Shown here: positions 1-64,000 of the stretch, in pieces | Layout: the number at the start of each line of letters is the position of its first letter | Position numbering within the stretch: position 1 is the stretch's first letter | Virus record (IMG/VR): IMGVR_UViG_3300042507_006854 | Coordinates: 1-64,000 of that record | DNA length: 64,000 bases | Source of the DNA: a virus | Direction: 5' to 3' (one strand) | The notes under the pieces: generated by a model | Database searches by the model: none | What the model saw: only the letters and a program-made list of their open reading frames with translations | What the model was told of the DNA's origin: nothing | Made by a program: the position numbers and the translations under genes

Positions 1-2
1 GT

Positions 3-179
3 GAATTTATTGCTCATAACATGAGAAAATTATTACGTCAATATGATAATTTACAATTTGTTTTTTGTGATGGGCGCGAAGAAGCGAGAAATAAAACACT
101 TCATATTTTAGGTATGAATGAAGAGGCATGTAAAATAGATTTACAATATTACTTTGATACAAAATGGCACTCATCGTAG
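3..179 (+). CDS. 3' end of a gene truncated by the window edge; possibly an ERCC4-like nuclease
   Basis: Manual translation of frame 3 gives EFIAHNMRKLLRQYDNLQFVFCDGREEA...WHSS, stop TAG at 177-179, overlapping the terminase start. The 'LQFVFCDGREEA' ending resembles the C-terminus of ERCC4-type domains (recalled resemblance only). Confidence 0.4.
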   Translation, partial: EFIAHNMRKLLRQYDNLQFVFCDGREEARNKTLHILGMNEEACKIDLQYYFDTKWHSS

Positions 180-2068
180 GAAATCAAAAAAAATCTAAAC
201 CACTAGCTAACGTTAATAAAGAGTTACTTAATTTAAAGGGCGATTTAACTGACGAAGAAGCACGGGTTAGCCTTGCTAAATTTCTAAGATATAATCTTGG
301 TTTTACTACGGAATTATCAATGGGTTTGACATTAGAAGCCTATCAAGAATTAACTCTTAATTCTTTTTTTAATAGAAATTATTGCATGTTAGTTTGGGGG
401 CGTGGTGGCGCTAAAAGTTTTTGCGCTGCGATCTATTGTATTCTTAAATGTATGTTAGAGCCTGGAACTAAAATACTTATTGCATCTATTAACTTTCGTA
501 CTAGTCGCCGTGTTTTTAATGAAATTGAAAAATTTTTAATGTCTCCAGGCGCGGCCTTAGCCAGACAATGTTTTGGTTTAAAAAGTAAGCGGAATGACCA
601 ATACGAATGGCAAATTAATGGTGGCAGCATCACAGCTATTCCACTAACTGGAGAAAAAATTCGTGGTATCCGCGCTAACGTACTTATTTTGGATGAGTTT
701 TTACTTTTACCTCCGGATATTATTGACAATGTTCTTATTCCATTCTTGAGTTCTCCAAGAGATGTAGGCGAACGTATTCGTATTAGAAAATTAGAAGAAG
801 AATTAATAAAAAAGGGCTTGCTACATCCAGATAATAGGCATATCTTTGAGAATACATCTCAAATGTTATGTTTAAGTTCTGCAAGTTATACCTTTGAACA
901 TTTATTTCGCGTCTATCAACAATGGTCACATTTGGTAGAACATCCAGACGAACAAGAGTCTAAAGAGGGTGAGCTTCCTGGAACATATTTTATTTCCCAA
1001 TTAAGTTATGAAGCCTTGCCTCAACACATGGTAGATCAAGGCGCGATTCAAGTTGCTAAAAGTGGTGGAAGTTCACACCATTCCTTCTTACGTGAATATT
1101 GTGCCCGTTTTATTGATGGTGGAGATAGTTATTTTTCACCTAAAAAAATGCATGAGTGTACGATTTCAGATGGGGAATATCCAACTACTAAGGTAATTGG
1201 CGATAGTGATAAAAAATATATTCTGTCAATTGACCCGAACTTTTCGTCTTCTAAAGTTGCCGACTATTTTGCCATGAGTGTGATTGAGCTAGATGAAGAA
1301 AAAAAACAAGGCGTATTAGTTCATGGATACCAAGCCGCAGGGTCATCGTTGCAAGATCATATAAAATATTTTTATTATTTATATAAAAACTTTAATATTG
1401 CCTTGATTATTATTGACCATGCGGGTGCAGATACTTTTATAGATGCGGTAAATAACTCTCAGTTTTTCAAAGACATGAATCGTAAAGTTGGTTTTGTAGA
1501 TTTTGATTCTGACAAAGAAAACGAAGATTATACTAAAATGTTAAAAGATTGCGCGCGTCAATACAATAAAGATTTTGGCAATATATGTATTAAACAATAT
1601 TTTACAAGCTTCTTTTTGGGTCGCGCGAACTCTTATTTACAAACCTGCATTGATCATAAAAAAATATGGTTTGCCTCGCGCGCGAGCAACCATCCTGATA
1701 TTTTAGAAAACATTTTTACAATGAATCTTCCGATGGAATATATATATCCTAGGGGTATTGGAGAAAAAGCGGATAATGAATATGAAACAAAGAAATTAAC
1801 CGTCCGTGAATTTATAGAAGAGCAGGATTTTATTGTTCAAGATACTAAAGATCAGTGCGCTAACGTTGAAGTAACCACAACATCTAGGGGTACCCAAAGT
1901 TTTGATTTACCATCTCATTTAAGAAAATCTACAAGCATAAATAGAGCTAGAAAAGATAATTATACAACTCTCATGCTTGGAAACTGGGGCGTTAAAGCTT
2001 ATTTTGATATAATGGCTCCAGAAAATTTTGCAAAGAAGAACACCGAATTTGTTGCAGAATTAATCTAA
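164..2068 (+). CDS. terL: Terminase large subunit
   Basis: Walker A-like WGRGGAKS, motif IRGIRA, Walker B VLILDEF, coupling motif LSSA, C-terminal RNase H-like nuclease (LSIDPN...DYFA...KDNYT). Lies directly upstream of the portal. Confidence 0.93.
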   Translation: MALIVGNQKKSKPLANVNKELLNLKGDLTDEEARVSLAKFLRYNLGFTTELSMGLTLEAYQELTLNSFFNRNYCMLVWGRGGAKSFCAAIYCILKCMLEPGTKILIASINFRTSRRVFNEIEKFLMSPGAALARQCFGLKSKRNDQYEWQINGGSITAIPLTGEKIRGIRANVLILDEFLLLPPDIIDNVLIPFLSSPRDVGERIRIRKLEEELIKKGLLHPDNRHIFENTSQMLCLSSASYTFEHLFRVYQQWSHLVEHPDEQESKEGELPGTYFISQLSYEALPQHMVDQGAIQVAKSGGSSHHSFLREYCARFIDGGDSYFSPKKMHECTISDGEYPTTKVIGDSDKKYILSIDPNFSSSKVADYFAMSVIELDEEKKQGVLVHGYQAAGSSLQDHIKYFYYLYKNFNIALIIIDHAGADTFIDAVNNSQFFKDMNRKVGFVDFDSDKENEDYTKMLKDCARQYNKDFGNICIKQYFTSFFLGRANSYLQTCIDHKKIWFASRASNHPDILENIFTMNLPMEYIYPRGIGEKADNEYETKKLTVREFIEEQDFIVQDTKDQCANVEVTTTSRGTQSFDLPSHLRKSTSINRARKDNYTTLMLGNWGVKAYFDIMAPENFAKKNTEFVAELI

Positions 2069-2085
2069 TAAAATATCAGATTTCG

Positions 2086-2091
2086 GTGTAA
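2086..2091 (+). promoter_or_regulatory. GTGTAA putative late promoter element (portal)
   Basis: Recurrent intergenic hexamer; here 25 nt before the ATG at 2111. Confidence 0.6.
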
Positions 2092-2110
2092 TAGACTGTT
2101 ATAATAAGTT

Positions 2111-4018
2111 ATGGCGCGTGATACTAATAAAAATATTAAGTTCCCAGAACCACAGGTAATTGAAGGATCTATAAAATCAAAAGACACTATAGAAGTCAAA
2201 GCTAGTCGTGGCGAAGTGAATACATCTGTAAGAAGAAATAGGTCTTCCACAATTTCAAGAACTGATAAGTATGCAAATATTGAAGGTGGGGTAATTCCTT
2301 TTATTTATGGCGGCGGCTATGGTAAATATACTTCAAATATAAGTATAAAAGACACTATTATTTTATGTCAAAAGGCTTATTATAATTTTTCTATTTTTAG
2401 AAATACTATTGACTTAATGACCGAGTTTAGTTGTTCGCCTATTTATTTTACTGGTGGCAATGAACAATCCCGTAAATTTTTCCAAGCATGGGGGGACCGT
2501 GTCAATTTATGGAAATTACAAGATATGTTTTTCCGCGAATTTTTCCGTAGTGGAAATGTATTTTTATATAAATTAAACGCACAATTTACCAAACAAGATA
2601 TGCGCGTTCTTACTGATTTAATTACTACAGAGGCGCGCACGGGAGAAATTCCGGTTAGATATATTATTTTAAATCCTGCTGATATTCAAGCTATTGGCTC
2701 AGCCTCATTTATTACTCCTCAATATATTAAAGTTTTAAATGATTTTGAAATGCAAGTTTTAACGAATCCAGATAATGAACAAGATAAAGAACTTGCTCAA
2801 AGAGTTAAAAATGTAAAAGATTTAAAAACTACTAGTAATATTACTCAATCAAATCAGTATATGGTATTTGAATTAGATCCTGAAAGATTTGTACCAATTT
2901 TTTATAAAAAACAAGATTATGAACCATTCAGCGTTCCGATGGGCTTCCCAGTTCTTGAAGATATTAACTGGAAGCAAGAACTTAAAAACATGGATATGGC
3001 AATCAGCCGTACAATACAGCAAGCAGTCTTATTGGTTACAATGGGAAATGATGAAGTCGGTATGCCGACCAAAGAACAAATTGGAACATTAAGAAAAATA
3101 TTTGAAAATGAAAGCGTGGGTCGTATTCTTGTTACGGATTATACAACAAATATTAAATTTATAATTCCGGAAATTAGCAATATTTTAGATCCTAAAAAAT
3201 ATGAAGTTGTTGATCGTGATATCCGTTATGGTCTGAATAACGTTCTTTTTGGAGAAGAAAAATATGCAAATACTAATACAAAAATAGAAGTATTTCTTTC
3301 CCGTTTAAAACACGCGCGCGAGACATTTATGAATGAATTTATGCTCCCCGAAATGAAAAAAATTGGTAAGAATCTTGGTTTTAAAAACTTACCCGTCGCA
3401 CGTTTTAAAGATGCTGATTTTAAAAATGATGCTAATTTAACACGAACTTATTCTAGATTAATTGAACTTGGTGTTCTAACTCCCGAAGAAGGTATTACAG
3501 CTATTGATACTGGACGCTTACCGCTTCCCGAAGAAAGCGTAAAATCTCAAGAAGAATTTAAAAAATTACAAGAAGATGGTCTTTACCAACCATTGCTTAA
3601 CAAAGGCAAAGAACAAGAAATGACCGGAAGGCCATCTGGTACTGGAACTCCGCAAACAACAAAAGCCCCAAGAAATACGCCAACAGTTCAAGCAGCTGAA
3701 GAAAAACCAAAAATTAATGCTGATCTTGTTGCAAAAAACTTGGTTAAATTTGACAATTTAGTTGAAGCCGTTGAAACGACTTTAAAAGAAAAATATGATC
3801 GTAAAAGATTGAGTAAAGAACAAAAAGAGATTATTAAAACTATTGCGGAAACAATCGCAACAAATGAGAATCCAAAAGACTGGTTAAATAAAATTAATGA
3901 TTATATTAATGAACCAGTGCAATTAAGTGTAAACATGAATGATATAAATAAAATTGCTGAAGATTATGGTTTAGATTATAAAACTGCAATTTTATTGTAT
4001 CATAGTAAATTAGAATAA
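2111..4018 (+). CDS. Portal protein
   Basis: Follows terL, 635 aa. Portal-type features: 'IFRNTIDLMTEF', 'FFREFFRSGNVFLY', 'LIELGVLTPEE', and a flexible Pro/Thr C-terminal tail. Confidence 0.85.
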   Translation: MARDTNKNIKFPEPQVIEGSIKSKDTIEVKASRGEVNTSVRRNRSSTISRTDKYANIEGGVIPFIYGGGYGKYTSNISIKDTIILCQKAYYNFSIFRNTIDLMTEFSCSPIYFTGGNEQSRKFFQAWGDRVNLWKLQDMFFREFFRSGNVFLYKLNAQFTKQDMRVLTDLITTEARTGEIPVRYIILNPADIQAIGSASFITPQYIKVLNDFEMQVLTNPDNEQDKELAQRVKNVKDLKTTSNITQSNQYMVFELDPERFVPIFYKKQDYEPFSVPMGFPVLEDINWKQELKNMDMAISRTIQQAVLLVTMGNDEVGMPTKEQIGTLRKIFENESVGRILVTDYTTNIKFIIPEISNILDPKKYEVVDRDIRYGLNNVLFGEEKYANTNTKIEVFLSRLKHARETFMNEFMLPEMKKIGKNLGFKNLPVARFKDADFKNDANLTRTYSRLIELGVLTPEEGITAIDTGRLPLPEESVKSQEEFKKLQEDGLYQPLLNKGKEQEMTGRPSGTGTPQTTKAPRNTPTVQAAEEKPKINADLVAKNLVKFDNLVEAVETTLKEKYDRKRLSKEQKEIIKTIAETIATNENPKDWLNKINDYINEPVQLSVNMNDINKIAEDYGLDYKTAILLYHSKLE

Positions 4019-4019
4019 T

Positions 4020-4994
4020 ATGGCTAAAAGTTTAATTAGAAAAAATCAACTACATCCTGATATTTTTGATCTTGTTAGCGGTTATGGTGATCAATTATTC
4101 ATTACAATTAATGAATTAAATCAAGCTATTTCTACAATTAGTGGTGTTGTTTATATTACTGGGAATCAAACAATTAGCGGTCAAAAATCTTTCAATACGA
4201 GGCCAACTTTTAATGGTTCTGGATTCGCAACTACTGGAGAATTAGGGGGTTCAACATCTTTTAATGGCAATAGACAAATTACCGCAAATGTTCAAGGTTT
4301 TCAAAATTTAATTCCTGGTGGTACAGATGTGGTTTCATTTTTAAATAATTTATTTTATCCATTTATAAATGGGTCAATTACTTTAAACGGTTTTGCAACT
4401 CAACAGCTTGGTACCACAACTACTTCTATTCCTTTTGTTGGAACTATAAATACAGGAAGTTTAAGTTTAACCGGATTCACAAATGTTGAGGGATATGTAA
4501 ATAATGTGGGTCGTCTGCCATTACTTATTCCAGTTGTTCAAAATTTTAATTTTTCTGTTGGGGTTAATTTAAATTCAACATCTAATAATGTTTATATTAA
4601 AGCAAGTGGTAGAGATCAAAATAATAACCCAATAGAAATTCAAAGCAATACGCAAAGTATTATATTTGAAGCTCCTTATTATTGGGGGTCTGGACAAGAT
4701 AATTTGACATCTGCTCAAATTACTGGCGCACCAAGAACTAAAGTTGTTTCAAGTCGTCCTAACCCTATTATATTAACATATAATACAATTAATAGTCGTT
4801 TTTGGTTGGCATATCCTTCTGGTTGGGGGGCTTTAACTTCTATAATAGATCCGAATAATTTTAACATAACATCAAGTTTCACTGGTTCGGGCATGTTGTT
4901 AAATTTGGTAAACGGGTCTACGCATCCATATTTAGTATATAAATCTTTAGTCAATTCAACAAATTCTAATTTTCAAATTAGATTTAATTTTTAA
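4020..4994 (+). CDS. Virion fibre/appendage protein
   Basis: Contains the TGNQTISGxKxF-RPTxNG fibre module. Beta-rich N/S/T/G composition with a C-terminal PYYWG...YPSGWG domain. Confidence 0.55.
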   Translation: MAKSLIRKNQLHPDIFDLVSGYGDQLFITINELNQAISTISGVVYITGNQTISGQKSFNTRPTFNGSGFATTGELGGSTSFNGNRQITANVQGFQNLIPGGTDVVSFLNNLFYPFINGSITLNGFATQQLGTTTTSIPFVGTINTGSLSLTGFTNVEGYVNNVGRLPLLIPVVQNFNFSVGVNLNSTSNNVYIKASGRDQNNNPIEIQSNTQSIIFEAPYYWGSGQDNLTSAQITGAPRTKVVSSRPNPIILTYNTINSRFWLAYPSGWGALTSIIDPNNFNITSSFTGSGMLLNLVNGSTHPYLVYKSLVNSTNSNFQIRFNF

Positions 4995-4997
4995 TTT

Positions 4998-6899
4998 ATG
5001 GGAATACAAGTATCTACAAATTTTGATTTAGCATCGCAGGTTCCGTTAGATTCTAGAATTACCGTTTCGAATCAAACAGAAAGAAATGCATTGGCGACAA
5101 ATAACCAAGCTTATCCTGGAATTATTGTATACGTAACAGAAGAAAATAAATACTATTATTATAATAATAATAATCAATGGGCTGAGTTTAATTCTTCTAC
5201 CGTTAATAATATTGTATTTACTACCGGAAATCAAACAATCAGTGGGGTGAAACTTTTCAGTTCTGGGAATGGAGGATATTTAAAAGGTGATCTTATTTAT
5301 ACAAATAGCCCTGCTAATTTAAAACTTAGCGATGATCCAGGAAATATAACATCTTTGCCATTAAATATTTCATATCTTAATTCTACGTCTCCATTTGAAA
5401 CACTTAGCGCCAATGCTAACACAACTGGATATAGAATTTTTTGGAATTTTACAACTAATAACCAACAAGAATTAAGTAGACATATCCGTACTCAAATGGT
5501 TACTTTTCAAACAGGTTTCAGTCCAATTTTTGGACCATGGGTAACTGTAGCTCAAAATCTTCAAAATTCTACTGGTATTGTTATAACTGGATTTCCAAAT
5601 GTAAATGTATCTGCAAGAGGTATATTTTCTAATTACCCTCTTGAAGATAGGCTAGTGCATATCGAAAAAAATGGAGTTTTTTCGCTTTTATCTGGAGAAA
5701 GAATGGGGATTGGAATTCATAATCCTTCAGAAAAGTTGCACATTGTTGGGAATTTAAGATTAGATGGTAGATTACAATCTACAGAACGACCAACTGTAAA
5801 TGGAACTGGCGTTCTTTTAAGCGGCGAAGCAGCACAACTTCCGAGTACAATTATTTATACAATTGGTAATTCATATATAATAGCTAGGCCTGAAGATGAT
5901 ATATTTACTAAATATCAAGAAGCAAAAGCCTTAAATCCGAATGGTAATCCTAAAAGTACTATCAATAGAAGTTCACTTATAATATTTCCAGGAATATATA
6001 ACTTAACTGGACATTTAGATATTAATGAAGAATTTACGGATATAATTGGATTAGGAGCTATAAAAAAAGATGTAGGATGTATCCCATCTGTTATTATAAC
6101 TGGTTCTGGTACTAGCCCCAGTTCTAGCGGTTTTATTCATGTATCTGCAAATGATGTAAGAATTCAAGGAATATATTTTAGTGGAGATTTTAATAATTTT
6201 TTTCTTTTAGGGAACGCTTTACCAAAACAAGTATTTGAAGATTGCAAAGGTAACAATAGGAGTTTCAGTTTTGTGCGCCCATTTCAATTTCCAGATCCAA
6301 TTTCTATAGATGGAACTTTTATTAATTGCGAAGGATTAGAGGATTCTTTTACAGTTCCAGGGGTTACACATACATTTAATGGAGCTTATATAAATTGTAA
6401 AGCTGGTGATAATAGTTTTAGTAATTCCTCGAATACACAACTTAATGGATTATATAGAAATTGTCATGCTGGTGCACGCTCTTTTGGGGCTGGTGGAATC
6501 GGTGGAAATTTATTGGGGACATTTGAAAATTGTCAAGCTCCAGGTTCTGGTTTTGGTTTTGGCGGGTTTCCAGATCTTCACGGAAGATTTACAAATTGTA
6601 AGGCTGGCGATCAAAGTTTTGGTTTTGGCGGCGGTGGATCTTTTACTGGATCTTTTTTTGAAAACTGTAAGGCCGGAGAGGCGAGTTTTGGCTATTCTAC
6701 TTTTTCACTTTCTGGGGCTACATTCGTAAATTGTACAGCTGGTCCAGCAAGTTGGGGAGGTATTGGCGTTGGCGATAATAATCGAATGTTAGGAAAATTA
6801 TATAACTGCAGATTAACAAGCGGAACTTTCGGAATACTTAGTGGTGAAGGTTTACTCAGAAACTGTATTGACGGAGATAATAATATTATAGATGGATAA
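4998..6899 (+). CDS. Fibre/spike protein with C-terminal beta-helix-like repeats
   Basis: N-terminal PLDSR domain, TGNQTISG module, GIGIHNPSEKLHIVG fibre motif, then about 8 repeats of ~22 aa (GxFxNCxAGxxSFG). Confidence 0.65.
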   Translation: MGIQVSTNFDLASQVPLDSRITVSNQTERNALATNNQAYPGIIVYVTEENKYYYYNNNNQWAEFNSSTVNNIVFTTGNQTISGVKLFSSGNGGYLKGDLIYTNSPANLKLSDDPGNITSLPLNISYLNSTSPFETLSANANTTGYRIFWNFTTNNQQELSRHIRTQMVTFQTGFSPIFGPWVTVAQNLQNSTGIVITGFPNVNVSARGIFSNYPLEDRLVHIEKNGVFSLLSGERMGIGIHNPSEKLHIVGNLRLDGRLQSTERPTVNGTGVLLSGEAAQLPSTIIYTIGNSYIIARPEDDIFTKYQEAKALNPNGNPKSTINRSSLIIFPGIYNLTGHLDINEEFTDIIGLGAIKKDVGCIPSVIITGSGTSPSSSGFIHVSANDVRIQGIYFSGDFNNFFLLGNALPKQVFEDCKGNNRSFSFVRPFQFPDPISIDGTFINCEGLEDSFTVPGVTHTFNGAYINCKAGDNSFSNSSNTQLNGLYRNCHAGARSFGAGGIGGNLLGTFENCQAPGSGFGFGGFPDLHGRFTNCKAGDQSFGFGGGGSFTGSFFENCKAGEASFGYSTFSLSGATFVNCTAGPASWGGIGVGDNNRMLGKLYNCRLTSGTFGILSGEGLLRNCIDGDNNIIDG

Positions 6900-7209
6900 A
6901 AATATGAAAGTCGTTACTTTAATAAATAATGAGTGGAAAGAGTTAGTTAATTCAAATATGACTAACCAAGAAGAGAGTTTTATTTTAAATGAAAATAACC
7001 CATTAGAAGAAAGAATGGAGTTATTAAATAATATAAAACAAAGACAGTACCAATCGATATCAACTGAAGAACAACTGGTAGCGCAAAATTTATATGATCA
7101 ATATCGTATCCCAAATTCCGAATTAATAAATGTTAATATTTATTTACCCGAGCAACGTGGAATTATTAATTGCCGTGTAAATAACGAACATCAACAAATT
7201 AGATTTTAA
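6892..7209 (+). CDS. Hypothetical protein, possible fibre assembly partner
   Basis: ORF overlapping both neighbouring fibre genes; no recognised motif. Confidence 0.45.
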   Translation: MDKNMKVVTLINNEWKELVNSNMTNQEESFILNENNPLEERMELLNNIKQRQYQSISTEEQLVAQNLYDQYRIPNSELINVNIYLPEQRGIINCRVNNEHQQIRF

Positions 7210-8201
7210 TGAACAGATATTTTAGAAACAATTTAGTAGAAATTAGTGGCGTTCGTACAATTGAAGGCGGTGGAACCAATGCGTCTAATGCTGGACAAGC
7301 GCTTTTGAATCTTTCTGGTGTTTCAATAACTGGTAATCAAACTATTAGTGGGGTAAAAACTTTCATTAATACCGCTCGTGTTGATAGTGTTAATTTTACA
7401 AGGAATTTTATAACAACAGGAACGCCTTATAATTTTTCAACAAGTGGCGTCGTTATAAACGATGGTCCATATGAATTTGTTACACATATATATACAGGAT
7501 GGAACAATGCCATTATAAATCCATCTGATGATAATCGATCTATAAAATTAAGTAGCGGAAGTTATATTAACATTACGGTAAGTGGCAGAAACAATCCAGA
7601 TGTTCAGGTTGCATGGTTTGCAATTAAAAATACTGGAGATAGTAACCCTATACAGTTTAATTTATTAAATAGTGGCGTTCCTGTTAATTTTATTCGATTC
7701 GGGGGTTTTTCAGTATTTAATTTTTCAGGATTTTTACCAAGAGAATATGATAGAATTGCAATTGGAGTTTTGGGTTCAAATCTTTTTCCTTTAATTACTG
7801 TATCTGGTGATTTTGGAATACAAAATGAAATAATATTAGAATCTCGTAATAATAGATTGTTTTTAGGAAATTCTGGAGTGCTTTTCGGTGGCGAAGCGGT
7901 TGCGCCTTTAGTTGATATTAATAATATTATTACTAACTTTAATTTTAGCGGCCCATATAATTCAAAATTATTAACTATAAATGCATCTCAAAATATAACT
8001 GGAACGGTACCAACAGGATTATCAACGGGTTATAATGTTGCTTTTGTTCAAATGGGTGCTGGGCAATTACGTATTACTGGCCAAAATGGAGTTACAATCC
8101 GACAAAGATTAAATTTATATAATACGGCTGGACAATATGCAATAGCTTCTTTGGTGCACCGTGGAAATAATGAATATATATTATATGGAGATCTTGCGTA
8201 A
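7209..8201 (+). CDS. Tail/head fibre protein
   Basis: GGGTNASNA and TGNQTISGVKTF motifs. The C-terminal 'VQMGAGQLRIT...GQYAIASL...YILYGDLA' domain is typical of phage fibre tips. Confidence 0.65.
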   Translation: MNRYFRNNLVEISGVRTIEGGGTNASNAGQALLNLSGVSITGNQTISGVKTFINTARVDSVNFTRNFITTGTPYNFSTSGVVINDGPYEFVTHIYTGWNNAIINPSDDNRSIKLSSGSYINITVSGRNNPDVQVAWFAIKNTGDSNPIQFNLLNSGVPVNFIRFGGFSVFNFSGFLPREYDRIAIGVLGSNLFPLITVSGDFGIQNEIILESRNNRLFLGNSGVLFGGEAVAPLVDINNIITNFNFSGPYNSKLLTINASQNITGTVPTGLSTGYNVAFVQMGAGQLRITGQNGVTIRQRLNLYNTAGQYAIASLVHRGNNEYILYGDLA

Positions 8202-8839
8202 TGTTTGGAAATTATGCAGCACATGCTGGCGTCGTTGCTGGTAAAAATTTTGCATCTGTAAATATTGAATGGGATTTTGGAAATATTTTAGTTTTAGGAT
8301 TTGAGCCTTTTCCTTCAAATACGAATGATCGGCCGAGAATCAATACTTTTAGATCTGATTCAACAAATTTAAATTATATGTCTGGTGGACATTATGTATT
8401 TTATCCGCCATTTTCTCCTACAGGGGAAATTTTCGAACCATGGGGGGATAGAAATACTGGTAATCAAAATATTAATATCCCATTAGTTAGTAATACATTT
8501 GCTGGTGTAGATGCTTTTATTCCTAGCGGTATAAGTGTTACTTTCAATCCTCCAATAGGGCCAAATAGTTGGCAAAAAGTTGCTACAATTCCTAATGAAG
8601 ACCAATATCAATATATTTTAAAAAATGGTATAAATCCAACATTACGAATATTATTAAATTATACTGGTTTAACGAGTTTCTGGAATTTTACATCTAATCC
8701 TGTGGGCACACAATTGAGCAATTTTTCAATTTCTTTTTCAAGTCCTGCCAATAGCGGTGTTGTAATTGCTTATTGGAATGATGGAACTGCCCCGACCAAG
8801 ATTATAAGTGGAGCTAATGTTTCGCATACTTTTGAATAA
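8201..8839 (+). CDS. Putative fibre-tip adhesin
   Basis: TAATG-coupled to the fibre gene. Short Gly/Ala N-terminal anchor, beta-rich body and a PKD-like WNDGT...SHTF end. Confidence 0.4.
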   Translation: MFGNYAAHAGVVAGKNFASVNIEWDFGNILVLGFEPFPSNTNDRPRINTFRSDSTNLNYMSGGHYVFYPPFSPTGEIFEPWGDRNTGNQNINIPLVSNTFAGVDAFIPSGISVTFNPPIGPNSWQKVATIPNEDQYQYILKNGINPTLRILLNYTGLTSFWNFTSNPVGTQLSNFSISFSSPANSGVVIAYWNDGTAPTKIISGANVSHTFE

Positions 8840-8864
8840 TCAAGATTATAATAATTTATTTTAA

Positions 8865-8870
8865 GTGTAC
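8865..8870 (+). promoter_or_regulatory. GTGTAC variant late promoter element (lysis cassette)
   Basis: 15 nt before the ATG at 8880. Confidence 0.5.
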
Positions 8871-8879
8871 ATATATAAT

Positions 8880-9146
8880 ATGAGATATTTGTTACTAATT
8901 GTTTTAATATTTGGAACTGGATGCGCGAATCTTAAAAAGAAAGATTCTTTGCCACCTTCTGTTTCTACTGCAAAAGTTGTTGAATCTTTAGAAGAAACAA
9001 AATCTGAATTAGCAAAAGCTGGTGAGAGTAATACAAAAGTTGCTGTTAATATTGATAAAGCTTTATCTTTAGCCGAAAGACTCGAAAAACTCTTAGAAGA
9101 AATTGAGAAAGAATCAAATAAAAATATCGTAAAGGAACAAAAATGA
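8880..9146 (+). CDS. Lipoprotein, o-spanin-like
   Basis: MRYLLLIVLIFGTGC signal peptide with lipobox Cys, then a coiled coil; sits in the lysis cassette. ATG 8880 preferred over GTG 8865. Confidence 0.55.
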   Translation: MRYLLLIVLIFGTGCANLKKKDSLPPSVSTAKVVESLEETKSELAKAGESNTKVAVNIDKALSLAERLEKLLEEIEKESNKNIVKEQK

Positions 9147-9664
9147 AAAAATTATTATTAATATTATGCTTGTTTAGTTTTGCCACGACAGGGTTTGGAC
9201 AATTTTGGAAACCGAAACCAAAACCCACGCCAGTCCCAGTTCGTGTAGCAGAACCAGTTCAATCTCCAATGAATAATTTACAAGAAGCTCGTAAAATTAT
9301 CAAAGAATTAAATTCAGAATTAGTTTCAGCAAAATCAGAAAACGCCAAATTAAAAACAAATTTAGCCAATGCAAATAGAACTGTTTCCGAAGCCGAAAAA
9401 AATATTGACACTGTTCAAAAACAAGCTGACATGCTTAAAGAATGGGGAATTCAAAAACAAAAAGAAGCTTTTGAATGGTTAGAAAAATATAATAATGCGG
9501 TTAAACGTTATCATCGTTTAAAATGGATTGCTGCAATTATTGCGGCTGCTGGTGGAGTTTTATTAGGTCTACAATTCATGGCGTTTGCGCCACCACCTTA
9601 TAATTTATTTATACCAATTGGTGGTGCTGGATTATTTGGCGCACTAGTTTGGTTCTTTTTATAA
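9143..9664 (+). CDS. Membrane-anchored coiled-coil protein, i-spanin-like
   Basis: N-terminal hydrophobic/signal segment, Pro-rich linker, long coiled coil and two C-terminal TM helices. Overlaps the lipoprotein gene. Confidence 0.5.
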   Translation: MKKLLLILCLFSFATTGFGQFWKPKPKPTPVPVRVAEPVQSPMNNLQEARKIIKELNSELVSAKSENAKLKTNLANANRTVSEAEKNIDTVQKQADMLKEWGIQKQKEAFEWLEKYNNAVKRYHRLKWIAAIIAAAGGVLLGLQFMAFAPPPYNLFIPIGGAGLFGALVWFFL

Positions 9665-9668
9665 AATT

Positions 9669-9788
9669 ATGAATAAGATAACAGAATACTATGAAAAAAC
9701 AGTCGCTTGGGTTCAAGCTAACCCTGGTAAGGCTACATTAATTGGAATATTTGCCGCTGGATTATTATTTGGCGCAATATTATTTTAA
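9669..9788 (+). CDS. 39-aa tail-anchored membrane peptide (not in ORF track)
   Basis: Manual translation MNKITEYYEKTVAWVQANPGKATLIGIFAAGLLFGAILF. Fills the gap exactly and its stop abuts the next ATG. Confidence 0.65.
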   Translation: MNKITEYYEKTVAWVQANPGKATLIGIFAAGLLFGAILF

Positions 9789-10265
9789 ATGTGGGAGAAT
9801 GTAAAAAATATTGCTAGCAATGCAGCGGCTTTTTTAAGCTCGAATAAGGTTCCGCCAAATACGCCAATCGAATTACAAAATTCGATGAGGAATGAAAACC
9901 ATTTTAAATCTAAAAAATTTTTCTTAGCATTTTCTTCCTTTATTGGTCTATTGGGCTTTTATTTATTATCTGTTGCAATTCTTTTTTTATTACCAAGCAA
10001 GAATGAATTAATTGCAGGCTACGTAACTATTTTTACAAAAACAGTCGAGATTGTCGCCATAATTGTCGCGTCTTATATTGGTGTCCAAGCGGCTATTGAT
10101 TTTAAATACGGTAGTACTTCTAATACAAACTTGGACTCTGTATTAACATCGGAGCAACGCGAAGAAAAAATCATCGAAGAACAAACAGTTGTTTACGCAG
10201 AAAAATATAAAAATGATCCATCATACGCACCAATTGATTGGGTGTTTAATCAAGAACAGGAATAA
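9789..10265 (+). CDS. Holin-like membrane protein
   Basis: KSKKFF followed by two TM helices (...YIGVQAAIDF); directly upstream of the endolysin. Confidence 0.55.
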   Translation: MWENVKNIASNAAAFLSSNKVPPNTPIELQNSMRNENHFKSKKFFLAFSSFIGLLGFYLLSVAILFLLPSKNELIAGYVTIFTKTVEIVAIIVASYIGVQAAIDFKYGSTSNTNLDSVLTSEQREEKIIEEQTVVYAEKYKNDPSYAPIDWVFNQEQE

Positions 10266-10266
10266 T

Positions 10267-10962
10267 ATGAAAGTTTTACAAAAAGGAGATGTGAGTGAAG
10301 AAGTAAAACAATGGCAATTGTTTCTTCAAAGTGCTGGTTATAAAATTCCCTATGTTGATGGAGCTTTTGGACCGGCAACTGAACGAGAAACTGTAAAATT
10401 TCAAGTTAAAAATGGGTTAAAAGCGGATGGAGTTGTTGGACCAAAAACTTGGAAATTTGTAACGAATATTTCTAAGAATACCCCGCTTTCTCAAAAATGG
10501 CCAAAACAAAATTACACAAGTATGGTTAATTTTTATGGACCAGTTGGTGAAAATCAAACTAAATTAGATGTTCCATATAAATTAAAATTAGCATGGGCGC
10601 CATCGACAACCTTAACACGTATTACTTGCCATGAGAAAGTTGCACAATCTCTTTATAAAATATTTGAAAGTACTTTAAAAACATATGGAGAGAAAGAAAT
10701 TTCTCGTTTAAAATTAGATATGTTTGGTGGATGTTTAAATGTTCGTCGTATGCGCGGGGGGTCCGCATGGTCAATACACAGCTGGGGAGCAGCAATAGAT
10801 CTTGATCCAGACAATAATCAATTAAAATGGCCAAAACCAAAAGCAATATTAAGTCGTGCTGAATATAATGAATTTTGGAAAATAGTTGAATCCGAGGGAT
10901 GGACGAGTTTAGGTAAGGAACGCAATTTTGATTGGATGCATTTTCAAGCTGCTTATTTATAA
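10267..10962 (+). CDS. Endolysin: peptidoglycan-binding domain plus M15-family Zn peptidase
   Basis: PG_binding_1 motifs (VDGAFGPAT, ADGVVGPKTW) and M15 motifs (SIHSWGAAIDL, DWMHFQ). Start placed at ATG 10267. Confidence 0.9.
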   Translation: MKVLQKGDVSEEVKQWQLFLQSAGYKIPYVDGAFGPATERETVKFQVKNGLKADGVVGPKTWKFVTNISKNTPLSQKWPKQNYTSMVNFYGPVGENQTKLDVPYKLKLAWAPSTTLTRITCHEKVAQSLYKIFESTLKTYGEKEISRLKLDMFGGCLNVRRMRGGSAWSIHSWGAAIDLDPDNNQLKWPKPKAILSRAEYNEFWKIVESEGWTSLGKERNFDWMHFQAAYL

Positions 10963-10979
10963 TAAAATTATAAAAATTA

Positions 10980-10985
10980 GTGTAA
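10980..10985 (+). promoter_or_regulatory. GTGTAA putative late promoter element (head operon)
   Basis: 24 nt before the ATG at 11004. Confidence 0.6.
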
Positions 10986-11003
10986 TATATTTATAATAAT
11001 AAA

Positions 11004-12749
11004 ATGCCTACATTCGAAGACGTTCCAGTAGAAAAAAATATTGATCCCAAAACAGGATTTGATTTATCTGATTTGGCAATTTCATTTACTAGACCCATTT
11101 CATTATGCGCGATGGAAATTAATAAATGCGAAAATGATAAAATTATTATTGGTAGCAAACTCAAAAATGTTGCCCTATTAGAAGAACAAAGTGTAAATTT
11201 ACAAATGGATTCAATGAAAGATTTTAAATACTCAATTAAATTCGATGGGATTATTGTTCAAGCAATGGTTCCATTTGACGAAGATAAATATTTAGCAGTC
11301 GCTTCGATTGATCAATTAAAACAATATCTTCCACAAAATGTTGATCTTGATGTTAATCGTGATTTAATGGGTGTAGCATTTGATGCATTTGTAGTAAATC
11401 GTGGTAATAAGAACGGGCATATTATTAGTACTGACGTTGCGTTAGCAATGGTAGAAAATTTTATTAATAAGCCTTTTAATATCGAACATAATCGTAAAGT
11501 TGTAGTTGGTGTTTGTACTGGATATGGATTTAGCGAATTTGGTAGTAGCAAGCCTTTAACTTTAGAAGAAGTTAAAGCAATGAAAGATCCGTTTAACGTT
11601 GTTCTTTCTGGCTATGTATGGAAAATTGTAAATCCCGAGTTTGCTTCAGAGCTTGTTGAAAGTAGCGACCCATCTTCTAATAAGTATCTCTCAGTAAGCG
11701 CGAGTTGGGAGCTTGGATTTAATGAATTTAATGTCGCTAAAGGTAATAAAAATTTAGCTGACGCAACGATTGTAGAAAAAGAAGAGGATATCATAGAATT
11801 AAAAGATCGTCTTAAGGTTTTTGGTGGAAATGGTTATACAGAAGATGGAGAAATTGTTTTATTAAATCTTCAAGGAAGCGTTCTTCCTTTGGGAATTGGT
11901 TTTACTAATACTCCTGCGGCTGAAGTTAGCGGTGTTGTTATTTCTTATGATAAGCCTCAGACGGAAGAAGCTGTAAAAGCCGAGGAAGAAATTCAAGAAA
12001 ATAATAATCAAGAAAAAAATGAAATTGAATCGTCTGAAATTAAAATGAATAAAAAAAGTGTCCCTGAAGAAAATAAAAATGTAAAAAATATTATGCAACT
12101 AAAAAATATTGATGATATTACGGAAGATTCCATTAAGGAAGTTGCTGCAAGTCAAGTTCGTGAATTTATTTCGAATCGTATTGCAGACCTAGCGAAAGAA
12201 TGGCAATCGAAAGTTGAAGAAAAAGAAACAGCACTTAAAGCCGCTGAAGATCAAATCGCTGAATTAAAAACCAGCCTTGAATCAATCAAAGCTGATAGTG
12301 AAAAAGTAAAAGAAGAATTCTCAAAAATTCAAGAAGATCTTAAAGCCAAAGAAATTGAAGCCAATTTCCAACGTCGTATGGCCTTGCTTGATGAAGAATT
12401 CGATCTTACTGATGAAGATCGTAGTATCATCGCAGAAGATTTAAATGCCATTGAAAATGACGAACAGTTCGAAAAATGGTATAAAAAATTCTCTACATTT
12501 GCCGCCGCTAAAAAGAAAATGGCTAAAGCTGAAAAGAAAGAAGACTATAAAAAAGAAGAAATGAAAGAAGAAGTCAAAGAAGAAAAAGCTTCTGAAGTCA
12601 TTGCTAGCGAAGAAAAAACTGTAGAAGAAGTAATTTCGAGTGCAGAGGTAAAGGAAGAAGTTCTTCCGAACGCTTCCTCTCCTCAAGAAGTATCGTTGGT
12701 TGAAAAAATCAGCGCCGCTTTCAATAAAAATAGCGTAAAAATTAAATAA
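11004..12749 (+). CDS. Prohead protease fused to scaffold
   Basis: N-terminal domain with NKNG, PFNIEH and SASWEL motifs (His/Ser of a HK97/herpes-type protease). C-terminal Glu/Lys-rich coiled coil. Upstream of the capsid genes. Confidence 0.75.
   Translation: MPTFEDVPVEKNIDPKTGFDLSDLAISFTRPISLCAMEINKCENDKIIIGSKLKNVALLEEQSVNLQMDSMKDFKYSIKFDGIIVQAMVPFDEDKYLAVASIDQLKQYLPQNVDLDVNRDLMGVAFDAFVVNRGNKNGHIISTDVALAMVENFINKPFNIEHNRKVVVGVCTGYGFSEFGSSKPLTLEEVKAMKDPFNVVLSGYVWKIVNPEFASELVESSDPSSNKYLSVSASWELGFNEFNVAKGNKNLADATIVEKEEDIIELKDRLKVFGGNGYTEDGEIVLLNLQGSVLPLGIGFTNTPAAEVSGVVISYDKPQTEEAVKAEEEIQENNNQEKNEIESSEIKMNKKSVPEENKNVKNIMQLKNIDDITEDSIKEVAASQVREFISNRIADLAKEWQSKVEEKETALKAAEDQIAELKTSLESIKADSEKVKEEFSKIQEDLKAKEIEANFQRRMALLDEEFDLTDEDRSIIAEDLNAIENDEQFEKWYKKFSTFAAAKKKMAKAEKKEDYKKEEMKEEVKEEKASEVIASEEKTVEEVISSAEVKEEVLPNASSPQEVSLVEKISAAFNKNSVKIK
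12093..12749 (+). CDS. Predicted nested scaffolding protein (internal in-frame start)
   Basis: In-frame ATG (MQLKNIDD...) at the start of the coiled-coil region, 14 nt after an ATGTAA promoter-like motif. Confidence 0.5.
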   Translation: MQLKNIDDITEDSIKEVAASQVREFISNRIADLAKEWQSKVEEKETALKAAEDQIAELKTSLESIKADSEKVKEEFSKIQEDLKAKEIEANFQRRMALLDEEFDLTDEDRSIIAEDLNAIENDEQFEKWYKKFSTFAAAKKKMAKAEKKEDYKKEEMKEEVKEEKASEVIASEEKTVEEVISSAEVKEEVLPNASSPQEVSLVEKISAAFNKNSVKIK

Positions 12750-12769
12750 ATAGAAAGAAATAAAATATT

Positions 12770-13306
12770 ATGGCAAATTTAAAACCATTTAGAGATTATG
12801 ATGAGCATGATGTCGTAAATCTTTTTGCTGTCAATGCGGAATCCCTTAATAAGGGAACTGTTGTTGTAGCAAACGGAAACGGTGTTGATCTTAAAAATAA
12901 TCTAAGTTTAGACAATCTTTCTCAATACGGGAATACTCTTTCCGCACAATTCAACGTTCCTTGGACTGTTAGCGCCGCTCCTTCTGGTGCAGCTAAAGGT
13001 CAAATCGTTGGGTTATTGCTTAAAGACGTTCGTAAAGTAGATGAGAACGGTGAACAATTAATTTACAACCCACGCAAGGCAGCTGAGATGGATGTCATCA
13101 TCAGTGGTCAAGCATGCCCAATTCTTACAAAAGGGCTTGTTCTTGTTAATGGTATTGTTGGCACCCCAGGTTTTGGTAGCGGCGCAGCTGTTTCCGATGC
13201 TGGTGGTGGAGATCTTAAAGTTGTATCTTATGCAACCGCAACAGTCGGCAAATTCCTTGGTCCTAAAAATGACGAAGGATATGCTCTCTTAAAGGTAGAA
13301 CTCTAA
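12770..13306 (+). CDS. Capsid decoration/cement protein
   Basis: 178 aa, Gly/Ala/Val-rich, between scaffold and major capsid gene. Preceded by AGAAAG. Confidence 0.65.
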   Translation: MANLKPFRDYDEHDVVNLFAVNAESLNKGTVVVANGNGVDLKNNLSLDNLSQYGNTLSAQFNVPWTVSAAPSGAAKGQIVGLLLKDVRKVDENGEQLIYNPRKAAEMDVIISGQACPILTKGLVLVNGIVGTPGFGSGAAVSDAGGGDLKVVSYATATVGKFLGPKNDEGYALLKVEL

Positions 13307-13326
13307 TACAAAAAGAAAGAATAAAT

Positions 13327-14451
13327 ATGAAAATTCAATTTGATAAAAACCCAGAGCAAATCGAGCTTATTAAAGCCCTTGCTTCTGATAATAAAACTGT
13401 AGCGGTGGAGGCACAAGAAGCTTTCGCAGCATTCATTAGTGATGTTATTCAGCAAGTTCTTTTACAAGCCGGTTCTGCTCCTATGATTTACAGAGACGTA
13501 GAATTTGATGAAGATGATTCTCCTTCGATTCCTCTTGATCTTTACTACGGTCTTAATGAAGGACACATCAGCGTATGGAGTCAAACTGTTGGTGGCGGAT
13601 TGCCAACCAATTTCGTACAGGGCATGCAAGAAATGAAAATCAATACCTATCGTTTAGATAGCGCGATTTCCATGGATAAACGTTATGTACGTAGAGCCCG
13701 TCTTGATGTTGTTGCTGCTGGTTTAGAACGTATGGCCAACGAAATTCTTGTTAAACAAGAACGTAACGCTTGGGCTGTCATTCTTAAACTATTAGCTGAT
13801 GCTACAACTAATGGTAACAAGCATGTTTTCCGTGTCGGAACAGCTGGAACTTTCCAACTTGACGACATGAACAAGCTTTGGACTTTGGTTCGTAGATTAA
13901 ATACCGCTTACACTGGTGGTACACCACAAGGCTTACAAAGCCGTGGTTTAACAGACATCTTCGTAAGCCCAGAAGTCAAAGAACAAATTCGCGCATTCGC
14001 TTATCAGCCAATGAACACACGCGCCGGAACAGTTGCTACAAGTGGTGCTACCGCAGTACCTCTTCCTGACAGCATCCGTGAAGATATCTATCGTGCTGCT
14101 GGTACGAACGAGATCTTCGGCGTAACAATTCATGAATTGCTTGAACTCGGTGAAGGTCGTAAATACAATGACTTGTTCGATACCTTTGCTGGTTCGACAC
14201 AATTCAATACTTATGGTCAAGCTGGTGGATCAACTTTCACAAGCGCTTCCGATGAATTAATTCTCGGTATCGATGCTAGCCGCAACGCTTTCTTGCGCCC
14301 AGTCGCAATCCAAAGCGAAACACGCGGTCAAGTAAAAGTTCTTCCTGACGATCAATTCTTAGCTCGTAGCCAAAAAGTTGGTTTCTACAGCTTCGTAGAA
14401 GAAGGTCGTGTAGCTGTTGACGCTCGTGCAGCTGTTGGTTTAATTGTATAA
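13327..14451 (+). CDS. Major capsid protein (HK97 fold)
   Basis: 374 aa, in the expected position, strongly biased codon use (many C-ending codons), HK97-like C-terminal pattern. Followed by a strong terminator. Confidence 0.85.
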   Translation: MKIQFDKNPEQIELIKALASDNKTVAVEAQEAFAAFISDVIQQVLLQAGSAPMIYRDVEFDEDDSPSIPLDLYYGLNEGHISVWSQTVGGGLPTNFVQGMQEMKINTYRLDSAISMDKRYVRRARLDVVAAGLERMANEILVKQERNAWAVILKLLADATTNGNKHVFRVGTAGTFQLDDMNKLWTLVRRLNTAYTGGTPQGLQSRGLTDIFVSPEVKEQIRAFAYQPMNTRAGTVATSGATAVPLPDSIREDIYRAAGTNEIFGVTIHELLELGEGRKYNDLFDTFAGSTQFNTYGQAGGSTFTSASDELILGIDASRNAFLRPVAIQSETRGQVKVLPDDQFLARSQKVGFYSFVEEGRVAVDARAAVGLIV

Positions 14452-14474
14452 TTAAATTTAATAGTTTAAAAATT

Positions 14475-14506
14475 AAGAGCCGCTCCGAAAGGGCGGCTCT
14501 TTTTTT
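14475..14506 (+). terminator. Rho-independent terminator after major capsid gene
   Basis: AAGAGCCGCTC-CGAAAG-GGCGGCTCTT GC-rich hairpin followed by a T-tract. Confidence 0.9.
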
Positions 14507-14552
14507 GTAAAAAATTTAGATTATTTTTATATTTAATGTAATAATATTTAAG

Positions 14553-14930
14553 ATGAATACTCAAGCTAAAAAGAAAAGGGGTCGCCCCTCTAAAAAAGAA
14601 ATGCTACAAATTCACGGTAAAGAAGAAAAAATTCAGAAGCAGCCCTCTTCTTTAGATGAAATTTTAGGTGAAACTCTTTCTGTTTATACAGCTAATAGTT
14701 CAGAGCAATACCGTGGACAATTGGCAGAAATGAATATGACTGATTTACAAGCTCATGCTTATAAAATTGGTCTCGTTCCAACTCCAGATCGCAAAGTTCT
14801 TACAGATCGTTTAGTTCAAGAATTTATAAAATGGAATTCTAGATATGGAAGTAATGTCATTGAAGGCGAAATTAAATCTATTGATGATTTAGACTCAAAA
14901 GCACGAAAGATCTTAAGAGAAGGTGCTTAA
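14553..14930 (+). CDS. Small basic protein with AT-hook and HeH/Rho-N-like motif
   Basis: KKKRGRPSKK and MNMTDLQAHAYKIGL...RKVLTDRL. Confidence 0.5.
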   Translation: MNTQAKKKRGRPSKKEMLQIHGKEEKIQKQPSSLDEILGETLSVYTANSSEQYRGQLAEMNMTDLQAHAYKIGLVPTPDRKVLTDRLVQEFIKWNSRYGSNVIEGEIKSIDDLDSKARKILREGA

Positions 14931-14935
14931 TTTTT

Positions 14936-14941
14936 GTGTAA
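14936..14941 (+). promoter_or_regulatory. GTGTAA putative late promoter element (neck operon)
   Basis: 14 nt before the GTG start at 14950. Confidence 0.55.
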
Positions 14942-14949
14942 AATAGTAT

Positions 14950-15483
14950 GTGAACTGTCAAAATTATTTAACACAATTTATTACAAATGTTTATTATGAT
15001 TTAGGTGAGCCTATAGATTATACTCCAACAAGATTAACAGCTTGGTTTGTAGATAATTCTAATTTAGGGAAATTAAATAATCTAATCGGAACCCATTTTT
15101 CAGGTGTTGCTTACACAAATAGTGAAAACATTATTACTGGCTATGGAATAAATCCAGAGCCAAACAATGACCAATTGTCTATTTATAAATTAATATTTGA
15201 TTGTAATTTTTTAAAAAATCAATCCAGACATTTAGCAAAAAGTTCTGCAACTATTGGGAATGACTGGACGACTTTAAAGGAAGGGGATAGTACGATAACT
15301 AAAATTAATAAAAATGAGATCTCTAAAAATTTCAGAGGTCTTTCTCAGGATTGTCAAGCAGAGTTAGACAAAGCCGTAAAGATGTATCTTAAATATAATG
15401 CGACTCCTGATCAAGTTATTGGAGACGACACCGTTGGAGTTGCCAATTATATAGTACAAGAATATCAAAGAACACTAAATTAA
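14950..15483 (+). CDS. Putative head-tail adaptor
   Basis: Synteny after capsid genes; size; 'TLKEGDSTIT' beta-hairpin typical of adaptors. Confidence 0.5.
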   Translation: MNCQNYLTQFITNVYYDLGEPIDYTPTRLTAWFVDNSNLGKLNNLIGTHFSGVAYTNSENIITGYGINPEPNNDQLSIYKLIFDCNFLKNQSRHLAKSSATIGNDWTTLKEGDSTITKINKNEISKNFRGLSQDCQAELDKAVKMYLKYNATPDQVIGDDTVGVANYIVQEYQRTLN

Positions 15484-15484
15484 T

Positions 15485-15916
15485 ATGCCAAGTTTTGTTT
15501 CAGATGCGGAAAAATTATCGTGGGCAAATGAATTTAATAATTTGCATGATACATTTGCGCGCCCAGTTACAGTCTGGAAAACCCCAGAACGTATAGTTGT
15601 TTCGAGCGATCCAAATTATAATTTTTTATACAATGAGCAAGAATCTATTGAAGTAACATATATTCCAGTTAGTGGAAAATTTGATTGTCGTATACAATGG
15701 CAAGACCCATCTAAAATGGGTGGATGGCCAGAAATTCGAGAAGAAGTTCGTGGCAATATATGCCGAATAAAAGCTAAAAAAGATTTTATAGATTTTATTA
15801 GCGATGCTGAAAAAATTGAAATTGATGGCCGTCCAGTTCAAGCACTTGGTACTAACAGACCGCACGGACTTTTTAATATAGATTTTTATACAATGTTTTT
15901 CAAGGAGAGTGAATAA
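15485..15916 (+). CDS. Putative head closure (stopper) protein
   Basis: Synteny; 143 aa, beta-rich. Confidence 0.5.
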   Translation: MPSFVSDAEKLSWANEFNNLHDTFARPVTVWKTPERIVVSSDPNYNFLYNEQESIEVTYIPVSGKFDCRIQWQDPSKMGGWPEIREEVRGNICRIKAKKDFIDFISDAEKIEIDGRPVQALGTNRPHGLFNIDFYTMFFKESE

Positions 15917-16494
15917 TGGGTAAAAGTTTAAATAAAAAAGCTTTACAATTAGAAATCCTGAGTAATAAAGCAATTAAACAATTTATTAGAGATCGGGTTT
16001 CTGAGGAGATAGAAGTGCAAAAAAATATTTTTTTAAAAGAATTTGAATCTCACCCAGTTACGCAAGAAATTGAGGGTGAAGAAAATGCCTCTAATATCTC
16101 TGGCACTCTTGGTGGTTATGGTAATTTATATTCTTTTTTAGGTTTTTCTAGGGGTTCCAATCCAACCTTACCTGTAAAAGTTTTAATTCAAAAAATAACT
16201 TTAAACAAAAACCCAACAGTTAAAAATAATGGTTACCAATTTAAGCTTACCGTTCCTTCGAAAGAGGAATTTGCTTCTGTTACTAAATTGCCATGGGAAG
16301 GTGGAAGAAGTTGGTTATTTGATATCGAAAAAGTTATTTCTGGTTTGGGGGCCTATTTATATGGAAAATTTTCAGGCTCAAGATCTGGAGGGGGTATACA
16401 AAGCAATTATAATTATTCTGGTAAAGTTTTTAAACCGACTAAATATTTTACTGGGATTTATAATAAATTTTTATTTAGAATAGGAGCGAAGTAA
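15916..16494 (+). CDS. Putative neck/tail completion protein
   Basis: Synteny; basic protein ending in a 'FKPTKYF' motif as in neck-1/gp10-like proteins. Confidence 0.45.
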   Translation: MGKSLNKKALQLEILSNKAIKQFIRDRVSEEIEVQKNIFLKEFESHPVTQEIEGEENASNISGTLGGYGNLYSFLGFSRGSNPTLPVKVLIQKITLNKNPTVKNNGYQFKLTVPSKEEFASVTKLPWEGGRSWLFDIEKVISGLGAYLYGKFSGSRSGGGIQSNYNYSGKVFKPTKYFTGIYNKFLFRIGAK

Positions 16495-17789
16495 TGAAAG
16501 CTAGTTATATAACAAATTTAATGTCAAGTTTTTATTTATGGTTGGATCATGAAATATTATATCATGGAGAAGCTTTTACAAATTATAGTGGAAAACTTTA
16601 TCCGTCTACAGACCCGAATTTCGCTAAAAACTCTTTATATAGCTCGCCGTTTCGTCAATGGGTATACGACCAGAGTATTCCTAATGCAAATATTCCTTCT
16701 GGTATTTTTATTAATAATAATTATATTTCTCGTGGAACTTATGGCTTAAATATTGACTTTAACAAAGGTCGTGCTATATTTTTAAATAGTGGTATAAATT
16801 CCAATAATGTAGCGGCAAACTATAGTTTAAAAGAATACAATATTTATTATACTGATGAACGTGAAGAAAAATTACTTTTTGAAAAAGCTTATAATTTAAC
16901 ACCGAAAGTAACTCAAATTATAAGTGGTTTGGGATATTTAGATACCCCTTATCCTTGTATCTTTATTAAACATCGTATTGGTGAAAACTTACCTTTTGCT
17001 TTCGGTGGCGAAGATTCTACAAAGACAATGATTCGTTGCATTGCTCTTGCTGCTAATAGTTTTTCTTTAGACGGGTTAATTTCAATATTAAGTGATAGCG
17101 CTCGTAAGGTTTTTCCAGTATTAACGCCAGATGATTTTCCATTTAACTATTTTGGAGATCTTAAAGCGGGGCAGAGTTTTAATTATATTAATTTATGTAA
17201 AGAACAATTGCCTTCTAATTTTGTTTATATAGATAAAGTAACCGTATCGAAACTAGACGAAATTGACAACGCAAAGATCAATAAAAAATGCGTTGCAGCT
17301 TTAATTGATTTTGAATTATCTCATGTTCGATCGCCTAGAATATCTAACAATAGTTCTTCGTCGAGTTCTTCGTCGAGTTCTTCGTCAAGTTCTTCGTCAA
17401 GTTCTTCGTCAAGTTCTTCGTCAAGTTCTTCGTCAAGTTCTTCGTCAAGTTCTTCGTCAAGTTCTTCGTCGAGTTCTTCGTCATCTAGCGTTGAAATTCC
17501 AGGCTCTTTATCTAGTATTTTAATTCAAAATGGTGGATGGAATATTTTAAATGGCACTTTTGATTATAGTGCTGAATTGAATAGCAAGCCTTATTATAAT
17601 AAAAATGGTGATGGTAATTTATTTATTGTTTGGTTTGACAACCAATGGGGTATATACGATTTTAATCAGAACCCTATAGATCCAATTTATTTTAGTACAA
17701 GTAATACCTTATATCCATGGAACGCACAAAATTGGTCTGCTATTAACAATATTTATTTACCAATACCAACTATTAATCAAATTATTTAA
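16494..17789 (+). CDS. Putative tail terminator with poly-Ser linker and appended C-terminal domain
   Basis: Directly upstream of the tail tube; 'PYPCIFI' motif; about 46 Ser; extra ~100-aa Trp/Asn-rich domain. Confidence 0.55.
   Translation: MKASYITNLMSSFYLWLDHEILYHGEAFTNYSGKLYPSTDPNFAKNSLYSSPFRQWVYDQSIPNANIPSGIFINNNYISRGTYGLNIDFNKGRAIFLNSGINSNNVAANYSLKEYNIYYTDEREEKLLFEKAYNLTPKVTQIISGLGYLDTPYPCIFIKHRIGENLPFAFGGEDSTKTMIRCIALAANSFSLDGLISILSDSARKVFPVLTPDDFPFNYFGDLKAGQSFNYINLCKEQLPSNFVYIDKVTVSKLDEIDNAKINKKCVAALIDFELSHVRSPRISNNSSSSSSSSSSSSSSSSSSSSSSSSSSSSSSSSSSSSSSSSSSSSSSVEIPGSLSSILIQNGGWNILNGTFDYSAELNSKPYYNKNGDGNLFIVWFDNQWGIYDFNQNPIDPIYFSTSNTLYPWNAQNWSAINNIYLPIPTINQII
17352..17483 (+). repeat. 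Tandem repeat, 11 x 12 bp (AGTTCTTCGTCR), encoding poly-Ser
   Basis: Read directly from the sequence. Confidence 0.95.
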
Positions 17790-17841
17790 TATAATAAAAT
17801 TAAGTAGTGTCTTGAGTAAGAATATACTGTAATATATTAAT

Positions 17842-18930
17842 ATGAGCAGAAATAGAATCATTTATAACGTGTTAGCTCTTTATGCTAGCCAAGTAAATCC
17901 AAGTGGTCAGCAAACTGGTGCTGGTGCCGTTAAACAATTGACTCGCGTACAGTCTTTTGATGAGGATTTTTCAAGAAATTTAACTGATGTTAACCAATTC
18001 GGTAACTTGGCCGCTATTGACCGTATTGAAGTTGAAGCCCCAACTGTTAACGCAAGCCTTTCATACTACATTACAGATGGTAGTAACGAAAAATATTTAG
18101 GTCTCACCGTAACCCCAAACGGGGGAGCAATTAACGTTTCTTGTATTTCTGGGATTTTAAATAAATCAACGGATGAAAAAAATTATTATCTTTTAATTGC
18201 CGACGAAGGTAATGACGCGAACGGTTATAATGGTAACAGTGGTATTATTGGTGTCGGTAACGGATTTATTACTTCATATAGTGTTAATGCTGCCGTAGGT
18301 GAAATTCCAACAGCCACTGTTGACATGGAAGCTTTAAATATTCGTATTTATTCCAATGTTACTGGCGCTTCACAAGTACCAGCTGTAAACCCTGTTAATG
18401 GTTTACCAATTACTACCGCTCAATTTAGATTGCCAGTTGGTCAAACAAATGATAACGCTACTCAAGTAACAGCTTTACAACCTGGAGACATCGAATTTAC
18501 TCCAGTTGGAACAGTTGGTTACGATGAAGAAAACTTAAAAGTTCAAGACTTTACTCTTTCATTTGACTTAGCTCGTACTCCATTACAAAAACTCGGATCG
18601 AAATTCGCATTCTCTCGTGAAATTGACTTCCCAGTAACTGCTACCCTTGAAATCAATGCCGAAGTTGGGGATCTTAAAGATGGTAACTTGGCTGATCTTC
18701 TTTGCGCTACTGGAACGCATGATTTCACAATTACATTGAAGAAACCTGATTGCAGTGGTAATGGCCAAGCATCATTAAGATATCTATTCAAGGGTGCTAA
18801 AATTATTAGCCAAAACTTCAGTTCAGCAATCGGAGATAATGCTTCAATGAGCGCTACTTATGAAGTTCAACTTGGTGGACCACAAGATCTTGCAAAAGGT
18901 ATCTTTATTTCTGGTTCATACGCTGCCTAA
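17842..18930 (+). CDS. Major tail (tube) protein
   Basis: 362 aa, beta-rich, highly expressed codon bias, own promoter-like motif (CTGTAA at 17827) and terminator. Upstream of chaperones and TMP. Confidence 0.75.
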   Translation: MSRNRIIYNVLALYASQVNPSGQQTGAGAVKQLTRVQSFDEDFSRNLTDVNQFGNLAAIDRIEVEAPTVNASLSYYITDGSNEKYLGLTVTPNGGAINVSCISGILNKSTDEKNYYLLIADEGNDANGYNGNSGIIGVGNGFITSYSVNAAVGEIPTATVDMEALNIRIYSNVTGASQVPAVNPVNGLPITTAQFRLPVGQTNDNATQVTALQPGDIEFTPVGTVGYDEENLKVQDFTLSFDLARTPLQKLGSKFAFSREIDFPVTATLEINAEVGDLKDGNLADLLCATGTHDFTITLKKPDCSGNGQASLRYLFKGAKIISQNFSSAIGDNASMSATYEVQLGGPQDLAKGIFISGSYAA

Positions 18931-18946
18931 TTAGCATTTAATAATT

Positions 18947-18980
18947 AAAAAAATGGGCACTTCTGGTGCCCATTTTTTTT
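18947..18980 (+). terminator. Rho-independent (possibly bidirectional) terminator
   Basis: A-tract, ATGGGCAC-TTCTG-GTGCCCAT hairpin, T-tract. Confidence 0.9.
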
Positions 18981-18985
18981 ATTTA

Positions 18986-19009
18986 GTGTAAGTTATCTTA
19001 GGAACAAGG
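18986..19009 (+). promoter_or_regulatory. GTGTAA element plus AGGAACAAGG leader
   Basis: Both recurrent motifs present, immediately after a terminator. Confidence 0.6.
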
Positions 19010-19024
19010 TTAGTAAAGGACAGT

Positions 19025-19249
19025 ATGGATTTAAACTTAAACGAATTTGTTGAGGGCTTAATTTACAGAGATGTAAAAAAACTTTATTTATCTTTTCTAT
19101 ACATATTAGAAGACCTCCGTGATCAAGAAAATATTTCTGAAGAAAATTTTCAAAAATTAAGAAAACGTGTTCTCGATTATGGAAATAATTGTTATAGAAA
19201 TATAGAAGAACAATTAAATAGTTTTGATTTTAACTTGACTAAAAAATAA
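19025..19249 (+). CDS. Hypothetical helical protein
   Basis: ORF with an AAAGGA ribosome-binding-site-like sequence. Confidence 0.55.
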   Translation: MDLNLNEFVEGLIYRDVKKLYLSFLYILEDLRDQENISEENFQKLRKRVLDYGNNCYRNIEEQLNSFDFNLTKK

Positions 19250-19257
19250 AATATATT

Positions 19258-20091
19258 ATGGATAAACAGAATAAAAATTGGATGTACAAATTTGAAGCCG
19301 TAGAGAGTATCTACAAGGAAGATAAAGAAATTGATAAGAAGACACGCTCATTTATTATTTCTAAGCCTAATCGTAGATTAAGAGAAGACGGAGAGCTTTT
19401 TTATGCTAGTGAAACATCAAGGTTTGCCAAAGCTGGCGTTTTACCAAAGGCGGCTTGGAATACAATTTTATCTAATGGTGGTGGAAGTATTAGCGAGAAG
19501 GAAAGAGAAGTTTATGGCGGTTTATTAATTAAATTTAGAGACGCATCTTTTGAATTACAATCTATTTTAATTAAAACCGAAAACGAAAGAACAAATCTTG
19601 AGAAAAAACGTGCTGATGAAATTTTAGTAGAATTAGAAGAAATTAGAAAAGATATTCAGTCATTTGAAGCTTCGCAAATAGCTATTTTTGAAAATACAGC
19701 TGAGGCCAAAGCAAGAAATAGAACCATTTTATGGTGGGTATTAAATCTCGCTTATGAAGATATAAATGGTGACATTAGGCCTCTTTTCGAAGGACAGTCT
19801 TTTAATGATAAGTTAGATAAATATGATTTCTTAGAAGAAAGTCAAGAAAATACATTTCTACTTTCCGTTATTAGAAGGTTTACCTATTTAATTACATTAT
19901 GGTTTTTGGGTAGAATCGAAACAGACGCTGATTTTGAAGACTTTGATAAATCTTTTATGAAAGATGGAACTGAAGACGAAGAATCTACGGAAATTGAATC
20001 TTCAAGTTCCTCATCTGTTGAGGACAAACCTTCTGAACCTGTAAGCTCTGATTCGTCTTCTAGTTCTTCGGAAGTTCAGGCTCCTCAGTAA
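19258..20091 (+). CDS. Putative tail assembly chaperone 1
   Basis: Between tail tube and TMP; helical/acidic, with a Ser-rich tail. Confidence 0.5.
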   Translation: MDKQNKNWMYKFEAVESIYKEDKEIDKKTRSFIISKPNRRLREDGELFYASETSRFAKAGVLPKAAWNTILSNGGGSISEKEREVYGGLLIKFRDASFELQSILIKTENERTNLEKKRADEILVELEEIRKDIQSFEASQIAIFENTAEAKARNRTILWWVLNLAYEDINGDIRPLFEGQSFNDKLDKYDFLEESQENTFLLSVIRRFTYLITLWFLGRIETDADFEDFDKSFMKDGTEDEESTEIESSSSSSVEDKPSEPVSSDSSSSSSEVQAPQ

Positions 20092-20094
20092 TGT

Positions 20095-21117
20095 GTGGAT
20101 AAAACAACAGAGTTTGGAAGAATATATAGTGAAATAGCAAATGGCTATTCTAAACAAAATGTAAATAATAATGTTATTTATTTTAAACACCCTAGCTTAA
20201 CTGAGCATTTTAGTATTTATTCAAATTATGAATTGCTTTTGAAAGAAGCTAGAAATAAAGGCGTTCCCACGGAAGAAGAAAAAATTAAAGAAGCTATTGA
20301 GGGCGGCTGGTGGACCAAAGAAAAAGAAATGGAGATTTCTATTCTTAGAAAGACGATCACTAATCTTACTAAAACAAAAAATAAATTGGCATTGCCATCT
20401 CAAAAAACAGCTATAGAAAATCAACTTAGAAGCAGAGAAGCTATCCTATTAACTTTTTTAAAAGAACGGCAGGAGATTACCGCCTATACGGCTGAAGATT
20501 ACACTTCTCAAAGATTTATAGATGAGACAATACTATTATTAACATATAAAAATACTAATTTAACAGAACTATATTTTACCCTAGAAGATTATTACAATTT
20601 AAATGACAGGTACATAGAAAATATTAAAAACCTATATAATCAATACTCTATAGTTTTTTCACAACAAAATATCAAATGTATTGCTGCTTGTGGATTTTTT
20701 CAAAATCTTGTTTATTTAAATGACGATGCTTATAGCTTTTGGGGCAAGCCAACAGTCAAATGTACTAAATATCAAGTTGATGTTTTAGTATATGGTAAAA
20801 TGTATAAAAATTTTATTAAAAATTCCGCAGAAAATGGGAATGCCGTGCAGGAGGAAATCTTAAATGATCCTGAAAAATTAGTTGATTTTGTAGACAGTGC
20901 TACACAAGGTTCTAGCAAATTAAAAGGCCCAAATAAAAAATCAAAAGATAGTCGAAATATGGTAAGCAGTCTTGTTGGGGCGACACCAGATGATTTAAAA
21001 AAGATGGGCGTTAAAACTGAAAAACTGGCTGGGGGTAAAAGTTTACTGGAAATGGCTAAAGAATCTGGTGGTACTTTAGAAAAACATCAGTATTTAAAGG
21101 CGCGAGAAAGTAGTTAA
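20095..21117 (+). CDS. Putative tail assembly chaperone 2
   Basis: Directly upstream of TMP; 'FWGKP...TKYQ' motif typical of pre-TMP chaperones. Confidence 0.5.
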   Translation: MDKTTEFGRIYSEIANGYSKQNVNNNVIYFKHPSLTEHFSIYSNYELLLKEARNKGVPTEEEKIKEAIEGGWWTKEKEMEISILRKTITNLTKTKNKLALPSQKTAIENQLRSREAILLTFLKERQEITAYTAEDYTSQRFIDETILLLTYKNTNLTELYFTLEDYYNLNDRYIENIKNLYNQYSIVFSQQNIKCIAACGFFQNLVYLNDDAYSFWGKPTVKCTKYQVDVLVYGKMYKNFIKNSAENGNAVQEEILNDPEKLVDFVDSATQGSSKLKGPNKKSKDSRNMVSSLVGATPDDLKKMGVKTEKLAGGKSLLEMAKESGGTLEKHQYLKARESS

Positions 21118-21118
21118 A

Positions 21119-21156
21119 GTGTAAATAATAATATTCTAGGAATAAGGATATTACAC
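21119..21156 (+). promoter_or_regulatory. GTGTAA element, AGGAATAAGG leader and inverted TTACAC upstream of TMP
   Basis: GTGTAA 21119-21124, AGGAATAAGG 21138-21147, TTACAC 21151-21156. Confidence 0.6.
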
Positions 21157-21157
21157 C

Positions 21158-24100
21158 ATGGCTGCTATTAATATTGATGTAGGCGCAAATACAAGACGAG
21201 CTGAAAGAGATATTCAGAAACTCGTAAGCAAGTCTTATAATATAAATTTAAAAACAAAAGGCGACCAACCTCTTGGGCGTATTACTGGTAAAGTTAATGA
21301 ATTTACTAAATCGTTAGACGCTTCTAATGCTCGCGTTATTGCTTTCGGTGCTAGCGCAGGAATTATTTTTGGAGTACAAAGAGCTTTTGAAGCATTAGCA
21401 ACTTCCGTTATAGACACTCAAAAATCATTGGCGGATATTAATGTTATTTTAAATGTTTCAAGTAGTCAATTACAAAAATTTGGTGGAGAATTATTTGGAA
21501 TAGCAAAGAATACTGGACAATCTTTTCAAGAAGTCGCCAAAGCTGCTACAGAATTTTCTAGACAAGGCCTGGGAATTGCCGAAACGTTAAAAAGAACTAG
21601 TGAAGCTTTAATCTTATCAAGATTAAGTGGGTTAGATGCTGCAAAAAGTGTTGAAGCGTTAACTGCTGCCGTTAACTCATTTGCAAGTCAAGCTGTAACA
21701 GCAACAGAAATTGTTAATAAATTTGCAAATGTTGACGCGGCTTTCGCTGTCAGTTCTGCGGACCTTGCAGATGCTATTTCCCGTGTCGGTAGTAGTGCGG
21801 CCCAATCTGGAGTAAATTTAGATGAACTTATCGCAATTGTAACTGCCGCGCAACAAACAACTGCTCGTGGCGGCGCAGTAATTGGTAACTCTTTTAAAAC
21901 AATTTTTACAAGGCTACAAAGAACAAAAACCATTGATTTATTAGAAGGTCTTGGCGTTAATACAAAAGATTCGTCTGGTCAAATTAAAAGCACAATTAAT
22001 TTATTAACGGATCTTGCCAAAGTATATGACCAGCTTGGAACTTTGCAACAAGCAGAAGTAGCTGAAAAAGTTGGTGGTGTATTCCAAATTAACATCTTAA
22101 AAGCTGCTTTGGCAGATTTAGGAAAAGAATTTTCTGTTTATAATAGTGCTTTGCAAGTTGCCGGTTCAAGTACCGATCAAGCAATTCGGCGTAATGAAGA
22201 ACTTAATAAAACTTACGCAGCACAATTAAATGCTATACAGGAAAATGCTAAGCAATTGGGCGCTAGCGTGGGTGATAGATTATTTGGCCCAGCTTTTAAT
22301 AGGGTAGTTGGAAATGCTAATGATATTCTTGGTACTGTTAATGCTGGTGACGGTAATGGGATCGGTGCAACGCTAGGAAAAGGAATCCTAGATGGTTTGG
22401 GTCAAGTTATTGCTGGTCCAGGTTTGGCATTATTGGGTGGTATTTTTATAAAGCTTTTTGCTGACTTAAGTAAATTTATAGGTGGAAGTTTAAAAGAACT
22501 TTTAAATCTAAATAACGCTTCAAAACAGCAACAAGCATTGCAACAAAGTATCTCGGCAATTTTACAAAAAAATCCTGATTTATTTAAATTAATGCAACAA
22601 GGTACCGTTGGTCTTAACAAGGGTGCTGAAATTTTATTAGCTAGTTTACGCGCGCAAACGGTTGAGTTACAAAAACAAGAAGCTATTGCTGCGAAAATTG
22701 CTGCTCAATTTTTAAGATCCGGTAATGTAACTATGGTTGGAGGTATTCCGACGGCTACCACAGGAAAACCACCAAAAACAAAATCTGGAGGATTTATTCC
22801 AAATTTTGCCAATGTATCGCAAAAACAAGTAATTGGCGAAACTGCTGGCGCGCTTAAAGGTGGGTACGAACCTGGCAAAATAGTTCGAATTAAAGGAATG
22901 GTGGCTAATGATGCCGAAGAATTTATAAAATATCAGGGAGTTTCAAAGCCTGAAATTAGACCGCCAGCAGATAGTAAAGCCGGAAAAGATCACCGTAAAA
23001 AATTAAAAAATAAATTAGGATTTATTCCTGGAGAAGATAAAGCTACTGGATTTATTCCAAATTTTGCAGAGGATAAAAATATTTTAAAATATCAAAAAAG
23101 TTTTGCTGCTGGAAAAGTTTTTGATAATGCTATTGCTTTATCTTTAGGATTAAAAAAAGCATATGTGGAAGATCGTGATGTTATTGATTTTGCTCCAAAC
23201 TTATTAGCGCCGCCAACAATTGATAATAAGGTTAAAACTCTTCTGGGTATTAACCCTAAAACTTTATATGGTGATGCAAAATTAAGCGGATCTGATGATA
23301 ATATAGCTAGTTATATATCTAAAATATTAAGATTACCAGGAACTCAAATACGTAATAACACAGTTATTCCCGCTAGTAAGGGTGGTTCAATATTAATTCC
23401 TGGAAGTGGCGATAACGATTCGTTAAAGAATCTTCGCGCTGGAGTGGGAACAATTTTAAAGAAAAACCCTAGCGTTGCACAAACCTCAGTATTTCAAAAC
23501 TCTGGATTAGAAAAAGGTGAGTCCTTATTTTTACCAAATGTTCTAATTGATTCTGTAAAAAATATAACAAGACAGACAGTTTTTGGTAATGTGGCTGGTG
23601 GAGGAAAAAATTTCCAAGATTTTAATGTAAGAAAATCTGCAGCTGAAAATATTGCTAGTAGATTTGGTTTTAAAAAAGCTAAAACTTTTGCTTCTGGTTT
23701 TATTCCAAATTTTGCAAAAGCATCTAAAGAAGAATCTGTAAACTTAGGCGATATAAGTTCAAACCCATCGTATAGATCAAAATTACTTTCTGTTATTATT
23801 CCCCAACCATCAAAAAGTTTATTAAAATTCCCAGCTGAAGCAAAATACGGAGATACATTATATACTACCACCGGACTCCCAGTATCAGGACCAAACCCAG
23901 ACATAACAAAAAGATTATCACAACAAAATATTCCAAATTTACATAAAAATATTGGTAAAGTTGTTCTTGATCAAGCTAATGTTTTTGGTCAATCATTAGG
24001 CGCAACAAAATTTATGAGTAGCGTTTCTGAATTACCCAATTTGGGTGGGGTCAATAGCGCTGCCGGAATTGCTTTTGAAGGTGGGGTACTGAACGCCCTT

Positions 24101-27100
24101 GGAAAATCAATTGGATCCAAAAATGCAAGAGTTGATTTTTCATCTGCGTCTCTAAATTCACAAATTAAAAAAATATTTAATAATGCCCCTGGTTCGTATG
24201 AAGCTAAAAATAGACCATCGAGACCACTGATTAATGATGGTTTTTTAAAATTTTTAAGTCGTGCAAAGCCAGGGTCCGTAAAATCACCAAGGAGCGGAGG
24301 ATTTAAGGAGGCGCAGGCATTAAGAGCACAGGCGTTAAAGAATTTTGAATTAGAGGGTCGTACATATAAAAGAGGCCCTCAATTAAACAATGAAATTGAG
24401 AAAGAAATAGCTAAAATTAGAAGTAGTAGGGGTATGGCTGCTGGTTTTATTCCGGATTTTGAAGAAATGAAACAAAGCGCAATGAGCGCCGAAAGAAAAT
24501 TCGGTAAAGGTGCTAAAATGGATGAATATAAAGGATTGTTATATGTTCGCCAACCAGGACAATCTTCTAATTTCAAAACGATGATGAAAGAAGATCATCC
24601 AGAAGGTTTTGCAGCAGCCGTTGCTAATTCTGCTAAGTCTCAAGGAATTGCTAGTCAAGGATTTATTCCAAACTTTGCAATTAACGAAAGCACCGCCCCA
24701 GCAGATTTAACTGCATCAATTTCTGCTGTCGTTACACAATTAGGCGGGCTAGCATTTATGCTATCTTTTGCAAAAGGTCAATATCAAGAGTCTTTAAAAC
24801 AATTGACTTCTGCAAATGTGGCCGCTGCAAAAGCTCAAGCTCAAAATGTTTTAGCTTTAAAAAAATTGCAAGCAGGAGGCGGAGTTAGAAATGAGCCTGG
24901 TGGATTCCTGAATGCACAACAATCGATTAAAAGAGCTGAGGCGGGGACATTTGCACAGAAATCTGGAGCCTTGCTTGGTTCAAATGCCCTAGCCCTTACT
25001 TTTCTTGGCCCTATTATAGCAGAAACAATTAAAAATGCGATTGGTCAACAAACAAAAGAGGCGAGGGTTCAGAGTTCTGTAGCAAGTGGATTTGGTCAAG
25101 CAGCTACTTTTGCTGGTTTTGGCGCATTGATGACGCCAATGAATCCTTTAGTTGGTGGGGGCGTTGGTCTCGCTGCTGGCGCAATGTTAGGATTAGTTGA
25201 TGTTATTAAACAGGCAAATACAAATATCCCAGAACTATCAGCAGCTGCGAAAAAAGCTTCTGAAGATCTTACTAGAATAAATGACGCTGGTCAGAAAGTA
25301 CAAACGCAATTTGAGCAAGTTTCACAATTAAGAGAATCTGGAGAACAAGAAAAAGCTGGAAAATTAGAAGCAGATTTACTGAAATTGATAGGAAAAGAAT
25401 TTAGAGATCGTCCAGAATTAGCTTCTCAAGCTGCTAGCGCTGTAATTAATCAAGATTTTAAATCTTTAACAGCGGCTTTAGAGAAAAATACTCAAGCAGT
25501 ATTAAAACAAAAAATAACAGAAGATCGTAACTTATTAATAGGAGAATTTATAGAGGGGGCTGGGGGTAAACAAGCTGGAAAACAATTTGTAGATATTGTT
25601 CCTATCGAAAGTTTTGATGAACAAGCTTTAAATAAATTGATAGAATTTTCTAATCAAGCCTCTCAAACGAAACCAGATGTAGTAAGAAAAGTTACTACGG
25701 GAGAAGCGTTTGGAAATCCATTAAATCAAAAAGCTTTTGAAAATACAAAGATAATAAGCGAAAACCTTTTAAATTTTCTAGCCTCAACTGAAAAATTAAA
25801 TCCAGGAGATATTGATAAATTACGAGCAGCTTTTGCAGATGATCCGGCTCTGGCTATTGAAGCATTAGCTGCGATTAAAAACCCCGCATTAGATACTTTA
25901 AAAGCTGTTGAGGCTACCGCTCGAAATAGCGCTAAAGGTAATAAAATTATTGCAGCTATTACAGACGCTTTATCAAAGGCGCAATCAATTTATGCACAAT
26001 TTGCTATTAATGCACAAGCTGCGGTTGATTTGCAACTAAGTAGTCAAAGAAGTATAAGAGAAGCTTATAAAAATATAGCAGAATCACAAGGTCAAAGAGA
26101 CGTAAGTCTTTTAACCGCCGTTGGAAATCCGCAAGCGGCTAAAAATGTTCGTATTAATACTGAAATTAAAAAATTTAATACTGAATTTGCTAATGCAGTA
26201 AATAGTTCTTTTGATAGCATAATAAGTAATGTCGCAAGCGCGGTAGTTACAAGCGGCCAAAAAACCTTGGCTGGATTTTCTGATATTGGCTCTGGAGACG
26301 GCACCGAAGGAAGAGCAATTCAAAACATTGACGCTGCGACAACTTTTGCGGAAGCTTTTCAAAGACAGTTTAATATTAATAATTTTAAAGACTTAATAGG
26401 AATTGGTGGCGAAAATTTTGATATACAAGATTTTGAAGGATTTAATGTACAAAGCGTCTTAAATGAAATATCTAGTAAATTAGGCCTTGATCAAGGAGAC
26501 CCCGAAGCTAAAGCATTGCTAGAAAGAATTAGAGAAAGTTTAAACGAAGCTAATACTAAATTATTAGACCAAAAAGCAATATTAGCTCAACAGCTTACGG
26601 TTTTAGCAAACCAAGAATATGCAGCAAATTTTCAAGAATTGATGACGGCTATCACCAAAAGTTTTGGTGGAATGGAGTCTTTTAGAAATTTTAATAATCA
26701 ATTTTCAATGACTGATGAATTGAATAGGGCTATTGGTAGCTTATTTGGATTACGTAATGCTTCTGGACCAAAAACTGATATTGAAACTGCTAGAGCGTTA
26801 TCTTCTATAGTTGAGGAGTTAAGCAAGTTGGCCGGAAGTAATATTGTAACAAATAGTCAAGGAGGACTTCGTCCAGAATTGGCTCCGGTTATTGATGCAA
26901 TTGTTAAGGGCCGGGCTTTAGATATTGAAAAAACCATTAATAGCGTTCTGACAGGACCGTTAAGTAAAACTGGTCAAGGCGGTGCTCTACAAACAGCATT
27001 TTTAAATGAATTAATAGATAACCTAGGAATAAGCAGAACAAAAGAAGATGGCACATTAAAAACCCAACAAGAGCTGGTAAGAGAGGTTTCTTTAAAAAAT

Positions 27101-30100
27101 GCTGAGATGCAAACAAAAGCTGAATTGGGTGTTGGAGAAATTAACAAACAAGTATTAGGCCAAGCTTTCAATATGTTGCCAGATAGCTTGAAAAAAGCTT
27201 TCAAAGAGCAGGGGATGGGAGCTTTTAATAGTATTGAGCAAATTGCTCTTGCTCAAGACTTGGCTCGAAATCAGTTATTGCAACAAATATTAGATACTCT
27301 TCGTGCTGGAACGGGTGAAAAGTATGGAGATTTTTCAGCTAGCAGAACTGGAACATTTAATCAAGATGCGGCTGGAGGAGGTGGCTTGAATCCTACGGGT
27401 GTTGGAAGAGCAGAAGACATCAATAATTACACTCCACAAGCCGTAGTCGAGCAAGCTAAGACTCCAGGAACCGATTCTTTTTCGAAAGCAGTTAGTGATA
27501 GAGTTTCGACCTTTAATGATGTTAATTTTACTGGGGAAGATGGATCTCCACGAACACTAAGTAAATGGTTTAATGAGCAAGCTCCTTTAGATTTAACTAC
27601 CGGCTTAACAACAAAATTATCAGATTTAAATGGAGTTATTGGTGCTGTTATAAATGATGAAATGATTCCAGATAATAGTTCTGAAAATCCAATGATGGTT
27701 CCAAAAGATCCTTTGGGATTAGGAATTAATGATGCTATAGGTACGACCGCTGCCGAAATTGCAGGAACAGATCCAGAATTACAAAAAGCTGCTGATTTGA
27801 TTAGAAATACCGATAGTAGGTATTCAGATAATGTTCCTTTGACTATAGAAGATATTAATGATAAGTATACTTCTTCATCATCTTCATCTTCTTCCGATGC
27901 TTATCAATCACAACTAGATAAAGATTACGAAGAATGGAAAGCAAAAAATAAAGCAAAAGGAGAAGTTCCTAAAGGTTTTAAAGATGAAATATCTTCAATT
28001 CGTCGTGGGGTGGGGGGTGCTAAACCATGGCATTCTCCTTATCTAACCGAAATTAATGGGGAACCAGCTTGGGTTCATACTGGGGAAACAGTTACAAAAA
28101 TGGGCCCAAATGGTGAAATGGGGGTTTTAACTCCGGATATGAAAAAAGCTTTAAATTTTGCTGAGGGTTCCATACCAGATGACTCAGCTGTCGCAGCATT
28201 TTTATCTCAATTCAGAAAAAAACGTAATTTTGGAGATGCCGGATACAAAAAATTTAGAGATTGGTTCCGTGCCAATGACGCTGCCGCACCAAAAAATTTA
28301 GGAGGAGCTCCAAGAACAAAAGGCTTTGGATTACAAAATTTTGCTAGGTATGGTAATGATTTATTTAGTGGAGGAACTGCGGGGGCCGGTGGCTATTTTG
28401 ATCCAGCAGATAAGTTTAATGCTTTTAGACCTCCGGTAATACCACCACCGATACCAGGAGCATCTTCTTTAGATAATACTATTAGACAAGATAGACTTGA
28501 TAAACAATTTCGTTTTTCTGAAAAGGACTTTAGAGTAAGAAGGCATGAATTTACACATGCTATGCAAAATGATACGGCTGGATCTAAAGCTGGACAAATG
28601 TTTAAAGGAAAAGCAGCAAAATTTTTTGGAGTCGGAAGAACTGATCCTCAAAAATTTGGAAAATGGACCCAACTAATTGAAGAAACTCAAGCAAGAATTG
28701 TCGAAAAAAGAAGTTTGACTGGCGGTGTTCTTGATATGATAAAGGATGCAGATTTTTATGCAGATTATTATAAAAAGAATCCAGAAGTTTCTAAATCATT
28801 TAAAATGCTTTCTCCTTTAAAACGTTTGGGCGATATACCATATGATCCTGTTTTACAAAAAATTACAAGCCCATTAAATTTAATGAGTCGTAATATTATG
28901 TCAGGTAATATTTCAGTATCTGAAGCTGGAAAAGGGATGGTCGAACAATTCAAAAATATTCCCCAGTTGTTACAAAATCCCGAAATGCTTAAACAATTGG
29001 GGGGTGGTATTTTAAAAGGCGGGGCTGTTGGTATGGGTACCCAATATGCTGGAGAAAAACTTATTCCAAAATTTGATGGTAAAAATAAGGATGGTGAGAT
29101 GTCTTATTTGGAAGAAGTTGCCAATGAATTAAGATCTTTTGGTATTGCAACCGGGTCTGGAGCAGCGGCTGGAGCAGCTGGAACCGGTGGCGCGGGAACA
29201 ATTTTAGGAGCTATTGCTGGAGGAACTACTGATGTTTTAGGTAAATTATGGAGATTAGGTTCTTCTAGCGTCGAACTAGCAAAACTTACATATGACGAGT
29301 ACGGAAGAGAAGATAAGATTAACGCCCAACAATCGGAATTACAAAATAGATCTAAAAAATTAGCAGAACAAGCTAGATTAAAACGTCAAAAATCAGAAAC
29401 GCAAAGAATGGAAAGTATAGGCATGTTAAAACAAAAAGGCCCATCCGTATCAATGCCAATGATGCCATCCACTTTAGATTTTGCAAATGCCGCAACTAGA
29501 AATAAACAACAAACACAATTTAATAAACAAATCACTACCGCACAAACAAAACCAACTAATCCATATAGACTAATCGGCGGAAAAGGAAATGCTCCGGCAA
29601 CTCAAATAGATACAAGAACTGGAACGGGAACTTTAGTGCCTCGTGCAGAAGCTGTTAATCCAAGTCGCGGAATTTCTACATCAACAAGTTATGCCCAAGA
29701 TCCAGAAGTTCAAAAAGCTATTAAGTCTGGTGACATTAGAGCTATTGAACAGGCAACAGTAAAAGCTAGAGAGAGGGCTGGTAAGTCATTCGAAACTCCT
29801 GGTAGTGATTTTGCTAGACAATATAAATTTAAAGAAGATTTAGTAACCGCTTCTCAGATTGGTGAAATTGGTGGTATCGTCACTGGAGGAACACAGGCTG
29901 AAGTTGATGATTATTATAAGAAAAAAGCCAAAGAATTTGGAATGTCAGATCGTTTTATTACAGATTATATTGAACCAAGAGAAAGAAGAAAAGAAGAGCA
30001 AAAACTAAACCCACCAAAAAGAAATTTTACTGAAAAAGGCGCTAGAAGTAGATTAAAAGATATATTGGATGGTTATGATGCTTTAATGCGTGGAAATAGA

Positions 30101-31261
30101 AGCATGGCTCAAACACAAGCATATCAAGCTAAAAAACAAGAATTACAAAGGTTATTTAATTCCGGTAATTTTGAAGGAATATATAATACATATGATTCTT
30201 TACCAAAGAGTGACCAGCCACGAGGGTTTAGAACTCAAGATGGAAGTTTTATAGTAGCTCCTCCGACTCCAACCCCAGAACCAGCGTATAGAAATGCTGA
30301 AGAAGCTCGTTTAGCGGGGAGAAACGTTTTGCGACCAGGGGCAGTTGGAGCGATGACAAGAGTAGAGCGCGATGATGGAACTTTAAAAACACTTTTTAAT
30401 GCTTCCTCTGTAAACCCAGAAATTCCAAAAGCAATGGCGGCAGCAAATGAAGCTGCAACAATGGCATCTATTAAACAAACTTTAGCTATTAGCGATTTTA
30501 ATAGTGGTAGGGGCCCCGATCCAAGAAAAATGGATTTTACTCCCAAAGTGTTACCCCCGGTTTTAGATTATAGTGGTAGTGTTTCACAGCCTGGATTAGC
30601 AAACTATAACCGTACCATGAATCTTTCGCCTATTAATCCTGAAGGTATAGATTTATATAAAAACCTCAAGGGAACTGAAAGACCAGATGGGTCTGTAAGC
30701 ACCGGAATTCCTAAATCATGGGAAACTATAAATAAAATAGAAGAAGAAAAGAAAAGGGCAAAAAATTATGCACAGGGATTAGTAAATAGATCCTTCTTGG
30801 CTGAATTAGCTAATGGTGGGGTTCCGGTTCAAGATAGTATTCCTGGAATCGGCCCTGTAGTTATCGATAAAAATACAGAATATAGCGCAGCTAATGCTGT
30901 AGCAAGAAAAGGTTTATCTCAAGGAATGTACGAATCTCGTAAAATGCAGAATATTTCTGCACAAGGTTTTTCTCCAAACTTTGCAGTTAAAAAAGCTGAT
31001 ACTCAACCATCTCCAAACAACTTTAGTATAAAATTGGGCGATATGGTAATTAATAGTGCTTCGGCTCAAAATAATCCCGAGCTATATGGTAAAGATTTTG
31101 GTTCCGAATTACAATCTAGAATTCCAGATGTTATTGAACAAATTAGATCTGACATGGATAAAAAATATGGTAGGGTTGCAGACTTAGTTCGTCAAAATGA
31201 AAATATGTTTGTAAACAAGGTTCCGCCTAAGTCTCGTGGAAACGCGGCCTTAAGAACATAA
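21158..31261 (+). CDS. Tape measure protein (TP901-type core) with embedded accessory domains
   Basis: N-terminal TP901-like core (EFSRQG, GNSFKTIFTRL), Ala/Gly-rich helical and hydrophobic segments, 3367 aa. Contains repeated GFIPNFA motifs and HEFTH. Confidence 0.9.
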   Translation: MAAINIDVGANTRRAERDIQKLVSKSYNINLKTKGDQPLGRITGKVNEFTKSLDASNARVIAFGASAGIIFGVQRAFEALATSVIDTQKSLADINVILNVSSSQLQKFGGELFGIAKNTGQSFQEVAKAATEFSRQGLGIAETLKRTSEALILSRLSGLDAAKSVEALTAAVNSFASQAVTATEIVNKFANVDAAFAVSSADLADAISRVGSSAAQSGVNLDELIAIVTAAQQTTARGGAVIGNSFKTIFTRLQRTKTIDLLEGLGVNTKDSSGQIKSTINLLTDLAKVYDQLGTLQQAEVAEKVGGVFQINILKAALADLGKEFSVYNSALQVAGSSTDQAIRRNEELNKTYAAQLNAIQENAKQLGASVGDRLFGPAFNRVVGNANDILGTVNAGDGNGIGATLGKGILDGLGQVIAGPGLALLGGIFIKLFADLSKFIGGSLKELLNLNNASKQQQALQQSISAILQKNPDLFKLMQQGTVGLNKGAEILLASLRAQTVELQKQEAIAAKIAAQFLRSGNVTMVGGIPTATTGKPPKTKSGGFIPNFANVSQKQVIGETAGALKGGYEPGKIVRIKGMVANDAEEFIKYQGVSKPEIRPPADSKAGKDHRKKLKNKLGFIPGEDKATGFIPNFAEDKNILKYQKSFAAGKVFDNAIALSLGLKKAYVEDRDVIDFAPNLLAPPTIDNKVKTLLGINPKTLYGDAKLSGSDDNIASYISKILRLPGTQIRNNTVIPASKGGSILIPGSGDNDSLKNLRAGVGTILKKNPSVAQTSVFQNSGLEKGESLFLPNVLIDSVKNITRQTVFGNVAGGGKNFQDFNVRKSAAENIASRFGFKKAKTFASGFIPNFAKASKEESVNLGDISSNPSYRSKLLSVIIPQPSKSLLKFPAEAKYGDTLYTTTGLPVSGPNPDITKRLSQQNIPNLHKNIGKVVLDQANVFGQSLGATKFMSSVSELPNLGGVNSAAGIAFEGGVLNALGKSIGSKNARVDFSSASLNSQIKKIFNNAPGSYEAKNRPSRPLINDGFLKFLSRAKPGSVKSPRSGGFKEAQALRAQALKNFELEGRTYKRGPQLNNEIEKEIAKIRSSRGMAAGFIPDFEEMKQSAMSAERKFGKGAKMDEYKGLLYVRQPGQSSNFKTMMKEDHPEGFAAAVANSAKSQGIASQGFIPNFAINESTAPADLTASISAVVTQLGGLAFMLSFAKGQYQESLKQLTSANVAAAKAQAQNVLALKKLQAGGGVRNEPGGFLNAQQSIKRAEAGTFAQKSGALLGSNALALTFLGPIIAETIKNAIGQQTKEARVQSSVASGFGQAATFAGFGALMTPMNPLVGGGVGLAAGAMLGLVDVIKQANTNIPELSAAAKKASEDLTRINDAGQKVQTQFEQVSQLRESGEQEKAGKLEADLLKLIGKEFRDRPELASQAASAVINQDFKSLTAALEKNTQAVLKQKITEDRNLLIGEFIEGAGGKQAGKQFVDIVPIESFDEQALNKLIEFSNQASQTKPDVVRKVTTGEAFGNPLNQKAFENTKIISENLLNFLASTEKLNPGDIDKLRAAFADDPALAIEALAAIKNPALDTLKAVEATARNSAKGNKIIAAITDALSKAQSIYAQFAINAQAAVDLQLSSQRSIREAYKNIAESQGQRDVSLLTAVGNPQAAKNVRINTEIKKFNTEFANAVNSSFDSIISNVASAVVTSGQKTLAGFSDIGSGDGTEGRAIQNIDAATTFAEAFQRQFNINNFKDLIGIGGENFDIQDFEGFNVQSVLNEISSKLGLDQGDPEAKALLERIRESLNEANTKLLDQKAILAQQLTVLANQEYAANFQELMTAITKSFGGMESFRNFNNQFSMTDELNRAIGSLFGLRNASGPKTDIETARALSSIVEELSKLAGSNIVTNSQGGLRPELAPVIDAIVKGRALDIEKTINSVLTGPLSKTGQGGALQTAFLNELIDNLGISRTKEDGTLKTQQELVREVSLKNAEMQTKAELGVGEINKQVLGQAFNMLPDSLKKAFKEQGMGAFNSIEQIALAQDLARNQLLQQILDTLRAGTGEKYGDFSASRTGTFNQDAAGGGGLNPTGVGRAEDINNYTPQAVVEQAKTPGTDSFSKAVSDRVSTFNDVNFTGEDGSPRTLSKWFNEQAPLDLTTGLTTKLSDLNGVIGAVINDEMIPDNSSENPMMVPKDPLGLGINDAIGTTAAEIAGTDPELQKAADLIRNTDSRYSDNVPLTIEDINDKYTSSSSSSSSDAYQSQLDKDYEEWKAKNKAKGEVPKGFKDEISSIRRGVGGAKPWHSPYLTEINGEPAWVHTGETVTKMGPNGEMGVLTPDMKKALNFAEGSIPDDSAVAAFLSQFRKKRNFGDAGYKKFRDWFRANDAAAPKNLGGAPRTKGFGLQNFARYGNDLFSGGTAGAGGYFDPADKFNAFRPPVIPPPIPGASSLDNTIRQDRLDKQFRFSEKDFRVRRHEFTHAMQNDTAGSKAGQMFKGKAAKFFGVGRTDPQKFGKWTQLIEETQARIVEKRSLTGGVLDMIKDADFYADYYKKNPEVSKSFKMLSPLKRLGDIPYDPVLQKITSPLNLMSRNIMSGNISVSEAGKGMVEQFKNIPQLLQNPEMLKQLGGGILKGGAVGMGTQYAGEKLIPKFDGKNKDGEMSYLEEVANELRSFGIATGSGAAAGAAGTGGAGTILGAIAGGTTDVLGKLWRLGSSSVELAKLTYDEYGREDKINAQQSELQNRSKKLAEQARLKRQKSETQRMESIGMLKQKGPSVSMPMMPSTLDFANAATRNKQQTQFNKQITTAQTKPTNPYRLIGGKGNAPATQIDTRTGTGTLVPRAEAVNPSRGISTSTSYAQDPEVQKAIKSGDIRAIEQATVKARERAGKSFETPGSDFARQYKFKEDLVTASQIGEIGGIVTGGTQAEVDDYYKKKAKEFGMSDRFITDYIEPRERRKEEQKLNPPKRNFTEKGARSRLKDILDGYDALMRGNRSMAQTQAYQAKKQELQRLFNSGNFEGIYNTYDSLPKSDQPRGFRTQDGSFIVAPPTPTPEPAYRNAEEARLAGRNVLRPGAVGAMTRVERDDGTLKTLFNASSVNPEIPKAMAAANEAATMASIKQTLAISDFNSGRGPDPRKMDFTPKVLPPVLDYSGSVSQPGLANYNRTMNLSPINPEGIDLYKNLKGTERPDGSVSTGIPKSWETINKIEEEKKRAKNYAQGLVNRSFLAELANGGVPVQDSIPGIGPVVIDKNTEYSAANAVARKGLSQGMYESRKMQNISAQGFSPNFAVKKADTQPSPNNFSIKLGDMVINSASAQNNPELYGKDFGSELQSRIPDVIEQIRSDMDKKYGRVADLVRQNENMFVNKVPPKSRGNAALRT

Positions 31262-31262
31262 T

Positions 31263-32837
31263 ATGAATTTTCCAAATGTCCAAGTTATACAAGCTTCTAG
31301 TCGATCCGAATTTTTTGGAGCTAGCTCGAGATGGAAAAGTATTATAGAAATAACTGTAGAGGGTAGTTATTTAGCTTTAGAAAATTCAAATGGCTATACA
31401 CAAACGCACGCCCAAGCCAATCAAACAGAAAATGCAAATTTTGGTGGCGGAACTTTTTATAGTAGTTTAACTGTTAACGGGGTGAGTTTTGGAGAGGGGT
31501 ATGTAAACTCTTTCAGGGCTGAAGCTGGTGGGGTTGATATTCAAGATAAAAAATATACGGCAACCATTGTTATTCCTAGAGATGGTAATGTTACACAGTT
31601 AAGTACAGATGGTGCCGGTTCTGTACCAAAAGGAGACTTTAAATATTTAGATTCTTTTACTGAAACAAGCTCCTTTTCTAAAGGCCCTGGAGTTGTTGAT
31701 AATTATAATCAAAGTATATCTTTATCTATCGCTCCCAAAACAAAAGCCGCTGGAAAAGGTATTGCTTCGGGTATTATTCGTGGAGCTATAGAAAATAATC
31801 AATTAACTTCTTTGATAAACGGTCAGTATAAAAAAAGTGTTAAAAAGGTTTATGAGCAAACTTATGATGAAGTAACAAATTCTTATAGTACTGTTGTTGA
31901 TTTTCAATTATATTCAAGATCTGACGCCCCTGGAAACACAGACAATCTTTTAGTTAAAACAAATGTAACGGTTGAATTTTTATCTAACGGAGCAGTAAAC
32001 ATTACTGAAAATGGAGAATGTATCGGTAATCAAAATTCCGCTTCTCAAAGTCGTTATTCAGAAGCCGCTGGTCAAGCAGCGACTTTAATGAAGAACGCTT
32101 TTGGTCGTTGTTCAAGTTACTTACCAGCCGGTAATCATAATCCATTAATTGATTTTCCAATTGCCAAAAGTAGTACGGCAGTTCCTTTTGAGGGCAGGGC
32201 TGGTTATTCTGTTACCTACACTAATTCTAAAGAGATAAAAAATAAAAAGGGCTATTGGGAGTATTCGATCTCTATTGAAAAAGATACTGGCGGCGAACAC
32301 ACGGGAACAGAAAATGGCACTATTACTGGCGCTGAAGAATTAAGACTTGGTAAAGAAAAATATAATAATGCTAATTCTGTATGGAGTTCTGTAAAAAGCG
32401 GTGTTAAATCACGAATTAATGGTTATATGCCTAAACAAGGACAAGATTTAACTTTTTTTGAAAGCCATAATGAAATTGACGGTGTTATTACATATTCAAG
32501 AACTGTTACAACGAGTAATAGTTTAACCACAAATCAAAATATTAGAAAAAAAATGGTCACAGTAACAGAAGATTATGAAAAACCACTATATAGTACTTTC
32601 GGTATCGTTGGTAAAAAAGAAATTGCTCAAGTTAGGGATAATAAACTACCAATGGAAACAACTGTAACTATTGTTTTGAATGGCAAATATGATACAAGTA
32701 TTAGTACATATTTAGGCGAAGCCAAAAGTCTTGGACAGGGGAAAAGAAAAGGTGGGTATTACAGTAAAGTAAGTTACAGTTTTTCAAAAGCTAATAGAGA
32801 GTTTAACTATTCACAAACCTCTTTTAAAATGGTATAA
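31263..32837 (+). CDS. Putative distal tail/baseplate protein
   Basis: Directly after TMP; beta-rich with internal repeats. Confidence 0.5.
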   Translation: MNFPNVQVIQASSRSEFFGASSRWKSIIEITVEGSYLALENSNGYTQTHAQANQTENANFGGGTFYSSLTVNGVSFGEGYVNSFRAEAGGVDIQDKKYTATIVIPRDGNVTQLSTDGAGSVPKGDFKYLDSFTETSSFSKGPGVVDNYNQSISLSIAPKTKAAGKGIASGIIRGAIENNQLTSLINGQYKKSVKKVYEQTYDEVTNSYSTVVDFQLYSRSDAPGNTDNLLVKTNVTVEFLSNGAVNITENGECIGNQNSASQSRYSEAAGQAATLMKNAFGRCSSYLPAGNHNPLIDFPIAKSSTAVPFEGRAGYSVTYTNSKEIKNKKGYWEYSISIEKDTGGEHTGTENGTITGAEELRLGKEKYNNANSVWSSVKSGVKSRINGYMPKQGQDLTFFESHNEIDGVITYSRTVTTSNSLTTNQNIRKKMVTVTEDYEKPLYSTFGIVGKKEIAQVRDNKLPMETTVTIVLNGKYDTSISTYLGEAKSLGQGKRKGGYYSKVSYSFSKANREFNYSQTSFKMV

Positions 32838-32851
32838 AAAAATGGATAAGC

Positions 32852-32876
32852 GTGTAATAATTATAAAGGAAAAAGG
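32852..32876 (+). promoter_or_regulatory. GTGTAA element plus AGGAAAAAGG leader
   Basis: Both recurrent motifs, upstream of the ATG at 32879. Confidence 0.6.
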
Positions 32877-32878
32877 AT

Positions 32879-34483
32879 ATGGCATCATACGGAGGTTTTA
32901 ATTTTAATTCATTATGCGGTGGACACGAACCTTTTGTAGGGATTGAAGACGAACAAGTTCTTGTCGGTGGAAGATTTAAGACTGCTAAAAAGGTAATTAT
33001 ACAAGGCCGAATTTATAATGATGGTTTCGAACAATCTTGTATTAAGTCTAATGCAATTAGTCAAAAAATTAATTCTTTACTTTTGGGTGTAAAGGACGAC
33101 TTTGTACCTTTAAATGCTGGGGGATTTTCTTTACCAATTGCAAGATGTGAATCGGTTGAAGTAAACCAGTCAAGTGTTTTTGAAGGGGCGGATTTTACAG
33201 CGGAGTTTCTAGGCTACCCTACTACTTTGGCGGCTTTTGGAGAAAATATCTTAGACCCTGTAGATACTAGGCAAATTAAAGAAAATAATGATGGAAGTAT
33301 TTCATTAATTAGAAATATCTCTGCAAAAGGTATTAGTACAGATGCGTCTCTTAATGGTATTAGTAACGTTAGAAAATGGATTGCGGGTTTAAATATCGAA
33401 ACACCACCACAAATATTTTTTCAAATAGGCCAACTGCAAAATCCTGATAATTCTGTTAAACCTCGTAGAATAGTAGAAACAATTAATAGATTTGAAGGTT
33501 CTGTCAGCATGGAAATTGAATTTGTTTATAGACCTGGGGCGAGAGCAGAAGAATTATTAAATTATAGTGTTGATGTTAGTTATGATGATAAAAGTGGTAT
33601 ATACTCTGTCACCTTAAACGGTAGTTTAACAGGTCATTTATATTCTACAAAATCTAGTTTAAAATCCGCTCTGGGTAAAGTTAATTTTTACACCTTAGCG
33701 TCGGATGCTTTTAAAAAAATTACTGGATTTAATTATTTAAATCGAAAAGAAGAACAATTTAATACTACAGAAGAACTAGAAAATAATACTATTAATTTTA
33801 GTTATACTTATGTTAGTGATCCATTTGATTTAAAAAAATCTTTTTCTGGAGAAGTTAGTTATGATTATGTACGAGATATAACAACTGTTAAAGTAACTGG
33901 GGCAATTACAGCTAGAGGTACTGAAAGAGAAAGAGATACAGCCCTACGTAACGAAATCACAAAATTAAGAAATGGCGGTCTATATGGCGAAGCAAATAGT
34001 TATTTTACTAAATATGCCGTTGAAAAAACTCCACCATTAAGTCGTTTTCCGGTATCTGAATCTATAACTACTGATGAATATGATAATACAATTAGGCAAA
34101 TTAATGTTAGTGCAGAATTTAGTAATCAATATGAAGACAAATCAGGATTAACAAAATACGAGTCTACTGTTTCTGCAAGCCCAAGTTTAGATGTTTACTT
34201 ACCAATACATTTTTTAAATGAAACCGATGGCGTTTTTAAAATGAATTTTTTTAAACGCGGAAATATTTCTGTACAATGCTCTGCATTGGCATCAAGTAAA
34301 TCTGCCGGTGGCGCTATAAAAAGTTTAGGTGAAAAGGATTTAGATGGAATTGCTACGACTGTTGGGGTGAATGGCGTTCGAATTCCAACCGAATTTAATT
34401 TATCAACTCCAGAATATTCTGACGGCGGTTATAGTTTTAATTTCTCTAAAACAGAGAATGTAGAAACTTCCGTTTTTAAATAA
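32879..34483 (+). CDS. Putative baseplate protein (architecture similar to preceding gene)
   Basis: Similar size and beta-repeat pattern to 31263..32837; synteny. Confidence 0.5.
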   Translation: MASYGGFNFNSLCGGHEPFVGIEDEQVLVGGRFKTAKKVIIQGRIYNDGFEQSCIKSNAISQKINSLLLGVKDDFVPLNAGGFSLPIARCESVEVNQSSVFEGADFTAEFLGYPTTLAAFGENILDPVDTRQIKENNDGSISLIRNISAKGISTDASLNGISNVRKWIAGLNIETPPQIFFQIGQLQNPDNSVKPRRIVETINRFEGSVSMEIEFVYRPGARAEELLNYSVDVSYDDKSGIYSVTLNGSLTGHLYSTKSSLKSALGKVNFYTLASDAFKKITGFNYLNRKEEQFNTTEELENNTINFSYTYVSDPFDLKKSFSGEVSYDYVRDITTVKVTGAITARGTERERDTALRNEITKLRNGGLYGEANSYFTKYAVEKTPPLSRFPVSESITTDEYDNTIRQINVSAEFSNQYEDKSGLTKYESTVSASPSLDVYLPIHFLNETDGVFKMNFFKRGNISVQCSALASSKSAGGAIKSLGEKDLDGIATTVGVNGVRIPTEFNLSTPEYSDGGYSFNFSKTENVETSVFK

Positions 34484-34484
34484 A

Positions 34485-36380
34485 ATGAATAAATTATCTT
34501 CAATTAAATATTTTATGAATTTATTACCAGGTAGGGCTAATTCTAGTCTTTTATCTTACATGTCTTTTGATTCTGGTAATAACCAGTTTATTAAAAATAC
34601 TTCTGGTAAAAAAGATTCAAATAATAATGATTTAATTACTGGCTTTATATTACCAAACGTGAATAATTTTTGGCAAGTTTCTGGAGCCGCATGTTTTGAA
34701 AATAATTATGTTAAAATAGTAAATAATAATAATTTATTTAATTTTTCTGATTTTACTTTCGTATCTATTATAGAAAATACGGGTTCTGTGAGTGGTGCAA
34801 CATTATTTTCAACTGTCCAAACTGGTTTAAAATTTAGTTATGACGATTTTGGGGTTGAATATGAAGAAATCTTTTTAAAAGGCTGGGAATTTGGTTTAAC
34901 TTCTAATAATAAATTATATTTTGAATATAAAGATAATAATGGTATTAAAAATATAGTTACAAAAGAAACTCTTCCAGATAAAGCCCCAATCTTTTTTCAA
35001 ATTGATTTTAAAAATTTGACTTTTGGCTATTACGATTATTTTTCAAATACTTTAAAAATTAATTATCATTTTATACAAGATGAATATATTTTTAACCCAA
35101 ATTCTTTATATATTGGTTTTAATCCAGAATCTTCCGGTTTGTATAATTTCAATAAACCATTTTATGGGAAAATGGAACAATTACTACTTTTTTCTCCATC
35201 TATTTACCAATATGAATTAGAAAATATTTTTAGTGGTTTTGTTTCTAGTTATAATTCAGGATCTTATTTTTTTAATGAATATGATGTTTCTGGAGTTACA
35301 GGTTTCGCAACTGGAGTAGATGGAGAAGAAATACCTCTTATTGGAAAAATCGTAGTGATTACTGGTTACGCTACTGGAATAATTGGAACTGTTACCGAGC
35401 TTACTGGAATAGAAACGGTATTTACTGGAATGTATGAAGATGATTTTGGTAATATAGTAGAGGGTTTTGAAGACGTATTTTTAAGTGGAACCTTCGAACA
35501 AACAGGTTTAATACCTCTTTCTGGATTTTTAACAAGGCGAGAAAGTGGTGTTATCCCTGAAAGTATTAATATTAATAATAATGAAATATACCAATATGGT
35601 AGAAATGCAATTAATCTTTTATCTAAAATAGATAATGATGATTTTATTGATATCGAAATGTTCACAGGTAATAAGTTTAATTCAAAATATAATAAAAATT
35701 TAAATGCTTATTTTGATCGTGTCAATGGTACTTTTATATTTGACAATGTAAGATTTGATGGTGAGAATAAAAATTATATAGTTTTTGCTAATGGCCAATT
35801 ATTAAATAGTGGAAGTGGGCAACGGGTTGGTTCAGTCTATCAACCTACTTCTTATATTATTAACGAGGACTACGCAGAATTGTCGCGTGGTGAAATATTA
35901 TGTCAAAATGATTTTAATATTTCAGATAATATTTTAGGAGATTTTATCTCTGGAGGTTTGATTGTTATAGATGAATTTATTCCTTTTCATCAAAATTTAG
36001 CTTCTGTTATTGGTCATCCAAATCTTCAATTTAATCAATACAATGTTTTTATTAATGGGCAAAAATTATGTTCCGGAGAGCATTATACAATTTCTAATAA
36101 TGTAGTTTATTTTAATATTAATAGCGCACTTTTTTCTGGTATTTCTGGCCGTTTAAGTTTAGTAAATTTAAACTATGATTTAAAAATAACGGGCTCTGAT
36201 AAAAATTTATTTTTACCTTCTCAAAAATATTTTGAGAATTATAGTCAAGTATATAAAAATGGTTTGCGTCAACAAAATATAGGAGATTATATTGAAATTT
36301 CGAAATTGAATATTTTAACTGGTAAAGCAATATTTGATACAAAATCTAATTTAATATATAATAATAATACTTTATTTTAA
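34485..36380 (+). CDS. Tail protein with N-terminal LamG/concanavalin-like domain
   Basis: 'DFTFVS...ATLFS...GWEFGLTSNNKLYF...LYIG...FYGKMEQLLLF' pattern; repeated VFxNGQ motifs; TG-rich central region. Confidence 0.55.
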   Translation: MNKLSSIKYFMNLLPGRANSSLLSYMSFDSGNNQFIKNTSGKKDSNNNDLITGFILPNVNNFWQVSGAACFENNYVKIVNNNNLFNFSDFTFVSIIENTGSVSGATLFSTVQTGLKFSYDDFGVEYEEIFLKGWEFGLTSNNKLYFEYKDNNGIKNIVTKETLPDKAPIFFQIDFKNLTFGYYDYFSNTLKINYHFIQDEYIFNPNSLYIGFNPESSGLYNFNKPFYGKMEQLLLFSPSIYQYELENIFSGFVSSYNSGSYFFNEYDVSGVTGFATGVDGEEIPLIGKIVVITGYATGIIGTVTELTGIETVFTGMYEDDFGNIVEGFEDVFLSGTFEQTGLIPLSGFLTRRESGVIPESININNNEIYQYGRNAINLLSKIDNDDFIDIEMFTGNKFNSKYNKNLNAYFDRVNGTFIFDNVRFDGENKNYIVFANGQLLNSGSGQRVGSVYQPTSYIINEDYAELSRGEILCQNDFNISDNILGDFISGGLIVIDEFIPFHQNLASVIGHPNLQFNQYNVFINGQKLCSGEHYTISNNVVYFNINSALFSGISGRLSLVNLNYDLKITGSDKNLFLPSQKYFENYSQVYKNGLRQQNIGDYIEISKLNILTGKAIFDTKSNLIYNNNTLF

Positions 36381-36383
36381 TAT

Positions 36384-39122
36384 ATGAGAGTAATTTCGGC
36401 AGAAAACGTACAAGGCAATTTTTTTGGAGGCGATCCTTTTAGCGCTAACTGGGATTTTGGTGGGGGAACATCTCCATCAAAATTAACCCTAAATGTTGTC
36501 AATGAACAAGGTAAATATGGTAATCCCAAAAGCGCTTTAGGCTATAATAAACCACAGTCTATTTCAATAGGAAAATTTACTTTTAATGGTTATTTAGTAT
36601 CTTACTCAATAAAAGAATCTCCCACACAGGGTAAAACTTTAGAACTTGTTTATGTTGATAAATTTGTAGATTTAGATAAATATACAATTGGTTTAAAAGG
36701 TAAATGGGGCGAATCCAGCTCTGGTCAATTAATTATAGTGGGCAAAAGATACCATCCTTGTGACATTGATTTAGATTCGACAGTTGAATATCAAGAGCAA
36801 AGAGGTCAATACGACCCTTGTGATCCATGCCCCGAAATGCCAAAATTAAAATATGAATTAGCATGCAGCCCCCTATTAGAACAATTCAATATTTTTGAGA
36901 CCTATTATACTTTTAATGAGTTAGTAGATGTTATACCTTTTGATGTAGATATACCAAACGCAAAACAGTATAAAGAATACAGGTCTAATCATACCGGACC
37001 TTTGACTTCTGTTTTAGGTAGTTGGTGTTCCGATCTTGGCCTTGCTTATTTCTGGGACCCGTTTGGTGAAAAATTGGTTTTTATTAGTAGAGATAAATCT
37101 TTATCAATTAAAGACCCCGGTATCGGAAATGATATCATTGACAAAGAAGAAGGAGCTACGATGGAGAATTCCTACTCAAGAGGTCTTGTCGGTTATATGG
37201 GCTTACAAGGTGGAATAAAAGACTATAGCTGTGTAAAAAGCACGGTTGAAAATCTTGCCTGTTTAAAACTTGGAGATTTAGCTGCAGATGGAACTTATAA
37301 TAGTTTCGGTGGTGGTGAAAATAGTACTAGTTCTGCTGGAGAAGCAGATGAAAAATATGCAAATCATGAAGCAAAAGAAATTGCTATAGCTCTGAGTTAT
37401 TATTCAAAAGACATGCGTGATGCATTTTTATGGTTTGATCATTATGGAATCTTAGGCCCAGATGATTTATTAAAACAATCCGCAGATCAGGGTTCGGGAG
37501 CGTCTGCCGGTAAAATAGATGATGCGGCTACTTTTAGTTTTTTTGGCAACATGCGTGTTGTAGCTGTTTATACCGAAGGGGATGAGGGGGATAATATATC
37601 TCCAGGATTTTCGAAAATAGATGGAGCGTTATCTTCTCAACAAAGAGCGACTTACAACTTACCACTTGGGAAAGATCAGAAAGGAGGGGCGCCTGATTCT
37701 CCAAATTATTATTTTTTTATTGCCCAAGTTAATGAAGAATTATATAGAAAAGAACAAGATTCAGAAGTAGAATTATCAAGAAATTTTTTGGGTAAATATT
37801 GGTATTCCGAATTTGATACTACAATACCTAATGCTACAAATAGAACAACAGAAGTCGATATTCAAGGGCCTGACGGGGCTGGGACATGGTATTATAAAGG
37901 ATCTCAGCTTAAAAATTTACCAATTTTTAATTTTGGGCATGAAGAAGGTTCTTTTATTTCTAAATTAGATGATGAATTACCAACCGCAGATAAAGATTAT
38001 TTAAATAAAATAAATAAATATATTGGAGATCCAAAAGAAAAAGAATTTTTTATTAAAGGTTTTCTTTTGTTAGACAGGGAATCCAAATGGGAACCAAGTT
38101 CAGAGCAATCTCAATGGTATGATAGTTTATTTGATTGGTATGCCGCTCAAATTCCTGTAAAATTAGATGACGGTAGACCAAAAGTTTTATTTGATGTTTA
38201 TCCCGAAGCTGTGAATGACGCTTCTATAAGATTATATATAGCTAGAAAAGGCAATGCTTCTGCATTTAAAGTAAGAAAAGTAATTAAAACTGGACACCCA
38301 AAAGAAAGTCGTGTTCAAAAATCTTTTACAGAAAGTTATCAATCAGCATTAGGTGAATTCGTTGTAGAAGAAATTTGCAAATGGGGTATTTCAGATAAAG
38401 CAAAATATGTTTCACTTGAAATGGGTAGTCCTGTAGCAATTAAAATTGCTACGCCTGTAGAGTCATTTCAACAAGTTCAAAGTGGATCCTTAAGACAAGA
38501 TCCTGAAAAGTTATTATATGATGTTACTGGTGAAGGGGCTAATGCAAAAATTAAAGTCCCCGCTCCTTTTGATAAAGGTTATGACGCAGTAGTAAAGGCT
38601 TCTTCTAAATTTAAAGCTTTCTTGCCGAAGTATGAAAAAACATATATTAAAGAACCTAAAAATGCACAACAGGTTAGTAATGTAAGTTATTTATATGCAC
38701 AAGTAAGTGAAGAAAATCTTAATTTTTGGTTCCGAAAAAATAAAGGAAATAAGGGGTCTTCTGGTCGTGATGATTGTATGCCTACAGATAAAAATTTTGA
38801 TACCTACATGGAGAAAGTTCATCAATTCACCAGTTATACAATGAACTCTCCTCAAGATAGGTATGCATTTAAAATGGCTGGACTTTTTCCAGTAAAGTAT
38901 GGAGTTTTAGATGGTTTAAGTAGTGTTTCAATTAATATTACAGATGATGGTGTTTTTACTAATTACGTTTTAGAAGATAAAATTATTCAACCCCCTTCTA
39001 TCAATGTTATAGAACAGTTTTTAAGAAATAATGCCACCCCCCAAAGAACAATAGGAGATGGTCGTTTACCAATAGATCCTTGGAAATTAAGAAAAATGAT
39101 GGGATCTGTGGCTAATGTTTAA
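36384..39122 (+). CDS. Putative baseplate hub/central tail protein
   Basis: Hub-like N-terminus (FNGYLVSYSI...LVYVD; WCSDLGLAYFWD) and C-terminal 'GLSSVSINITDDGVFTNY'. Confidence 0.5.
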   Translation: MRVISAENVQGNFFGGDPFSANWDFGGGTSPSKLTLNVVNEQGKYGNPKSALGYNKPQSISIGKFTFNGYLVSYSIKESPTQGKTLELVYVDKFVDLDKYTIGLKGKWGESSSGQLIIVGKRYHPCDIDLDSTVEYQEQRGQYDPCDPCPEMPKLKYELACSPLLEQFNIFETYYTFNELVDVIPFDVDIPNAKQYKEYRSNHTGPLTSVLGSWCSDLGLAYFWDPFGEKLVFISRDKSLSIKDPGIGNDIIDKEEGATMENSYSRGLVGYMGLQGGIKDYSCVKSTVENLACLKLGDLAADGTYNSFGGGENSTSSAGEADEKYANHEAKEIAIALSYYSKDMRDAFLWFDHYGILGPDDLLKQSADQGSGASAGKIDDAATFSFFGNMRVVAVYTEGDEGDNISPGFSKIDGALSSQQRATYNLPLGKDQKGGAPDSPNYYFFIAQVNEELYRKEQDSEVELSRNFLGKYWYSEFDTTIPNATNRTTEVDIQGPDGAGTWYYKGSQLKNLPIFNFGHEEGSFISKLDDELPTADKDYLNKINKYIGDPKEKEFFIKGFLLLDRESKWEPSSEQSQWYDSLFDWYAAQIPVKLDDGRPKVLFDVYPEAVNDASIRLYIARKGNASAFKVRKVIKTGHPKESRVQKSFTESYQSALGEFVVEEICKWGISDKAKYVSLEMGSPVAIKIATPVESFQQVQSGSLRQDPEKLLYDVTGEGANAKIKVPAPFDKGYDAVVKASSKFKAFLPKYEKTYIKEPKNAQQVSNVSYLYAQVSEENLNFWFRKNKGNKGSSGRDDCMPTDKNFDTYMEKVHQFTSYTMNSPQDRYAFKMAGLFPVKYGVLDGLSSVSINITDDGVFTNYVLEDKIIQPPSINVIEQFLRNNATPQRTIGDGRLPIDPWKLRKMMGSVANV

Positions 39123-39151
39123 TTTTAAATATTAATCTAATTTATAAATAA

Positions 39152-39162
39152 GTGTAATACAC
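39152..39162 (+). promoter_or_regulatory. GTGTAA element (palindromic GTGTAATACAC)
   Basis: 18 nt before the ATG at 39170. Confidence 0.6.
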
Positions 39163-39169
39163 TGTATTA

Positions 39170-42100
39170 ATGTTAATTTCAGGCACAAGGTTTCGGTCAA
39201 TATATCCTCAGTCTGTAGTAAATTGGAATTTTAATTTTCAACCTACTACTAGCACTGGCGTATTTGATTTTTCTTTTATTTCGAATAGTGGAGATGTTAA
39301 TATTTTTTCTATAAAAAATGGAAAAATTCTTACTACTGATGGTAAATTAGTTGGTGGTTATAGCCCTTATTCTGATATTAATTTATCGGGCAATGTTTCA
39401 AATGGTTTTATAGATCTATACGACACTAATGGGCCTTTATATCTAGGTTATAGAACAACTAATTATAATTATGTAACAGGTTTTAAATTAAATGCTTACG
39501 ATAATTTTATAGATTTTAAATCCTTAAATATTTTAGGAGATGTTCCTCAATATTTTTATGAGAATACTTTATCATACAAATCTGGAGATTTAATAAGAGT
39601 TAATATTTTTAATAGTGGCGAATTTGATTTTAAAATTTTTTCAGGTTCAATTAATACTAATGTTTTTTCACTAAGTGGCGCGAATAATTTAACGATACCT
39701 AAAAATAATAGTGGTAATTTTTATTTAGTCCATAATGGTGTTTTTATTGATTTTTTAAATACTAAAATAATTTTAGATACAGATTTTGGCACAAAAGAAC
39801 TGCCTCTTTTAATGTCTGGAATTAGAATTGAAGATCAATTATATTATATAACAATAGGCCCAGAAATTGTTGCTATTCAAAATGATTATTTTCAAGACTA
39901 TAATATAACTTTTAAAAATTCTTCTGGAGTTAAATTGTCTGTCGAATTAAAATATGTTAGTGGTATAACAGGAGATTATTATAAACCAGTTAGGCAAACC
40001 GGTTTGGCCTCTTTGACAAATGTCTCTGGTTTAATTTCTGGAAGTGGTTTTTTATATGGAAGATCTAGCGGTGTAATAACTAGATTTAATCCTTTGAGAG
40101 GGTTCAATGAATTTGGTACCGGATTTGGAGTGGCTAGAGATTTTAAAATAGCTGAAGATCAATATATTGAAAGATTTTTTATTATTTCTGGGTCAGGTAT
40201 TGGAGAGGTATATTTAAAAACAGGTATCCGTGTTACTGGTTATAGTACTGGTGTTGTCTATTCTGGTTATATAACTTATCTAGGTGGAAATTTAACTGGA
40301 TCTATTTCTAATGCGTTAGCGACTGGAGTAACCCCAGACAGTAGAAGAAATTGGACTGTAGTTAGTGGAGTTTTAGTTCCAACTACGTCAAATACAAATG
40401 TTGATAGTATCTGCCTTATTAGGCCCGAACTTTGTCCGACTTTATTCCCCCCAAACATTTTTGTCCAAACTATTACAGGTTTAGTTACTGGTAATTCAAC
40501 AGTATTTTATGATTATACTGGGCCTATTACGGGATATTATGAAGATAGAGATTTAAGAGTCGTCGATTTAGTAGCAAACAAAGTATATATAACTGGAGAT
40601 TTCGAAGATTATTATAACGTACTTGGTGTTGCATATGCTGTCGGCCCCAGAGTTTCTGGGAAATTTATTGGTGAATTGACTAATTTTGTCGAACCTGGTT
40701 TTTGGACAATATATAAAAGATGGTCTGGCGAATTAACAGGGGAAGGATTTGTAGAATGGACTGGCTCGGGTTTTGACCCTGTTAAAGTCGAAACAAGGCC
40801 TATTATTTTTACAGGTTATTGGTCAGGACAAATTGAGTCAGGATTTCTTGTAGACTTTTGTGATTTAATAGAAGAAAACCCTTTTCCGTGCGAATTTGTA
40901 GTAGAAGGAACTCCTGAATATGTTCAAACAATAGGAAATACTGGAATTTTTTATACCGAATTAAATGAAGTAAACGTGATTACTCAAAAAAATATTGGCT
41001 ATCAATATTTAGAATGGCCTAATGAAAATAGTGATTTTTTAATTAATTCTGGTAATATTAGTTTACATTTAGAACACCCGACAGGGGGGCGTACTAGAAT
41101 TTCTAGATTAGGGTCTACTCCATCTGGATCTGGAAAATTTGATAATCTTTTTCAATTTCCTTTCTATGAAGGAGTTAATACTCAGAAATTTGAGACGGGG
41201 GATGGGGGTGAATTATTATTAATTACAGGACAACCTGTTTTAAAATTCAATTTTAAGTTAGATTCGTCTGGAAATAAAATTCCAATTTATAGTGGTTATT
41301 TATGTGAATATGTAAGAACGGGAAATAATGAAATAGCAATTATTAATGGTTTTCCAGTTCCAATTCCTTTGTCATGCGAAACTAGTTCACAATGTATTGG
41401 TAACGGAGTTTGTTTTAGTGGTATCTGTTGGGAACATAAATTTGAGTTTGAAAGATATATATTTGATGTTTCTGGAAATCCCGTCCCAGACTTAAATAGA
41501 TACCAATGCAAACCCCAAACTGGTTCTACAGGCCAATTACTTTTAAATCCACTTTTAGATATTTCTGGCTCTATTTATGTAAAAGACGAAAAAGGTAAAT
41601 ATAATAAGGTTTATACTATTCCAGGATCAGAAAACAATATCGCTGTTCCTATGTATGAAATGATTCCTGATATGTTTGTAGCATCGAGTGGTTTTTTTGG
41701 ATGGAAAGAAAGTCTTCGAACTTTAACTGGTAGAATATATCCAGATGGTAGAGCTACATATATAACAGGTATTTCTGGCAAAGGTTTTATGGCCAATATT
41801 TGTGATAGTACTTATTTTCGTTTTAATATTACGGGCACCGGAAATGAAACAAATAGTATAGGAGCCTCTTTTTTTACTCCCGAAACTGGAAGATTATTAG
41901 TTTATAAATTATATAAGAGGGGTGACGGTAAACCAATTCAACAACAAAGTGGGGGTATGTATTTTTATACTGGTAAAAATTTGATTGTAAATTCTACTTT
42001 ACATACGGGAGATTATTATGGAACACTTGATTTCTTGCCAGTTCAATGTTTAAAAGAATATTCAAATTCATGTATTGGATTTAGTCATATAAGCTATACT

Positions 42101-43576
42101 GGTTGCGATAGTGATGGATTTATAGCTGGGACTATTTATAGAAATGGTTATGATGATTTTAGAATGAAATTAAGAGTAACAGCTTATTTTGTAGGCGACC
42201 AATTTCCATATATTTCACAAGAAGTTTTTGCTAGCGGTATCATGTGGGATATTATTTTAGGACCAAAACAAAATGAAGCGACTTTTAATTTTCCAATATA
42301 CAAAAATAATAAAATAGAAAATATTGTTTATGGAAAATTTCATTTAGGAATAGCAGAGATTGGTGAGTTTCCACCATGGTTAGTCGGCGTAAAACAAGAA
42401 GAGGTTGATTTTGTGTGGAGTGGTGGGCAAAATTGTCAATCAACAATTCAATCTAGAGGTGTAAACCCAGCAAATTCTGGTCTATATGCTCCATCATTAT
42501 CTTCACTTGGGCTAGACTTACAGGAAACACCATCTTCAAGACCTAATTTATCTAATTGGGGAAATACATGCCCCACTGGAGGTTGGGAGGAATGTTTTTG
42601 TGGGCTGAACACAACAATTTGTCCTGGTATCACATGCACTGGAAATTATATTCTGGACCCTATTTCTTGTAATTGTGTTCCTCCGATAGTTACTACTGGA
42701 TGTATAAGTATTACTGGGTGTACCGGAATTCCGCCAGTAGAAATTGAATGTTCTGGAGCGGCTTTAACAATTAGTGGTTACGTTTTTTATAGAGATAGAA
42801 TCACGACGCCATGTATTGTTCCAGGTCTTGGATCATTAACCCCTACATGTGCCGGTGGTCACTGGTGTAATAGAACTGATTTTATGCCAAGGTTAAGAAT
42901 TGGTAGTTCAACAATAATCAATGCGAATAAAGCCGTTACTCTTAATAATTTGAATGGTGGTGATAGAGACGATCAGTTTGAATTTTTTATACCTGATAGT
43001 ACAATTATTAGTGGTCAAAATGTCCGTTTTGAATTACAGTGTTTGGGAAATAATTGTCATAGAGGTGTTTCATATGTAGTTATGACTACAGCAATTTCTG
43101 GTAATGTTATAAAAATATTTGATAATTGTGTAGAGCCTGATCAAGTTGCCTCTTTACCATTTATATGTACATCTCCAGGGTGTGACGGGTTTAATGTGGA
43201 TACATTAAAAAATAATTTTAATAAGGTTTTACTAAATAGCATTGAGCCTTCTCCAGATACCCCGCCAGGCCCAGGGTTTACTAGACAACATGCTTGTATA
43301 CGTTGGTTATGCACATGTGTTTCTATAAATCAGAATGGACCCCCAACAATAATTTCTTCTAGGCAGTATGGTGGACCGACAACAAATAATTTAAATTTAT
43401 CTGGTATAATTTGGAATGTTGTTCCACCACCAACATCTGGCGGTTGTTACATATATGAATTTCATTTTTATGGTTGGCAAACCCGTTCTCCAAATTCTCA
43501 ATGGATATCTGATGATTCAAAATTTGATGTTTATGGTCTAATTGCTAGGGATAGACAAACTACAAGAATTAGATAA
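39170..43576 (+). CDS. Large [ST]G-rich, Cys-rich tail appendage protein
   Basis: 1468 aa, beta-rich, about 80 SG/TG dipeptides by manual count, Cys clusters and a GHWCNR domain in the C-terminal part. Confidence 0.55.
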   Translation: MLISGTRFRSIYPQSVVNWNFNFQPTTSTGVFDFSFISNSGDVNIFSIKNGKILTTDGKLVGGYSPYSDINLSGNVSNGFIDLYDTNGPLYLGYRTTNYNYVTGFKLNAYDNFIDFKSLNILGDVPQYFYENTLSYKSGDLIRVNIFNSGEFDFKIFSGSINTNVFSLSGANNLTIPKNNSGNFYLVHNGVFIDFLNTKIILDTDFGTKELPLLMSGIRIEDQLYYITIGPEIVAIQNDYFQDYNITFKNSSGVKLSVELKYVSGITGDYYKPVRQTGLASLTNVSGLISGSGFLYGRSSGVITRFNPLRGFNEFGTGFGVARDFKIAEDQYIERFFIISGSGIGEVYLKTGIRVTGYSTGVVYSGYITYLGGNLTGSISNALATGVTPDSRRNWTVVSGVLVPTTSNTNVDSICLIRPELCPTLFPPNIFVQTITGLVTGNSTVFYDYTGPITGYYEDRDLRVVDLVANKVYITGDFEDYYNVLGVAYAVGPRVSGKFIGELTNFVEPGFWTIYKRWSGELTGEGFVEWTGSGFDPVKVETRPIIFTGYWSGQIESGFLVDFCDLIEENPFPCEFVVEGTPEYVQTIGNTGIFYTELNEVNVITQKNIGYQYLEWPNENSDFLINSGNISLHLEHPTGGRTRISRLGSTPSGSGKFDNLFQFPFYEGVNTQKFETGDGGELLLITGQPVLKFNFKLDSSGNKIPIYSGYLCEYVRTGNNEIAIINGFPVPIPLSCETSSQCIGNGVCFSGICWEHKFEFERYIFDVSGNPVPDLNRYQCKPQTGSTGQLLLNPLLDISGSIYVKDEKGKYNKVYTIPGSENNIAVPMYEMIPDMFVASSGFFGWKESLRTLTGRIYPDGRATYITGISGKGFMANICDSTYFRFNITGTGNETNSIGASFFTPETGRLLVYKLYKRGDGKPIQQQSGGMYFYTGKNLIVNSTLHTGDYYGTLDFLPVQCLKEYSNSCIGFSHISYTGCDSDGFIAGTIYRNGYDDFRMKLRVTAYFVGDQFPYISQEVFASGIMWDIILGPKQNEATFNFPIYKNNKIENIVYGKFHLGIAEIGEFPPWLVGVKQEEVDFVWSGGQNCQSTIQSRGVNPANSGLYAPSLSSLGLDLQETPSSRPNLSNWGNTCPTGGWEECFCGLNTTICPGITCTGNYILDPISCNCVPPIVTTGCISITGCTGIPPVEIECSGAALTISGYVFYRDRITTPCIVPGLGSLTPTCAGGHWCNRTDFMPRLRIGSSTIINANKAVTLNNLNGGDRDDQFEFFIPDSTIISGQNVRFELQCLGNNCHRGVSYVVMTTAISGNVIKIFDNCVEPDQVASLPFICTSPGCDGFNVDTLKNNFNKVLLNSIEPSPDTPPGPGFTRQHACIRWLCTCVSINQNGPPTIISSRQYGGPTTNNLNLSGIIWNVVPPPTSGGCYIYEFHFYGWQTRSPNSQWISDDSKFDVYGLIARDRQTTRIR

Positions 43577-43602
43577 ATTTTTTATATAAAATATAATATA
43601 TT

Positions 43603-43887
43603 ATGGATTTAATATTATTCGTATTAGTGTCTTTAGGGGCTAGTTATGTTTGGTCTTATGGAGAAATATTTCTTCCTTTAAGAATTTTTATAGTCAAATA
43701 CTTGGGTAAATGGGGTAAGCCCTTTTTATGTGGCGAATGCTCTTCTTTCTGGGTCGGAGTTATCATATCAATATTTATAAACCCTTTATTCCAAATTACT
43801 TATTTAATTGTTTCCAATATTTTTTGTGGTTTAATTTCTTATTTATTATATAAATTTACGCATAAAATACTTTTTGAAAATGAATAA
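43603..43887 (+). CDS. Small multi-TM protein with CxxC (DUF1360-like)
   Basis: Three hydrophobic segments and the motif PLR...PFLCGECSSFWVG. Confidence 0.6.
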   Translation: MDLILFVLVSLGASYVWSYGEIFLPLRIFIVKYLGKWGKPFLCGECSSFWVGVIISIFINPLFQITYLIVSNIFCGLISYLLYKFTHKILFENE

Positions 43888-44404
43888 AGAACAGATATTA
43901 GCAAATTTAAATCAATACAAAAATCCACAATTTGGAAGTTATATCGTATTTATTTTTTTAAATTTATTAACAAATTTTAAAGATAAATTTTACACTGGTT
44001 CTGAAAATATTATTCCCGCGATTTATGTAGAAATGGTTACACTAAGTAATTCTCCAAATTGCTCGTGCCGTTCTAAAGTAATAAAATATATAAATAATAA
44101 TTTAGATCAAATTTTTGAATTTATGGTAAACTGGATTAATCGAACAGAAGAATCTATTTTAAGTGAATTTTTTGATTTCTTATTTAACGAAATAGATTCC
44201 CAAAATATAAAAGCCAGATATTTTCAACATTTGGATTTAAAAACAAAAAGAATGGCTGGTAATGTCCTTGTTATCGAAGACGATCCAGTAGAATATAGAA
44301 AAGTAATAGATTACTTGCAAAAAGAAAATTTTGAATATAAAGATTTTAATTTATTTAGTTTAACAGATGGTGATAAAAAATATTTAAAGTTTTATTTCTA
44401 TTAG
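43874..44404 (+). CDS. Hypothetical protein with PNCSCR motif
   Basis: Overlaps the CxxC membrane gene; carries a single CxC motif. Confidence 0.55.
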   Translation: MKMNKEQILANLNQYKNPQFGSYIVFIFLNLLTNFKDKFYTGSENIIPAIYVEMVTLSNSPNCSCRSKVIKYINNNLDQIFEFMVNWINRTEESILSEFFDFLFNEIDSQNIKARYFQHLDLKTKRMAGNVLVIEDDPVEYRKVIDYLQKENFEYKDFNLFSLTDGDKKYLKFYFY

Positions 44405-45192
44405 AATTTTCTTTGATTTATTAAAGCATTTTTACTTCTCATCGCGTGGACCAAAGTAGGTTTAATATTATATTTTTCACCCGTCATATAAGATTCGTAA
44501 CTCCATGTGGTATGTAATGGAATTATATTTTTAAAATTACCCGTCCAATCCGAAGCCCAATAATTAAAGTAATTTTCATGAAAATGAAAATTTACATTTT
44601 TACTCATATAATTTGTAATATAAGCCATCGGAATCTCTTCTGTAATTCGATAGTTATTTGACACAAAATAATTATAACAATTTATTCCTAGCTCACAAGC
44701 TTGTTTAATAAAACTTTTTTTACATATCCAATATCCAGCATTTACGTTTCTAATTTCTTTATTAAAAACACCAAGGTTTCTATACATTTGAGTTAAAGTT
44801 TGAACTGGAACTCCCCACCAATCTGGTCGTATAGTTTTTTCTGAATTAATTGGGCTTTCCAAAAAACAGTGCCAAGGATTACCTTCCCTCATTAAATCTA
44901 ATGGAGATATCTCAGGTTGTGCCACAAAATAACTATCGCTGTCTATAAAAACAAAATACTCGTAATCCATTTCTAATAATTTTATTAAATAAAAAAACTT
45001 AAACATATAATTTGCTAAACTGATTTCAATTTTTGAGTCTAGGGAACGGTTAATACAATTTTTTAAATCTTTATCTGAGAATACAATAAAATCATCTTGT
45101 ATTCCAACAGCTCTTGAAGAGTTTATCAAAGATTGAGCCATATATGCATAATCTCCCCAAGCAATTGTCCAATAACAAATTTTTTTATTCAT
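44401..45192 (-). CDS. Glycosyltransferase, GT-A fold
   Basis: N-terminal WTIAWGDY, KFFYL, DxD motif FVFIDSD, NAGYW, late His. Confidence 0.7.
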   Translation of the reverse strand: MNKKICYWTIAWGDYAYMAQSLINSSRAVGIQDDFIVFSDKDLKNCINRSLDSKIEISLANYMFKFFYLIKLLEMDYEYFVFIDSDSYFVAQPEISPLDLMREGNPWHCFLESPINSEKTIRPDWWGVPVQTLTQMYRNLGVFNKEIRNVNAGYWICKKSFIKQACELGINCYNYFVSNNYRITEEIPMAYITNYMSKNVNFHFHENYFNYWASDWTGNFKNIIPLHTTWSYESYMTGEKYNIKPTLVHAMRSKNALINQRKF

Positions 45193-46208
45193 ATACTTTT
45201 AAATATTTCTTCCCATAATTTAATATGTTCGTCTGAGTTACACCACAATTTGATTGATAAATTTCTTGCTTCTACTCCTATTTGTATACGATCCTTATAT
45301 GAAAGATCCATAAATTGGGCATATTCGCAAGCCTCTTCATATGTTTTCCAAATAAATCCAGTTTTATTATGATTTATTTGATTAACGAAATTAACTTTAT
45401 TAGGAGCGATAACTGGAAGTCCTGTCAACATTGCTTCAATTGTGGCTCGACATTGTGTCTCAGTAAATGTATAATGACTATTATAAACATAACAATCTAA
45501 AGATTTTAGAAAATCAATAACGTTTTCTTTTGTGGCGGGTAATAATGTCCATTTATCTTTATTAAAATTAAACCAAGAAAAATGTTCAACTATTTTTTTG
45601 TTTAAACCCATAACACGATACTTAGGATTTTTAATACCAAGACCTTCATAAAATAATGGAAAATTATCTGAAAATTTTAAAAAATCGGGCCGACTATGTT
45701 TACCAATTGTAAAAACATCTTTCTCCTCTCTTTGTATATAACGATAATTTTCCAAATGAAAATAATTAGGAATTATATATTCTTTCGATTTTTGTAATCT
45801 TATATCTTGATAGTGCTGATTACTAGTATAAATAGTCGCATCAATGAAATTATTATCAAAAGCCCATTTTTCTTCATTCGTTCTCCACATCATATCATTT
45901 GACCAAATAAATTTAAGACCCATTGATTTTATTTTTTTTATACGCCAATTTTCAGAAAATATTCTAAAATTACAAAATGAAATTCCAAAACCTTCTGTTT
46001 TTTCTGGAAGGTCTTCCCATCTTAAAATTTCTACATTATTTTTCTTTAAAAAAGAAATATTTTCAACTTCTTCTAATCTAAAATTGTCATTTGGAATACA
46101 AAATAATTTATATTTTTTATTCGTATTGAAACATTGTATTAATTCTTTTAATCTTGTATCTGCGCCCCCTAAATTAGATGGCCAAAGAAAAAAATACAAA
46201 TTTATCAT
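45189..46208 (-). CDS. Glycosyltransferase family 4 (GT-B)
   Basis: LGGADT N-terminal motif; ETQCRATIEAMLTGLPVIA (ExxxxxxxE signature); 'INHNKTGF'. Start placed at ATG 46208 with TATAAT just upstream. Confidence 0.85.
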   Translation of the reverse strand: MINLYFFLWPSNLGGADTRLKELIQCFNTNKKYKLFCIPNDNFRLEEVENISFLKKNNVEILRWEDLPEKTEGFGISFCNFRIFSENWRIKKIKSMGLKFIWSNDMMWRTNEEKWAFDNNFIDATIYTSNQHYQDIRLQKSKEYIIPNYFHLENYRYIQREEKDVFTIGKHSRPDFLKFSDNFPLFYEGLGIKNPKYRVMGLNKKIVEHFSWFNFNKDKWTLLPATKENVIDFLKSLDCYVYNSHYTFTETQCRATIEAMLTGLPVIAPNKVNFVNQINHNKTGFIWKTYEEACEYAQFMDLSYKDRIQIGVEARNLSIKLWCNSDEHIKLWEEIFKSI

Positions 46209-46251
46209 ATTTATATTATATTCTATAAATCTTGTTTTACATAATTTTTTA

Positions 46252-46257
46252 GTGTAA
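46252..46257 (+). promoter_or_regulatory. GTGTAA element restarting late transcription after GT island
   Basis: 18 nt before the ATG at 46270. Confidence 0.6.
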
Positions 46258-46269
46258 TTAGTTAAATAT

Positions 46270-46638
46270 ATGGCATGCGAACTTTCAGTTATTAGCAATC
46301 AAAATTTTTTATTTGGATCTACCAATTTAAATTGTCCAGATGTTCCTATTCCAATTTGCCCACCAGGAAACTATTCTATTGTCCCAGTTATTCAAAATGG
46401 TTGTATAATATCTTATAATTGTGTTTTAATTAGTAGCGCTATAGATAATTTTATCCCAGAATCTGTTGATGTTAGTGGTCGTGCCGGAACTTTATTTTTC
46501 CCAGACGCCGGATTAATAAACACTACTTGCCCAATAATATCTGAATTAAGCTCTTTTATACCAAATATATTAGAATCTAGTGGCCGAGCGGGAACCTTGT
46601 TTTTCCCAGACTTTGAAACTAAATTATGTGTAAATTAA
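46270..46638 (+). CDS. Small Cys-rich protein with duplicated SGRAGTLFFPD
   Basis: Sequence inspection. Confidence 0.55.
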   Translation: MACELSVISNQNFLFGSTNLNCPDVPIPICPPGNYSIVPVIQNGCIISYNCVLISSAIDNFIPESVDVSGRAGTLFFPDAGLINTTCPIISELSSFIPNILESSGRAGTLFFPDFETKLCVN

Positions 46639-46641
46639 GCT

Positions 46642-48555
46642 ATGAGTTGCGTTTTATCACACCCTATTAGTGGTCAAATTTTAGTTTTAGAATCTGGATT
46701 TCCGGCTTTATTATATACTTCTTTAAATAATTTAAATGTTGATTTAAATACAGGTTCAAGAATTACCTTAAAAAGTTATTCTAATTTATATGTATTAGAA
46801 AGTACTGATAGCGCAAATAATGTATATCCAACGGAAATCGGTTTTGTTCAAAATTCTGGACTCCCAAATGGATTAGGTCTTTATAATTATAATACAATTA
46901 CGGGAAAAATAAATGGCACCGGTATTTGGAATGTTGCTACAAGATATATATATCCAAATCGGCCGGAGCCCGTATCAAAAATTTTTACAATCGTATCTAA
47001 AGTCTCAGGGGGTAGTATTAATTCGTATCCTTTACCAAATTTTGAGACGGTATTTACAGGAAATGGCCAACCAGTTTTTCCAATTAATGGGCCTAACGGT
47101 TTAGAAATTCCAACTGAAAATAATGGAAATATAACTTTTACCCCAATTACTCAAGAAATTATAGACTCTCCTTTTGTAGAATCAAGTGGGCCAACTTTAG
47201 AAAATTCTAATATCCCTGAAGTTATTGAAAATCCTGAAACCCCCTGTCCAGAAGCCGAGGAATGCCCACCAGATCAGGGTTTTGGTGGTGGAGGATGGGG
47301 CGGTGTTGAAGGCGGTGAAGGAGGCGGCGGCGGTGGCGGTGGTGGCGGCGGACTTGGTTTTGGAGGCGCGGGTGGAGACCCTATTAACTATATTGCAGTT
47401 AGAGGTTTCAATAATCTTACTACCACGCCCGAAGGAGTTATTACTGGATTTAATAGTTTCTGGGCTGAAACAAGATATGTAGACACAAGAACAAGAACAG
47501 AAAATTATTTCTTAGGTAGGATTGGAAATAGATATGTGCGAGTAGATACTCAAACTGACCGTGGTTTTGATAACTCTCAATTAGGTATTATTAAAGGTAT
47601 TAAATTTTCTCAAGGTATTCTAACTCCTAGTGGAAATGGTTATTTACCTTATGGTATTGAAACAGGTTCTACAACTTATTTTATATTAACTGGATTATTG
47701 CCAAATAATAGTATATCAACTTCTTTAATTCGTAAAGACTTAAATGGTCCTTTTATTGATGTACTTCAAAATGGGACTGGCATTTCATTGGGAAATTTAT
47801 TTCCAACGGGTGTTCCTAGACTTGAAAATGCTTCAAATTTTGAAATACAAATTAATATCGGAATTGAAAATATTACAGCTTTATCTTTGAACTGGCAAGT
47901 TATTGTTGATAATTGGAGATCTATTAATGACGCGGTATTGGGTGGTTCATATTCCTCAATTCCAGGAGATTTACTTTCTTATGATCAGGTTGGGGGTAGT
48001 TACATAGAGCATTTAAATTATACATATGAATTAATTCCATTTACGAGTAATGTTTTTTCACAAACAGGAGTTTCTGATTTCACTGGTATTCAAATAAATG
48101 AACCATGGACTACATGGGGAGAAACTCTAAAATGGACAGAATTAACACCAAAAACTCGTCATTTTTATGGTTTATCTTGGTTGATGAGTAGAGCATGGTT
48201 AAATTCTAGTAACGGGACAGTGAATGAAAATCTTCCAATTAGTGGGGCAAATTTTAATCGGCAGGATACTGGTTTTGAAGATTCTCCGATTATCATGACA
48301 AATGATATAACTTTAGACACGACTTGCCCTCCCGTTTTAAATAGATGTTTAGGGTGTGACCCTACGCGCATTAATTTTACTGGTAGTTTTGAGAATTTTA
48401 ACAATTCGCCGCTAGGAAATGTAAGCGGTGCACAGATGATTGAAGCTTTTGCTAATTGTGTTGGTTTAGTACCTTTTTGGAGAGTAGAACCAGTATCAAC
48501 AACCTCTTCACAATCGTTAACAGATCTCTTAGATTTATTAGAAGAATTAAATTAA
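46642..48555 (+). CDS. Structural protein with Cys/Glu hinge and poly-Gly linker
   Basis: CPEAEECPP followed by a Gly-rich tract; TG-rich. GTGTAA at 46628, 14 nt upstream. Confidence 0.5.
   Translation: MSCVLSHPISGQILVLESGFPALLYTSLNNLNVDLNTGSRITLKSYSNLYVLESTDSANNVYPTEIGFVQNSGLPNGLGLYNYNTITGKINGTGIWNVATRYIYPNRPEPVSKIFTIVSKVSGGSINSYPLPNFETVFTGNGQPVFPINGPNGLEIPTENNGNITFTPITQEIIDSPFVESSGPTLENSNIPEVIENPETPCPEAEECPPDQGFGGGGWGGVEGGEGGGGGGGGGGGLGFGGAGGDPINYIAVRGFNNLTTTPEGVITGFNSFWAETRYVDTRTRTENYFLGRIGNRYVRVDTQTDRGFDNSQLGIIKGIKFSQGILTPSGNGYLPYGIETGSTTYFILTGLLPNNSISTSLIRKDLNGPFIDVLQNGTGISLGNLFPTGVPRLENASNFEIQINIGIENITALSLNWQVIVDNWRSINDAVLGGSYSSIPGDLLSYDQVGGSYIEHLNYTYELIPFTSNVFSQTGVSDFTGIQINEPWTTWGETLKWTELTPKTRHFYGLSWLMSRAWLNSSNGTVNENLPISGANFNRQDTGFEDSPIIMTNDITLDTTCPPVLNRCLGCDPTRINFTGSFENFNNSPLGNVSGAQMIEAFANCVGLVPFWRVEPVSTTSSQSLTDLLDLLEELN
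47278..47376 (+). repeat. GGN-rich low-complexity tract encoding a poly-Gly linker
   Basis: Read directly from the sequence. Confidence 0.8.
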
Positions 48556-48559
48556 TACT

Positions 48560-49645
48560 ATGTTTTATACGGGAAAATCAGTAAATAAAGTTTCTCCTAG
48601 TACGGGCCGTTTAAATTTATTAGCTCAAGAAAGTGGTCGTTTATTTTATAATTTATCCGTAAATTCCGAATTAGGTTATGATATATTTTATTTAAGACGA
48701 GCAAAATTTAATAATAATACTCTTTTTAGGAATATCGAAGAAAGGAGTGGCCCTAATAATAATTTTTCTGGATCTTTATATTTAGATAAAAATGATATAA
48801 TTAGTTTTAATTATATTAAAGATTCCACTAATAGCGTTGGATTAGATGAAACACAAATCAATTCTTTAAATTTTGATTGTAATAATCAAACAAAAGATCT
48901 TAAACCCAAAGTAGCGTTTTTATCTTTTTATGGAAATAGTTCCAGCAGTTCTTCTCAAAACCCTCCATTGATAGTTACTAATTTGATCAGTGAGATGAAT
49001 GATCCTACTTATAAAACATATAATTTTCAAATAGCTATTAATAATTCTTGGCCGATTACAGATACTAATGGCAATGTTACGTTTTTACAGTACCGTTTGC
49101 CAAATTATTATGAATGGGAAGATTATCCAGATAATTTTTATGGTTGGAGTTATAACTCTGGAAATATACAAAATTTAGGACCAAATTATGTACAATCAAG
49201 ATTAATTACCGGAAAAATATTAGTAAGTAATCTTTTGTCTTATTCTAATGATCAAAAAGGTTTTAATTTCATTGATTTTCGTTTAGTTCATTACGATCCT
49301 AATTCTACAGAATTTATTAGTGATTATTATAGATTAAATCTATGTCTTGGGGGAATGTTTTTAGATAATCATTGGCTATGCCCAGAATCTGATACATGTG
49401 CTGATACGAATATTTTAGTTCAGGGTTGTACTGGGTATGTAAGTTGTGGTTCTATAGACACCTCTTCATGTACGGATGGAAATGGGCCTTTTGAACCTAA
49501 CCAAGTTTACCCATTTAGAGAAGTGCCGCCATGTGCGGCTGGCGCAACTTTTGATTATCCATGTTTAACATCTTTTAATTTAAGAACTAAACCTGTTCCT
49601 AATCAATGCCCTGGACGACCTATTGATATATTTGTAATTTGTTAG
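48560..49645 (+). CDS. Structural protein with Ser linker and Cys-rich C-terminus
   Basis: SSSSSS linker and several C-terminal Cys residues. Confidence 0.45.
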   Translation: MFYTGKSVNKVSPSTGRLNLLAQESGRLFYNLSVNSELGYDIFYLRRAKFNNNTLFRNIEERSGPNNNFSGSLYLDKNDIISFNYIKDSTNSVGLDETQINSLNFDCNNQTKDLKPKVAFLSFYGNSSSSSSQNPPLIVTNLISEMNDPTYKTYNFQIAINNSWPITDTNGNVTFLQYRLPNYYEWEDYPDNFYGWSYNSGNIQNLGPNYVQSRLITGKILVSNLLSYSNDQKGFNFIDFRLVHYDPNSTEFISDYYRLNLCLGGMFLDNHWLCPESDTCADTNILVQGCTGYVSCGSIDTSSCTDGNGPFEPNQVYPFREVPPCAAGATFDYPCLTSFNLRTKPVPNQCPGRPIDIFVIC

Positions 49646-49658
49646 TGTAACATATCAT

Positions 49659-50963
49659 ATGAGTTTTAAATTATATTATAAACCCTGGCCAAATGTAGTT
49701 CCTATTATTAATAATGTGGCTTACGATACAACAGAGCTTCGTTCTCCTGTAAAATTAGGAGAATTTAGTTCTGTCGATTCGGCAAAATATTGGGTAACTA
49801 GACATTTAAGATACGGAACTTTGGTTAAATCAACAGAATCTTTAGCTCAAGATACTTTTTTATCTGGTTGGGGTACAAATTCTGGGCCTCAACCTCAGCC
49901 TTTATTAAATTCAACACCTTTTATGTTGACAGGTATAAAAAATATTGCTCTTGGTTCTTTTCATGGTGTTGCTGTTTTATATTCAAACATCGTAACCGGT
50001 TGGGGATCAAATTCAAATGGTCAAATTAATCCTTCTATTTTTAGTGAACTTAAAGGAGAAAGAATAAAAAAAATAGAGGCTGGTGATTCTCACACTTTAT
50101 TTTTATCTATAGATGGAAAAATTACAGGTGTTGGGAGTAACAATGTAACCGCTGGGAATAATCTAACAAATGTTAAAGATATCTCAGTCGGTGCTTATCA
50201 TAGTTTGGCATTATTTGAAAATGGAAATATTACTGGTTGGGGTGGGCCCTCAGCTAGTGAAGCAAAAAATGTTCCCCAATTTTTACAAACAGGAGAGTTA
50301 GGAATATCAATTAGTGCTGGAACAACTCATAGTTTAGCTATTTTAAAAAATGAATTAGTTCCTTTTGAAGATTTTCCAGATTTGAAAGTTTCTACAACAA
50401 GATTAACTGGCTGGGGAGATTACCAAAATTTAAACAATTGGGCTGCAAATCTTTTAACCGGTGAATTTAAAATCGACACTTTTGATTGGGCTGGTTTAAG
50501 AAAAATTAGCGCTGGAACTTGGCATAGTATAGCAGTAATAGAAAAATGGGTTCAAAGAAGCCCTGGTTCAAATTTTTATGATAAAGTTTCTATGGTTACT
50601 GGCTGGGGTAGAAATGACCCCCCAACAAACGGAAACCAAGGTCCTGATGTCAATTTAGCAAATGGTGGGGATAATCTAATGTTTGTAGATAAGATTTTTG
50701 CCGGACCTTATCATAATATTGCTCAATTTTATAATGGGCAATTAACTGGATGGGGGCAAACAAGCGCGTTTAATAACATTAATATGAATGAATATAAAAC
50801 TTCTAATATTAAAGTTAATTATAACTTTAATCTAGTGATTAAAGAAAAAACAAGCACTTTATCTTGGGACAATTCAGAGATATTAAATAACTGGCCTTAT
50901 AATGATTTATATGTATATGAAACAGAACCTGGTGAAGGTGGCGTTGATGCGGTTCCTTGTTAA
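49659..50963 (+). CDS. RCC1-like repeat beta-propeller protein
   Basis: Six blades: IALGSFH, IEAGDSH, ISVGAYH, ISAGTTH, ISAGTWH, IFAGPYH, each followed by xTGxG. GTGTAA at 49645, 14 nt upstream. Confidence 0.85.
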   Translation: MSFKLYYKPWPNVVPIINNVAYDTTELRSPVKLGEFSSVDSAKYWVTRHLRYGTLVKSTESLAQDTFLSGWGTNSGPQPQPLLNSTPFMLTGIKNIALGSFHGVAVLYSNIVTGWGSNSNGQINPSIFSELKGERIKKIEAGDSHTLFLSIDGKITGVGSNNVTAGNNLTNVKDISVGAYHSLALFENGNITGWGGPSASEAKNVPQFLQTGELGISISAGTTHSLAILKNELVPFEDFPDLKVSTTRLTGWGDYQNLNNWAANLLTGEFKIDTFDWAGLRKISAGTWHSIAVIEKWVQRSPGSNFYDKVSMVTGWGRNDPPTNGNQGPDVNLANGGDNLMFVDKIFAGPYHNIAQFYNGQLTGWGQTSAFNNINMNEYKTSNIKVNYNFNLVIKEKTSTLSWDNSEILNNWPYNDLYVYETEPGEGGVDAVPC

Positions 50964-51748
50964 TATTTAATATTATTATTTTTTAATATATTTTCAATTA
51001 AATTTAGATTAACTTGTTTGTCTTTATTTGCCCAAAGATGGACAATACCATTCTTTATTAATTCTGAGGAAATGTCTTCATATTTTGGTGTTTTTATGAT
51101 TAAATTATCTTTATAATTTATTTTTAAATTATTAAAAATTAAGTTTGTAAATAAAATTTGTTCAAAAATTACTGGTAACATCCAACACTTATCTTTTTGA
51201 GGTAATTTTTCATTAATATCTTCTAATAATACTTTATTATTTAAGGCGTAATTTACCAATTCTATTGCTATTTGGTTAATTAATTCAAAATTATTTCCGC
51301 CCACAATCGCACAATTTAATGAAATGGGCTTTGCTATATATGTATTTAAATTTTTATATATATCTACTAAAATTTTAGTATTAAAAAGAAGCCATTCTTC
51401 TCCATGTAAACACAGAAATTCTTTTTTTATTAAATCATCTTTCAATTGTCGTAATAATAAAATATCAAAATCAATATGAATAAAAGGTTCTTTCATTTGG
51501 CTCATTGCTAATAATTTACCTAAACTCCATATTGATTTTGGTATATTTTCTGTAATTTGCTCTTCTAAACAAAAAATATTATTGTATTGAATATTTTCAA
51601 AATACAATCGAGATTTTTTGTCCACAAATAAAATTGTTTCATATCCATGTTTTTGAGCTAAAAAGTTTGAAACTGCTGCCATTTTTAAAATTTTTGAATG
51701 ATTTTTCTCTTTTAAGCTAAAATCAACATAACTAAAAATAACTTTCAT
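50960..51748 (-). CDS. Putative GT-A-like transferase (DUF6734-like)
   Basis: WSLGKL, EPFIHIDFDILL (DxD), LNCAIVGG, FEQ, HLW motifs. Confidence 0.6.
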   Translation of the reverse strand: MKVIFSYVDFSLKEKNHSKILKMAAVSNFLAQKHGYETILFVDKKSRLYFENIQYNNIFCLEEQITENIPKSIWSLGKLLAMSQMKEPFIHIDFDILLLRQLKDDLIKKEFLCLHGEEWLLFNTKILVDIYKNLNTYIAKPISLNCAIVGGNNFELINQIAIELVNYALNNKVLLEDINEKLPQKDKCWMLPVIFEQILFTNLIFNNLKINYKDNLIIKTPKYEDISSELIKNGIVHLWANKDKQVNLNLIENILKNNNIKY

Positions 51749-51804
51749 CTATTTTAATATATACAGATTTAAATGTTAATTCCAGTATATTTATTAATAA
51801 ATAA

Positions 51805-51831
51805 GTGTAAATATTTGATACAGGTAAAAGG
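51805..51831 (+). promoter_or_regulatory. GTGTAA element plus AGGTAAAAGG leader
   Basis: Both recurrent motifs, upstream of the ATG at 51838. Confidence 0.6.
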
Positions 51832-51837
51832 CTTGCA

Positions 51838-54800
51838 ATGAATTACGATAATCTACAAAAATACATAGAAAATCTTTATTTTAATACTCCAGAAACAATT
51901 CATGGGATCTCTTTAGGATATAAAATAAAAGATGGTGTTACAACAGATAAGCTATGTATAAGCTTTTTCGTTCCTAAAAAACTTGAAGCAAAAGACCTCG
52001 AAAATCAATACGTTATTCCAAAATCTATTGTTATTGACGGAACTGAATATTTAACAGACGTTGTTGAGACAAAAATGCCAATAGCAATTGGTTGTTTTAA
52101 TTGGCAAGCGTCTCCACTTCCTTCAGCAATAGTTCCTCACCGCTCTAGACAAAGGCCATTAAAAGGTGGCATTGTTATCTCAAATTATACAGATTTATAT
52201 AATCCTTTAAAAAATTCTATTGTAAAAGGGACTTTAGGGTTAATTTGTGTTGATAAAGATACGGATTCATTTGTTGGGTTAACCAATGCTCACGTAATTA
52301 TTAAAGACCCGTTTATTCCTTCAAATCAAGATGTAAAAGGTTTTTTAAGTAATATTTTGCCAGATAAAAAAATTGTTCAATATACCGAACCAAATATTAA
52401 TACCACAAATGATAATATAGGTAATATTAGAAAATTTTATCCTTTATCTAAAGATGCCTCGAATTATATCGATGCAGCTTTAATTTCTATTAAAGAATTT
52501 GTTGGTAATACATCAACACCTATTTTAAGTCAAACTGAATCCTGGAGACAGTTAGGTTTAAACTATAACAATCCGATGGAATTTGCTTCCACGCAAGAAA
52601 TTGATAGTTTATTAAATACGCCAAGAGAAATTTATTCAGCCGGAAGAACTACTGGACCAAAAGGATCTAACTGTCCTTTGCAAATAACAAATTTACTAAG
52701 TTCTTATAGTATAATATACGAAGAACAAGGAACTCGTGTTTCTGTTCCTTTTTCTAATTGTATTACATTTAAATATCAAGACAATTCTTTATGGTCAACA
52801 GCTCCTGGAGATAGCGGATCTGTTTTAATAGCAAATTTTAACGGCGCCTGGAAAATTATTGGTTTAGTTTTTGCTGGAGATGAGGGCGGAAGTTTCGGCG
52901 TTGCCTGTCGTATCGACACAGTCGCAAATAGATTAAATATTGAACCTTGGCTTAATGGGAATAAGAACTATATTCAAAATTATAAAACAGTATTAAAAAC
53001 TTTTGATGAGGGCGTATCCTTAATGAGTAATAATAATTCTAATTTATGGAATGTTACTCAAACAATTAGCGGAGATAAATATTGGTATGCTGGTTTAGTT
53101 GCAGACTCAAGTAGCTCATCTTCTGGACCTGCAACTTGGGATATTCAAATTCAAATGACTCAACCTAGTCAAAAGTTTTTTATAGATATCAGGGGTGGGA
53201 CGAATCCTAATTTTACTATTGACTGGGGTAATGGTTCTATTCAAACATATAATTCATTAGGTACAAAAGACTCAACGTATCCATTAACTGGCAATTATAT
53301 AGTCAAAATAAATGGTAGTTTTTCTGATAACGGAAATATTGCTATTAATAGTAATAGTTCACCAAATCTTGGAACACCAGTCTCCGCAGCAGTCAAATCA
53401 ACTTCTATAATGCCTTTTATTTCAGGTTTAAAATCTGTTAATGGGCTATTTTTCCAATCTACGAGTTTAACTTCTCTTCCAACTGGATTCTTTGATTTTA
53501 ATCCTCAAATTACTGATTTTTCTTCGGCTTTTTCGTTTTGTTCGTCTTTAAATTCTATACCATCCGGATTATTTAAAAATAATACGAATGCTATAAACTT
53601 TGGTAGTTCAGACACTTATGGTACTTTTAGAAGTACAGCTTTTACAAATGTTCCAAGTAATCTTTTTTATAATAATACGCTAGCTACTAGTTTTGTCGAT
53701 TGTTTTAATGACGTACCTTTAACAACAACTTCATATAGTAATTTATTGATAAACTTGGCATCAAATGCTGCTCAGCGTCCAAATAATGTAGTATTTGACG
53801 CTCGTAGCTCTCGTTATAATTGCAATGCTCAAGCGGCCAAACAGGTGTTGTTAGCGAAAAATTGGTCTGTTAATGATTTAGGGCTAGAAGGTACTTGTAC
53901 TTCTTCCTCGTCCTCGTCTTCTTCCTCGTCCTCGTCTTCTTCTAACAATCCTAATTTAAATACATCCTGTCTTCCATGTTGCCCAAGTTTTACTGGATCT
54001 TGGGCTGGAGGTATCAATGGACTAGGTATACTAAGAAATTGTACTTCGGAACTTTATGTGTGTCCGACTGGATGCTCAATAAAAAATCTTAATACTAATT
54101 TTACTACTACTGCTGGAGATCCAAATCTAATATTTATAAGCACTCTTGACGGGTCGGCGTATAAAAGAGCTTATATTCAGGGAATTGATAGCGGAGCTTC
54201 TTTCACGAATTATACTAATGTTCATAATACTCTTGTTTTATGGGATGGAGAACAAGATGGTACTACTTTCCAAGATGGCGACACAGTAAGATTTAGCGGT
54301 ACGCTTGGATCTCTTGATAATAGAATTATTAAAGGAATTGATTATAAAGTAGCCGTTATTCCCGAGAAATGTGCGCCGCCTTCTAATTATTTAAATAGTC
54401 AAGCTTTAGCAATTCAATGTGAATATAATCCTATTACGGACCCCTCTTGTTTTGATATATGTTCTGGCGGCTTAATTAATTATACAGTTGAAGCTCTTTA
54501 TTTACATACTTATGACCCAGGCAAATTCCCAGAATCGATATCAATATGTAGTGGAACAGAAGTAACCGGAACTAATAGTATTAGAATATTGACACCATAT
54601 TCTCCATCAAATTTTATACCACAAAATGCTCCAGATTTTTCAGGTATTGCTATTTTACCAAGCCTACAAGGATCACCAATAAATGTCGAGATTCAAACAA
54701 TTTTAAAACCAGGGGGAGCGCCTTTAATCGATATATCTAATGATAATATTAATTTTGGGCAAAATACAACTATTACAATTCCAGCAAATCAGTTAAGTGG

Positions 54801-55452
54801 ATTATTCGCTATTAGAATTACTGGGGCATTACCTCCTGACAATCCTAACCTTCCAGGTTTTAACGAGCCAGCAGAAATATTTTTACAGGCGAGTGTTCCT
54901 GGTAGTCCACTTTACAATCCTTCCTTAACTTTATTAACAATACATCCAGGAGAAAGTGGTACGGGAAATGGGGCTCCTTGTGGCGGACCAGGACACGTTT
55001 GTAATAGAGCTTTATTTGACATTATAATTGGAACAGGTCTTGATCCAGTAACTTCTGGGGTTGTCGGGGTTACTGTACTAAATGCTAATTTAAATAATAA
55101 TGGCGGCCCAACAGATCCAGGTCCTGGTCCGGCACCATATAATGGTCAATATGATAGATATAGCTCTGGAATTATTACAGAGCAAATGGCTCAACAAATT
55201 TTTGGCGCTTCATATAATGACGGTTTAGATAAATCTTATTTTGTAGAAATTAGAACTGGCGTGGGAAATACTAATCCTCACAATGGTATTACGAATGTAA
55301 GAATTAGAGATTGCTCTGGCGCTTTAGTTTATAATTGTTGTTTATCTATCGGTGGTGGTTCAACTGTCCCTCCTCCATTACCAACGCCTTCTACGACTTC
55401 ATCGGCAGCTTTTGACGAAATTCTATCCTCTTTAATAGATGATGTGATATAA
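51838..55452 (+). CDS. Multidomain protein: trypsin-like serine protease, PKD-like, BspA-type LRR, Cys-rich and GHxCNR domains
   Basis: Catalytic triad motifs LTNAHV, IDAALI and PGDSGS; IDWGNG; LTSLPTGFF/LNSIPSGLF/FTNVPSNLF repeats; two poly-Ser linkers. Confidence 0.75.
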   Translation: MNYDNLQKYIENLYFNTPETIHGISLGYKIKDGVTTDKLCISFFVPKKLEAKDLENQYVIPKSIVIDGTEYLTDVVETKMPIAIGCFNWQASPLPSAIVPHRSRQRPLKGGIVISNYTDLYNPLKNSIVKGTLGLICVDKDTDSFVGLTNAHVIIKDPFIPSNQDVKGFLSNILPDKKIVQYTEPNINTTNDNIGNIRKFYPLSKDASNYIDAALISIKEFVGNTSTPILSQTESWRQLGLNYNNPMEFASTQEIDSLLNTPREIYSAGRTTGPKGSNCPLQITNLLSSYSIIYEEQGTRVSVPFSNCITFKYQDNSLWSTAPGDSGSVLIANFNGAWKIIGLVFAGDEGGSFGVACRIDTVANRLNIEPWLNGNKNYIQNYKTVLKTFDEGVSLMSNNNSNLWNVTQTISGDKYWYAGLVADSSSSSSGPATWDIQIQMTQPSQKFFIDIRGGTNPNFTIDWGNGSIQTYNSLGTKDSTYPLTGNYIVKINGSFSDNGNIAINSNSSPNLGTPVSAAVKSTSIMPFISGLKSVNGLFFQSTSLTSLPTGFFDFNPQITDFSSAFSFCSSLNSIPSGLFKNNTNAINFGSSDTYGTFRSTAFTNVPSNLFYNNTLATSFVDCFNDVPLTTTSYSNLLINLASNAAQRPNNVVFDARSSRYNCNAQAAKQVLLAKNWSVNDLGLEGTCTSSSSSSSSSSSSSSNNPNLNTSCLPCCPSFTGSWAGGINGLGILRNCTSELYVCPTGCSIKNLNTNFTTTAGDPNLIFISTLDGSAYKRAYIQGIDSGASFTNYTNVHNTLVLWDGEQDGTTFQDGDTVRFSGTLGSLDNRIIKGIDYKVAVIPEKCAPPSNYLNSQALAIQCEYNPITDPSCFDICSGGLINYTVEALYLHTYDPGKFPESISICSGTEVTGTNSIRILTPYSPSNFIPQNAPDFSGIAILPSLQGSPINVEIQTILKPGGAPLIDISNDNINFGQNTTITIPANQLSGLFAIRITGALPPDNPNLPGFNEPAEIFLQASVPGSPLYNPSLTLLTIHPGESGTGNGAPCGGPGHVCNRALFDIIIGTGLDPVTSGVVGVTVLNANLNNNGGPTDPGPGPAPYNGQYDRYSSGIITEQMAQQIFGASYNDGLDKSYFVEIRTGVGNTNPHNGITNVRIRDCSGALVYNCCLSIGGGSTVPPPLPTPSTTSSAAFDEILSSLIDDVI
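53902..53943 (+). repeat. Poly-Ser (14) from a duplicated 18-bp unit TCTTCCTCGTCCTCGTCT
   Basis: Read directly from the sequence. Confidence 0.85.
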
Positions 55453-55471
55453 TAATTTTAGGTACAAGGAT

Positions 55472-58400
55472 ATGTCTAACTGTTCTAATTCTTATTCAGT
55501 AAAATTTGAATCCTTTAATGGTTTTAATAGGGCAGTTATATTAAAAGGTACTGGCTTATCAATCAATTATGATTTGGGTTGCGAATGTTTAACGCAAGAT
55601 AAAAATTGCAATATTTTAAATAATCTACCAAATAATATTGAAAAAATATTAGACACTAATTGCGTCAATACTTCTTTTACTGGTAATTTTAGATTTGATC
55701 AAAATGATCTTTATAAATATTTAGTAATTCCAGATTGTAATAACTCTAACCCTAATACTACATGGGATTTTTCGGTTTCTCCAATTTGTTGCAATAATCA
55801 ATATTCAGTTAATTTTTGGTCCTATACCGCGCCAAGTCGATTAGTGATATTAGCAGGTAGCGGACTATTAGTTAATTCAGGATTATTTTGTGATTGTATT
55901 AATAGTGATAAAAATTGTTCAATATTAAATTCTTTACCTTCTGATATTTATAAAGTTTTAGATACAAATTGTATTTTAACAAATCAAACAAATTTCACTC
56001 AAACGATTGATTTACCTTCAAATCTTCCAAATTTTGTTTTAGTTATTCCTGATTGTTTAAATCAAAATGCCAACGCAACTTGGAATTTAAATATAACTCC
56101 ATATTGCGCTCAAGGTGCTGTATGCGCTCCTTGTGAAGTTGCTTCTGGTATTTCCTGCTCTTTTGATTATACTTTTAGTATTTCTCCGCGTAACTCAAAT
56201 ATTGTTTTTGATACTTTTGAAAAAGTAACTTCTTATAAAGACGATCAATTAAATAAAGTAATTGTTGAAACTACAAATGGGTTTAGAGGTTATGAACGAG
56301 ATCTTGGATTCATTGCTGAGCAAGTTGATATTAATCCGTTCTTACCAAGTGGCGTTAAAGGCGTAACATATCCTAATGTCGGTGGAATAAATTTTGAATA
56401 CCCAAGTGATACATTCATAAGGGTAGAAGAAAAAAATCTTCGTCTTAAAGAACATGAATCATGGACAGAAGACTTTTCTTTATTTAATAAATATAGCTAC
56501 AATAATTTATCTCAAGAAGAAGCGGGGGCAGTAATTCCAACTAATGACAATATATCATTGTCTAAAGGTCCTTCAATTTATAATATTGAATATAAAGGTT
56601 ACAAATTTAATTCAAATACAAATGCAAAGTATAAACAAAAATTTGTTATCAAACAATTTCCTGAAAATAATATCGGTGTACCGATAGATTATTCTTTTAA
56701 CTCTGGATGGGCAAGTTATGATGTTACTTCGGGAATGAATTTTAAAAATGCCTTTTCGTATGGTGTTCAAGTCGTAGACAAGTTAACATTTACGGAAGGT
56801 TTTATTATTGAAGGTGAAACTAGAATTACTGGTCGTCAAGATATTATCAATTGGATACGAAGTGGCCTAAATCCAGTATTAAGAACTGGCATAATGAGCG
56901 CTTTTAGTTTCTTGTCTGCTTATTGTTTGGAAGGCCCAGACTGTCCAGAGCCTCCAGAGCAATGTCAAAAAGCTGGAGACGGAGGTGGTTTTGGCGGCGG
57001 ACCAATTTGTCCGATAGAATGTTGGACAGGTTCTAATATTACTGGAGCCGAATATTATAATTGGCTGACTGGCACTTTAAATAAATACCAAGACCAAAAA
57101 GCTTTTTTAAATAGTAATAATGTTTATGGAAAAATTATTACAGGTTCAATTAATGCACCATTTACCTCATTAACAGGGTCTCTTAGATATAATTCTTGGA
57201 TTTCTGGAGATAAATTTAGATTCACTATGTATCCATTTGATTATACTGGACTATATAGAGCTCTGCATCTTGGAAATGATCCTATTTATCCACCATACAA
57301 TGTAGAATTAGTCTACCCAAGAGATTGGACAAATATGTATAATTTTGTAGACAAATTAAACGAAAAATTAAGAGATGTTTCTGCGCCTATTTGGTACCCT
57401 TACCTGTGTTTATCAGGCACGCCTAGTGGTCATTACGTATCCGGTTCTTTGATGGAATTTATGATAAATACTGGTTCCTGTTGTCTACCAACTGGCGATC
57501 TCGATATTATGGATTTTCAAAATTTAATTGACTTTCGTTCTTTAAGAAGTTTACCAGGTTTACCACGAACAGGTCAAGCGATGAAAGATGAAGATTTATG
57601 TTTATCTGAAATAAAATCTGATGGATCTGGTCGTGCCCCATGGTATTTTAATTTAAAATTAGATTTATCTCCTAATGAAAGAAGGCCGTATAACATTTAT
57701 AGTGGCTATAGTTACTTAATTCCTACCTGTATTGAATTTCAAAGATGGGAAAATAATTCTTGGAAAACTGTAGATAAACATTGTAATTTATATAAAGATA
57801 TCACTGGACTAGATCGGACCTGTATTATTAAAGAAGTACCTGATTTAATCGAATCCAATGATGGTTATCTTAATCAGAATTACGCAAGCTCAATTACGGG
57901 CACGAAAACAGAGGAAGAATTACTTTTAGAAATTGAAGGTCAACCTTTCAGTGGTGTTTATAAAACACTTTTGAATTTCAAACAAAAAATCACAGTAAAT
58001 AGCAGGGGTAAATGTCAAGGTTGGGTTGATATTAAAGATATTGATTTTATATGGCCAGATAATTTTCCGACAGGCATTCTAACTAAAAATGGTCAATTAA
58101 GCGGTGTTGATAATAGATACTGGTGTAATCCAGAACAACAAGAAGAAAAAGGACCCCCCTGTGAATGTGAACCGTTGGGTCCCGAGCCGGATTGTGCTTT
58201 ACAAGGGTTTGACTGCATTGCGAAACAAGATAAAGACGAAGAATGCGGATGTCCATATTGGTATTGTGAATGCCCAACAGAAGAGGTTCCGCCTGTCGAA
58301 ATTTGTCAAATAAGAACTGGCTGGAATTTAACAGGTAGCTTTGGTTTAGAAGCAAAGAGTGCCAATTTTGATAAATATAGACTTGTATTTAGTAATTTTA

Positions 58401-59905
58401 GCGGTCAAAATATTGAGCATTATAAACCATTAAATGAATTTTATATTGGAAATATAAATTTATTTAGTATCACCGGAGGGATACCGTTACCACCTTTAAC
58501 AGGAACCGAAAAATGTCCTATTGGAGCTGATTATGTAATTGACGTTTTTGGTAATGTGCCTCTTAGAATTACTGGTGTGCACAATTATTCTATTAATGAG
58601 GGTATGAGCGGTGAATATACTAATTATTTTGAAGTAGTAAGACCAATTCTGCCCGAAGAAAGAAATGTTAAATTTAACAAGGTTAGTGGTATTATTACAA
58701 GTTTCTTCGCAACTGGTTTCTGGAGTAAAACGCTTAGACCTTCAGGCTGGGCTTGTAGAACATTTGATGATTATTTCTTTTATGACCCGAATTCAAAAGA
58801 AATTACTTTTGAGAAGACTTTATGCGCTTACGCATCTGGATTTACAGGGTTGAGTGGTAGTTTTATTGCTCTAAAACAATCTGTTGTTAATAGAGAACTA
58901 TTAGTTGGTGGTAGATTTAATACCCCTATTGCTTTTGTAACCTATACTGGAATAGGTACTTATACTGGATTTATTGATAATGTTACTTATAAAGAATATG
59001 ATGTAGTTGGTTATTATCCAATTACTGGACGCATAACAGGATTTACTAGAAGTGGATTTTTAGATGTTAGTAACACGGTAATAAGCCAGGCACCTGTTAG
59101 CGGTGATACTTATCCTTATTACCCAATTCCTACTGGTTTTATAAATGCTAGTGGTTATATAGAAGTTGATTTTTCTCAGATTAGGAATTTTGATTATTTT
59201 ACTATATATGGAAATAATTTTGTTTATCATTCTAATTCTTCTGAATATCCTTTCCCAAGCTACTTTAATAATATAGATACTTTATATCAAATTGTTAGTG
59301 GTATTGGGTCAGATCTTGGTATAGAGTCTTCGTTAGATGGAAATAAAATATTTATTAAAAGTTTAAGAACGGGAACCTTAGGTAATACTTCAATAACAAC
59401 AACTAATACAGGAGCTTTTAATATATTTGGTATGTCTGGTGGCCAAGACATCTTTCCAAGAATTTATAACTATTATTATGTAATTAATGACGGTTTTATA
59501 TCTGGCATTGAAATAACTCCAATGGTAACTGGAAATATTAATAGATTTATTTTAGCCACTGGATTTTACTATAGTAATTCTGGAACAGGTACTGTTACGG
59601 GTAACATAAGCACATTTACAGGCGTAAGATATTTTACTGGAGTATGGGATATTGCAACTGGAAATATATTTACGCCATTTAGAAGCTTTTTAAGCAATGG
59701 GTGGGTTTCCGGAGATAGTTTTATTAGAGAGAATACTTATAGTCCGAATTATTTACATTATATAAAATTGAGAGCCTTTTATTTAAATCAATTGTCCACA
59801 TTCTTATTCGAGGAATCTGATATTGCTGATTTAATTATTAAAGATGCTAACAATCCAGATATTTCCGGATCTGGGATTATTTTTAGATTAAGTGGAATTA
59901 AATAA
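55472..59905 (+). CDS. Large Cys-rich, [ST]G-rich tail appendage protein
   Basis: Two ~105-aa Cys-containing N-terminal repeats, Cys clusters, TG-rich C-terminal part. AGGTACAAGG leader at 55460. Confidence 0.55.
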   Translation: MSNCSNSYSVKFESFNGFNRAVILKGTGLSINYDLGCECLTQDKNCNILNNLPNNIEKILDTNCVNTSFTGNFRFDQNDLYKYLVIPDCNNSNPNTTWDFSVSPICCNNQYSVNFWSYTAPSRLVILAGSGLLVNSGLFCDCINSDKNCSILNSLPSDIYKVLDTNCILTNQTNFTQTIDLPSNLPNFVLVIPDCLNQNANATWNLNITPYCAQGAVCAPCEVASGISCSFDYTFSISPRNSNIVFDTFEKVTSYKDDQLNKVIVETTNGFRGYERDLGFIAEQVDINPFLPSGVKGVTYPNVGGINFEYPSDTFIRVEEKNLRLKEHESWTEDFSLFNKYSYNNLSQEEAGAVIPTNDNISLSKGPSIYNIEYKGYKFNSNTNAKYKQKFVIKQFPENNIGVPIDYSFNSGWASYDVTSGMNFKNAFSYGVQVVDKLTFTEGFIIEGETRITGRQDIINWIRSGLNPVLRTGIMSAFSFLSAYCLEGPDCPEPPEQCQKAGDGGGFGGGPICPIECWTGSNITGAEYYNWLTGTLNKYQDQKAFLNSNNVYGKIITGSINAPFTSLTGSLRYNSWISGDKFRFTMYPFDYTGLYRALHLGNDPIYPPYNVELVYPRDWTNMYNFVDKLNEKLRDVSAPIWYPYLCLSGTPSGHYVSGSLMEFMINTGSCCLPTGDLDIMDFQNLIDFRSLRSLPGLPRTGQAMKDEDLCLSEIKSDGSGRAPWYFNLKLDLSPNERRPYNIYSGYSYLIPTCIEFQRWENNSWKTVDKHCNLYKDITGLDRTCIIKEVPDLIESNDGYLNQNYASSITGTKTEEELLLEIEGQPFSGVYKTLLNFKQKITVNSRGKCQGWVDIKDIDFIWPDNFPTGILTKNGQLSGVDNRYWCNPEQQEEKGPPCECEPLGPEPDCALQGFDCIAKQDKDEECGCPYWYCECPTEEVPPVEICQIRTGWNLTGSFGLEAKSANFDKYRLVFSNFSGQNIEHYKPLNEFYIGNINLFSITGGIPLPPLTGTEKCPIGADYVIDVFGNVPLRITGVHNYSINEGMSGEYTNYFEVVRPILPEERNVKFNKVSGIITSFFATGFWSKTLRPSGWACRTFDDYFFYDPNSKEITFEKTLCAYASGFTGLSGSFIALKQSVVNRELLVGGRFNTPIAFVTYTGIGTYTGFIDNVTYKEYDVVGYYPITGRITGFTRSGFLDVSNTVISQAPVSGDTYPYYPIPTGFINASGYIEVDFSQIRNFDYFTIYGNNFVYHSNSSEYPFPSYFNNIDTLYQIVSGIGSDLGIESSLDGNKIFIKSLRTGTLGNTSITTTNTGAFNIFGMSGGQDIFPRIYNYYYVINDGFISGIEITPMVTGNINRFILATGFYYSNSGTGTVTGNISTFTGVRYFTGVWDIATGNIFTPFRSFLSNGWVSGDSFIRENTYSPNYLHYIKLRAFYLNQLSTFLFEESDIADLIIKDANNPDISGSGIIFRLSGIK

Positions 59906-59920
59906 ACATAATTAATAATC

Positions 59921-60598
59921 ATGGACAAAAGTTTATTCTTACCAAGTGAAGATCATCCTTTTAAAATAACCGTATCAAAATCAAAAGATGGATATGTTGG
60001 AGAAGTGGCGGATGGCGTATGTTTTTCTAGTTTTAGTTTTAACACCGGTTCGTTTTTACCTATTGAGAATTTAAACAAAGAATTGCCTTTTGAAAAAGAT
60101 AGTAAATTTTTTATTGAAATAAATTTAACGCGAAATTTGCAACCTTCTGGAAATGCAGTAATAAAATGTGCCCCGGTAGGAACAGAAGACTCTTGGCCTA
60201 ATTATCCAGAGCTATTTGAAATACAGCCAAAAGATGAATATGACGATACTGGAAGGGTTATTAAATATGTTGATGGCAAAAGTCAAACGAAATGTTATGT
60301 TTTAATTGGTTACGCAATGAATGATTCTTCTAAAAATGGAGTGAGCAAAGAAGATAGTGGCGATGGTGGCGATGGTGGCGATGGTGGCGATAGCGGTGGT
60401 GGCGGTGGTAGTGAAGATGAAAGTTCTTCAACTTCTTCGGCTGGGGATCCAAAGGGTATTGTTCAACTACTTAAGCATAATTTTATACTATTAGCCTCTG
60501 TTGTTAGTGGGGTCGCAGTGGTTTTTGCAGCACCTTATTTTGAAGGGCATACTCATGAATTAGCTTGTTTAGATTTCGAAACTAAAAATCCTATATAA
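59921..60598 (+). CDS. Hypothetical structural protein with DGG-repeat linker
   Basis: HPFKI N-terminal motif; GATGGTGGC repeats near 60362-60390. Confidence 0.45.
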   Translation: MDKSLFLPSEDHPFKITVSKSKDGYVGEVADGVCFSSFSFNTGSFLPIENLNKELPFEKDSKFFIEINLTRNLQPSGNAVIKCAPVGTEDSWPNYPELFEIQPKDEYDDTGRVIKYVDGKSQTKCYVLIGYAMNDSSKNGVSKEDSGDGGDGGDGGDSGGGGGSEDESSSTSSAGDPKGIVQLLKHNFILLASVVSGVAVVFAAPYFEGHTHELACLDFETKNPI

Positions 60599-60604
60599 AC
60601 AACG

Positions 60605-61654
60605 ATGAGTGGTTTTAATGTTAATTTTTTAGGGGGAGTTGGTTTTCCACGATGGCCAATTCCTTATAATCCAGATAGATTACATAGGCCAAAAAATTTT
60701 AGAGCGCCTATTCAATTTTTTAATAACAGGCCTATACAATTAACTCCAGATCAAATGTTCAGAATGTACTGGACTGTTAAAAGTTTTGAAGTTAATATTA
60801 CCGCTGCTACTTTCTCGATAAGAGATATGTTTTCTGATTTTATGATGGCTGGAGGTACTAGTGGTGGAATTGTTGGTGCTATGACTGGGTTAACAGTAGC
60901 CCTCCAAAATCAGTCATTAGATTATGGAGCTATGGCTGTAAAAGGTCATACAAAAATTATAGGCAAATATGAAAAAAAAATACGTCTTGGTAGAGAGGGT
61001 ATTCATAATGGAATTACAATGCCCGACTCTTATGTAGGAGAAGGTTCCGCTTTAGACATGGATGAAAGTTATGACCCTAATATTTTATTATCTAGAAATT
61101 TTAAACCAAATGAGGGATCAATTTGTTCTTCTGGTCCTATACATTATTTTTCCTCAAGAGAGCAGGGCACTTTAGGTGGTAATTTTATTCTTATAATAGA
61201 CTTTTCTGATATTTTATATTATAGAAGATTTTATTGGCCAGCGGTATATATGTCAGCAGGTTTAACAGGTGGGGCCAGTTTTAGTTATGGTCAAATGCCA
61301 TATGTAGATCTTTCTAATCTTGGGGTTGTTTTAGCTCCAGCTTTCGGTGGTCAAGCTATCGGTGGGATAACTGGAGATTTAGGTTATTTAACTGGGTTTA
61401 GTACAAATCTAAGATTTACTCAAGTTTTAATGGTCGGCGGTAGTATTAGAATTGGTAAAAGATGTTGTGATAGATTTTTATGGGATGGTAAAGATGACAT
61501 ACGAGAATCTGGCGGTGCTACCCCTCCAGACACAGATCCTAATAAAAAGCCCTGTGAAAAAGTTTGTAAGAATGACAAAAAAGAAGGGGTATTTATTGAA
61601 ACAAACTGGCCGCAACAGCAAGCCGCGAAAAAGAAAGAAAAGAAAGAAGCATAA
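60605..61654 (+). CDS. Hypothetical protein, last gene of the + strand late cluster
   Basis: Gly-rich hydrophobic segments; Cys pairs and a Lys-rich C-terminus. Confidence 0.5.
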   Translation: MSGFNVNFLGGVGFPRWPIPYNPDRLHRPKNFRAPIQFFNNRPIQLTPDQMFRMYWTVKSFEVNITAATFSIRDMFSDFMMAGGTSGGIVGAMTGLTVALQNQSLDYGAMAVKGHTKIIGKYEKKIRLGREGIHNGITMPDSYVGEGSALDMDESYDPNILLSRNFKPNEGSICSSGPIHYFSSREQGTLGGNFILIIDFSDILYYRRFYWPAVYMSAGLTGGASFSYGQMPYVDLSNLGVVLAPAFGGQAIGGITGDLGYLTGFSTNLRFTQVLMVGGSIRIGKRCCDRFLWDGKDDIRESGGATPPDTDPNKKPCEKVCKNDKKEGVFIETNWPQQQAAKKKEKKEA

Positions 61655-61663
61655 ATAAAAAAA

Positions 61664-61870
61664 TTATTTATTTTCGAACAGGCCACAATTTAAGCATTCC
61701 GTCATATCTAATATTTTAATACGTTTTTTATTACAAAAATTGTATGTGCTAGTTTTTTTAGAACATCTGCAACCATGTGTTTGTTGGGATGAAAATTTAC
61801 AATTTTTAAATTTATACGAAGCAATTATAATATTTTCTTTTTGGTTATGAGAAAATTGAAGATTAGACAT
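61664..61870 (-). CDS. Small Cys-rich, putative metal-binding protein
   Basis: Six Cys (C..GCRC..C..CLNC); TAATG-coupled to the upstream gene. Confidence 0.5.
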   Translation of the reverse strand: MSNLQFSHNQKENIIIASYKFKNCKFSSQQTHGCRCSKKTSTYNFCNKKRIKILDMTECLNCGLFENK

Positions 61871-62622
61871 TATTTTTTATTTTTTGACTTTATTCCGCTT
61901 ATTATTGTAAACATGCTTAAAGGAGAAATATCTTTAAGATCTTTCCAATTTTCAGAACCTTCCATATTTTTTTGTACAGCTCTTTCTTTAATTTGTTCGA
62001 AAGAAATGTTATATTCTTGCATAGTTTTTTCAAGAAGAGCTAATGGTTGAGTGACCAATGTATTTGGTTCTACATCTGAATCAATATGAGTTGTTTTACC
62101 CATTTCGTCATTACCAACAATATTGATTTTAAGAAAACTTCTGACACAACGAATAAAAGCACGATTTTCGGCAATCGCCATTAAAAAGTTTTTTGCAAAA
62201 TCTTTTGTATTGTCAAGGTGGGCATCAGCTAAGGCTGAAAATGAAACCATATTCATACTAGTTTCATAATTAGGAATCCAATCAATAGTGCATTTAACAG
62301 CAACATAATCTGGCTGAGCTTGAATTACTTCATAAGAAACATTTTTATATCCACGAATTTGGGCAAGTTCTTTAATACCCGCCAAAAGAATAAGCAATTG
62401 GTTATCAGCTAAGGATGTTACGTCAATTTCTTTAAGGTTAATATCTTTTTGATTTTTAAAAGCATCACGATTGGGAACAAGATATTCTTTATTAATCATT
62501 GCTCTCCAATTTATGGTATTGTCTGGATGAAAAATATAGTCTACGCACTCTAAAAGACCATTAACATCTCTTTTAAATTTATTTACAGTATCTTTATAAC
62601 GATAAACGATTTTATCTGACAT
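61870..62622 (-). CDS. Putative single-strand annealing protein (Rad52/RecT-like superfamily)
   Basis: 'LAGIKELAQIRG' and 'MAIAENRAFIRCVR' resemble SSAP core motifs; has a sigma70-type promoter. Confidence 0.5.
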   Translation of the reverse strand: MSDKIVYRYKDTVNKFKRDVNGLLECVDYIFHPDNTINWRAMINKEYLVPNRDAFKNQKDINLKEIDVTSLADNQLLILLAGIKELAQIRGYKNVSYEVIQAQPDYVAVKCTIDWIPNYETSMNMVSFSALADAHLDNTKDFAKNFLMAIAENRAFIRCVRSFLKINIVGNDEMGKTTHIDSDVEPNTLVTQPLALLEKTMQEYNISFEQIKERAVQKNMEGSENWKDLKDISPLSMFTIISGIKSKNKK

Positions 62623-62628
62623 ATTCTG

Positions 62629-62657
62629 ATTATGGCATTATTTGATCAAAGTGTCAA
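62629..62657 (-). promoter_or_regulatory. Sigma70-type promoter (TTGACA-17-CATAAT with extended TG), leaderless
   Basis: Minus strand reads TTGACA ctttgatcaaataatgc CATAAT cagaat ATG. Confidence 0.8.
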
Positions 62658-62658
62658 C

Positions 62659-63837
62659 TTATTTACCATATATTAGAAAATAATCTAGATCTTGTTTTAA
62701 TAATTCTTTGTTGTTAATTAATTTAATTTCTTGTTCTAACGTTTTCCCATTAAAATTTATCGGCTTATTCTCTTCTGCTGCTGCACGGCTTGCATAAAAA
62801 TGATTATTAGCCATCAGTATTTTATTGGTCCTATATATAAAATTATCATTTAAAAATTCACAATCTTTATCTATATCAATCTCTTCAATTAAATTTGGTA
62901 ACTCAATCATTTGATATTTACGTTCAGAAAAAAGATGCTCATTGTTTTTTGTTTTCTTAAATACAATAGCGCTTCGAATTAATAATTTATTTAAATATTC
63001 AATAAATCTAACATCAATTCCTTCTGTTACATCATAAATAATCATGCTCAGATTTTTCCTATAAACTAACAGTGGGTCTAAGTTTATAGGGCTATCCGTA
63101 ACAATGCAACAGGGTCGAGTTGCTAAATTATGAATAATAGGATCTAATACATTAATTTTTTTATAATCTAATCTAATATTGACCATTTCATTTTGATTAA
63201 AATTGGGAGGGATTACTTGGTCTGGATAACATTCTAAAATTGGATGTATAAATTTATCCCCAATAAATTTTGTAGTAAAACTTGTAGAACTTTTTTCAAA
63301 AAGTAATTTTTCACAGGCTTTTACTACATCTTCAATTTTAATTTCATTAATTCTTTTAGGATTTTCGTTCGGATTAAAACTTGGCTTCCAATTTTGGGGG
63401 GTTAAACAAATTTGCTTAGAATTTTTCCAAAATGGTCCCGCAATTTCTGGAGAAGATACGCTATAAAGGGCAACTAATGGAGTTCCGAAGGCGCTAGCCA
63501 TATGTACTGCAAAACTATCATTGCCAATATGTAACATTGAATTTTCAATAATATAAGCAGATTGATTAAGATTCGTTTGCCCTTGGTAATTAATAGCGTT
63601 TTTAAGAGGAGCATCATCTTTAGATCCAATTTGTATTATTTGAATATTTTCTTTTTCTAAAGATGGCCGAAGATGATTAATCACTTCTTGAAAATAATCA
63701 TAACATTTTCCTGGCATTCCACTACTATTTTGTATAGTAATGTATTTCTTAAATGGAAGAGGAAAATATTTTTTTATAATAAAAGGTTTTTTTATTTTAC
63801 TTCCCGTTGATAATGCGTATGTTTCTAATAAGTGCAT
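62659..63837 (-). CDS. Glycosyltransferase family 9 (heptosyltransferase-like) with C-terminal extension
   Basis: IIQIG...QTNLNQSAYIIENSMLHIGNDSFAVHMASAFGTPLVALY is the GT9 signature. Confidence 0.85.
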   Translation of the reverse strand: MHLLETYALSTGSKIKKPFIIKKYFPLPFKKYITIQNSSGMPGKCYDYFQEVINHLRPSLEKENIQIIQIGSKDDAPLKNAINYQGQTNLNQSAYIIENSMLHIGNDSFAVHMASAFGTPLVALYSVSSPEIAGPFWKNSKQICLTPQNWKPSFNPNENPKRINEIKIEDVVKACEKLLFEKSSTSFTTKFIGDKFIHPILECYPDQVIPPNFNQNEMVNIRLDYKKINVLDPIIHNLATRPCCIVTDSPINLDPLLVYRKNLSMIIYDVTEGIDVRFIEYLNKLLIRSAIVFKKTKNNEHLFSERKYQMIELPNLIEEIDIDKDCEFLNDNFIYRTNKILMANNHFYASRAAAEENKPINFNGKTLEQEIKLINNKELLKQDLDYFLIYGK

Positions 63838-63838
63838 A

Positions 63839-64000
63839 TTATTCTAATTTTAAATCAATTTTGTCTTCACCATTATGCATATAGCTTAATAGCCTTTGTG
63901 TTGAAAAATAAGGATGGTAAACTATATCACAAACCCCCTCTTGACCCATTCCACCCTCCATCACAATAGCTGAGTCCATTATTTGATGATACGGTATCCA
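63839..64000 (-). CDS. 3' end of a gene truncated by the window edge, probably in the same GT operon
   Basis: Manual translation WIPYHQIMDSAIVMEGG...PYFSTQRLLSYMHNGEDKIDLKLE, stop adjacent to the GT9 start. Confidence 0.55.
   Translation of the reverse strand, partial: WIPYHQIMDSAIVMEGGMGQEGVCDIVYHPYFSTQRLLSYMHNGEDKIDLKLE

Follow-up and report, generated by a model that had tools for sequence, protein, structure and literature searches.

Tape measure proteins (TMPs) are known as rulers and sometimes contain one lytic domain. Those of mycobacteriophages reportedly carry embedded peptidoglycan-hydrolase motifs, which are dispensable for ruler function. In two phages the TMP is known to be cut. 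T5 pb2 is cleaved after R1127 in the sequence NSFVPR/AEGG (the slash marks the cut), with a hydrophobic stretch on one side of the site and a peptidase motif on the other, giving rise to pb2* and the 92-aa fragment pb2C, which stays in the tail (Linares et al. 2023, PMC10038345). Lambda gpH is converted to gpH* by removal of a C-terminal piece of ~14 kDa, gpHC, which like pb2C remains in the tail after this post-assembly cut; both the catalyst and the site are unknown (PMC12617516). A third point of reference is provided by the polyvalent proteins found in phages and conjugative elements. These are giant proteins of many domains that presumably enter host cells together with the DNA, and their hub domain, a zincin-like HExxH peptidase, has been proposed to be responsible for their processing (Iyer et al. 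2017, PMC5512222). That study contains no occurrence of the term "tape measure" and describes no common boundary peptide (PMC5512222).

The TMP studied here, P0001, is encoded in the window, by which we mean the whole 64,000-nt stretch of viral DNA that was analysed (Table 1). P0001 is a giant TP901-type TMP of an uncultured phage: residues 116-307 score 93.5 bits for PF10145 (PhageMin_Tail), where the Pfam gathering score is 33.2, and PHROG TMP families match the protein down to an E-value of 2e-51. PF10145 is its sole Pfam family, and the homologues likewise carry almost nothing else. The gene is the longest of the tail module, in a structural cluster located entirely on one strand. Three genes directly upstream have 81-95 homologues and show the same order 5' of the TMP gene in related loci, and genes downstream are also common to a related locus (L204). 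None of the three upstream products has a Pfam or PHROG match, and no neighbor of the TMP gene could be assigned to a named family; we regard the three as candidates for tube and assembly-chaperone proteins and as candidate partners of the motif described below. A protein search with the TMP returned 146 matches, and a scan of viral-contig proteins yielded at least 193 confirmed relatives among 600 stretches examined. Our searches recovered no cultured relative of the module array, and the N-terminal core (N-core) shares at most 28% identity with the TMPs of Bacillus, Flavobacterium, and other phages.

Table 1. Features of the P0001 tape measure gene and the genes preceding it (nucleotide positions in the window; aa, residues of P0001)
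Feature	Residues (aa)	Position	Strand	Basis or remark
Three conserved genes upstream of TMP gene		17842..21117	+	362, 277, 340 aa
TMP gene P0001	3367 aa in total	21158..31261	+	ORF list and translation
N-terminal core	1-530	21158..22747	+	PF10145 (aa 116-307) and hydrophobic Gly-rich segment
Hydrophobic Gly-rich segment of N-core	409-444	22382-22489	+	hydropathy scan
Motif copy 1, GFIPNFA	545-551	22790..22810	+	pLDDT <50
Small module A	552-630	22811..23047	+	helix, small sheet, helix; block pLDDT 75-92
Motif copy 2, GFIPNFA	631-637	23048..23068	+	pLDDT <50
Module B	638-846	23069..23695	+	variable cassette, cluster 5; poorly modelled
Motif copy 3, GFIPNFA	847-853	23696..23716	+	pLDDT <50
Module C	854-1095	23717..24442	+	near-universal cassette, cluster 1
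Motif copy 4, GFIPDFE	1096-1102	24443..24463	+	slightly decayed; pLDDT <50
Small module D	1103-1167	24464..24658	+	cluster 0, paralogue of module A; pLDDT ~60-70
Motif copy 5, GFIPNFA	1168-1174	24659..24679	+	end of array; pLDDT <50
Three hydrophobic Gly/Ala-rich segments	1184-1354	24707..25219	+	hydropathy scan; directly 3' of array
Ala/Gln/Glu-rich ruler region	~1355-2100	25220..27457	+	composition; presumably helical
Small module E	~2278-2332	27989..28168	+	hhalign 90.6% to small-module cluster 3
Decayed motif NFAEG, end of module E		28154-28168	+	pattern match
Zincin-like stretch with HEFTH		28475..28717	+	HEFTH at 28544-28558, conserved ETQ ~45 aa downstream
Decayed motif NYAQG, then small module F	~3208-3269 (module F)	30764..30964	+	NYAQG at 30764-30778
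Motif copy 6, GFSPNFA	3270-3276	30965..30985	+	pattern match
C-terminal 91-aa piece after last motif		30986..31258	+	translation

The original prediction described P0001 as a polyprotein punctuated by the motif GF[IS]P[ND]F[AE]. All six copies that it listed are present, whereas only 7e-5 matches are expected from the composition of P0001 and 20,000 shuffles never produced more than one. The related pattern N[FY]A[EQ]G was likewise found at both of its predicted places (0.015 expected by chance). In a six-frame scan of the 147-kb record, the motif occurs in the TMP ORF only. Based on the homologues, its full form is AxG[FY][IV]PNF[AS], of which 121 giant TMPs from metagenomes contain 629 copies in total, with 2 to 10 per homologue; conservation is restricted to positions -5 to +6. 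The variant GYIPNFA accounts for 118 of the 629 copies. Motif variants (F/Y, A/S) cluster within proteins (permutation p<0.001), and orthologous copies are not independent of each other. NFAEG and NYAQG are decayed copies of the motif, since both adjoin small modules and the homologue P0046 has a full GFIPNFAEP where P0001 has NFAEG. Relatives conserve NYAQG or NYARG at a distance of ~165 aa from the C-terminus, and at the place of copy 6, P0002 and P0045 carry FTPNFA or FVPNFA.

Seven residues of the motif are invariant across hosts with GC contents of 28-54%. Among 397 coding motif copies we found 235 distinct 21-mers, with both serine codon families in use. The codons are thus free to vary, which indicates selection on the protein and rules out a DNA-level repeat as the reason for the conservation. 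The DNA pattern GGNTTYATHCCNAAYTTYGC can be used as a probe for family members. Of 54 motif-bearing ORFs found independently at the DNA level, 51 have the N-core, for which an alignment of 43 sequences gave ~110 invariant columns. Taken together, these results demonstrate a short linear motif that is specific to one large TMP family of uncultured phages. A literature search for the motif string returned no paper describing it.

The motif was also predicted to fall at the borders of globular inserts, and this holds for the array. In an AlphaFold2 model of residues 530-1185, all five array copies lie in the low-confidence segments listed in Table 1, with no more than 3-6 residues separating them from the adjacent modules, and module C is modelled at a pLDDT of ~90. 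The array thus consists of four folded modules between the conserved N-core and the block of three hydrophobic segments, in which two small modules of ~65-80 aa bracket two paralogous modules of ~210-240 aa. Its junctions are short unstructured linkers centered on the motif, so that n modules are accompanied by n+1 copies. Two further small modules with full or decayed copies are located in the distal third of the protein; module F aligns with cluster 0 at 96.8% (hhalign). Cluster 0 has 116 members, among them module A, whose C-terminal linker carries a half-site, GFIPGED, at nt 23018. Using hhalign, we obtained 97% over 73 columns for cluster 1 against cluster 5 and 95.8% for cluster 2 against cluster 5; module B is thus in part paralogous to module C as well as to the small modules. 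The three-segment block downstream of the array is kept in the family consensus and gives a weak profile match to Hemolysin BL L1 (E 6.7e-5), while the PDB matches of the family profile in the ruler region are of the coiled-coil type.

If the motif marks true module boundaries, the segments between copies should vary among homologues while the motif is retained. This is what the homologues show: their segments differ in number and identity, with a motif at each junction of their variable architectures, and not the fixed collinear order lacking motif conservation that would have spoken against the idea. Module C is 84% identical to its counterpart in P0005, compared with 10-20% for the flanking modules, and four other pairs behave alike. 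Similarity thus breaks off at the motif, and it is there that modules are gained, lost, duplicated, and exchanged.

The proposal that P0001 is an effector delivery cassette was only partly borne out. The boundary signal is real and the segments are variable, but we obtained no support for the inserts being recognizable effectors: no module has a match in Pfam, in PHROGs, among PDB sequences, or to a known fold. For a single-domain AlphaFold2 model of module C (mean pLDDT 81.5), Foldseek returned nothing from the PDB at E<=0.001, VIA-align gave Z<=5 and only on the C-terminal helical hairpin, and comparison with the Atlas yielded a TM of 0.35. With the 656-aa model (aa 530-1185), Foldseek and VIA-align matched a helical hairpin only, and Atlas feature searches with the modules scored 0.84 or less. 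Relatives of module C were found in no proteins other than giant TMPs, and the array therefore gives the impression of TMP domains duplicated in place, not of cargo brought in from elsewhere. Four residues of module C show little or no variation: E974, D993, and K1017, as seen in 43-51 sequences, and K1031. The first three follow the order E...D...(D/E)xK of PD-(D/E)xK nucleases, for which module B offers VIDF...GDAK. The invariant set in module C makes a nucleic-acid or metal-dependent activity possible.

How does this organization compare with the known systems? The piece following the last motif comprises 91 aa in P0001, compared with 92 aa for T5 pb2C, and F[IV]PNF-A shares with NSFVPR/AEGG the sequence F-[VI]-P and an Ala, that is 3-4 residues. 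In contrast to the single cut in T5 and lambda, P0001 would have 6-8 putative sites, which fence folded modules. In a weak test, hhalign of the module profiles with single T5 and lambda sequences as targets gave probabilities below 1%, so that no homology emerged between the small modules and the C-terminal regions of pb2 or gpH. There is a short likeness between VHTGETV in P0001 and VHRGEFV in lambda. Like polyvalent proteins, P0001 is giant, multi-domain, and presumed to enter the host along with the DNA, and it has an HExxH plus Glu stretch that may be zincin-like. Unlike them, it lacks several recognizable enzyme or conflict domains, its modules matching nothing known, and the zincin-like stretch is rare in the TMP family. 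The mycobacteriophage TMPs reportedly resemble P0001 in having small functional domains set into a TMP; their inserts differ in that they are recognized hydrolase motifs and are not known to share a fencing peptide or to be exchanged as cassettes.

The putative zincin-like stretch, which has no Pfam match, holds two of the seven His residues of P0001, and P0002 and P0008 retain both its HExxH and its ETQ. Because these two are the only ones among 120 homologues that have the region (aa 2400-2625), we rejected the embedded HExxH domain as a general processing enzyme. A trypsin-like ORF at 51838-55452 gave only a weak NAL1_N match and was likewise set aside as the processor, though on weak grounds: five related records, of which three are complete, contained no match to its N-domain in a comparison with no positive control. 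Among the candidates examined, we found no conserved protease for the motif. Natural gene splits could show that the pieces work apart, but none of 654 motif copies is located <=25 aa from an ORF end or <=40 aa from an ORF start, and hence no such split was found; an apparent one in P0046 turned out to be an assembly gap made up of Ns.

We tentatively favor the hypothesis that the motifs are maturation cleavage sites, while giving it somewhat less than an even chance. According to this hypothesis, the TMP would be made and assembled into the tail as a single chain, as a ruler needs to be, and the motifs would then be recognized as maturation cleavage sites, like FVPR/AEGG of T5 pb2 and as in lambda gpH. 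The tail lumen would subsequently contain a row of individual fragments that exit sequentially on ejection, and the N-proximal modules would end up beside membrane-inserting hydrophobic segments. In about 20 of the 121 homologues, a motif is located 87-130 aa from the C-terminus. Besides the protease, gene-split, and profile results given above, several points speak against cleavage: the invariant Gly, Pro, and Asn would suit a docking peptide equally well, decayed copies are tolerated, and no more than F-[VI]-P plus Ala is shared with the T5 site. A true polyprotein, in which every AxGF[IV]PNF[AS] site is cut post-assembly and the tail injects lineage-variable free proteins including the nuclease-like module, ahead of or together with the DNA, seems rather doubtful to us. 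Here, the cutter might be a lineage-conserved activity, for example of the unusually conserved N-core, or an assembly-dependent chemistry at the invariant Asn.

Docking in any form, with all such readings taken together, is a serious possibility that we nonetheless consider less than probable. In one version, which on its own we think unlikely, the motif stays uncut and docks onto a conserved partner encoded by the phage, an interaction that would order or hold the modules during assembly or in the lumen; candidates for this partner are the N-core itself, the tube-like 362-aa protein, and the 277- and 340-aa upstream proteins. With its aromatic/Pro/Asn core, its location in a disordered linker, and the basic flank that precedes it, the motif has the hallmarks of a short linear motif, and such a peptide would be compatible with the variable copy number, the decayed copies, and the outcome of the protease search. 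The co-occurrence of the motif with the N-core and the three upstream genes fits as well, but is also explained by common descent, and AlphaFold2 shows no docking of the motif onto adjacent modules in cis. Moreover, TMP chaperones such as lambda G/GT would be expected to bind along the helical ruler, whereas the motif copies gather around the folded inserts. Alternatively, the motif could recruit a host periplasmic chaperone, such as a SurA-type PPIase, to the ejected TMP and keep the modules soluble or refold them near the membrane. The TMP of HK97 is said to need the periplasmic chaperone FkpA, the array is flanked by hydrophobic segments, and the only host clues, MAG labels of related contigs, all point to diderm taxa. 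The P1 domain of SurA binds the peptide WEYIPNV, which has YIPN in common with the GYIPNFA variant, with a Kd of 1-14 uM (PDB 2PV1; consensus Ar-X-Ar-X-Pro; PMC11401910). This consensus is only half matched, however: position -2 from the Pro is F/Y in 99% of the copies, but -4 is Phe in ~5% and shows no common aromatic residue. Together with an invariance stricter than promiscuous binding requires and the restriction of the motif to one TMP lineage, this makes a host chaperone quite improbable. Equally improbable, in our view, is a universal linker with a passive role, subject to neither cleavage nor binding, that allows in-frame joining and independent folding, with cassette exchange as its main consequence. 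Recombination breakpoints at the motifs and the same peptide at each junction would be expected of it, but a passive linker would not require Gly, Pro, Asn, and Phe to be invariant in 629 copies. The copies are also too varied as DNA to provide long homology, and their conservation is therefore peptide-driven. A small share of our confidence goes to none of these explanations.

In this TMP family, a single short peptide delimits exchangeable modules with a fold of their own across a large set of proteins. If the motifs are indeed cleaved, phage tails would be able to deliver variable sets of proteins, and for TMPs like lambda gpH, the old question of where and how cleavage occurs, which is open (PMC12617516), would become testable with a defined motif. 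Under the polyprotein version, TMP cleavage, for which the catalyst is unknown in both lambda and T5, would for the first time follow a rule defined in sequence. Should docking prove true instead, the motif would represent a new assembly or host-interaction peptide. Under either reading, it is a practical marker of module boundaries in giant TMPs.

The window covers the first 64 kb of an IMG/VR virus record of 146,949 bp with an estimated completeness of 78%. Residues 1 to ~500 of the tape measure protein (TMP) P0001, encoded there, form a TP901-type tape-measure core (PF10145 at 93.5 bits, cut-off 33.2; best E value against the PHROG TMP families 2e-51). Beyond residue ~500, no Pfam, PHROGs or PDB sequence match was obtained. 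The protein contains no Cys and seven His residues, two of them in a HEFTH motif. All six copies of the motif GF[IS]P[ND]F[AE] were found exactly where the original prediction had placed them; from composition, 7e-5 copies would be expected by chance, and 20,000 shuffles of P0001 never yielded more than one. Scanned in all six frames, the complete record contained no copy outside the P0001 ORF.

A homologue search with residues 500-1250 as query retrieved 146 giant TMPs, 1900-3650 aa long and exclusively metagenomic. In relaxed form, the motif occurs 629 times in 121 proteins (P0001 and 120 among the matches listed), giving the consensus [KG][KAF]-A-x-G-[FY]-[IV]-P-N-F-[AS], in which G and P are invariant, N reaches 98% and F 95%. 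Apart from a basic flank upstream, conservation is confined to positions -5 to +6. The 397 coding copies comprise 235 distinct 21-mers, use every Gly, Pro and Ala codon and both Ser codon families, and come from loci ranging from 28 to 54% GC; the conservation therefore acts on the peptide and not on the DNA. Independently of the protein search, a DNA-pattern scan of viral contigs returned at least 120 stretches, and a protein-pattern scan at least 193 confirmed relatives (600 stretches examined). The same N-terminal core (N-core, residues 1-530) was present in 51 of the 54 pattern-found ORFs with sufficient upstream sequence; the motif is therefore specific to one TMP lineage. No GenBank phage matched the array, that is, modules A to D and the motif copies that fence them, and cultured-phage relatives of the N-core are distant (≤28% identity). 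Contigs of the family reach 194 kb; one relative of 178,478 bp carries direct terminal repeats and has been classed as complete. Among genome collections, only MAGs contain the family, and their labels are Proteobacteria, Flavobacteriales, Neomarinimicrobiota and Halobacteriovorax.

Next, every homologue was split at its motifs and the resulting fragments were clustered. In the common plan, the N-core of ~550 aa is followed by a small module, none to three variable modules (~200 aa each), module C, which is near-universal, extra modules in some cases, another small module and a long remainder; some proteins close with one more small module, a motif and an end piece of ~118 aa. Profile comparison showed that the small-module clusters are mutually related, that modules B and C have a ~73-column core in common, and that B shares its C-terminal part with the small modules. 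Between P0001 and its homologue P0005, module C is 84% identical and the adjacent modules 10-20%, with the shift in identity coinciding with the motifs. Four additional protein pairs behave likewise, and exchange between relatives at the motifs is cassette-like. The check proposed with the original prediction, whether segments vary while the motif is conserved, thus had a positive outcome. The array of motif-fenced, exchangeable modules is real and widespread. An AlphaFold2 model of residues 530-1185, based on 50 homologues, was confident for modules A (residues ~551-628) and C (~859-1090), moderate for D and poor for B. All five array motifs lie 3-6 residues off module ends at pLDDT <50; in this model, the motif is in effect a linker between modules.

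The related peptides NFAEG and NYAQG, also predicted, are both present (0.015 expected). They mark the edges of two additional small modules, which matched the small-module profiles in hhalign at 90.6% and 96.8%, respectively, with negative controls. Because of this position, and because the homologue P0046 carries a complete GFIPNFAEP where P0001 has NFAEG, both are decayed motif copies.

The N-core shows ~110 invariant columns among 43 sequences that are otherwise ~20-40% identical, conservation that is unusually high for a TMP. Its hydrophobic helix contains a GASAG string. Hydrophobic Gly-rich segments bracket the array (residues 409-444 and 1184-1354), and the second is conserved across the family. 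Here, the family profile has a weak match to Hemolysin BL L1, a component of a pore-forming toxin (7nmq, E 6.7e-5); further along, it also matches long coiled coils (MCP, ZorA). The toxin match may be compositional, but would fit a membrane-inserting hairpin at residues 1184-1354.

Most of the neighbouring genes that were scanned lack a named family, the exceptions being an endolysin-like ORF and weak sub-threshold matches. Directly upstream of the TMP gene lie three genes (362, 277 and 340 aa) whose synteny is conserved in 81-95 related loci. Atlas leads for the 431-aa protein preceding them were weak and pointed to Gp37/tail-terminator clusters (score 0.78). No sheath gene was recognised, which suggests a non-contractile tail. 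The 277- and 340-aa ORFs share a frame, with one stop in between; since their equivalents in the related locus L204 occupy different frames, read-through is probably a coincidence, and no tail-chaperone-type frameshift arrangement was seen at this position.

Coordinates of features in and around the TMP gene
Feature	Position (nt)	Strand	Length	Remark
Likely endolysin	10189-10962		257 aa	PG_binding_1 E 1e-12, Peptidase_M15_4 E 6e-7
431-aa gene, followed by 362-aa gene	16494-18930			
277- and 340-aa ORFs	19258-21117			
TMP gene	21158-31261	+	3367 aa	ORF translation
Stretch covered by Cys/His count	21158-31258			
N-core	21158-22747			
Hemolysin BL L1 match	24707-25219			
NFAEG	28154			
HEFTH	28544			Conserved ETQ ~45 aa on
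NYAQG	30764			
ORF with sub-threshold NAL1_N match	51838-55452		1204 aa	

As to the function of the motif, we tentatively favor a maturation cleavage site, a reading that leads without being probable, because n+1 motif copies fence the modules, the linkers are short and exposed, about nine residues are conserved in a polyprotein-like manner, and two TMPs provide precedent. T5 pb2 is cut after R1127, between NSFVPR and AEGG, at a site with a hydrophobic stretch on one side and a peptidase motif on the other; the tail retains the cleaved piece of 92 aa (PMC10038345); lambda gpH sheds a ~14-kDa piece, with site and catalyst unknown (PMC12617516). In P0001, 91 aa follow the last motif, and ~20 of the 121 homologues have a motif 87-130 aa before the C-terminal end. 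The T5 site and the motif share F-[VI]-P plus Ala and nothing else, and comparison of profiles with single sequences by hhalign detected no homology between the domains beside the motif and T5 or lambda. No conserved protease was found, and none of 654 motif copies coincides with a natural gene split. Two protease candidates fared poorly: the HExxH stretch of P0001 is common to only 2 of 120 homologues, and the N-terminal 350 aa of the 1204-aa product of ORF 51838-55452, whose sole match is a sub-threshold one to NAL1_N from a trypsin-like family, had no match in five related records (three of them complete genomes), in a search without positive control.

Docking accommodates the same facts and is a possible role, if a somewhat less favored one; candidate partners would be conserved proteins of the tail or of its assembly, or chaperones of the host. 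The chaperone SurA in particular is an improbable partner: its P1-binding peptide WEYIPNV has YIPN in common with the GYIPNFA variant (PMC11401910), but the motif only half matches the consensus Ar-X-Ar-X-Pro and is restricted to one lineage.

Our literature search found no paper containing the motif string. To our knowledge, no description of the nearest systems includes a boundary peptide that is universal and coupled to cassette exchange. These systems are the matured TMPs of T5 and lambda, mycobacteriophage TMPs with embedded hydrolase motifs, and the polyvalent proteins (Iyer et al. 2017; PMC5512222), in a paper that does not mention TMPs.

No enzyme cassette was recognisable in P0001. 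In module C, E974, D993, K1017 and K1031 are invariant or nearly so, in the order E...D...(D/E)xK, and module B carries a similar string. This agrees with the PD-(D/E)xK-like domains proposed in a separate note; fold comparisons gave no confirmation. The single-domain model of C (pLDDT 81.5) had no PDB match in Foldseek, reached Z≤5 in VIA-align, confined to the terminal helical hairpin, and TM 0.35 against the ESM Atlas. The modules of the supposed effector cassettes proved swappable. For the effector label, this sub-family offers no support other than the conserved polar residues; the observation behind the original prediction is confirmed, its interpretation partly supported. An exhaustive HMMER search placed module C in 37 clusters. 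Essentially all of these are giant TMP-like proteins matching at position ~640-1350 (exceptions: a 447-aa protein, a protein starting at residue 4 and a low-confidence multi-stretch match). Judged by this distribution, the array modules appear to be domains internal to the TMP, duplicating and diverging within it, rather than imported effectors.

Follow-up and report, generated by a model that had tools for sequence, protein, structure and literature searches.

A Ser/Thr-Gly excess in outer virion proteins of an uncultured lake phage: candidate O-glycosylation sites beside a conserved glycosyltransferase toolkit

The stretch of DNA analysed here, called the window below, comprises the 64,000 nucleotides at positions 1 to 64,000 of IMG/VR virus record IMGVR_UViG_3300042507_006854. 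It encodes virion proteins and, within and beside the fibre block, genes of a glycan toolkit. For each protein we compared the observed number of Ser-Gly and Thr-Gly pairs ([ST]G) with that expected from composition (O/E), and obtained z-scores by shuffling. The genes that the argument needs are as follows.

4020..4994, plus strand: 324-aa appendage protein whose gene directly follows that of the portal, [ST]G enrichment moderate to strong (14 pairs, 6.6 expected; O/E 2.1; z = 3.6)
4998..6899, plus strand: 633-aa appendage protein, weak enrichment (20, 13.2 expected; O/E 1.5; z = 2.1)
7209..8201, plus strand: strongly [ST]G-rich appendage protein of 330 aa, encoded in the block that separates the portal from the head genes (19, 6.0 expected; O/E 3.2; z = 6.4)
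13327..14451, plus strand: major capsid protein, unenriched contrast (2, 3.7 expected)
31263..34483, plus strand: two proteins (524 and 534 aa) immediately past the tape measure gene, internal contrast
34485..36380, plus strand: 631-aa tail protein, third ORF past the tape measure gene with two ORFs between, strongly [ST]G-rich (30, 7.5 expected; O/E 4.0; z = 8.8)
39170..43576, plus strand: 1468-aa distal tail protein, strongly [ST]G-rich (82, 25.8 expected; O/E 3.18; z = 12.5)
44401..45192, minus strand: 263-aa protein travelling with the next gene
45189..46298, minus strand: 369-aa GT1/GT4-type glycosyltransferase (GT), antisense island in the fibre block (Pfam Glycos_transf_1, E = 1.7e-10; PHROG 2170)
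46642..48555, plus strand: 637-aa appendage protein, weak enrichment (21, 13.9 expected; O/E 1.5; z = 2.2)
49659..50963, plus strand: 434-aa RCC1-repeat beta-propeller protein (Pfam RCC1_2, E = 1.9e-25)
50960..51748, minus strand: 262-aa DUF6734 protein, second antisense insertion in the fibre block (Pfam DUF6734, E = 1e-16)
55472..59905, plus strand: distal tail/fibre protein of 1477 aa, with strong [ST]G enrichment past residue ~400 (69, 19.4 expected; O/E 3.55; z = 12.4)
61870..62622, minus strand: 250-aa conserved protein between the fibre block and the GT9-like gene
62659..63837, minus strand: 392-aa GT9-like protein (Pfam Glyco_transf_9, E = 3.9e-14)
63839..64000, minus strand: 3' end of a 639-aa GT gene (63839-65758 in the full record)

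The original prediction put about 80 [ST]G pairs in the 1468-aa ORF and about two in the major capsid protein, and the counts were 82 and exactly two. Its claim that further appendage ORFs are similarly dense held for those at 34485, 55472, 7209 and 4020 (O/E 2.1-4.0), and failed for those at 46642 and 4998, where the enrichment is weak. Three ORFs of the appendage block have no excess: 36384-39122 (O/E 0.71) and the pair past the tape measure gene, 31263-32837 (0.50) and 32879-34483 (0.78), whose position suggests tail-tip (hub-type) proteins. Overall, the excess is restricted to outer virion proteins, core virion proteins standing at 0.97 and non-structural proteins at 1.11, and the rich set consists of several unrelated outer tail and neck proteins. 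In the literature searched we found no published description of such an excess.

Of the roughly 414 Gly residues in the five rich proteins of the window, 214 are preceded by Ser or Thr. SG is enriched 3.25-fold and TG 3.34-fold, while all other XG pairs stand at 0.0-0.7, and Thr is used as often as Ser. The reverse pair G[ST] is at 1.0, so the bias runs in one direction only, and [ND]G is unenriched (0.86), the excess being specific to hydroxyl residues. The predicted preference for a hydrophobic residue before the pair was borne out: at the -1 position Ile is enriched 2.0-fold and Val 1.8-fold, charged residues are scarce, the acidic ones included (Asp 0.3x, Glu 0.4x), and Pro is almost barred after the pair (0.1x). 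The four-residue motif h[ST]Gh reaches 5.4x in the rich proteins, 1.0x in core virion proteins, which favour h[ND]Gh (1.8x), and 1.6x in non-structural proteins. The likelihood that amino acid composition, codon bias or one internal repeat creates the excess is practically nil. The rich proteins are indeed high in Gly, Ser and Thr, but O/E and shuffling both correct for composition and the enrichment survives (z up to 12.5), and the same genome has Gly/Ser/Thr-rich proteins that lack it. About 30 different codon pairs encode [ST]G, in proportion to codon usage, and the sites show neither periodicity nor an internal repeat. Shuffles, site spacing, codon pairs and the repeat search together rule such an artefact out; the bias operates at the protein level, not at the DNA level.

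Within the rich proteins the sites are unevenly placed. The 1468-aa protein, which matched nothing in Pfam or PHROG, is densest at residues ~250-560 (31 sites in ~306 aa), and its C-terminal third, binned per 100 aa, is Cys-rich with few sites; the first 300 aa of the 1477-aa protein are likewise Cys-rich and poor in sites. The 631-aa protein begins with a ConA/LamG-like jelly roll (residues 1-270, by AF2 model and fold searches), followed by a poorly modelled TG-rich stretch. Sites in the confident part of its model lie at turns immediately before strands, and the densest [ST]G region did not fold as a monomer. At its N terminus the 324-aa protein carries a motif resembling BppL_N (E = 5.6e-5, short of the Pfam cut-off), and the 330-aa protein gives a weak BppL_N-like match. 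In the RCC1-repeat protein [ST]G immediately precedes the canonical WG (VG in one blade) in 7/7 blades, and the aligned positions of UVR8 read CS, QS, FA or YG. With sites in a jelly roll and in all seven propeller blades, the motif does not belong to one fold. The claim that it crosses unrelated folds is supported: neither BLAST nor hhalign profile comparison found similarity among the rich window proteins, two of which have in common a short ITGYATGII-like patch.

The excess is real and conserved throughout the lineage. It also occurs in the relatives G009, G005, G022, G024 and G019 and, more weakly, in G020, in each case on whatever proteins form the appendages. Relatives of the major capsid protein were found in 95 viral contigs, and 79 distinct loci were kept. 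Fibre genes are mosaic among the relatives, as seen in the homologues of the 1477-aa and 330-aa proteins. Homologues of the 1468-aa protein retain O/E 2.0-3.6, and 17 aligned homologues of the 631-aa protein (26-96% identity) show 3.2-4.3, with 13 of its 30 sites retained in at least 16 of 18 sequences. When the 34485 and 39170 families were compared, Ser/Thr before Gly was conserved at 0.69 versus 0.41 for other Ser/Thr in the former, and at 0.70 versus 0.31 in the 39170-43576 family; for Gly in these two unrelated families there was little or no difference (0.75 versus 0.65 and 0.77 versus 0.75). In the [ST]G columns of the alignments Ser and Thr fill 89% of cells and Asn and Asp 3%. Both Ser and Thr are present in 23 of 37 strongly conserved columns, and they interchange freely.

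At least four GT-like genes had been placed within or next to the rich genes, which is partly right. Two with significant family matches lie in the window (45189-46298 and 62659-63837), a third (63839-65758) straddles its end, and a fourth, weaker one (67672-68763) lies outside, just beyond that end. The DUF6734 protein and the ORFs at 44401 and 61870 showed no demonstrable GT signature; the ORF at 44401 has no family match, and it adjoins its GT partner in G009 too. The 639-aa GT (PHROG 2170 glycosyltransferase, E = 1.8e-16; weak Glycos_transf_1 and DUF4214 matches) ends 1 nt ahead of the GT9-like start codon and shows 70-79% identity in 10/10 relatives; it is missing only from G020 and L174, and in L141 it is cut by the contig end. 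The GT9-like protein has a recognisable donor-binding lobe only (~30-183), followed by ~210 aa of no known domain. PDB 1psw and 3tov match its C-lobe only, and the models that NCBIfam returns, those of LPS heptosyltransferases, stay under the cut-off; in both databases the top matches are of the RfaF/WaaC type. Its gene is present in 10/10 large relatives at 40-54% identity, conserved yet diverging fast, and the family occurs in 151 viral contigs. The 250-aa protein (66-93% identity in 10/10 relatives) stands at 80/80 GT9-like loci; it has no Pfam, PHROG or NCBIfam family, and Atlas returned viral hypothetical clusters only. The sole cellular match that bears on the host is a contig, probably mis-binned. 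The phage also encodes Gmd (GDP-mannose 4,6-dehydratase, E = 9e-118) and an epimerase/reductase. Soluble GTs of the GT-B type and a pathway to GDP-6-deoxyhexose are conserved in the lineage. The phage and 7/7 examined super-clade genomes encode soluble GTs, including a GT9-like one, and a GDP-mannose dehydratase.

Co-occurrence of GTs and bias had been proposed as a check. The core toolkit and the bias are both present in every relative examined, so their co-occurrence is inseparable from common descent and, as far as can be told, their association is a single evolutionary event. The GTs of the fibre block do not share this pattern. The GT1/GT4-type gene is relocated in G009 and missing from G005, G022, G024 and G020, and the variable DUF6734 gene is likewise relocated in G009 and missing from G005 and others. 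The complete relative G005 thus lacks the genes of both 44401-46298 and 50960-51748 and still has an O/E of about 3; these fibre-block genes are dispensable for the bias. Sequence types of the GT9-like protein are discordant with the backbone and do not follow the fibre genes at 34485 or 55472. G020, the only whole genome examined without the 639-aa GT, has the weakest bias, and its two largest fibre-sized proteins stand at 0.9, a hint from a single record estimated to be 79% complete. Finally, non-structural cytoplasmic proteins avoid neither [ST]G (1.11) nor h[ST]Gh (1.56), which makes it unlikely that a promiscuous enzyme of the cytoplasm simply reads the two residues as a sequon; recognition would depend on more context.

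Several known systems resemble this one in part. In the BAHT systems of E. coli (TibC/TibA, Aah/AIDA-I) a soluble cytoplasmic GT-B enzyme of the GT9 family hyperglycosylates many Ser at the tight turns that join short beta-strands in a large surface adhesin, and TibC heptosylates the Ser, not Thr, in ...QNSGGAV... of TibA (PMC4358343). Similarly, the phage GT9-like gene adjoins large, beta-rich, adhesin-like proteins with [ST]G at strand-turn junctions. Unlike BAHT enzymes, the phage protein matches the GT9 donor lobe only, resembles LPS heptosyltransferases best and lacks the hallmarks of the protein-acting enzymes, including the four-Cys iron finger, A2 having just a single invariant Cys. 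In addition, Thr and Ser are equally frequent in the phage sites, and the pathway encoded is one for a GDP-sugar (Gmd), with no ADP-heptose pathway noted in the general family scan. PBCV-1 encodes GMD, GMER and its own GTs without ER signal peptide and glycosylates its capsid at a non-canonical site (PMC7019647). The phage has a comparable set of GDP-mannose 4,6-dehydratase, epimerase/reductase and several GTs. The products of PBCV-1, a eukaryotic virus, are fucose and rhamnose, and its major capsid protein carries the glycans N-linked on Asn, whereas the phage candidate sites are Ser/Thr on tail appendages and its capsid protein is unenriched. Mycobacteriophage virions are described as extensively glycosylated with phage-encoded GTs in the passages of PMC12582341 and PMC11256854 that cite Freeman et al. 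2023. Their hosts and enzymes are unrelated to those considered here. In mycobacteriophages the glycans are reportedly carried by extensions at the C termini of capsid and tail-tube subunits rather than by a dipeptide dispersed across fibres. Eukaryotic proteoglycan xylosyltransferase sites use Ser only, in an acidic context. The analogy with proteoglycan Ser-Gly drawn in the original prediction is therefore nominal, as Thr here equals Ser and the flanks are hydrophobic with acidic residues depleted, and the general family scan found no GT14-like xylosyltransferase among the genes it covered.

What the motif does and what the enzymes act on can be weighed separately. An account ranked almost as likely as a sugar coat is that [ST]G is a structural idiom, in which short beta-strands joined by tight turns or bulges build the appendage proteins, Gly adopts an uncommon backbone geometry and the hydroxyl of the preceding Ser/Thr either caps the turn or links the chains of a trimer by bonding; the motif would have been passed on by descent and by the mosaic exchange that fibre genes typically undergo, and the GTs would act elsewhere, for example on the host envelope. 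The strand-turn placement of the sites, their beta-branched or hydrophobic flanks with the depletion of charged residues and Pro, and the many positions fixed across 26-96% identity all agree with it. The patch in two rich proteins hints at a common building block, the dense region remained unfolded as a single chain, a frequent outcome for fibres that are obligate oligomers, and mosaic fibre genes, the lack of cytoplasmic avoidance and the lack of any GT that follows the bias independently of phylogeny fit as well. However, the turn-formers Asn and Asp fail to substitute, and in this phage's own core virion proteins h[ND]Gh takes the place of h[ST]Gh. Moreover, the motif stands on unrelated folds without profile homology, cellular RCC1 relatives differ at these positions, and the fibres of T4 and lambda are beta-rich trimers too, yet lack it (O/E ~0.6-1.7, mostly ~1, for lambda J/stf and for the T4 proteins of fibres and baseplate).

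For the enzymes only, and compatibly with a structural role of the motif, we give rather less than an even chance to remodelling of the host envelope (LPS O-chain or capsule) against superinfection or re-adsorption, with no action on the virion. Modification of the host O-chain was proposed for GT and deoxy-sugar genes interleaved with tail-fibre genes in pelagimyophages, uncultured aquatic phages for which no dipeptide bias was reported (PMC7029224). Those are T4-like myoviruses; the phage studied here has a long tail of the tape-measure type, and its capsid is unrelated to theirs (no PHROG match). GT9 is the LPS heptosyltransferase family, and swapping of GT9-like types independently of the backbone is what a host-surface-specific role predicts. 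Yet we found no flippase, ligase or polymerase family and no membrane-anchored GT, all toolkit proteins being predicted soluble (the GT9-like one has no predicted TM segment); the cassette is strictly conserved in a super-clade with highly diverse receptor-binding proteins, and the [ST]G bias is left unexplained. It is improbable that [ST]G serves a host enzyme, a non-sugar O-linked modification or an assembly chaperone as acceptor or recognition site. The same hydroxyl-specific and protein-set-specific evidence would suit such a reader, as would the finding that none of the phage GTs follows the bias, but family searches found no kinase, acyltransferase or fibre chaperone candidate near these genes, and an unseen factor would be required although an obvious toolkit is present.

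The reading we tentatively place first, with a probability of about 0.42, is that the [ST]G sites are candidate O-linked glycosylation acceptors for soluble enzymes of the phage itself, acting in the host cytoplasm. The earlier proposal of a phage-encoded O-glycosylation system thus keeps some support and meets some difficulty. It is plausible because the excess is strong, conserved, specific to hydroxyl residues, confined to outer virion proteins and set on unrelated folds beside a conserved toolkit, with extra GT islands antisense inside the fibre block; it is weakened because shared ancestry confounds the co-occurrence, none of the GTs follows the fibres, and the sites are placed where strands meet turns. 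Under glycosylation, Gmd and the epimerase/reductase would produce an activated deoxy-sugar, and the conserved cassette (639-aa GT, GT9-like protein and 250-aa protein) would attach sugars to Ser/Thr whose hydroxyls are exposed at tight turns, in fibre proteins that are still folding or have already folded. The neighbouring Gly may let the enzyme reach the backbone there, as when TibC and Aah heptosylate autotransporter beta-helices. As part of the same explanation and at the same joint probability, h-[ST]G-h would be a surface mark under selection on those virion proteins of the lineage that face outward, and the glycan coat may alter the tail appendages in their stability, stickiness or recognition.

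The window forms the first 64 kb of an IMG/VR virus record of 146,949 bases that is estimated to be 78% complete. It has a GC content of about 33% and no tRNAs, and it reads as a phage structural region:

164-2068, terminase (PHROG 2)
2111-4018, portal (weak match)
4020-8839, appendage gene block
13327-14451, major capsid protein, amid head and tail genes (relatives encoded by 95 viral contigs)
21158-31261, plus strand, tape-measure-like ORF of 3367 aa
31263-61654, distal tail gene block, with antisense insertions at 44401-46298 and 50960-51748
61870 onward, minus strand, start of a minus-strand cassette

Almost none of the structural proteins in the window matched Pfam or PHROGs, and a related capsid was not found in any cultured phage. 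The length of the tape-measure-like ORF implies a very long tail; its versions in relatives span 1720-2996 aa, with only about 30-40% of the length of the 3367-aa ORF in common. Small proteins with 3-5 transmembrane-like segments lie inside the structural region (9143-10265 and 43603-43887) and are candidate holins or membrane proteins, none of them assigned to a family.

The original prediction held that the appendage proteins of this phage are saturated with Ser/Thr-Gly pairs ([ST]G). This stands after composition correction with 500 shuffles per protein; five ORFs of the window, named here by their start coordinates, have observed/expected ratios (O/E) of 2.1-4.0.

Table. [ST]G pairs in the five rich proteins of the window.
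ORF 39170: 82 observed, 25.8 expected, O/E 3.18, z 12.5
ORF 34485: 30 observed, 7.5 expected, O/E 4.0, z 8.8
ORF 55472: 69 observed, 19.4 expected, O/E 3.55, z 12.4
ORF 7209: 19 observed, 6.0 expected, O/E 3.2, z 6.4
ORF 4020: 14 observed, 6.6 expected, O/E 2.1, z 3.6

A similar density had been ascribed to all the ORFs then named, which holds for 34485 and 55472 and was overstated for 46642 and 4998 (O/E 1.5, z about 2). The major capsid protein, for which about two pairs had been counted, indeed has 2 against 3.7 expected and shows no enrichment. Also unenriched are two post-tape-measure proteins (O/E 0.50 and 0.78), the 912-aa ORF 36384 (0.71) and the tape measure (1.09). Only nine proteins in the whole 147-kb record are clearly enriched: eight pass a threshold of at least 8 sites and an O/E of at least 2, and the ninth (97583) stands at 1.70. 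The four that lie outside the window (93210, 97583, 102336 and 110235) are paralogues of one another. When pooled, the rich set reached an O/E of 2.92 and the other appendage proteins 1.52; core virion proteins gave 0.97 and all remaining proteins 1.11. At the opposite extreme are two Gly- and Ser/Thr-rich proteins without a single [ST]G, one at 87873-88631 of the full record (minus strand; 7.4 expected) and one at 408-1691 of a related phage record, G022 (minus strand; 7.6 expected); repeat register or avoidance could account for them.

Of about 414 Gly residues in the five rich proteins of the window, 214 are preceded by Ser or Thr. Both SG and TG occur 3.3-fold over expectation and all other XG pairs at 0.0-0.7. 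The reverse pair G[ST] stands at 1.0 and [ND]G at 0.86. About 30 codon pairs are involved, each used roughly as often as codon usage predicts, so the selection acts on the protein; this spread, together with the shuffle-corrected counts, rules out a composition or codon artefact. A periodic repeat or internal duplication was rejected on flat gap histograms and an empty self-BLAST. Avoidance of deamidation, with Ser or Thr taking the place of Asn or Asp before Gly, is at most a minor contributor, since the XG pairs other than SG and TG are all lowered about equally and a share of about 50% of Gly is far above normal Asx-Gly usage. The residue before the pair is enriched about 2-fold for Ile and Val, with Lys, Asp and Glu at 0.2-0.4; after it, Ile, Val, Phe and Trp are enriched and Pro stands at 0.1. 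With a hydrophobic residue (h) on both sides, the motif h[ST]Gh exceeds expectation 5.4-fold in the rich proteins and 2.9-fold in the moderate ones, compared with 1.6-fold for non-structural proteins and 1.0 for core virion proteins, which use h[ND]Gh instead (1.8-fold). Two domains of the rich proteins are poor in sites, the Cys-rich C-terminal third of ORF 39170 (42470-43576) and, also Cys-rich, the first 300 residues of ORF 55472 (55472-56370). With up to 10 Cys per 100 aa, these domains are unusually dense in Cys for phage proteins assembled in the cytoplasm, which suggests metal sites or disulfides.

The baseplate, whisker and fibre proteins of T4 gave an O/E of 0.57-1.66, and J and stf of lambda 0.7-1.5, so that, as far as two control phages go, a generic property of fibres is ruled out. 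The capsid delimits a large super-clade of uncultured phages, from which six further records were built from contiguous slices, with ORFs called mechanically. Large enriched proteins were found in all six. Those of G009 and G005 hold the same alternating post-tape-measure positions as the window's own; those of G022 and G024 belong to the head-proximal appendage block, the post-tape-measure proteins being unenriched, and a 2058-aa ORF of this pair has 162 sites, with 70% of its Gly preceded by Ser or Thr. G019 encodes a 1394-aa protein at O/E 2.5. The trait is weakest in G020, with a maximum O/E of 2.3 and proteins of 1306 aa and 2117 aa at 0.9. The trait goes with the role of outer appendage and not with gene position.

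Conservation was examined in two families. Every member of the 34485 family (18 aligned sequences, 26-96% identity) has an O/E of 3.2-4.3, and 13 of the 30 query sites, often with Ser and Thr alternating, recur in at least 16 of the 18 sequences. The same pattern was seen in the 39170 family, aligned over residues 230-720 (20 sequences). Among distant homologues, the conservation of Ser/Thr that precede Gly is 0.69 and 0.70 in the two families, compared with 0.41 and 0.31 for other Ser/Thr, and the Gly after Ser/Thr is little or no better conserved than other Gly (0.75 vs 0.65 and 0.77 vs 0.75). Where the Gly of a [ST]G column is kept, Ser and Thr fill 89% of cells and Asn and Asp 3%; in other Ser/Thr-majority columns Ser and Thr fill 68%. 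Both Ser and Thr are present in 23 of 37 strongly conserved [ST]G columns. The selected feature is thus a hydroxyl residue immediately before Gly. For the 330-aa protein (ORF 7209), the homologues from capsid-flank loci were too mosaic for alignment.

The rich window proteins share no BLAST similarity with one another. Hidden common ancestry was rejected, as comparison of the 34485 family with 39170, 55472 and 7209 by hhalign returned only a 37-residue ITGYATGII-like patch at 16% probability. Pfam gave no significant match for any rich protein, only sub-threshold BppL_N matches, and PHROGs, against which 34485 and 39170 were scanned, none for either. From the alignment of 34485, AlphaFold2 yielded a usable model for residues 1-270 only (pLDDT about 80). 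By Foldseek against PDB and BFVD, this part has a ConA/LamG-like jelly-roll fold, with probability 1.00 to many ConA-like/LamG phage proteins in BFVD and matches to lectin-like jelly-roll domains in PDB. Most of the eleven sites in the model fall in loops or tight turns at or beside strand ends; several immediately precede a strand and one closes a helix. The densest region of 39170 (residues 230-720, 20-row alignment) gave an unusable prediction, with a mean pLDDT of 40. In an RCC1-repeat propeller (49659-50963), [ST]G stands immediately before the canonical WG (VG in one blade) in seven of seven blades. UVR8, a solved RCC1 relative, has CS, QS, FA or YG at the aligned positions, and the RCC1 fold therefore does not require Ser/Thr-Gly there.

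Glycosyltransferases (GTs) and nucleotide-sugar enzymes are encoded by the phage itself, and a core set of them is conserved in relatives:

45189-46298, minus strand, GT1/GT4-type enzyme (E = 1.7e-10)
62659-63837, minus strand, GT9-like protein (E = 3.9e-14, donor lobe only, residues 30-183)
63839-65758 of the full record, minus strand, 639-aa GT (PHROG 2170), with its stop 1 nt before the GT9-like start
just beyond the window, GT4-like 363-aa protein (weaker match)
71683-72759 of the full record, GDP-mannose 4,6-dehydratase, Gmd (E = 9e-118)
77607-78602 of the full record, NAD-dependent epimerase/reductase

All proteins of this toolkit are predicted to be soluble, with no transmembrane segments. 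In the literature, the default role of such phage GTs is modification of the host O-chain (PMC7029224). No flippase, ligase or polymerase family was found among the genes scanned, and the small and mid-sized membrane proteins tested for Gtr-type or O-antigen modification had no match to a GtrA, Wzy or ligase family. The GT9-like gene, the 639-aa GT and a 250-aa protein (61870-62622) form a triad present in ten of ten large relatives; among 80 viral loci found with the GT9-like alignment, the 639-aa GT occurs in 77 and the 250-aa protein in all 80. One GT9-like match lies in a 25-kb contig (CBFHLR010000041.1) binned into a Coraliomargarita sp. MAG (Verrucomicrobiota). This contig has 32% GC, is phage-like and shares synteny with the phage's GT cassette and the region of its sigma factor; it is most likely mis-binned phage DNA and at best a weak host hint. 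The sigma-70-like factor itself (region 2, E = 3.2e-5; full record 66758-67357, plus strand) is encoded between this cassette and the GT-like gene that follows, and middle or late transcription is probably under the phage's own control. The GT genes that the original prediction had placed among the appendage genes are not needed for the bias: the GT1 pair and DUF6734, all within the fibre block, are variable, and the complete relative G005, which lacks them, has an O/E of about 3.

In the GT9-like protein, only positions 105-238 of the 247 in the GT9 profile (PF01075) are matched, at residues 30-155, so that the donor (C-terminal) GT9 lobe stands at its own N-terminus and is followed by about 210 aa of unassigned domain. 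The C-terminal tail of the 639-aa protein resembles a GT9 N-terminus by eye; a GT9 N-lobe was not detected there by Pfam or PDB phmmer. The autotransporter O-heptosyltransferases TibC and Aah (BAHT) modify Ser at turns of beta-helices, including an NSGG site, and TibC has an iron finger built on four conserved cysteines (Cys-339/342/358/370), together with a beta-hairpin thumb (PMC4358343). Judged from its sequence, the GT9-like protein falls outside this subfamily. NCBIfam lists no BAHT model for it, only models of LPS heptosyltransferase I/II/III, RfaQ and RfaF, all far below cut-off; a PDB sequence search returned 1psw and 3tov, not TibC; and unlike the four-Cys iron finger, a single Cys (C243) is invariant in three GT9-like proteins of 41-46% identity.

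To link enzymes and motif, we compared their distributions. Full-length GT9-like genes converge on a large [ST]G-rich ORF in 40 of 50 loci. Loci that match only residues 1-282/292 of the GT9-like protein have no rich ORF within 10 kb, save one (L176), and the whole records of this group, G022 and G024, have rich proteins elsewhere in the genome. A sub-lineage, loci L148-L161, has the triad beside unenriched neighbours; it was considered as a counter-example and dismissed, as its one available whole record, G019, has rich proteins further away. GT9-like identity is discordant with the backbone (40-42% at 93-97% capsid identity, 47-54% at 73-87%). The flanking 250-aa gene tracks the backbone, at 66-93%, and the identity of the 639-aa GT stays level at 70-79%; the discordance among G001-G013, next to a gene that tracks the backbone, points to gene-sized replacement of the GT9-like gene alone. 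This discordance also suggested that GT9-like type co-varies with the fibre genes, but fibres 34485 and 55472 do not track it. G020, alone among the whole genomes examined in lacking the 639-aa GT, shows the weakest bias (n=1). Toolkit and bias occur together in seven of seven whole genomes, all positives lying within one capsid super-clade; the association, perfect but phylogenetically non-independent, thus cannot be called evidence of function.

We favour, at a probability of about 0.42, the reading that the [ST]G pairs are O-glycosylation sites for the phage's own toolkit. A modification mark fits the hydroxyl specificity and the fact that Asn and Asp do not substitute, even though Asx-Gly turns occur in core proteins of this phage. 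It also fits a motif that overlies unrelated folds, is restricted to outer proteins and is absent from T4 and lambda, and it has a conserved soluble GT and deoxy-sugar toolkit at hand. Precedents exist in TibC/Aah, in PBCV-1, where virion glycosylation is virus-encoded (PMC7019647), and in mycobacteriophages, whose virions are glycosylated according to work cited in PMC12582341. The pairs may instead be a structural idiom, in which [ST]G is a turn motif of appendage proteins, and this is almost as likely: the flanks are hydrophobic, the sites lie at strand-turn positions and are fixed in position, fibre genes are mosaic, cytoplasmic proteins show no avoidance of the pair, and no enzyme co-varies independently with the bias. 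Another modification, or another reader of the motif, is improbable.

The glycosylation reading can be extended, more speculatively, to a mechanism that we regard as possible though rather unlikely as a whole: an aquatic clade of long-tailed phages would, inside the host cytoplasm, hyperglycosylate the proteins of its tail, neck and fibres through its own cassette and sequon. In members of this abundant, uncultured clade, dozens of Ser/Thr per protein would be modified, the mark being a minimal (hydrophobic)-[ST]-G-(hydrophobic) turn motif. The enzymes would be the conserved cassette of 639-aa GT, GT9-like protein (possibly part of a two-chain enzyme) and 250-aa partner, and the sugar donor a phage-made GDP-deoxyhexose. 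Such hyperglycosylation would be to phages what heptosylation is to autotransporters, and its sequon would be defined.

No paper on an excess of Ser/Thr-Gly in phage tail proteins turned up in full-text literature searches. Should the pairs be structural, they would represent an undescribed hydroxyl-specific turn idiom that separates the outer from the inner virion proteins of this lineage and could help to annotate those appendage proteins that profile databases miss. If they are glycosylation sites, they would be the first acceptor motif to be defined for the glycosylation of phage tails, and with it a new variant of virus-encoded virion glycosylation. Candidate glycoproteins would then be predictable from sequence alone, and a small enzyme-substrate pair could be expressed in E. 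coli and tested. A widespread group of environmental phages would, in that case, coat its host-recognition apparatus with sugar, which would matter for host range, for virion stability, for adsorption to particles and for how engineered fibres are designed.
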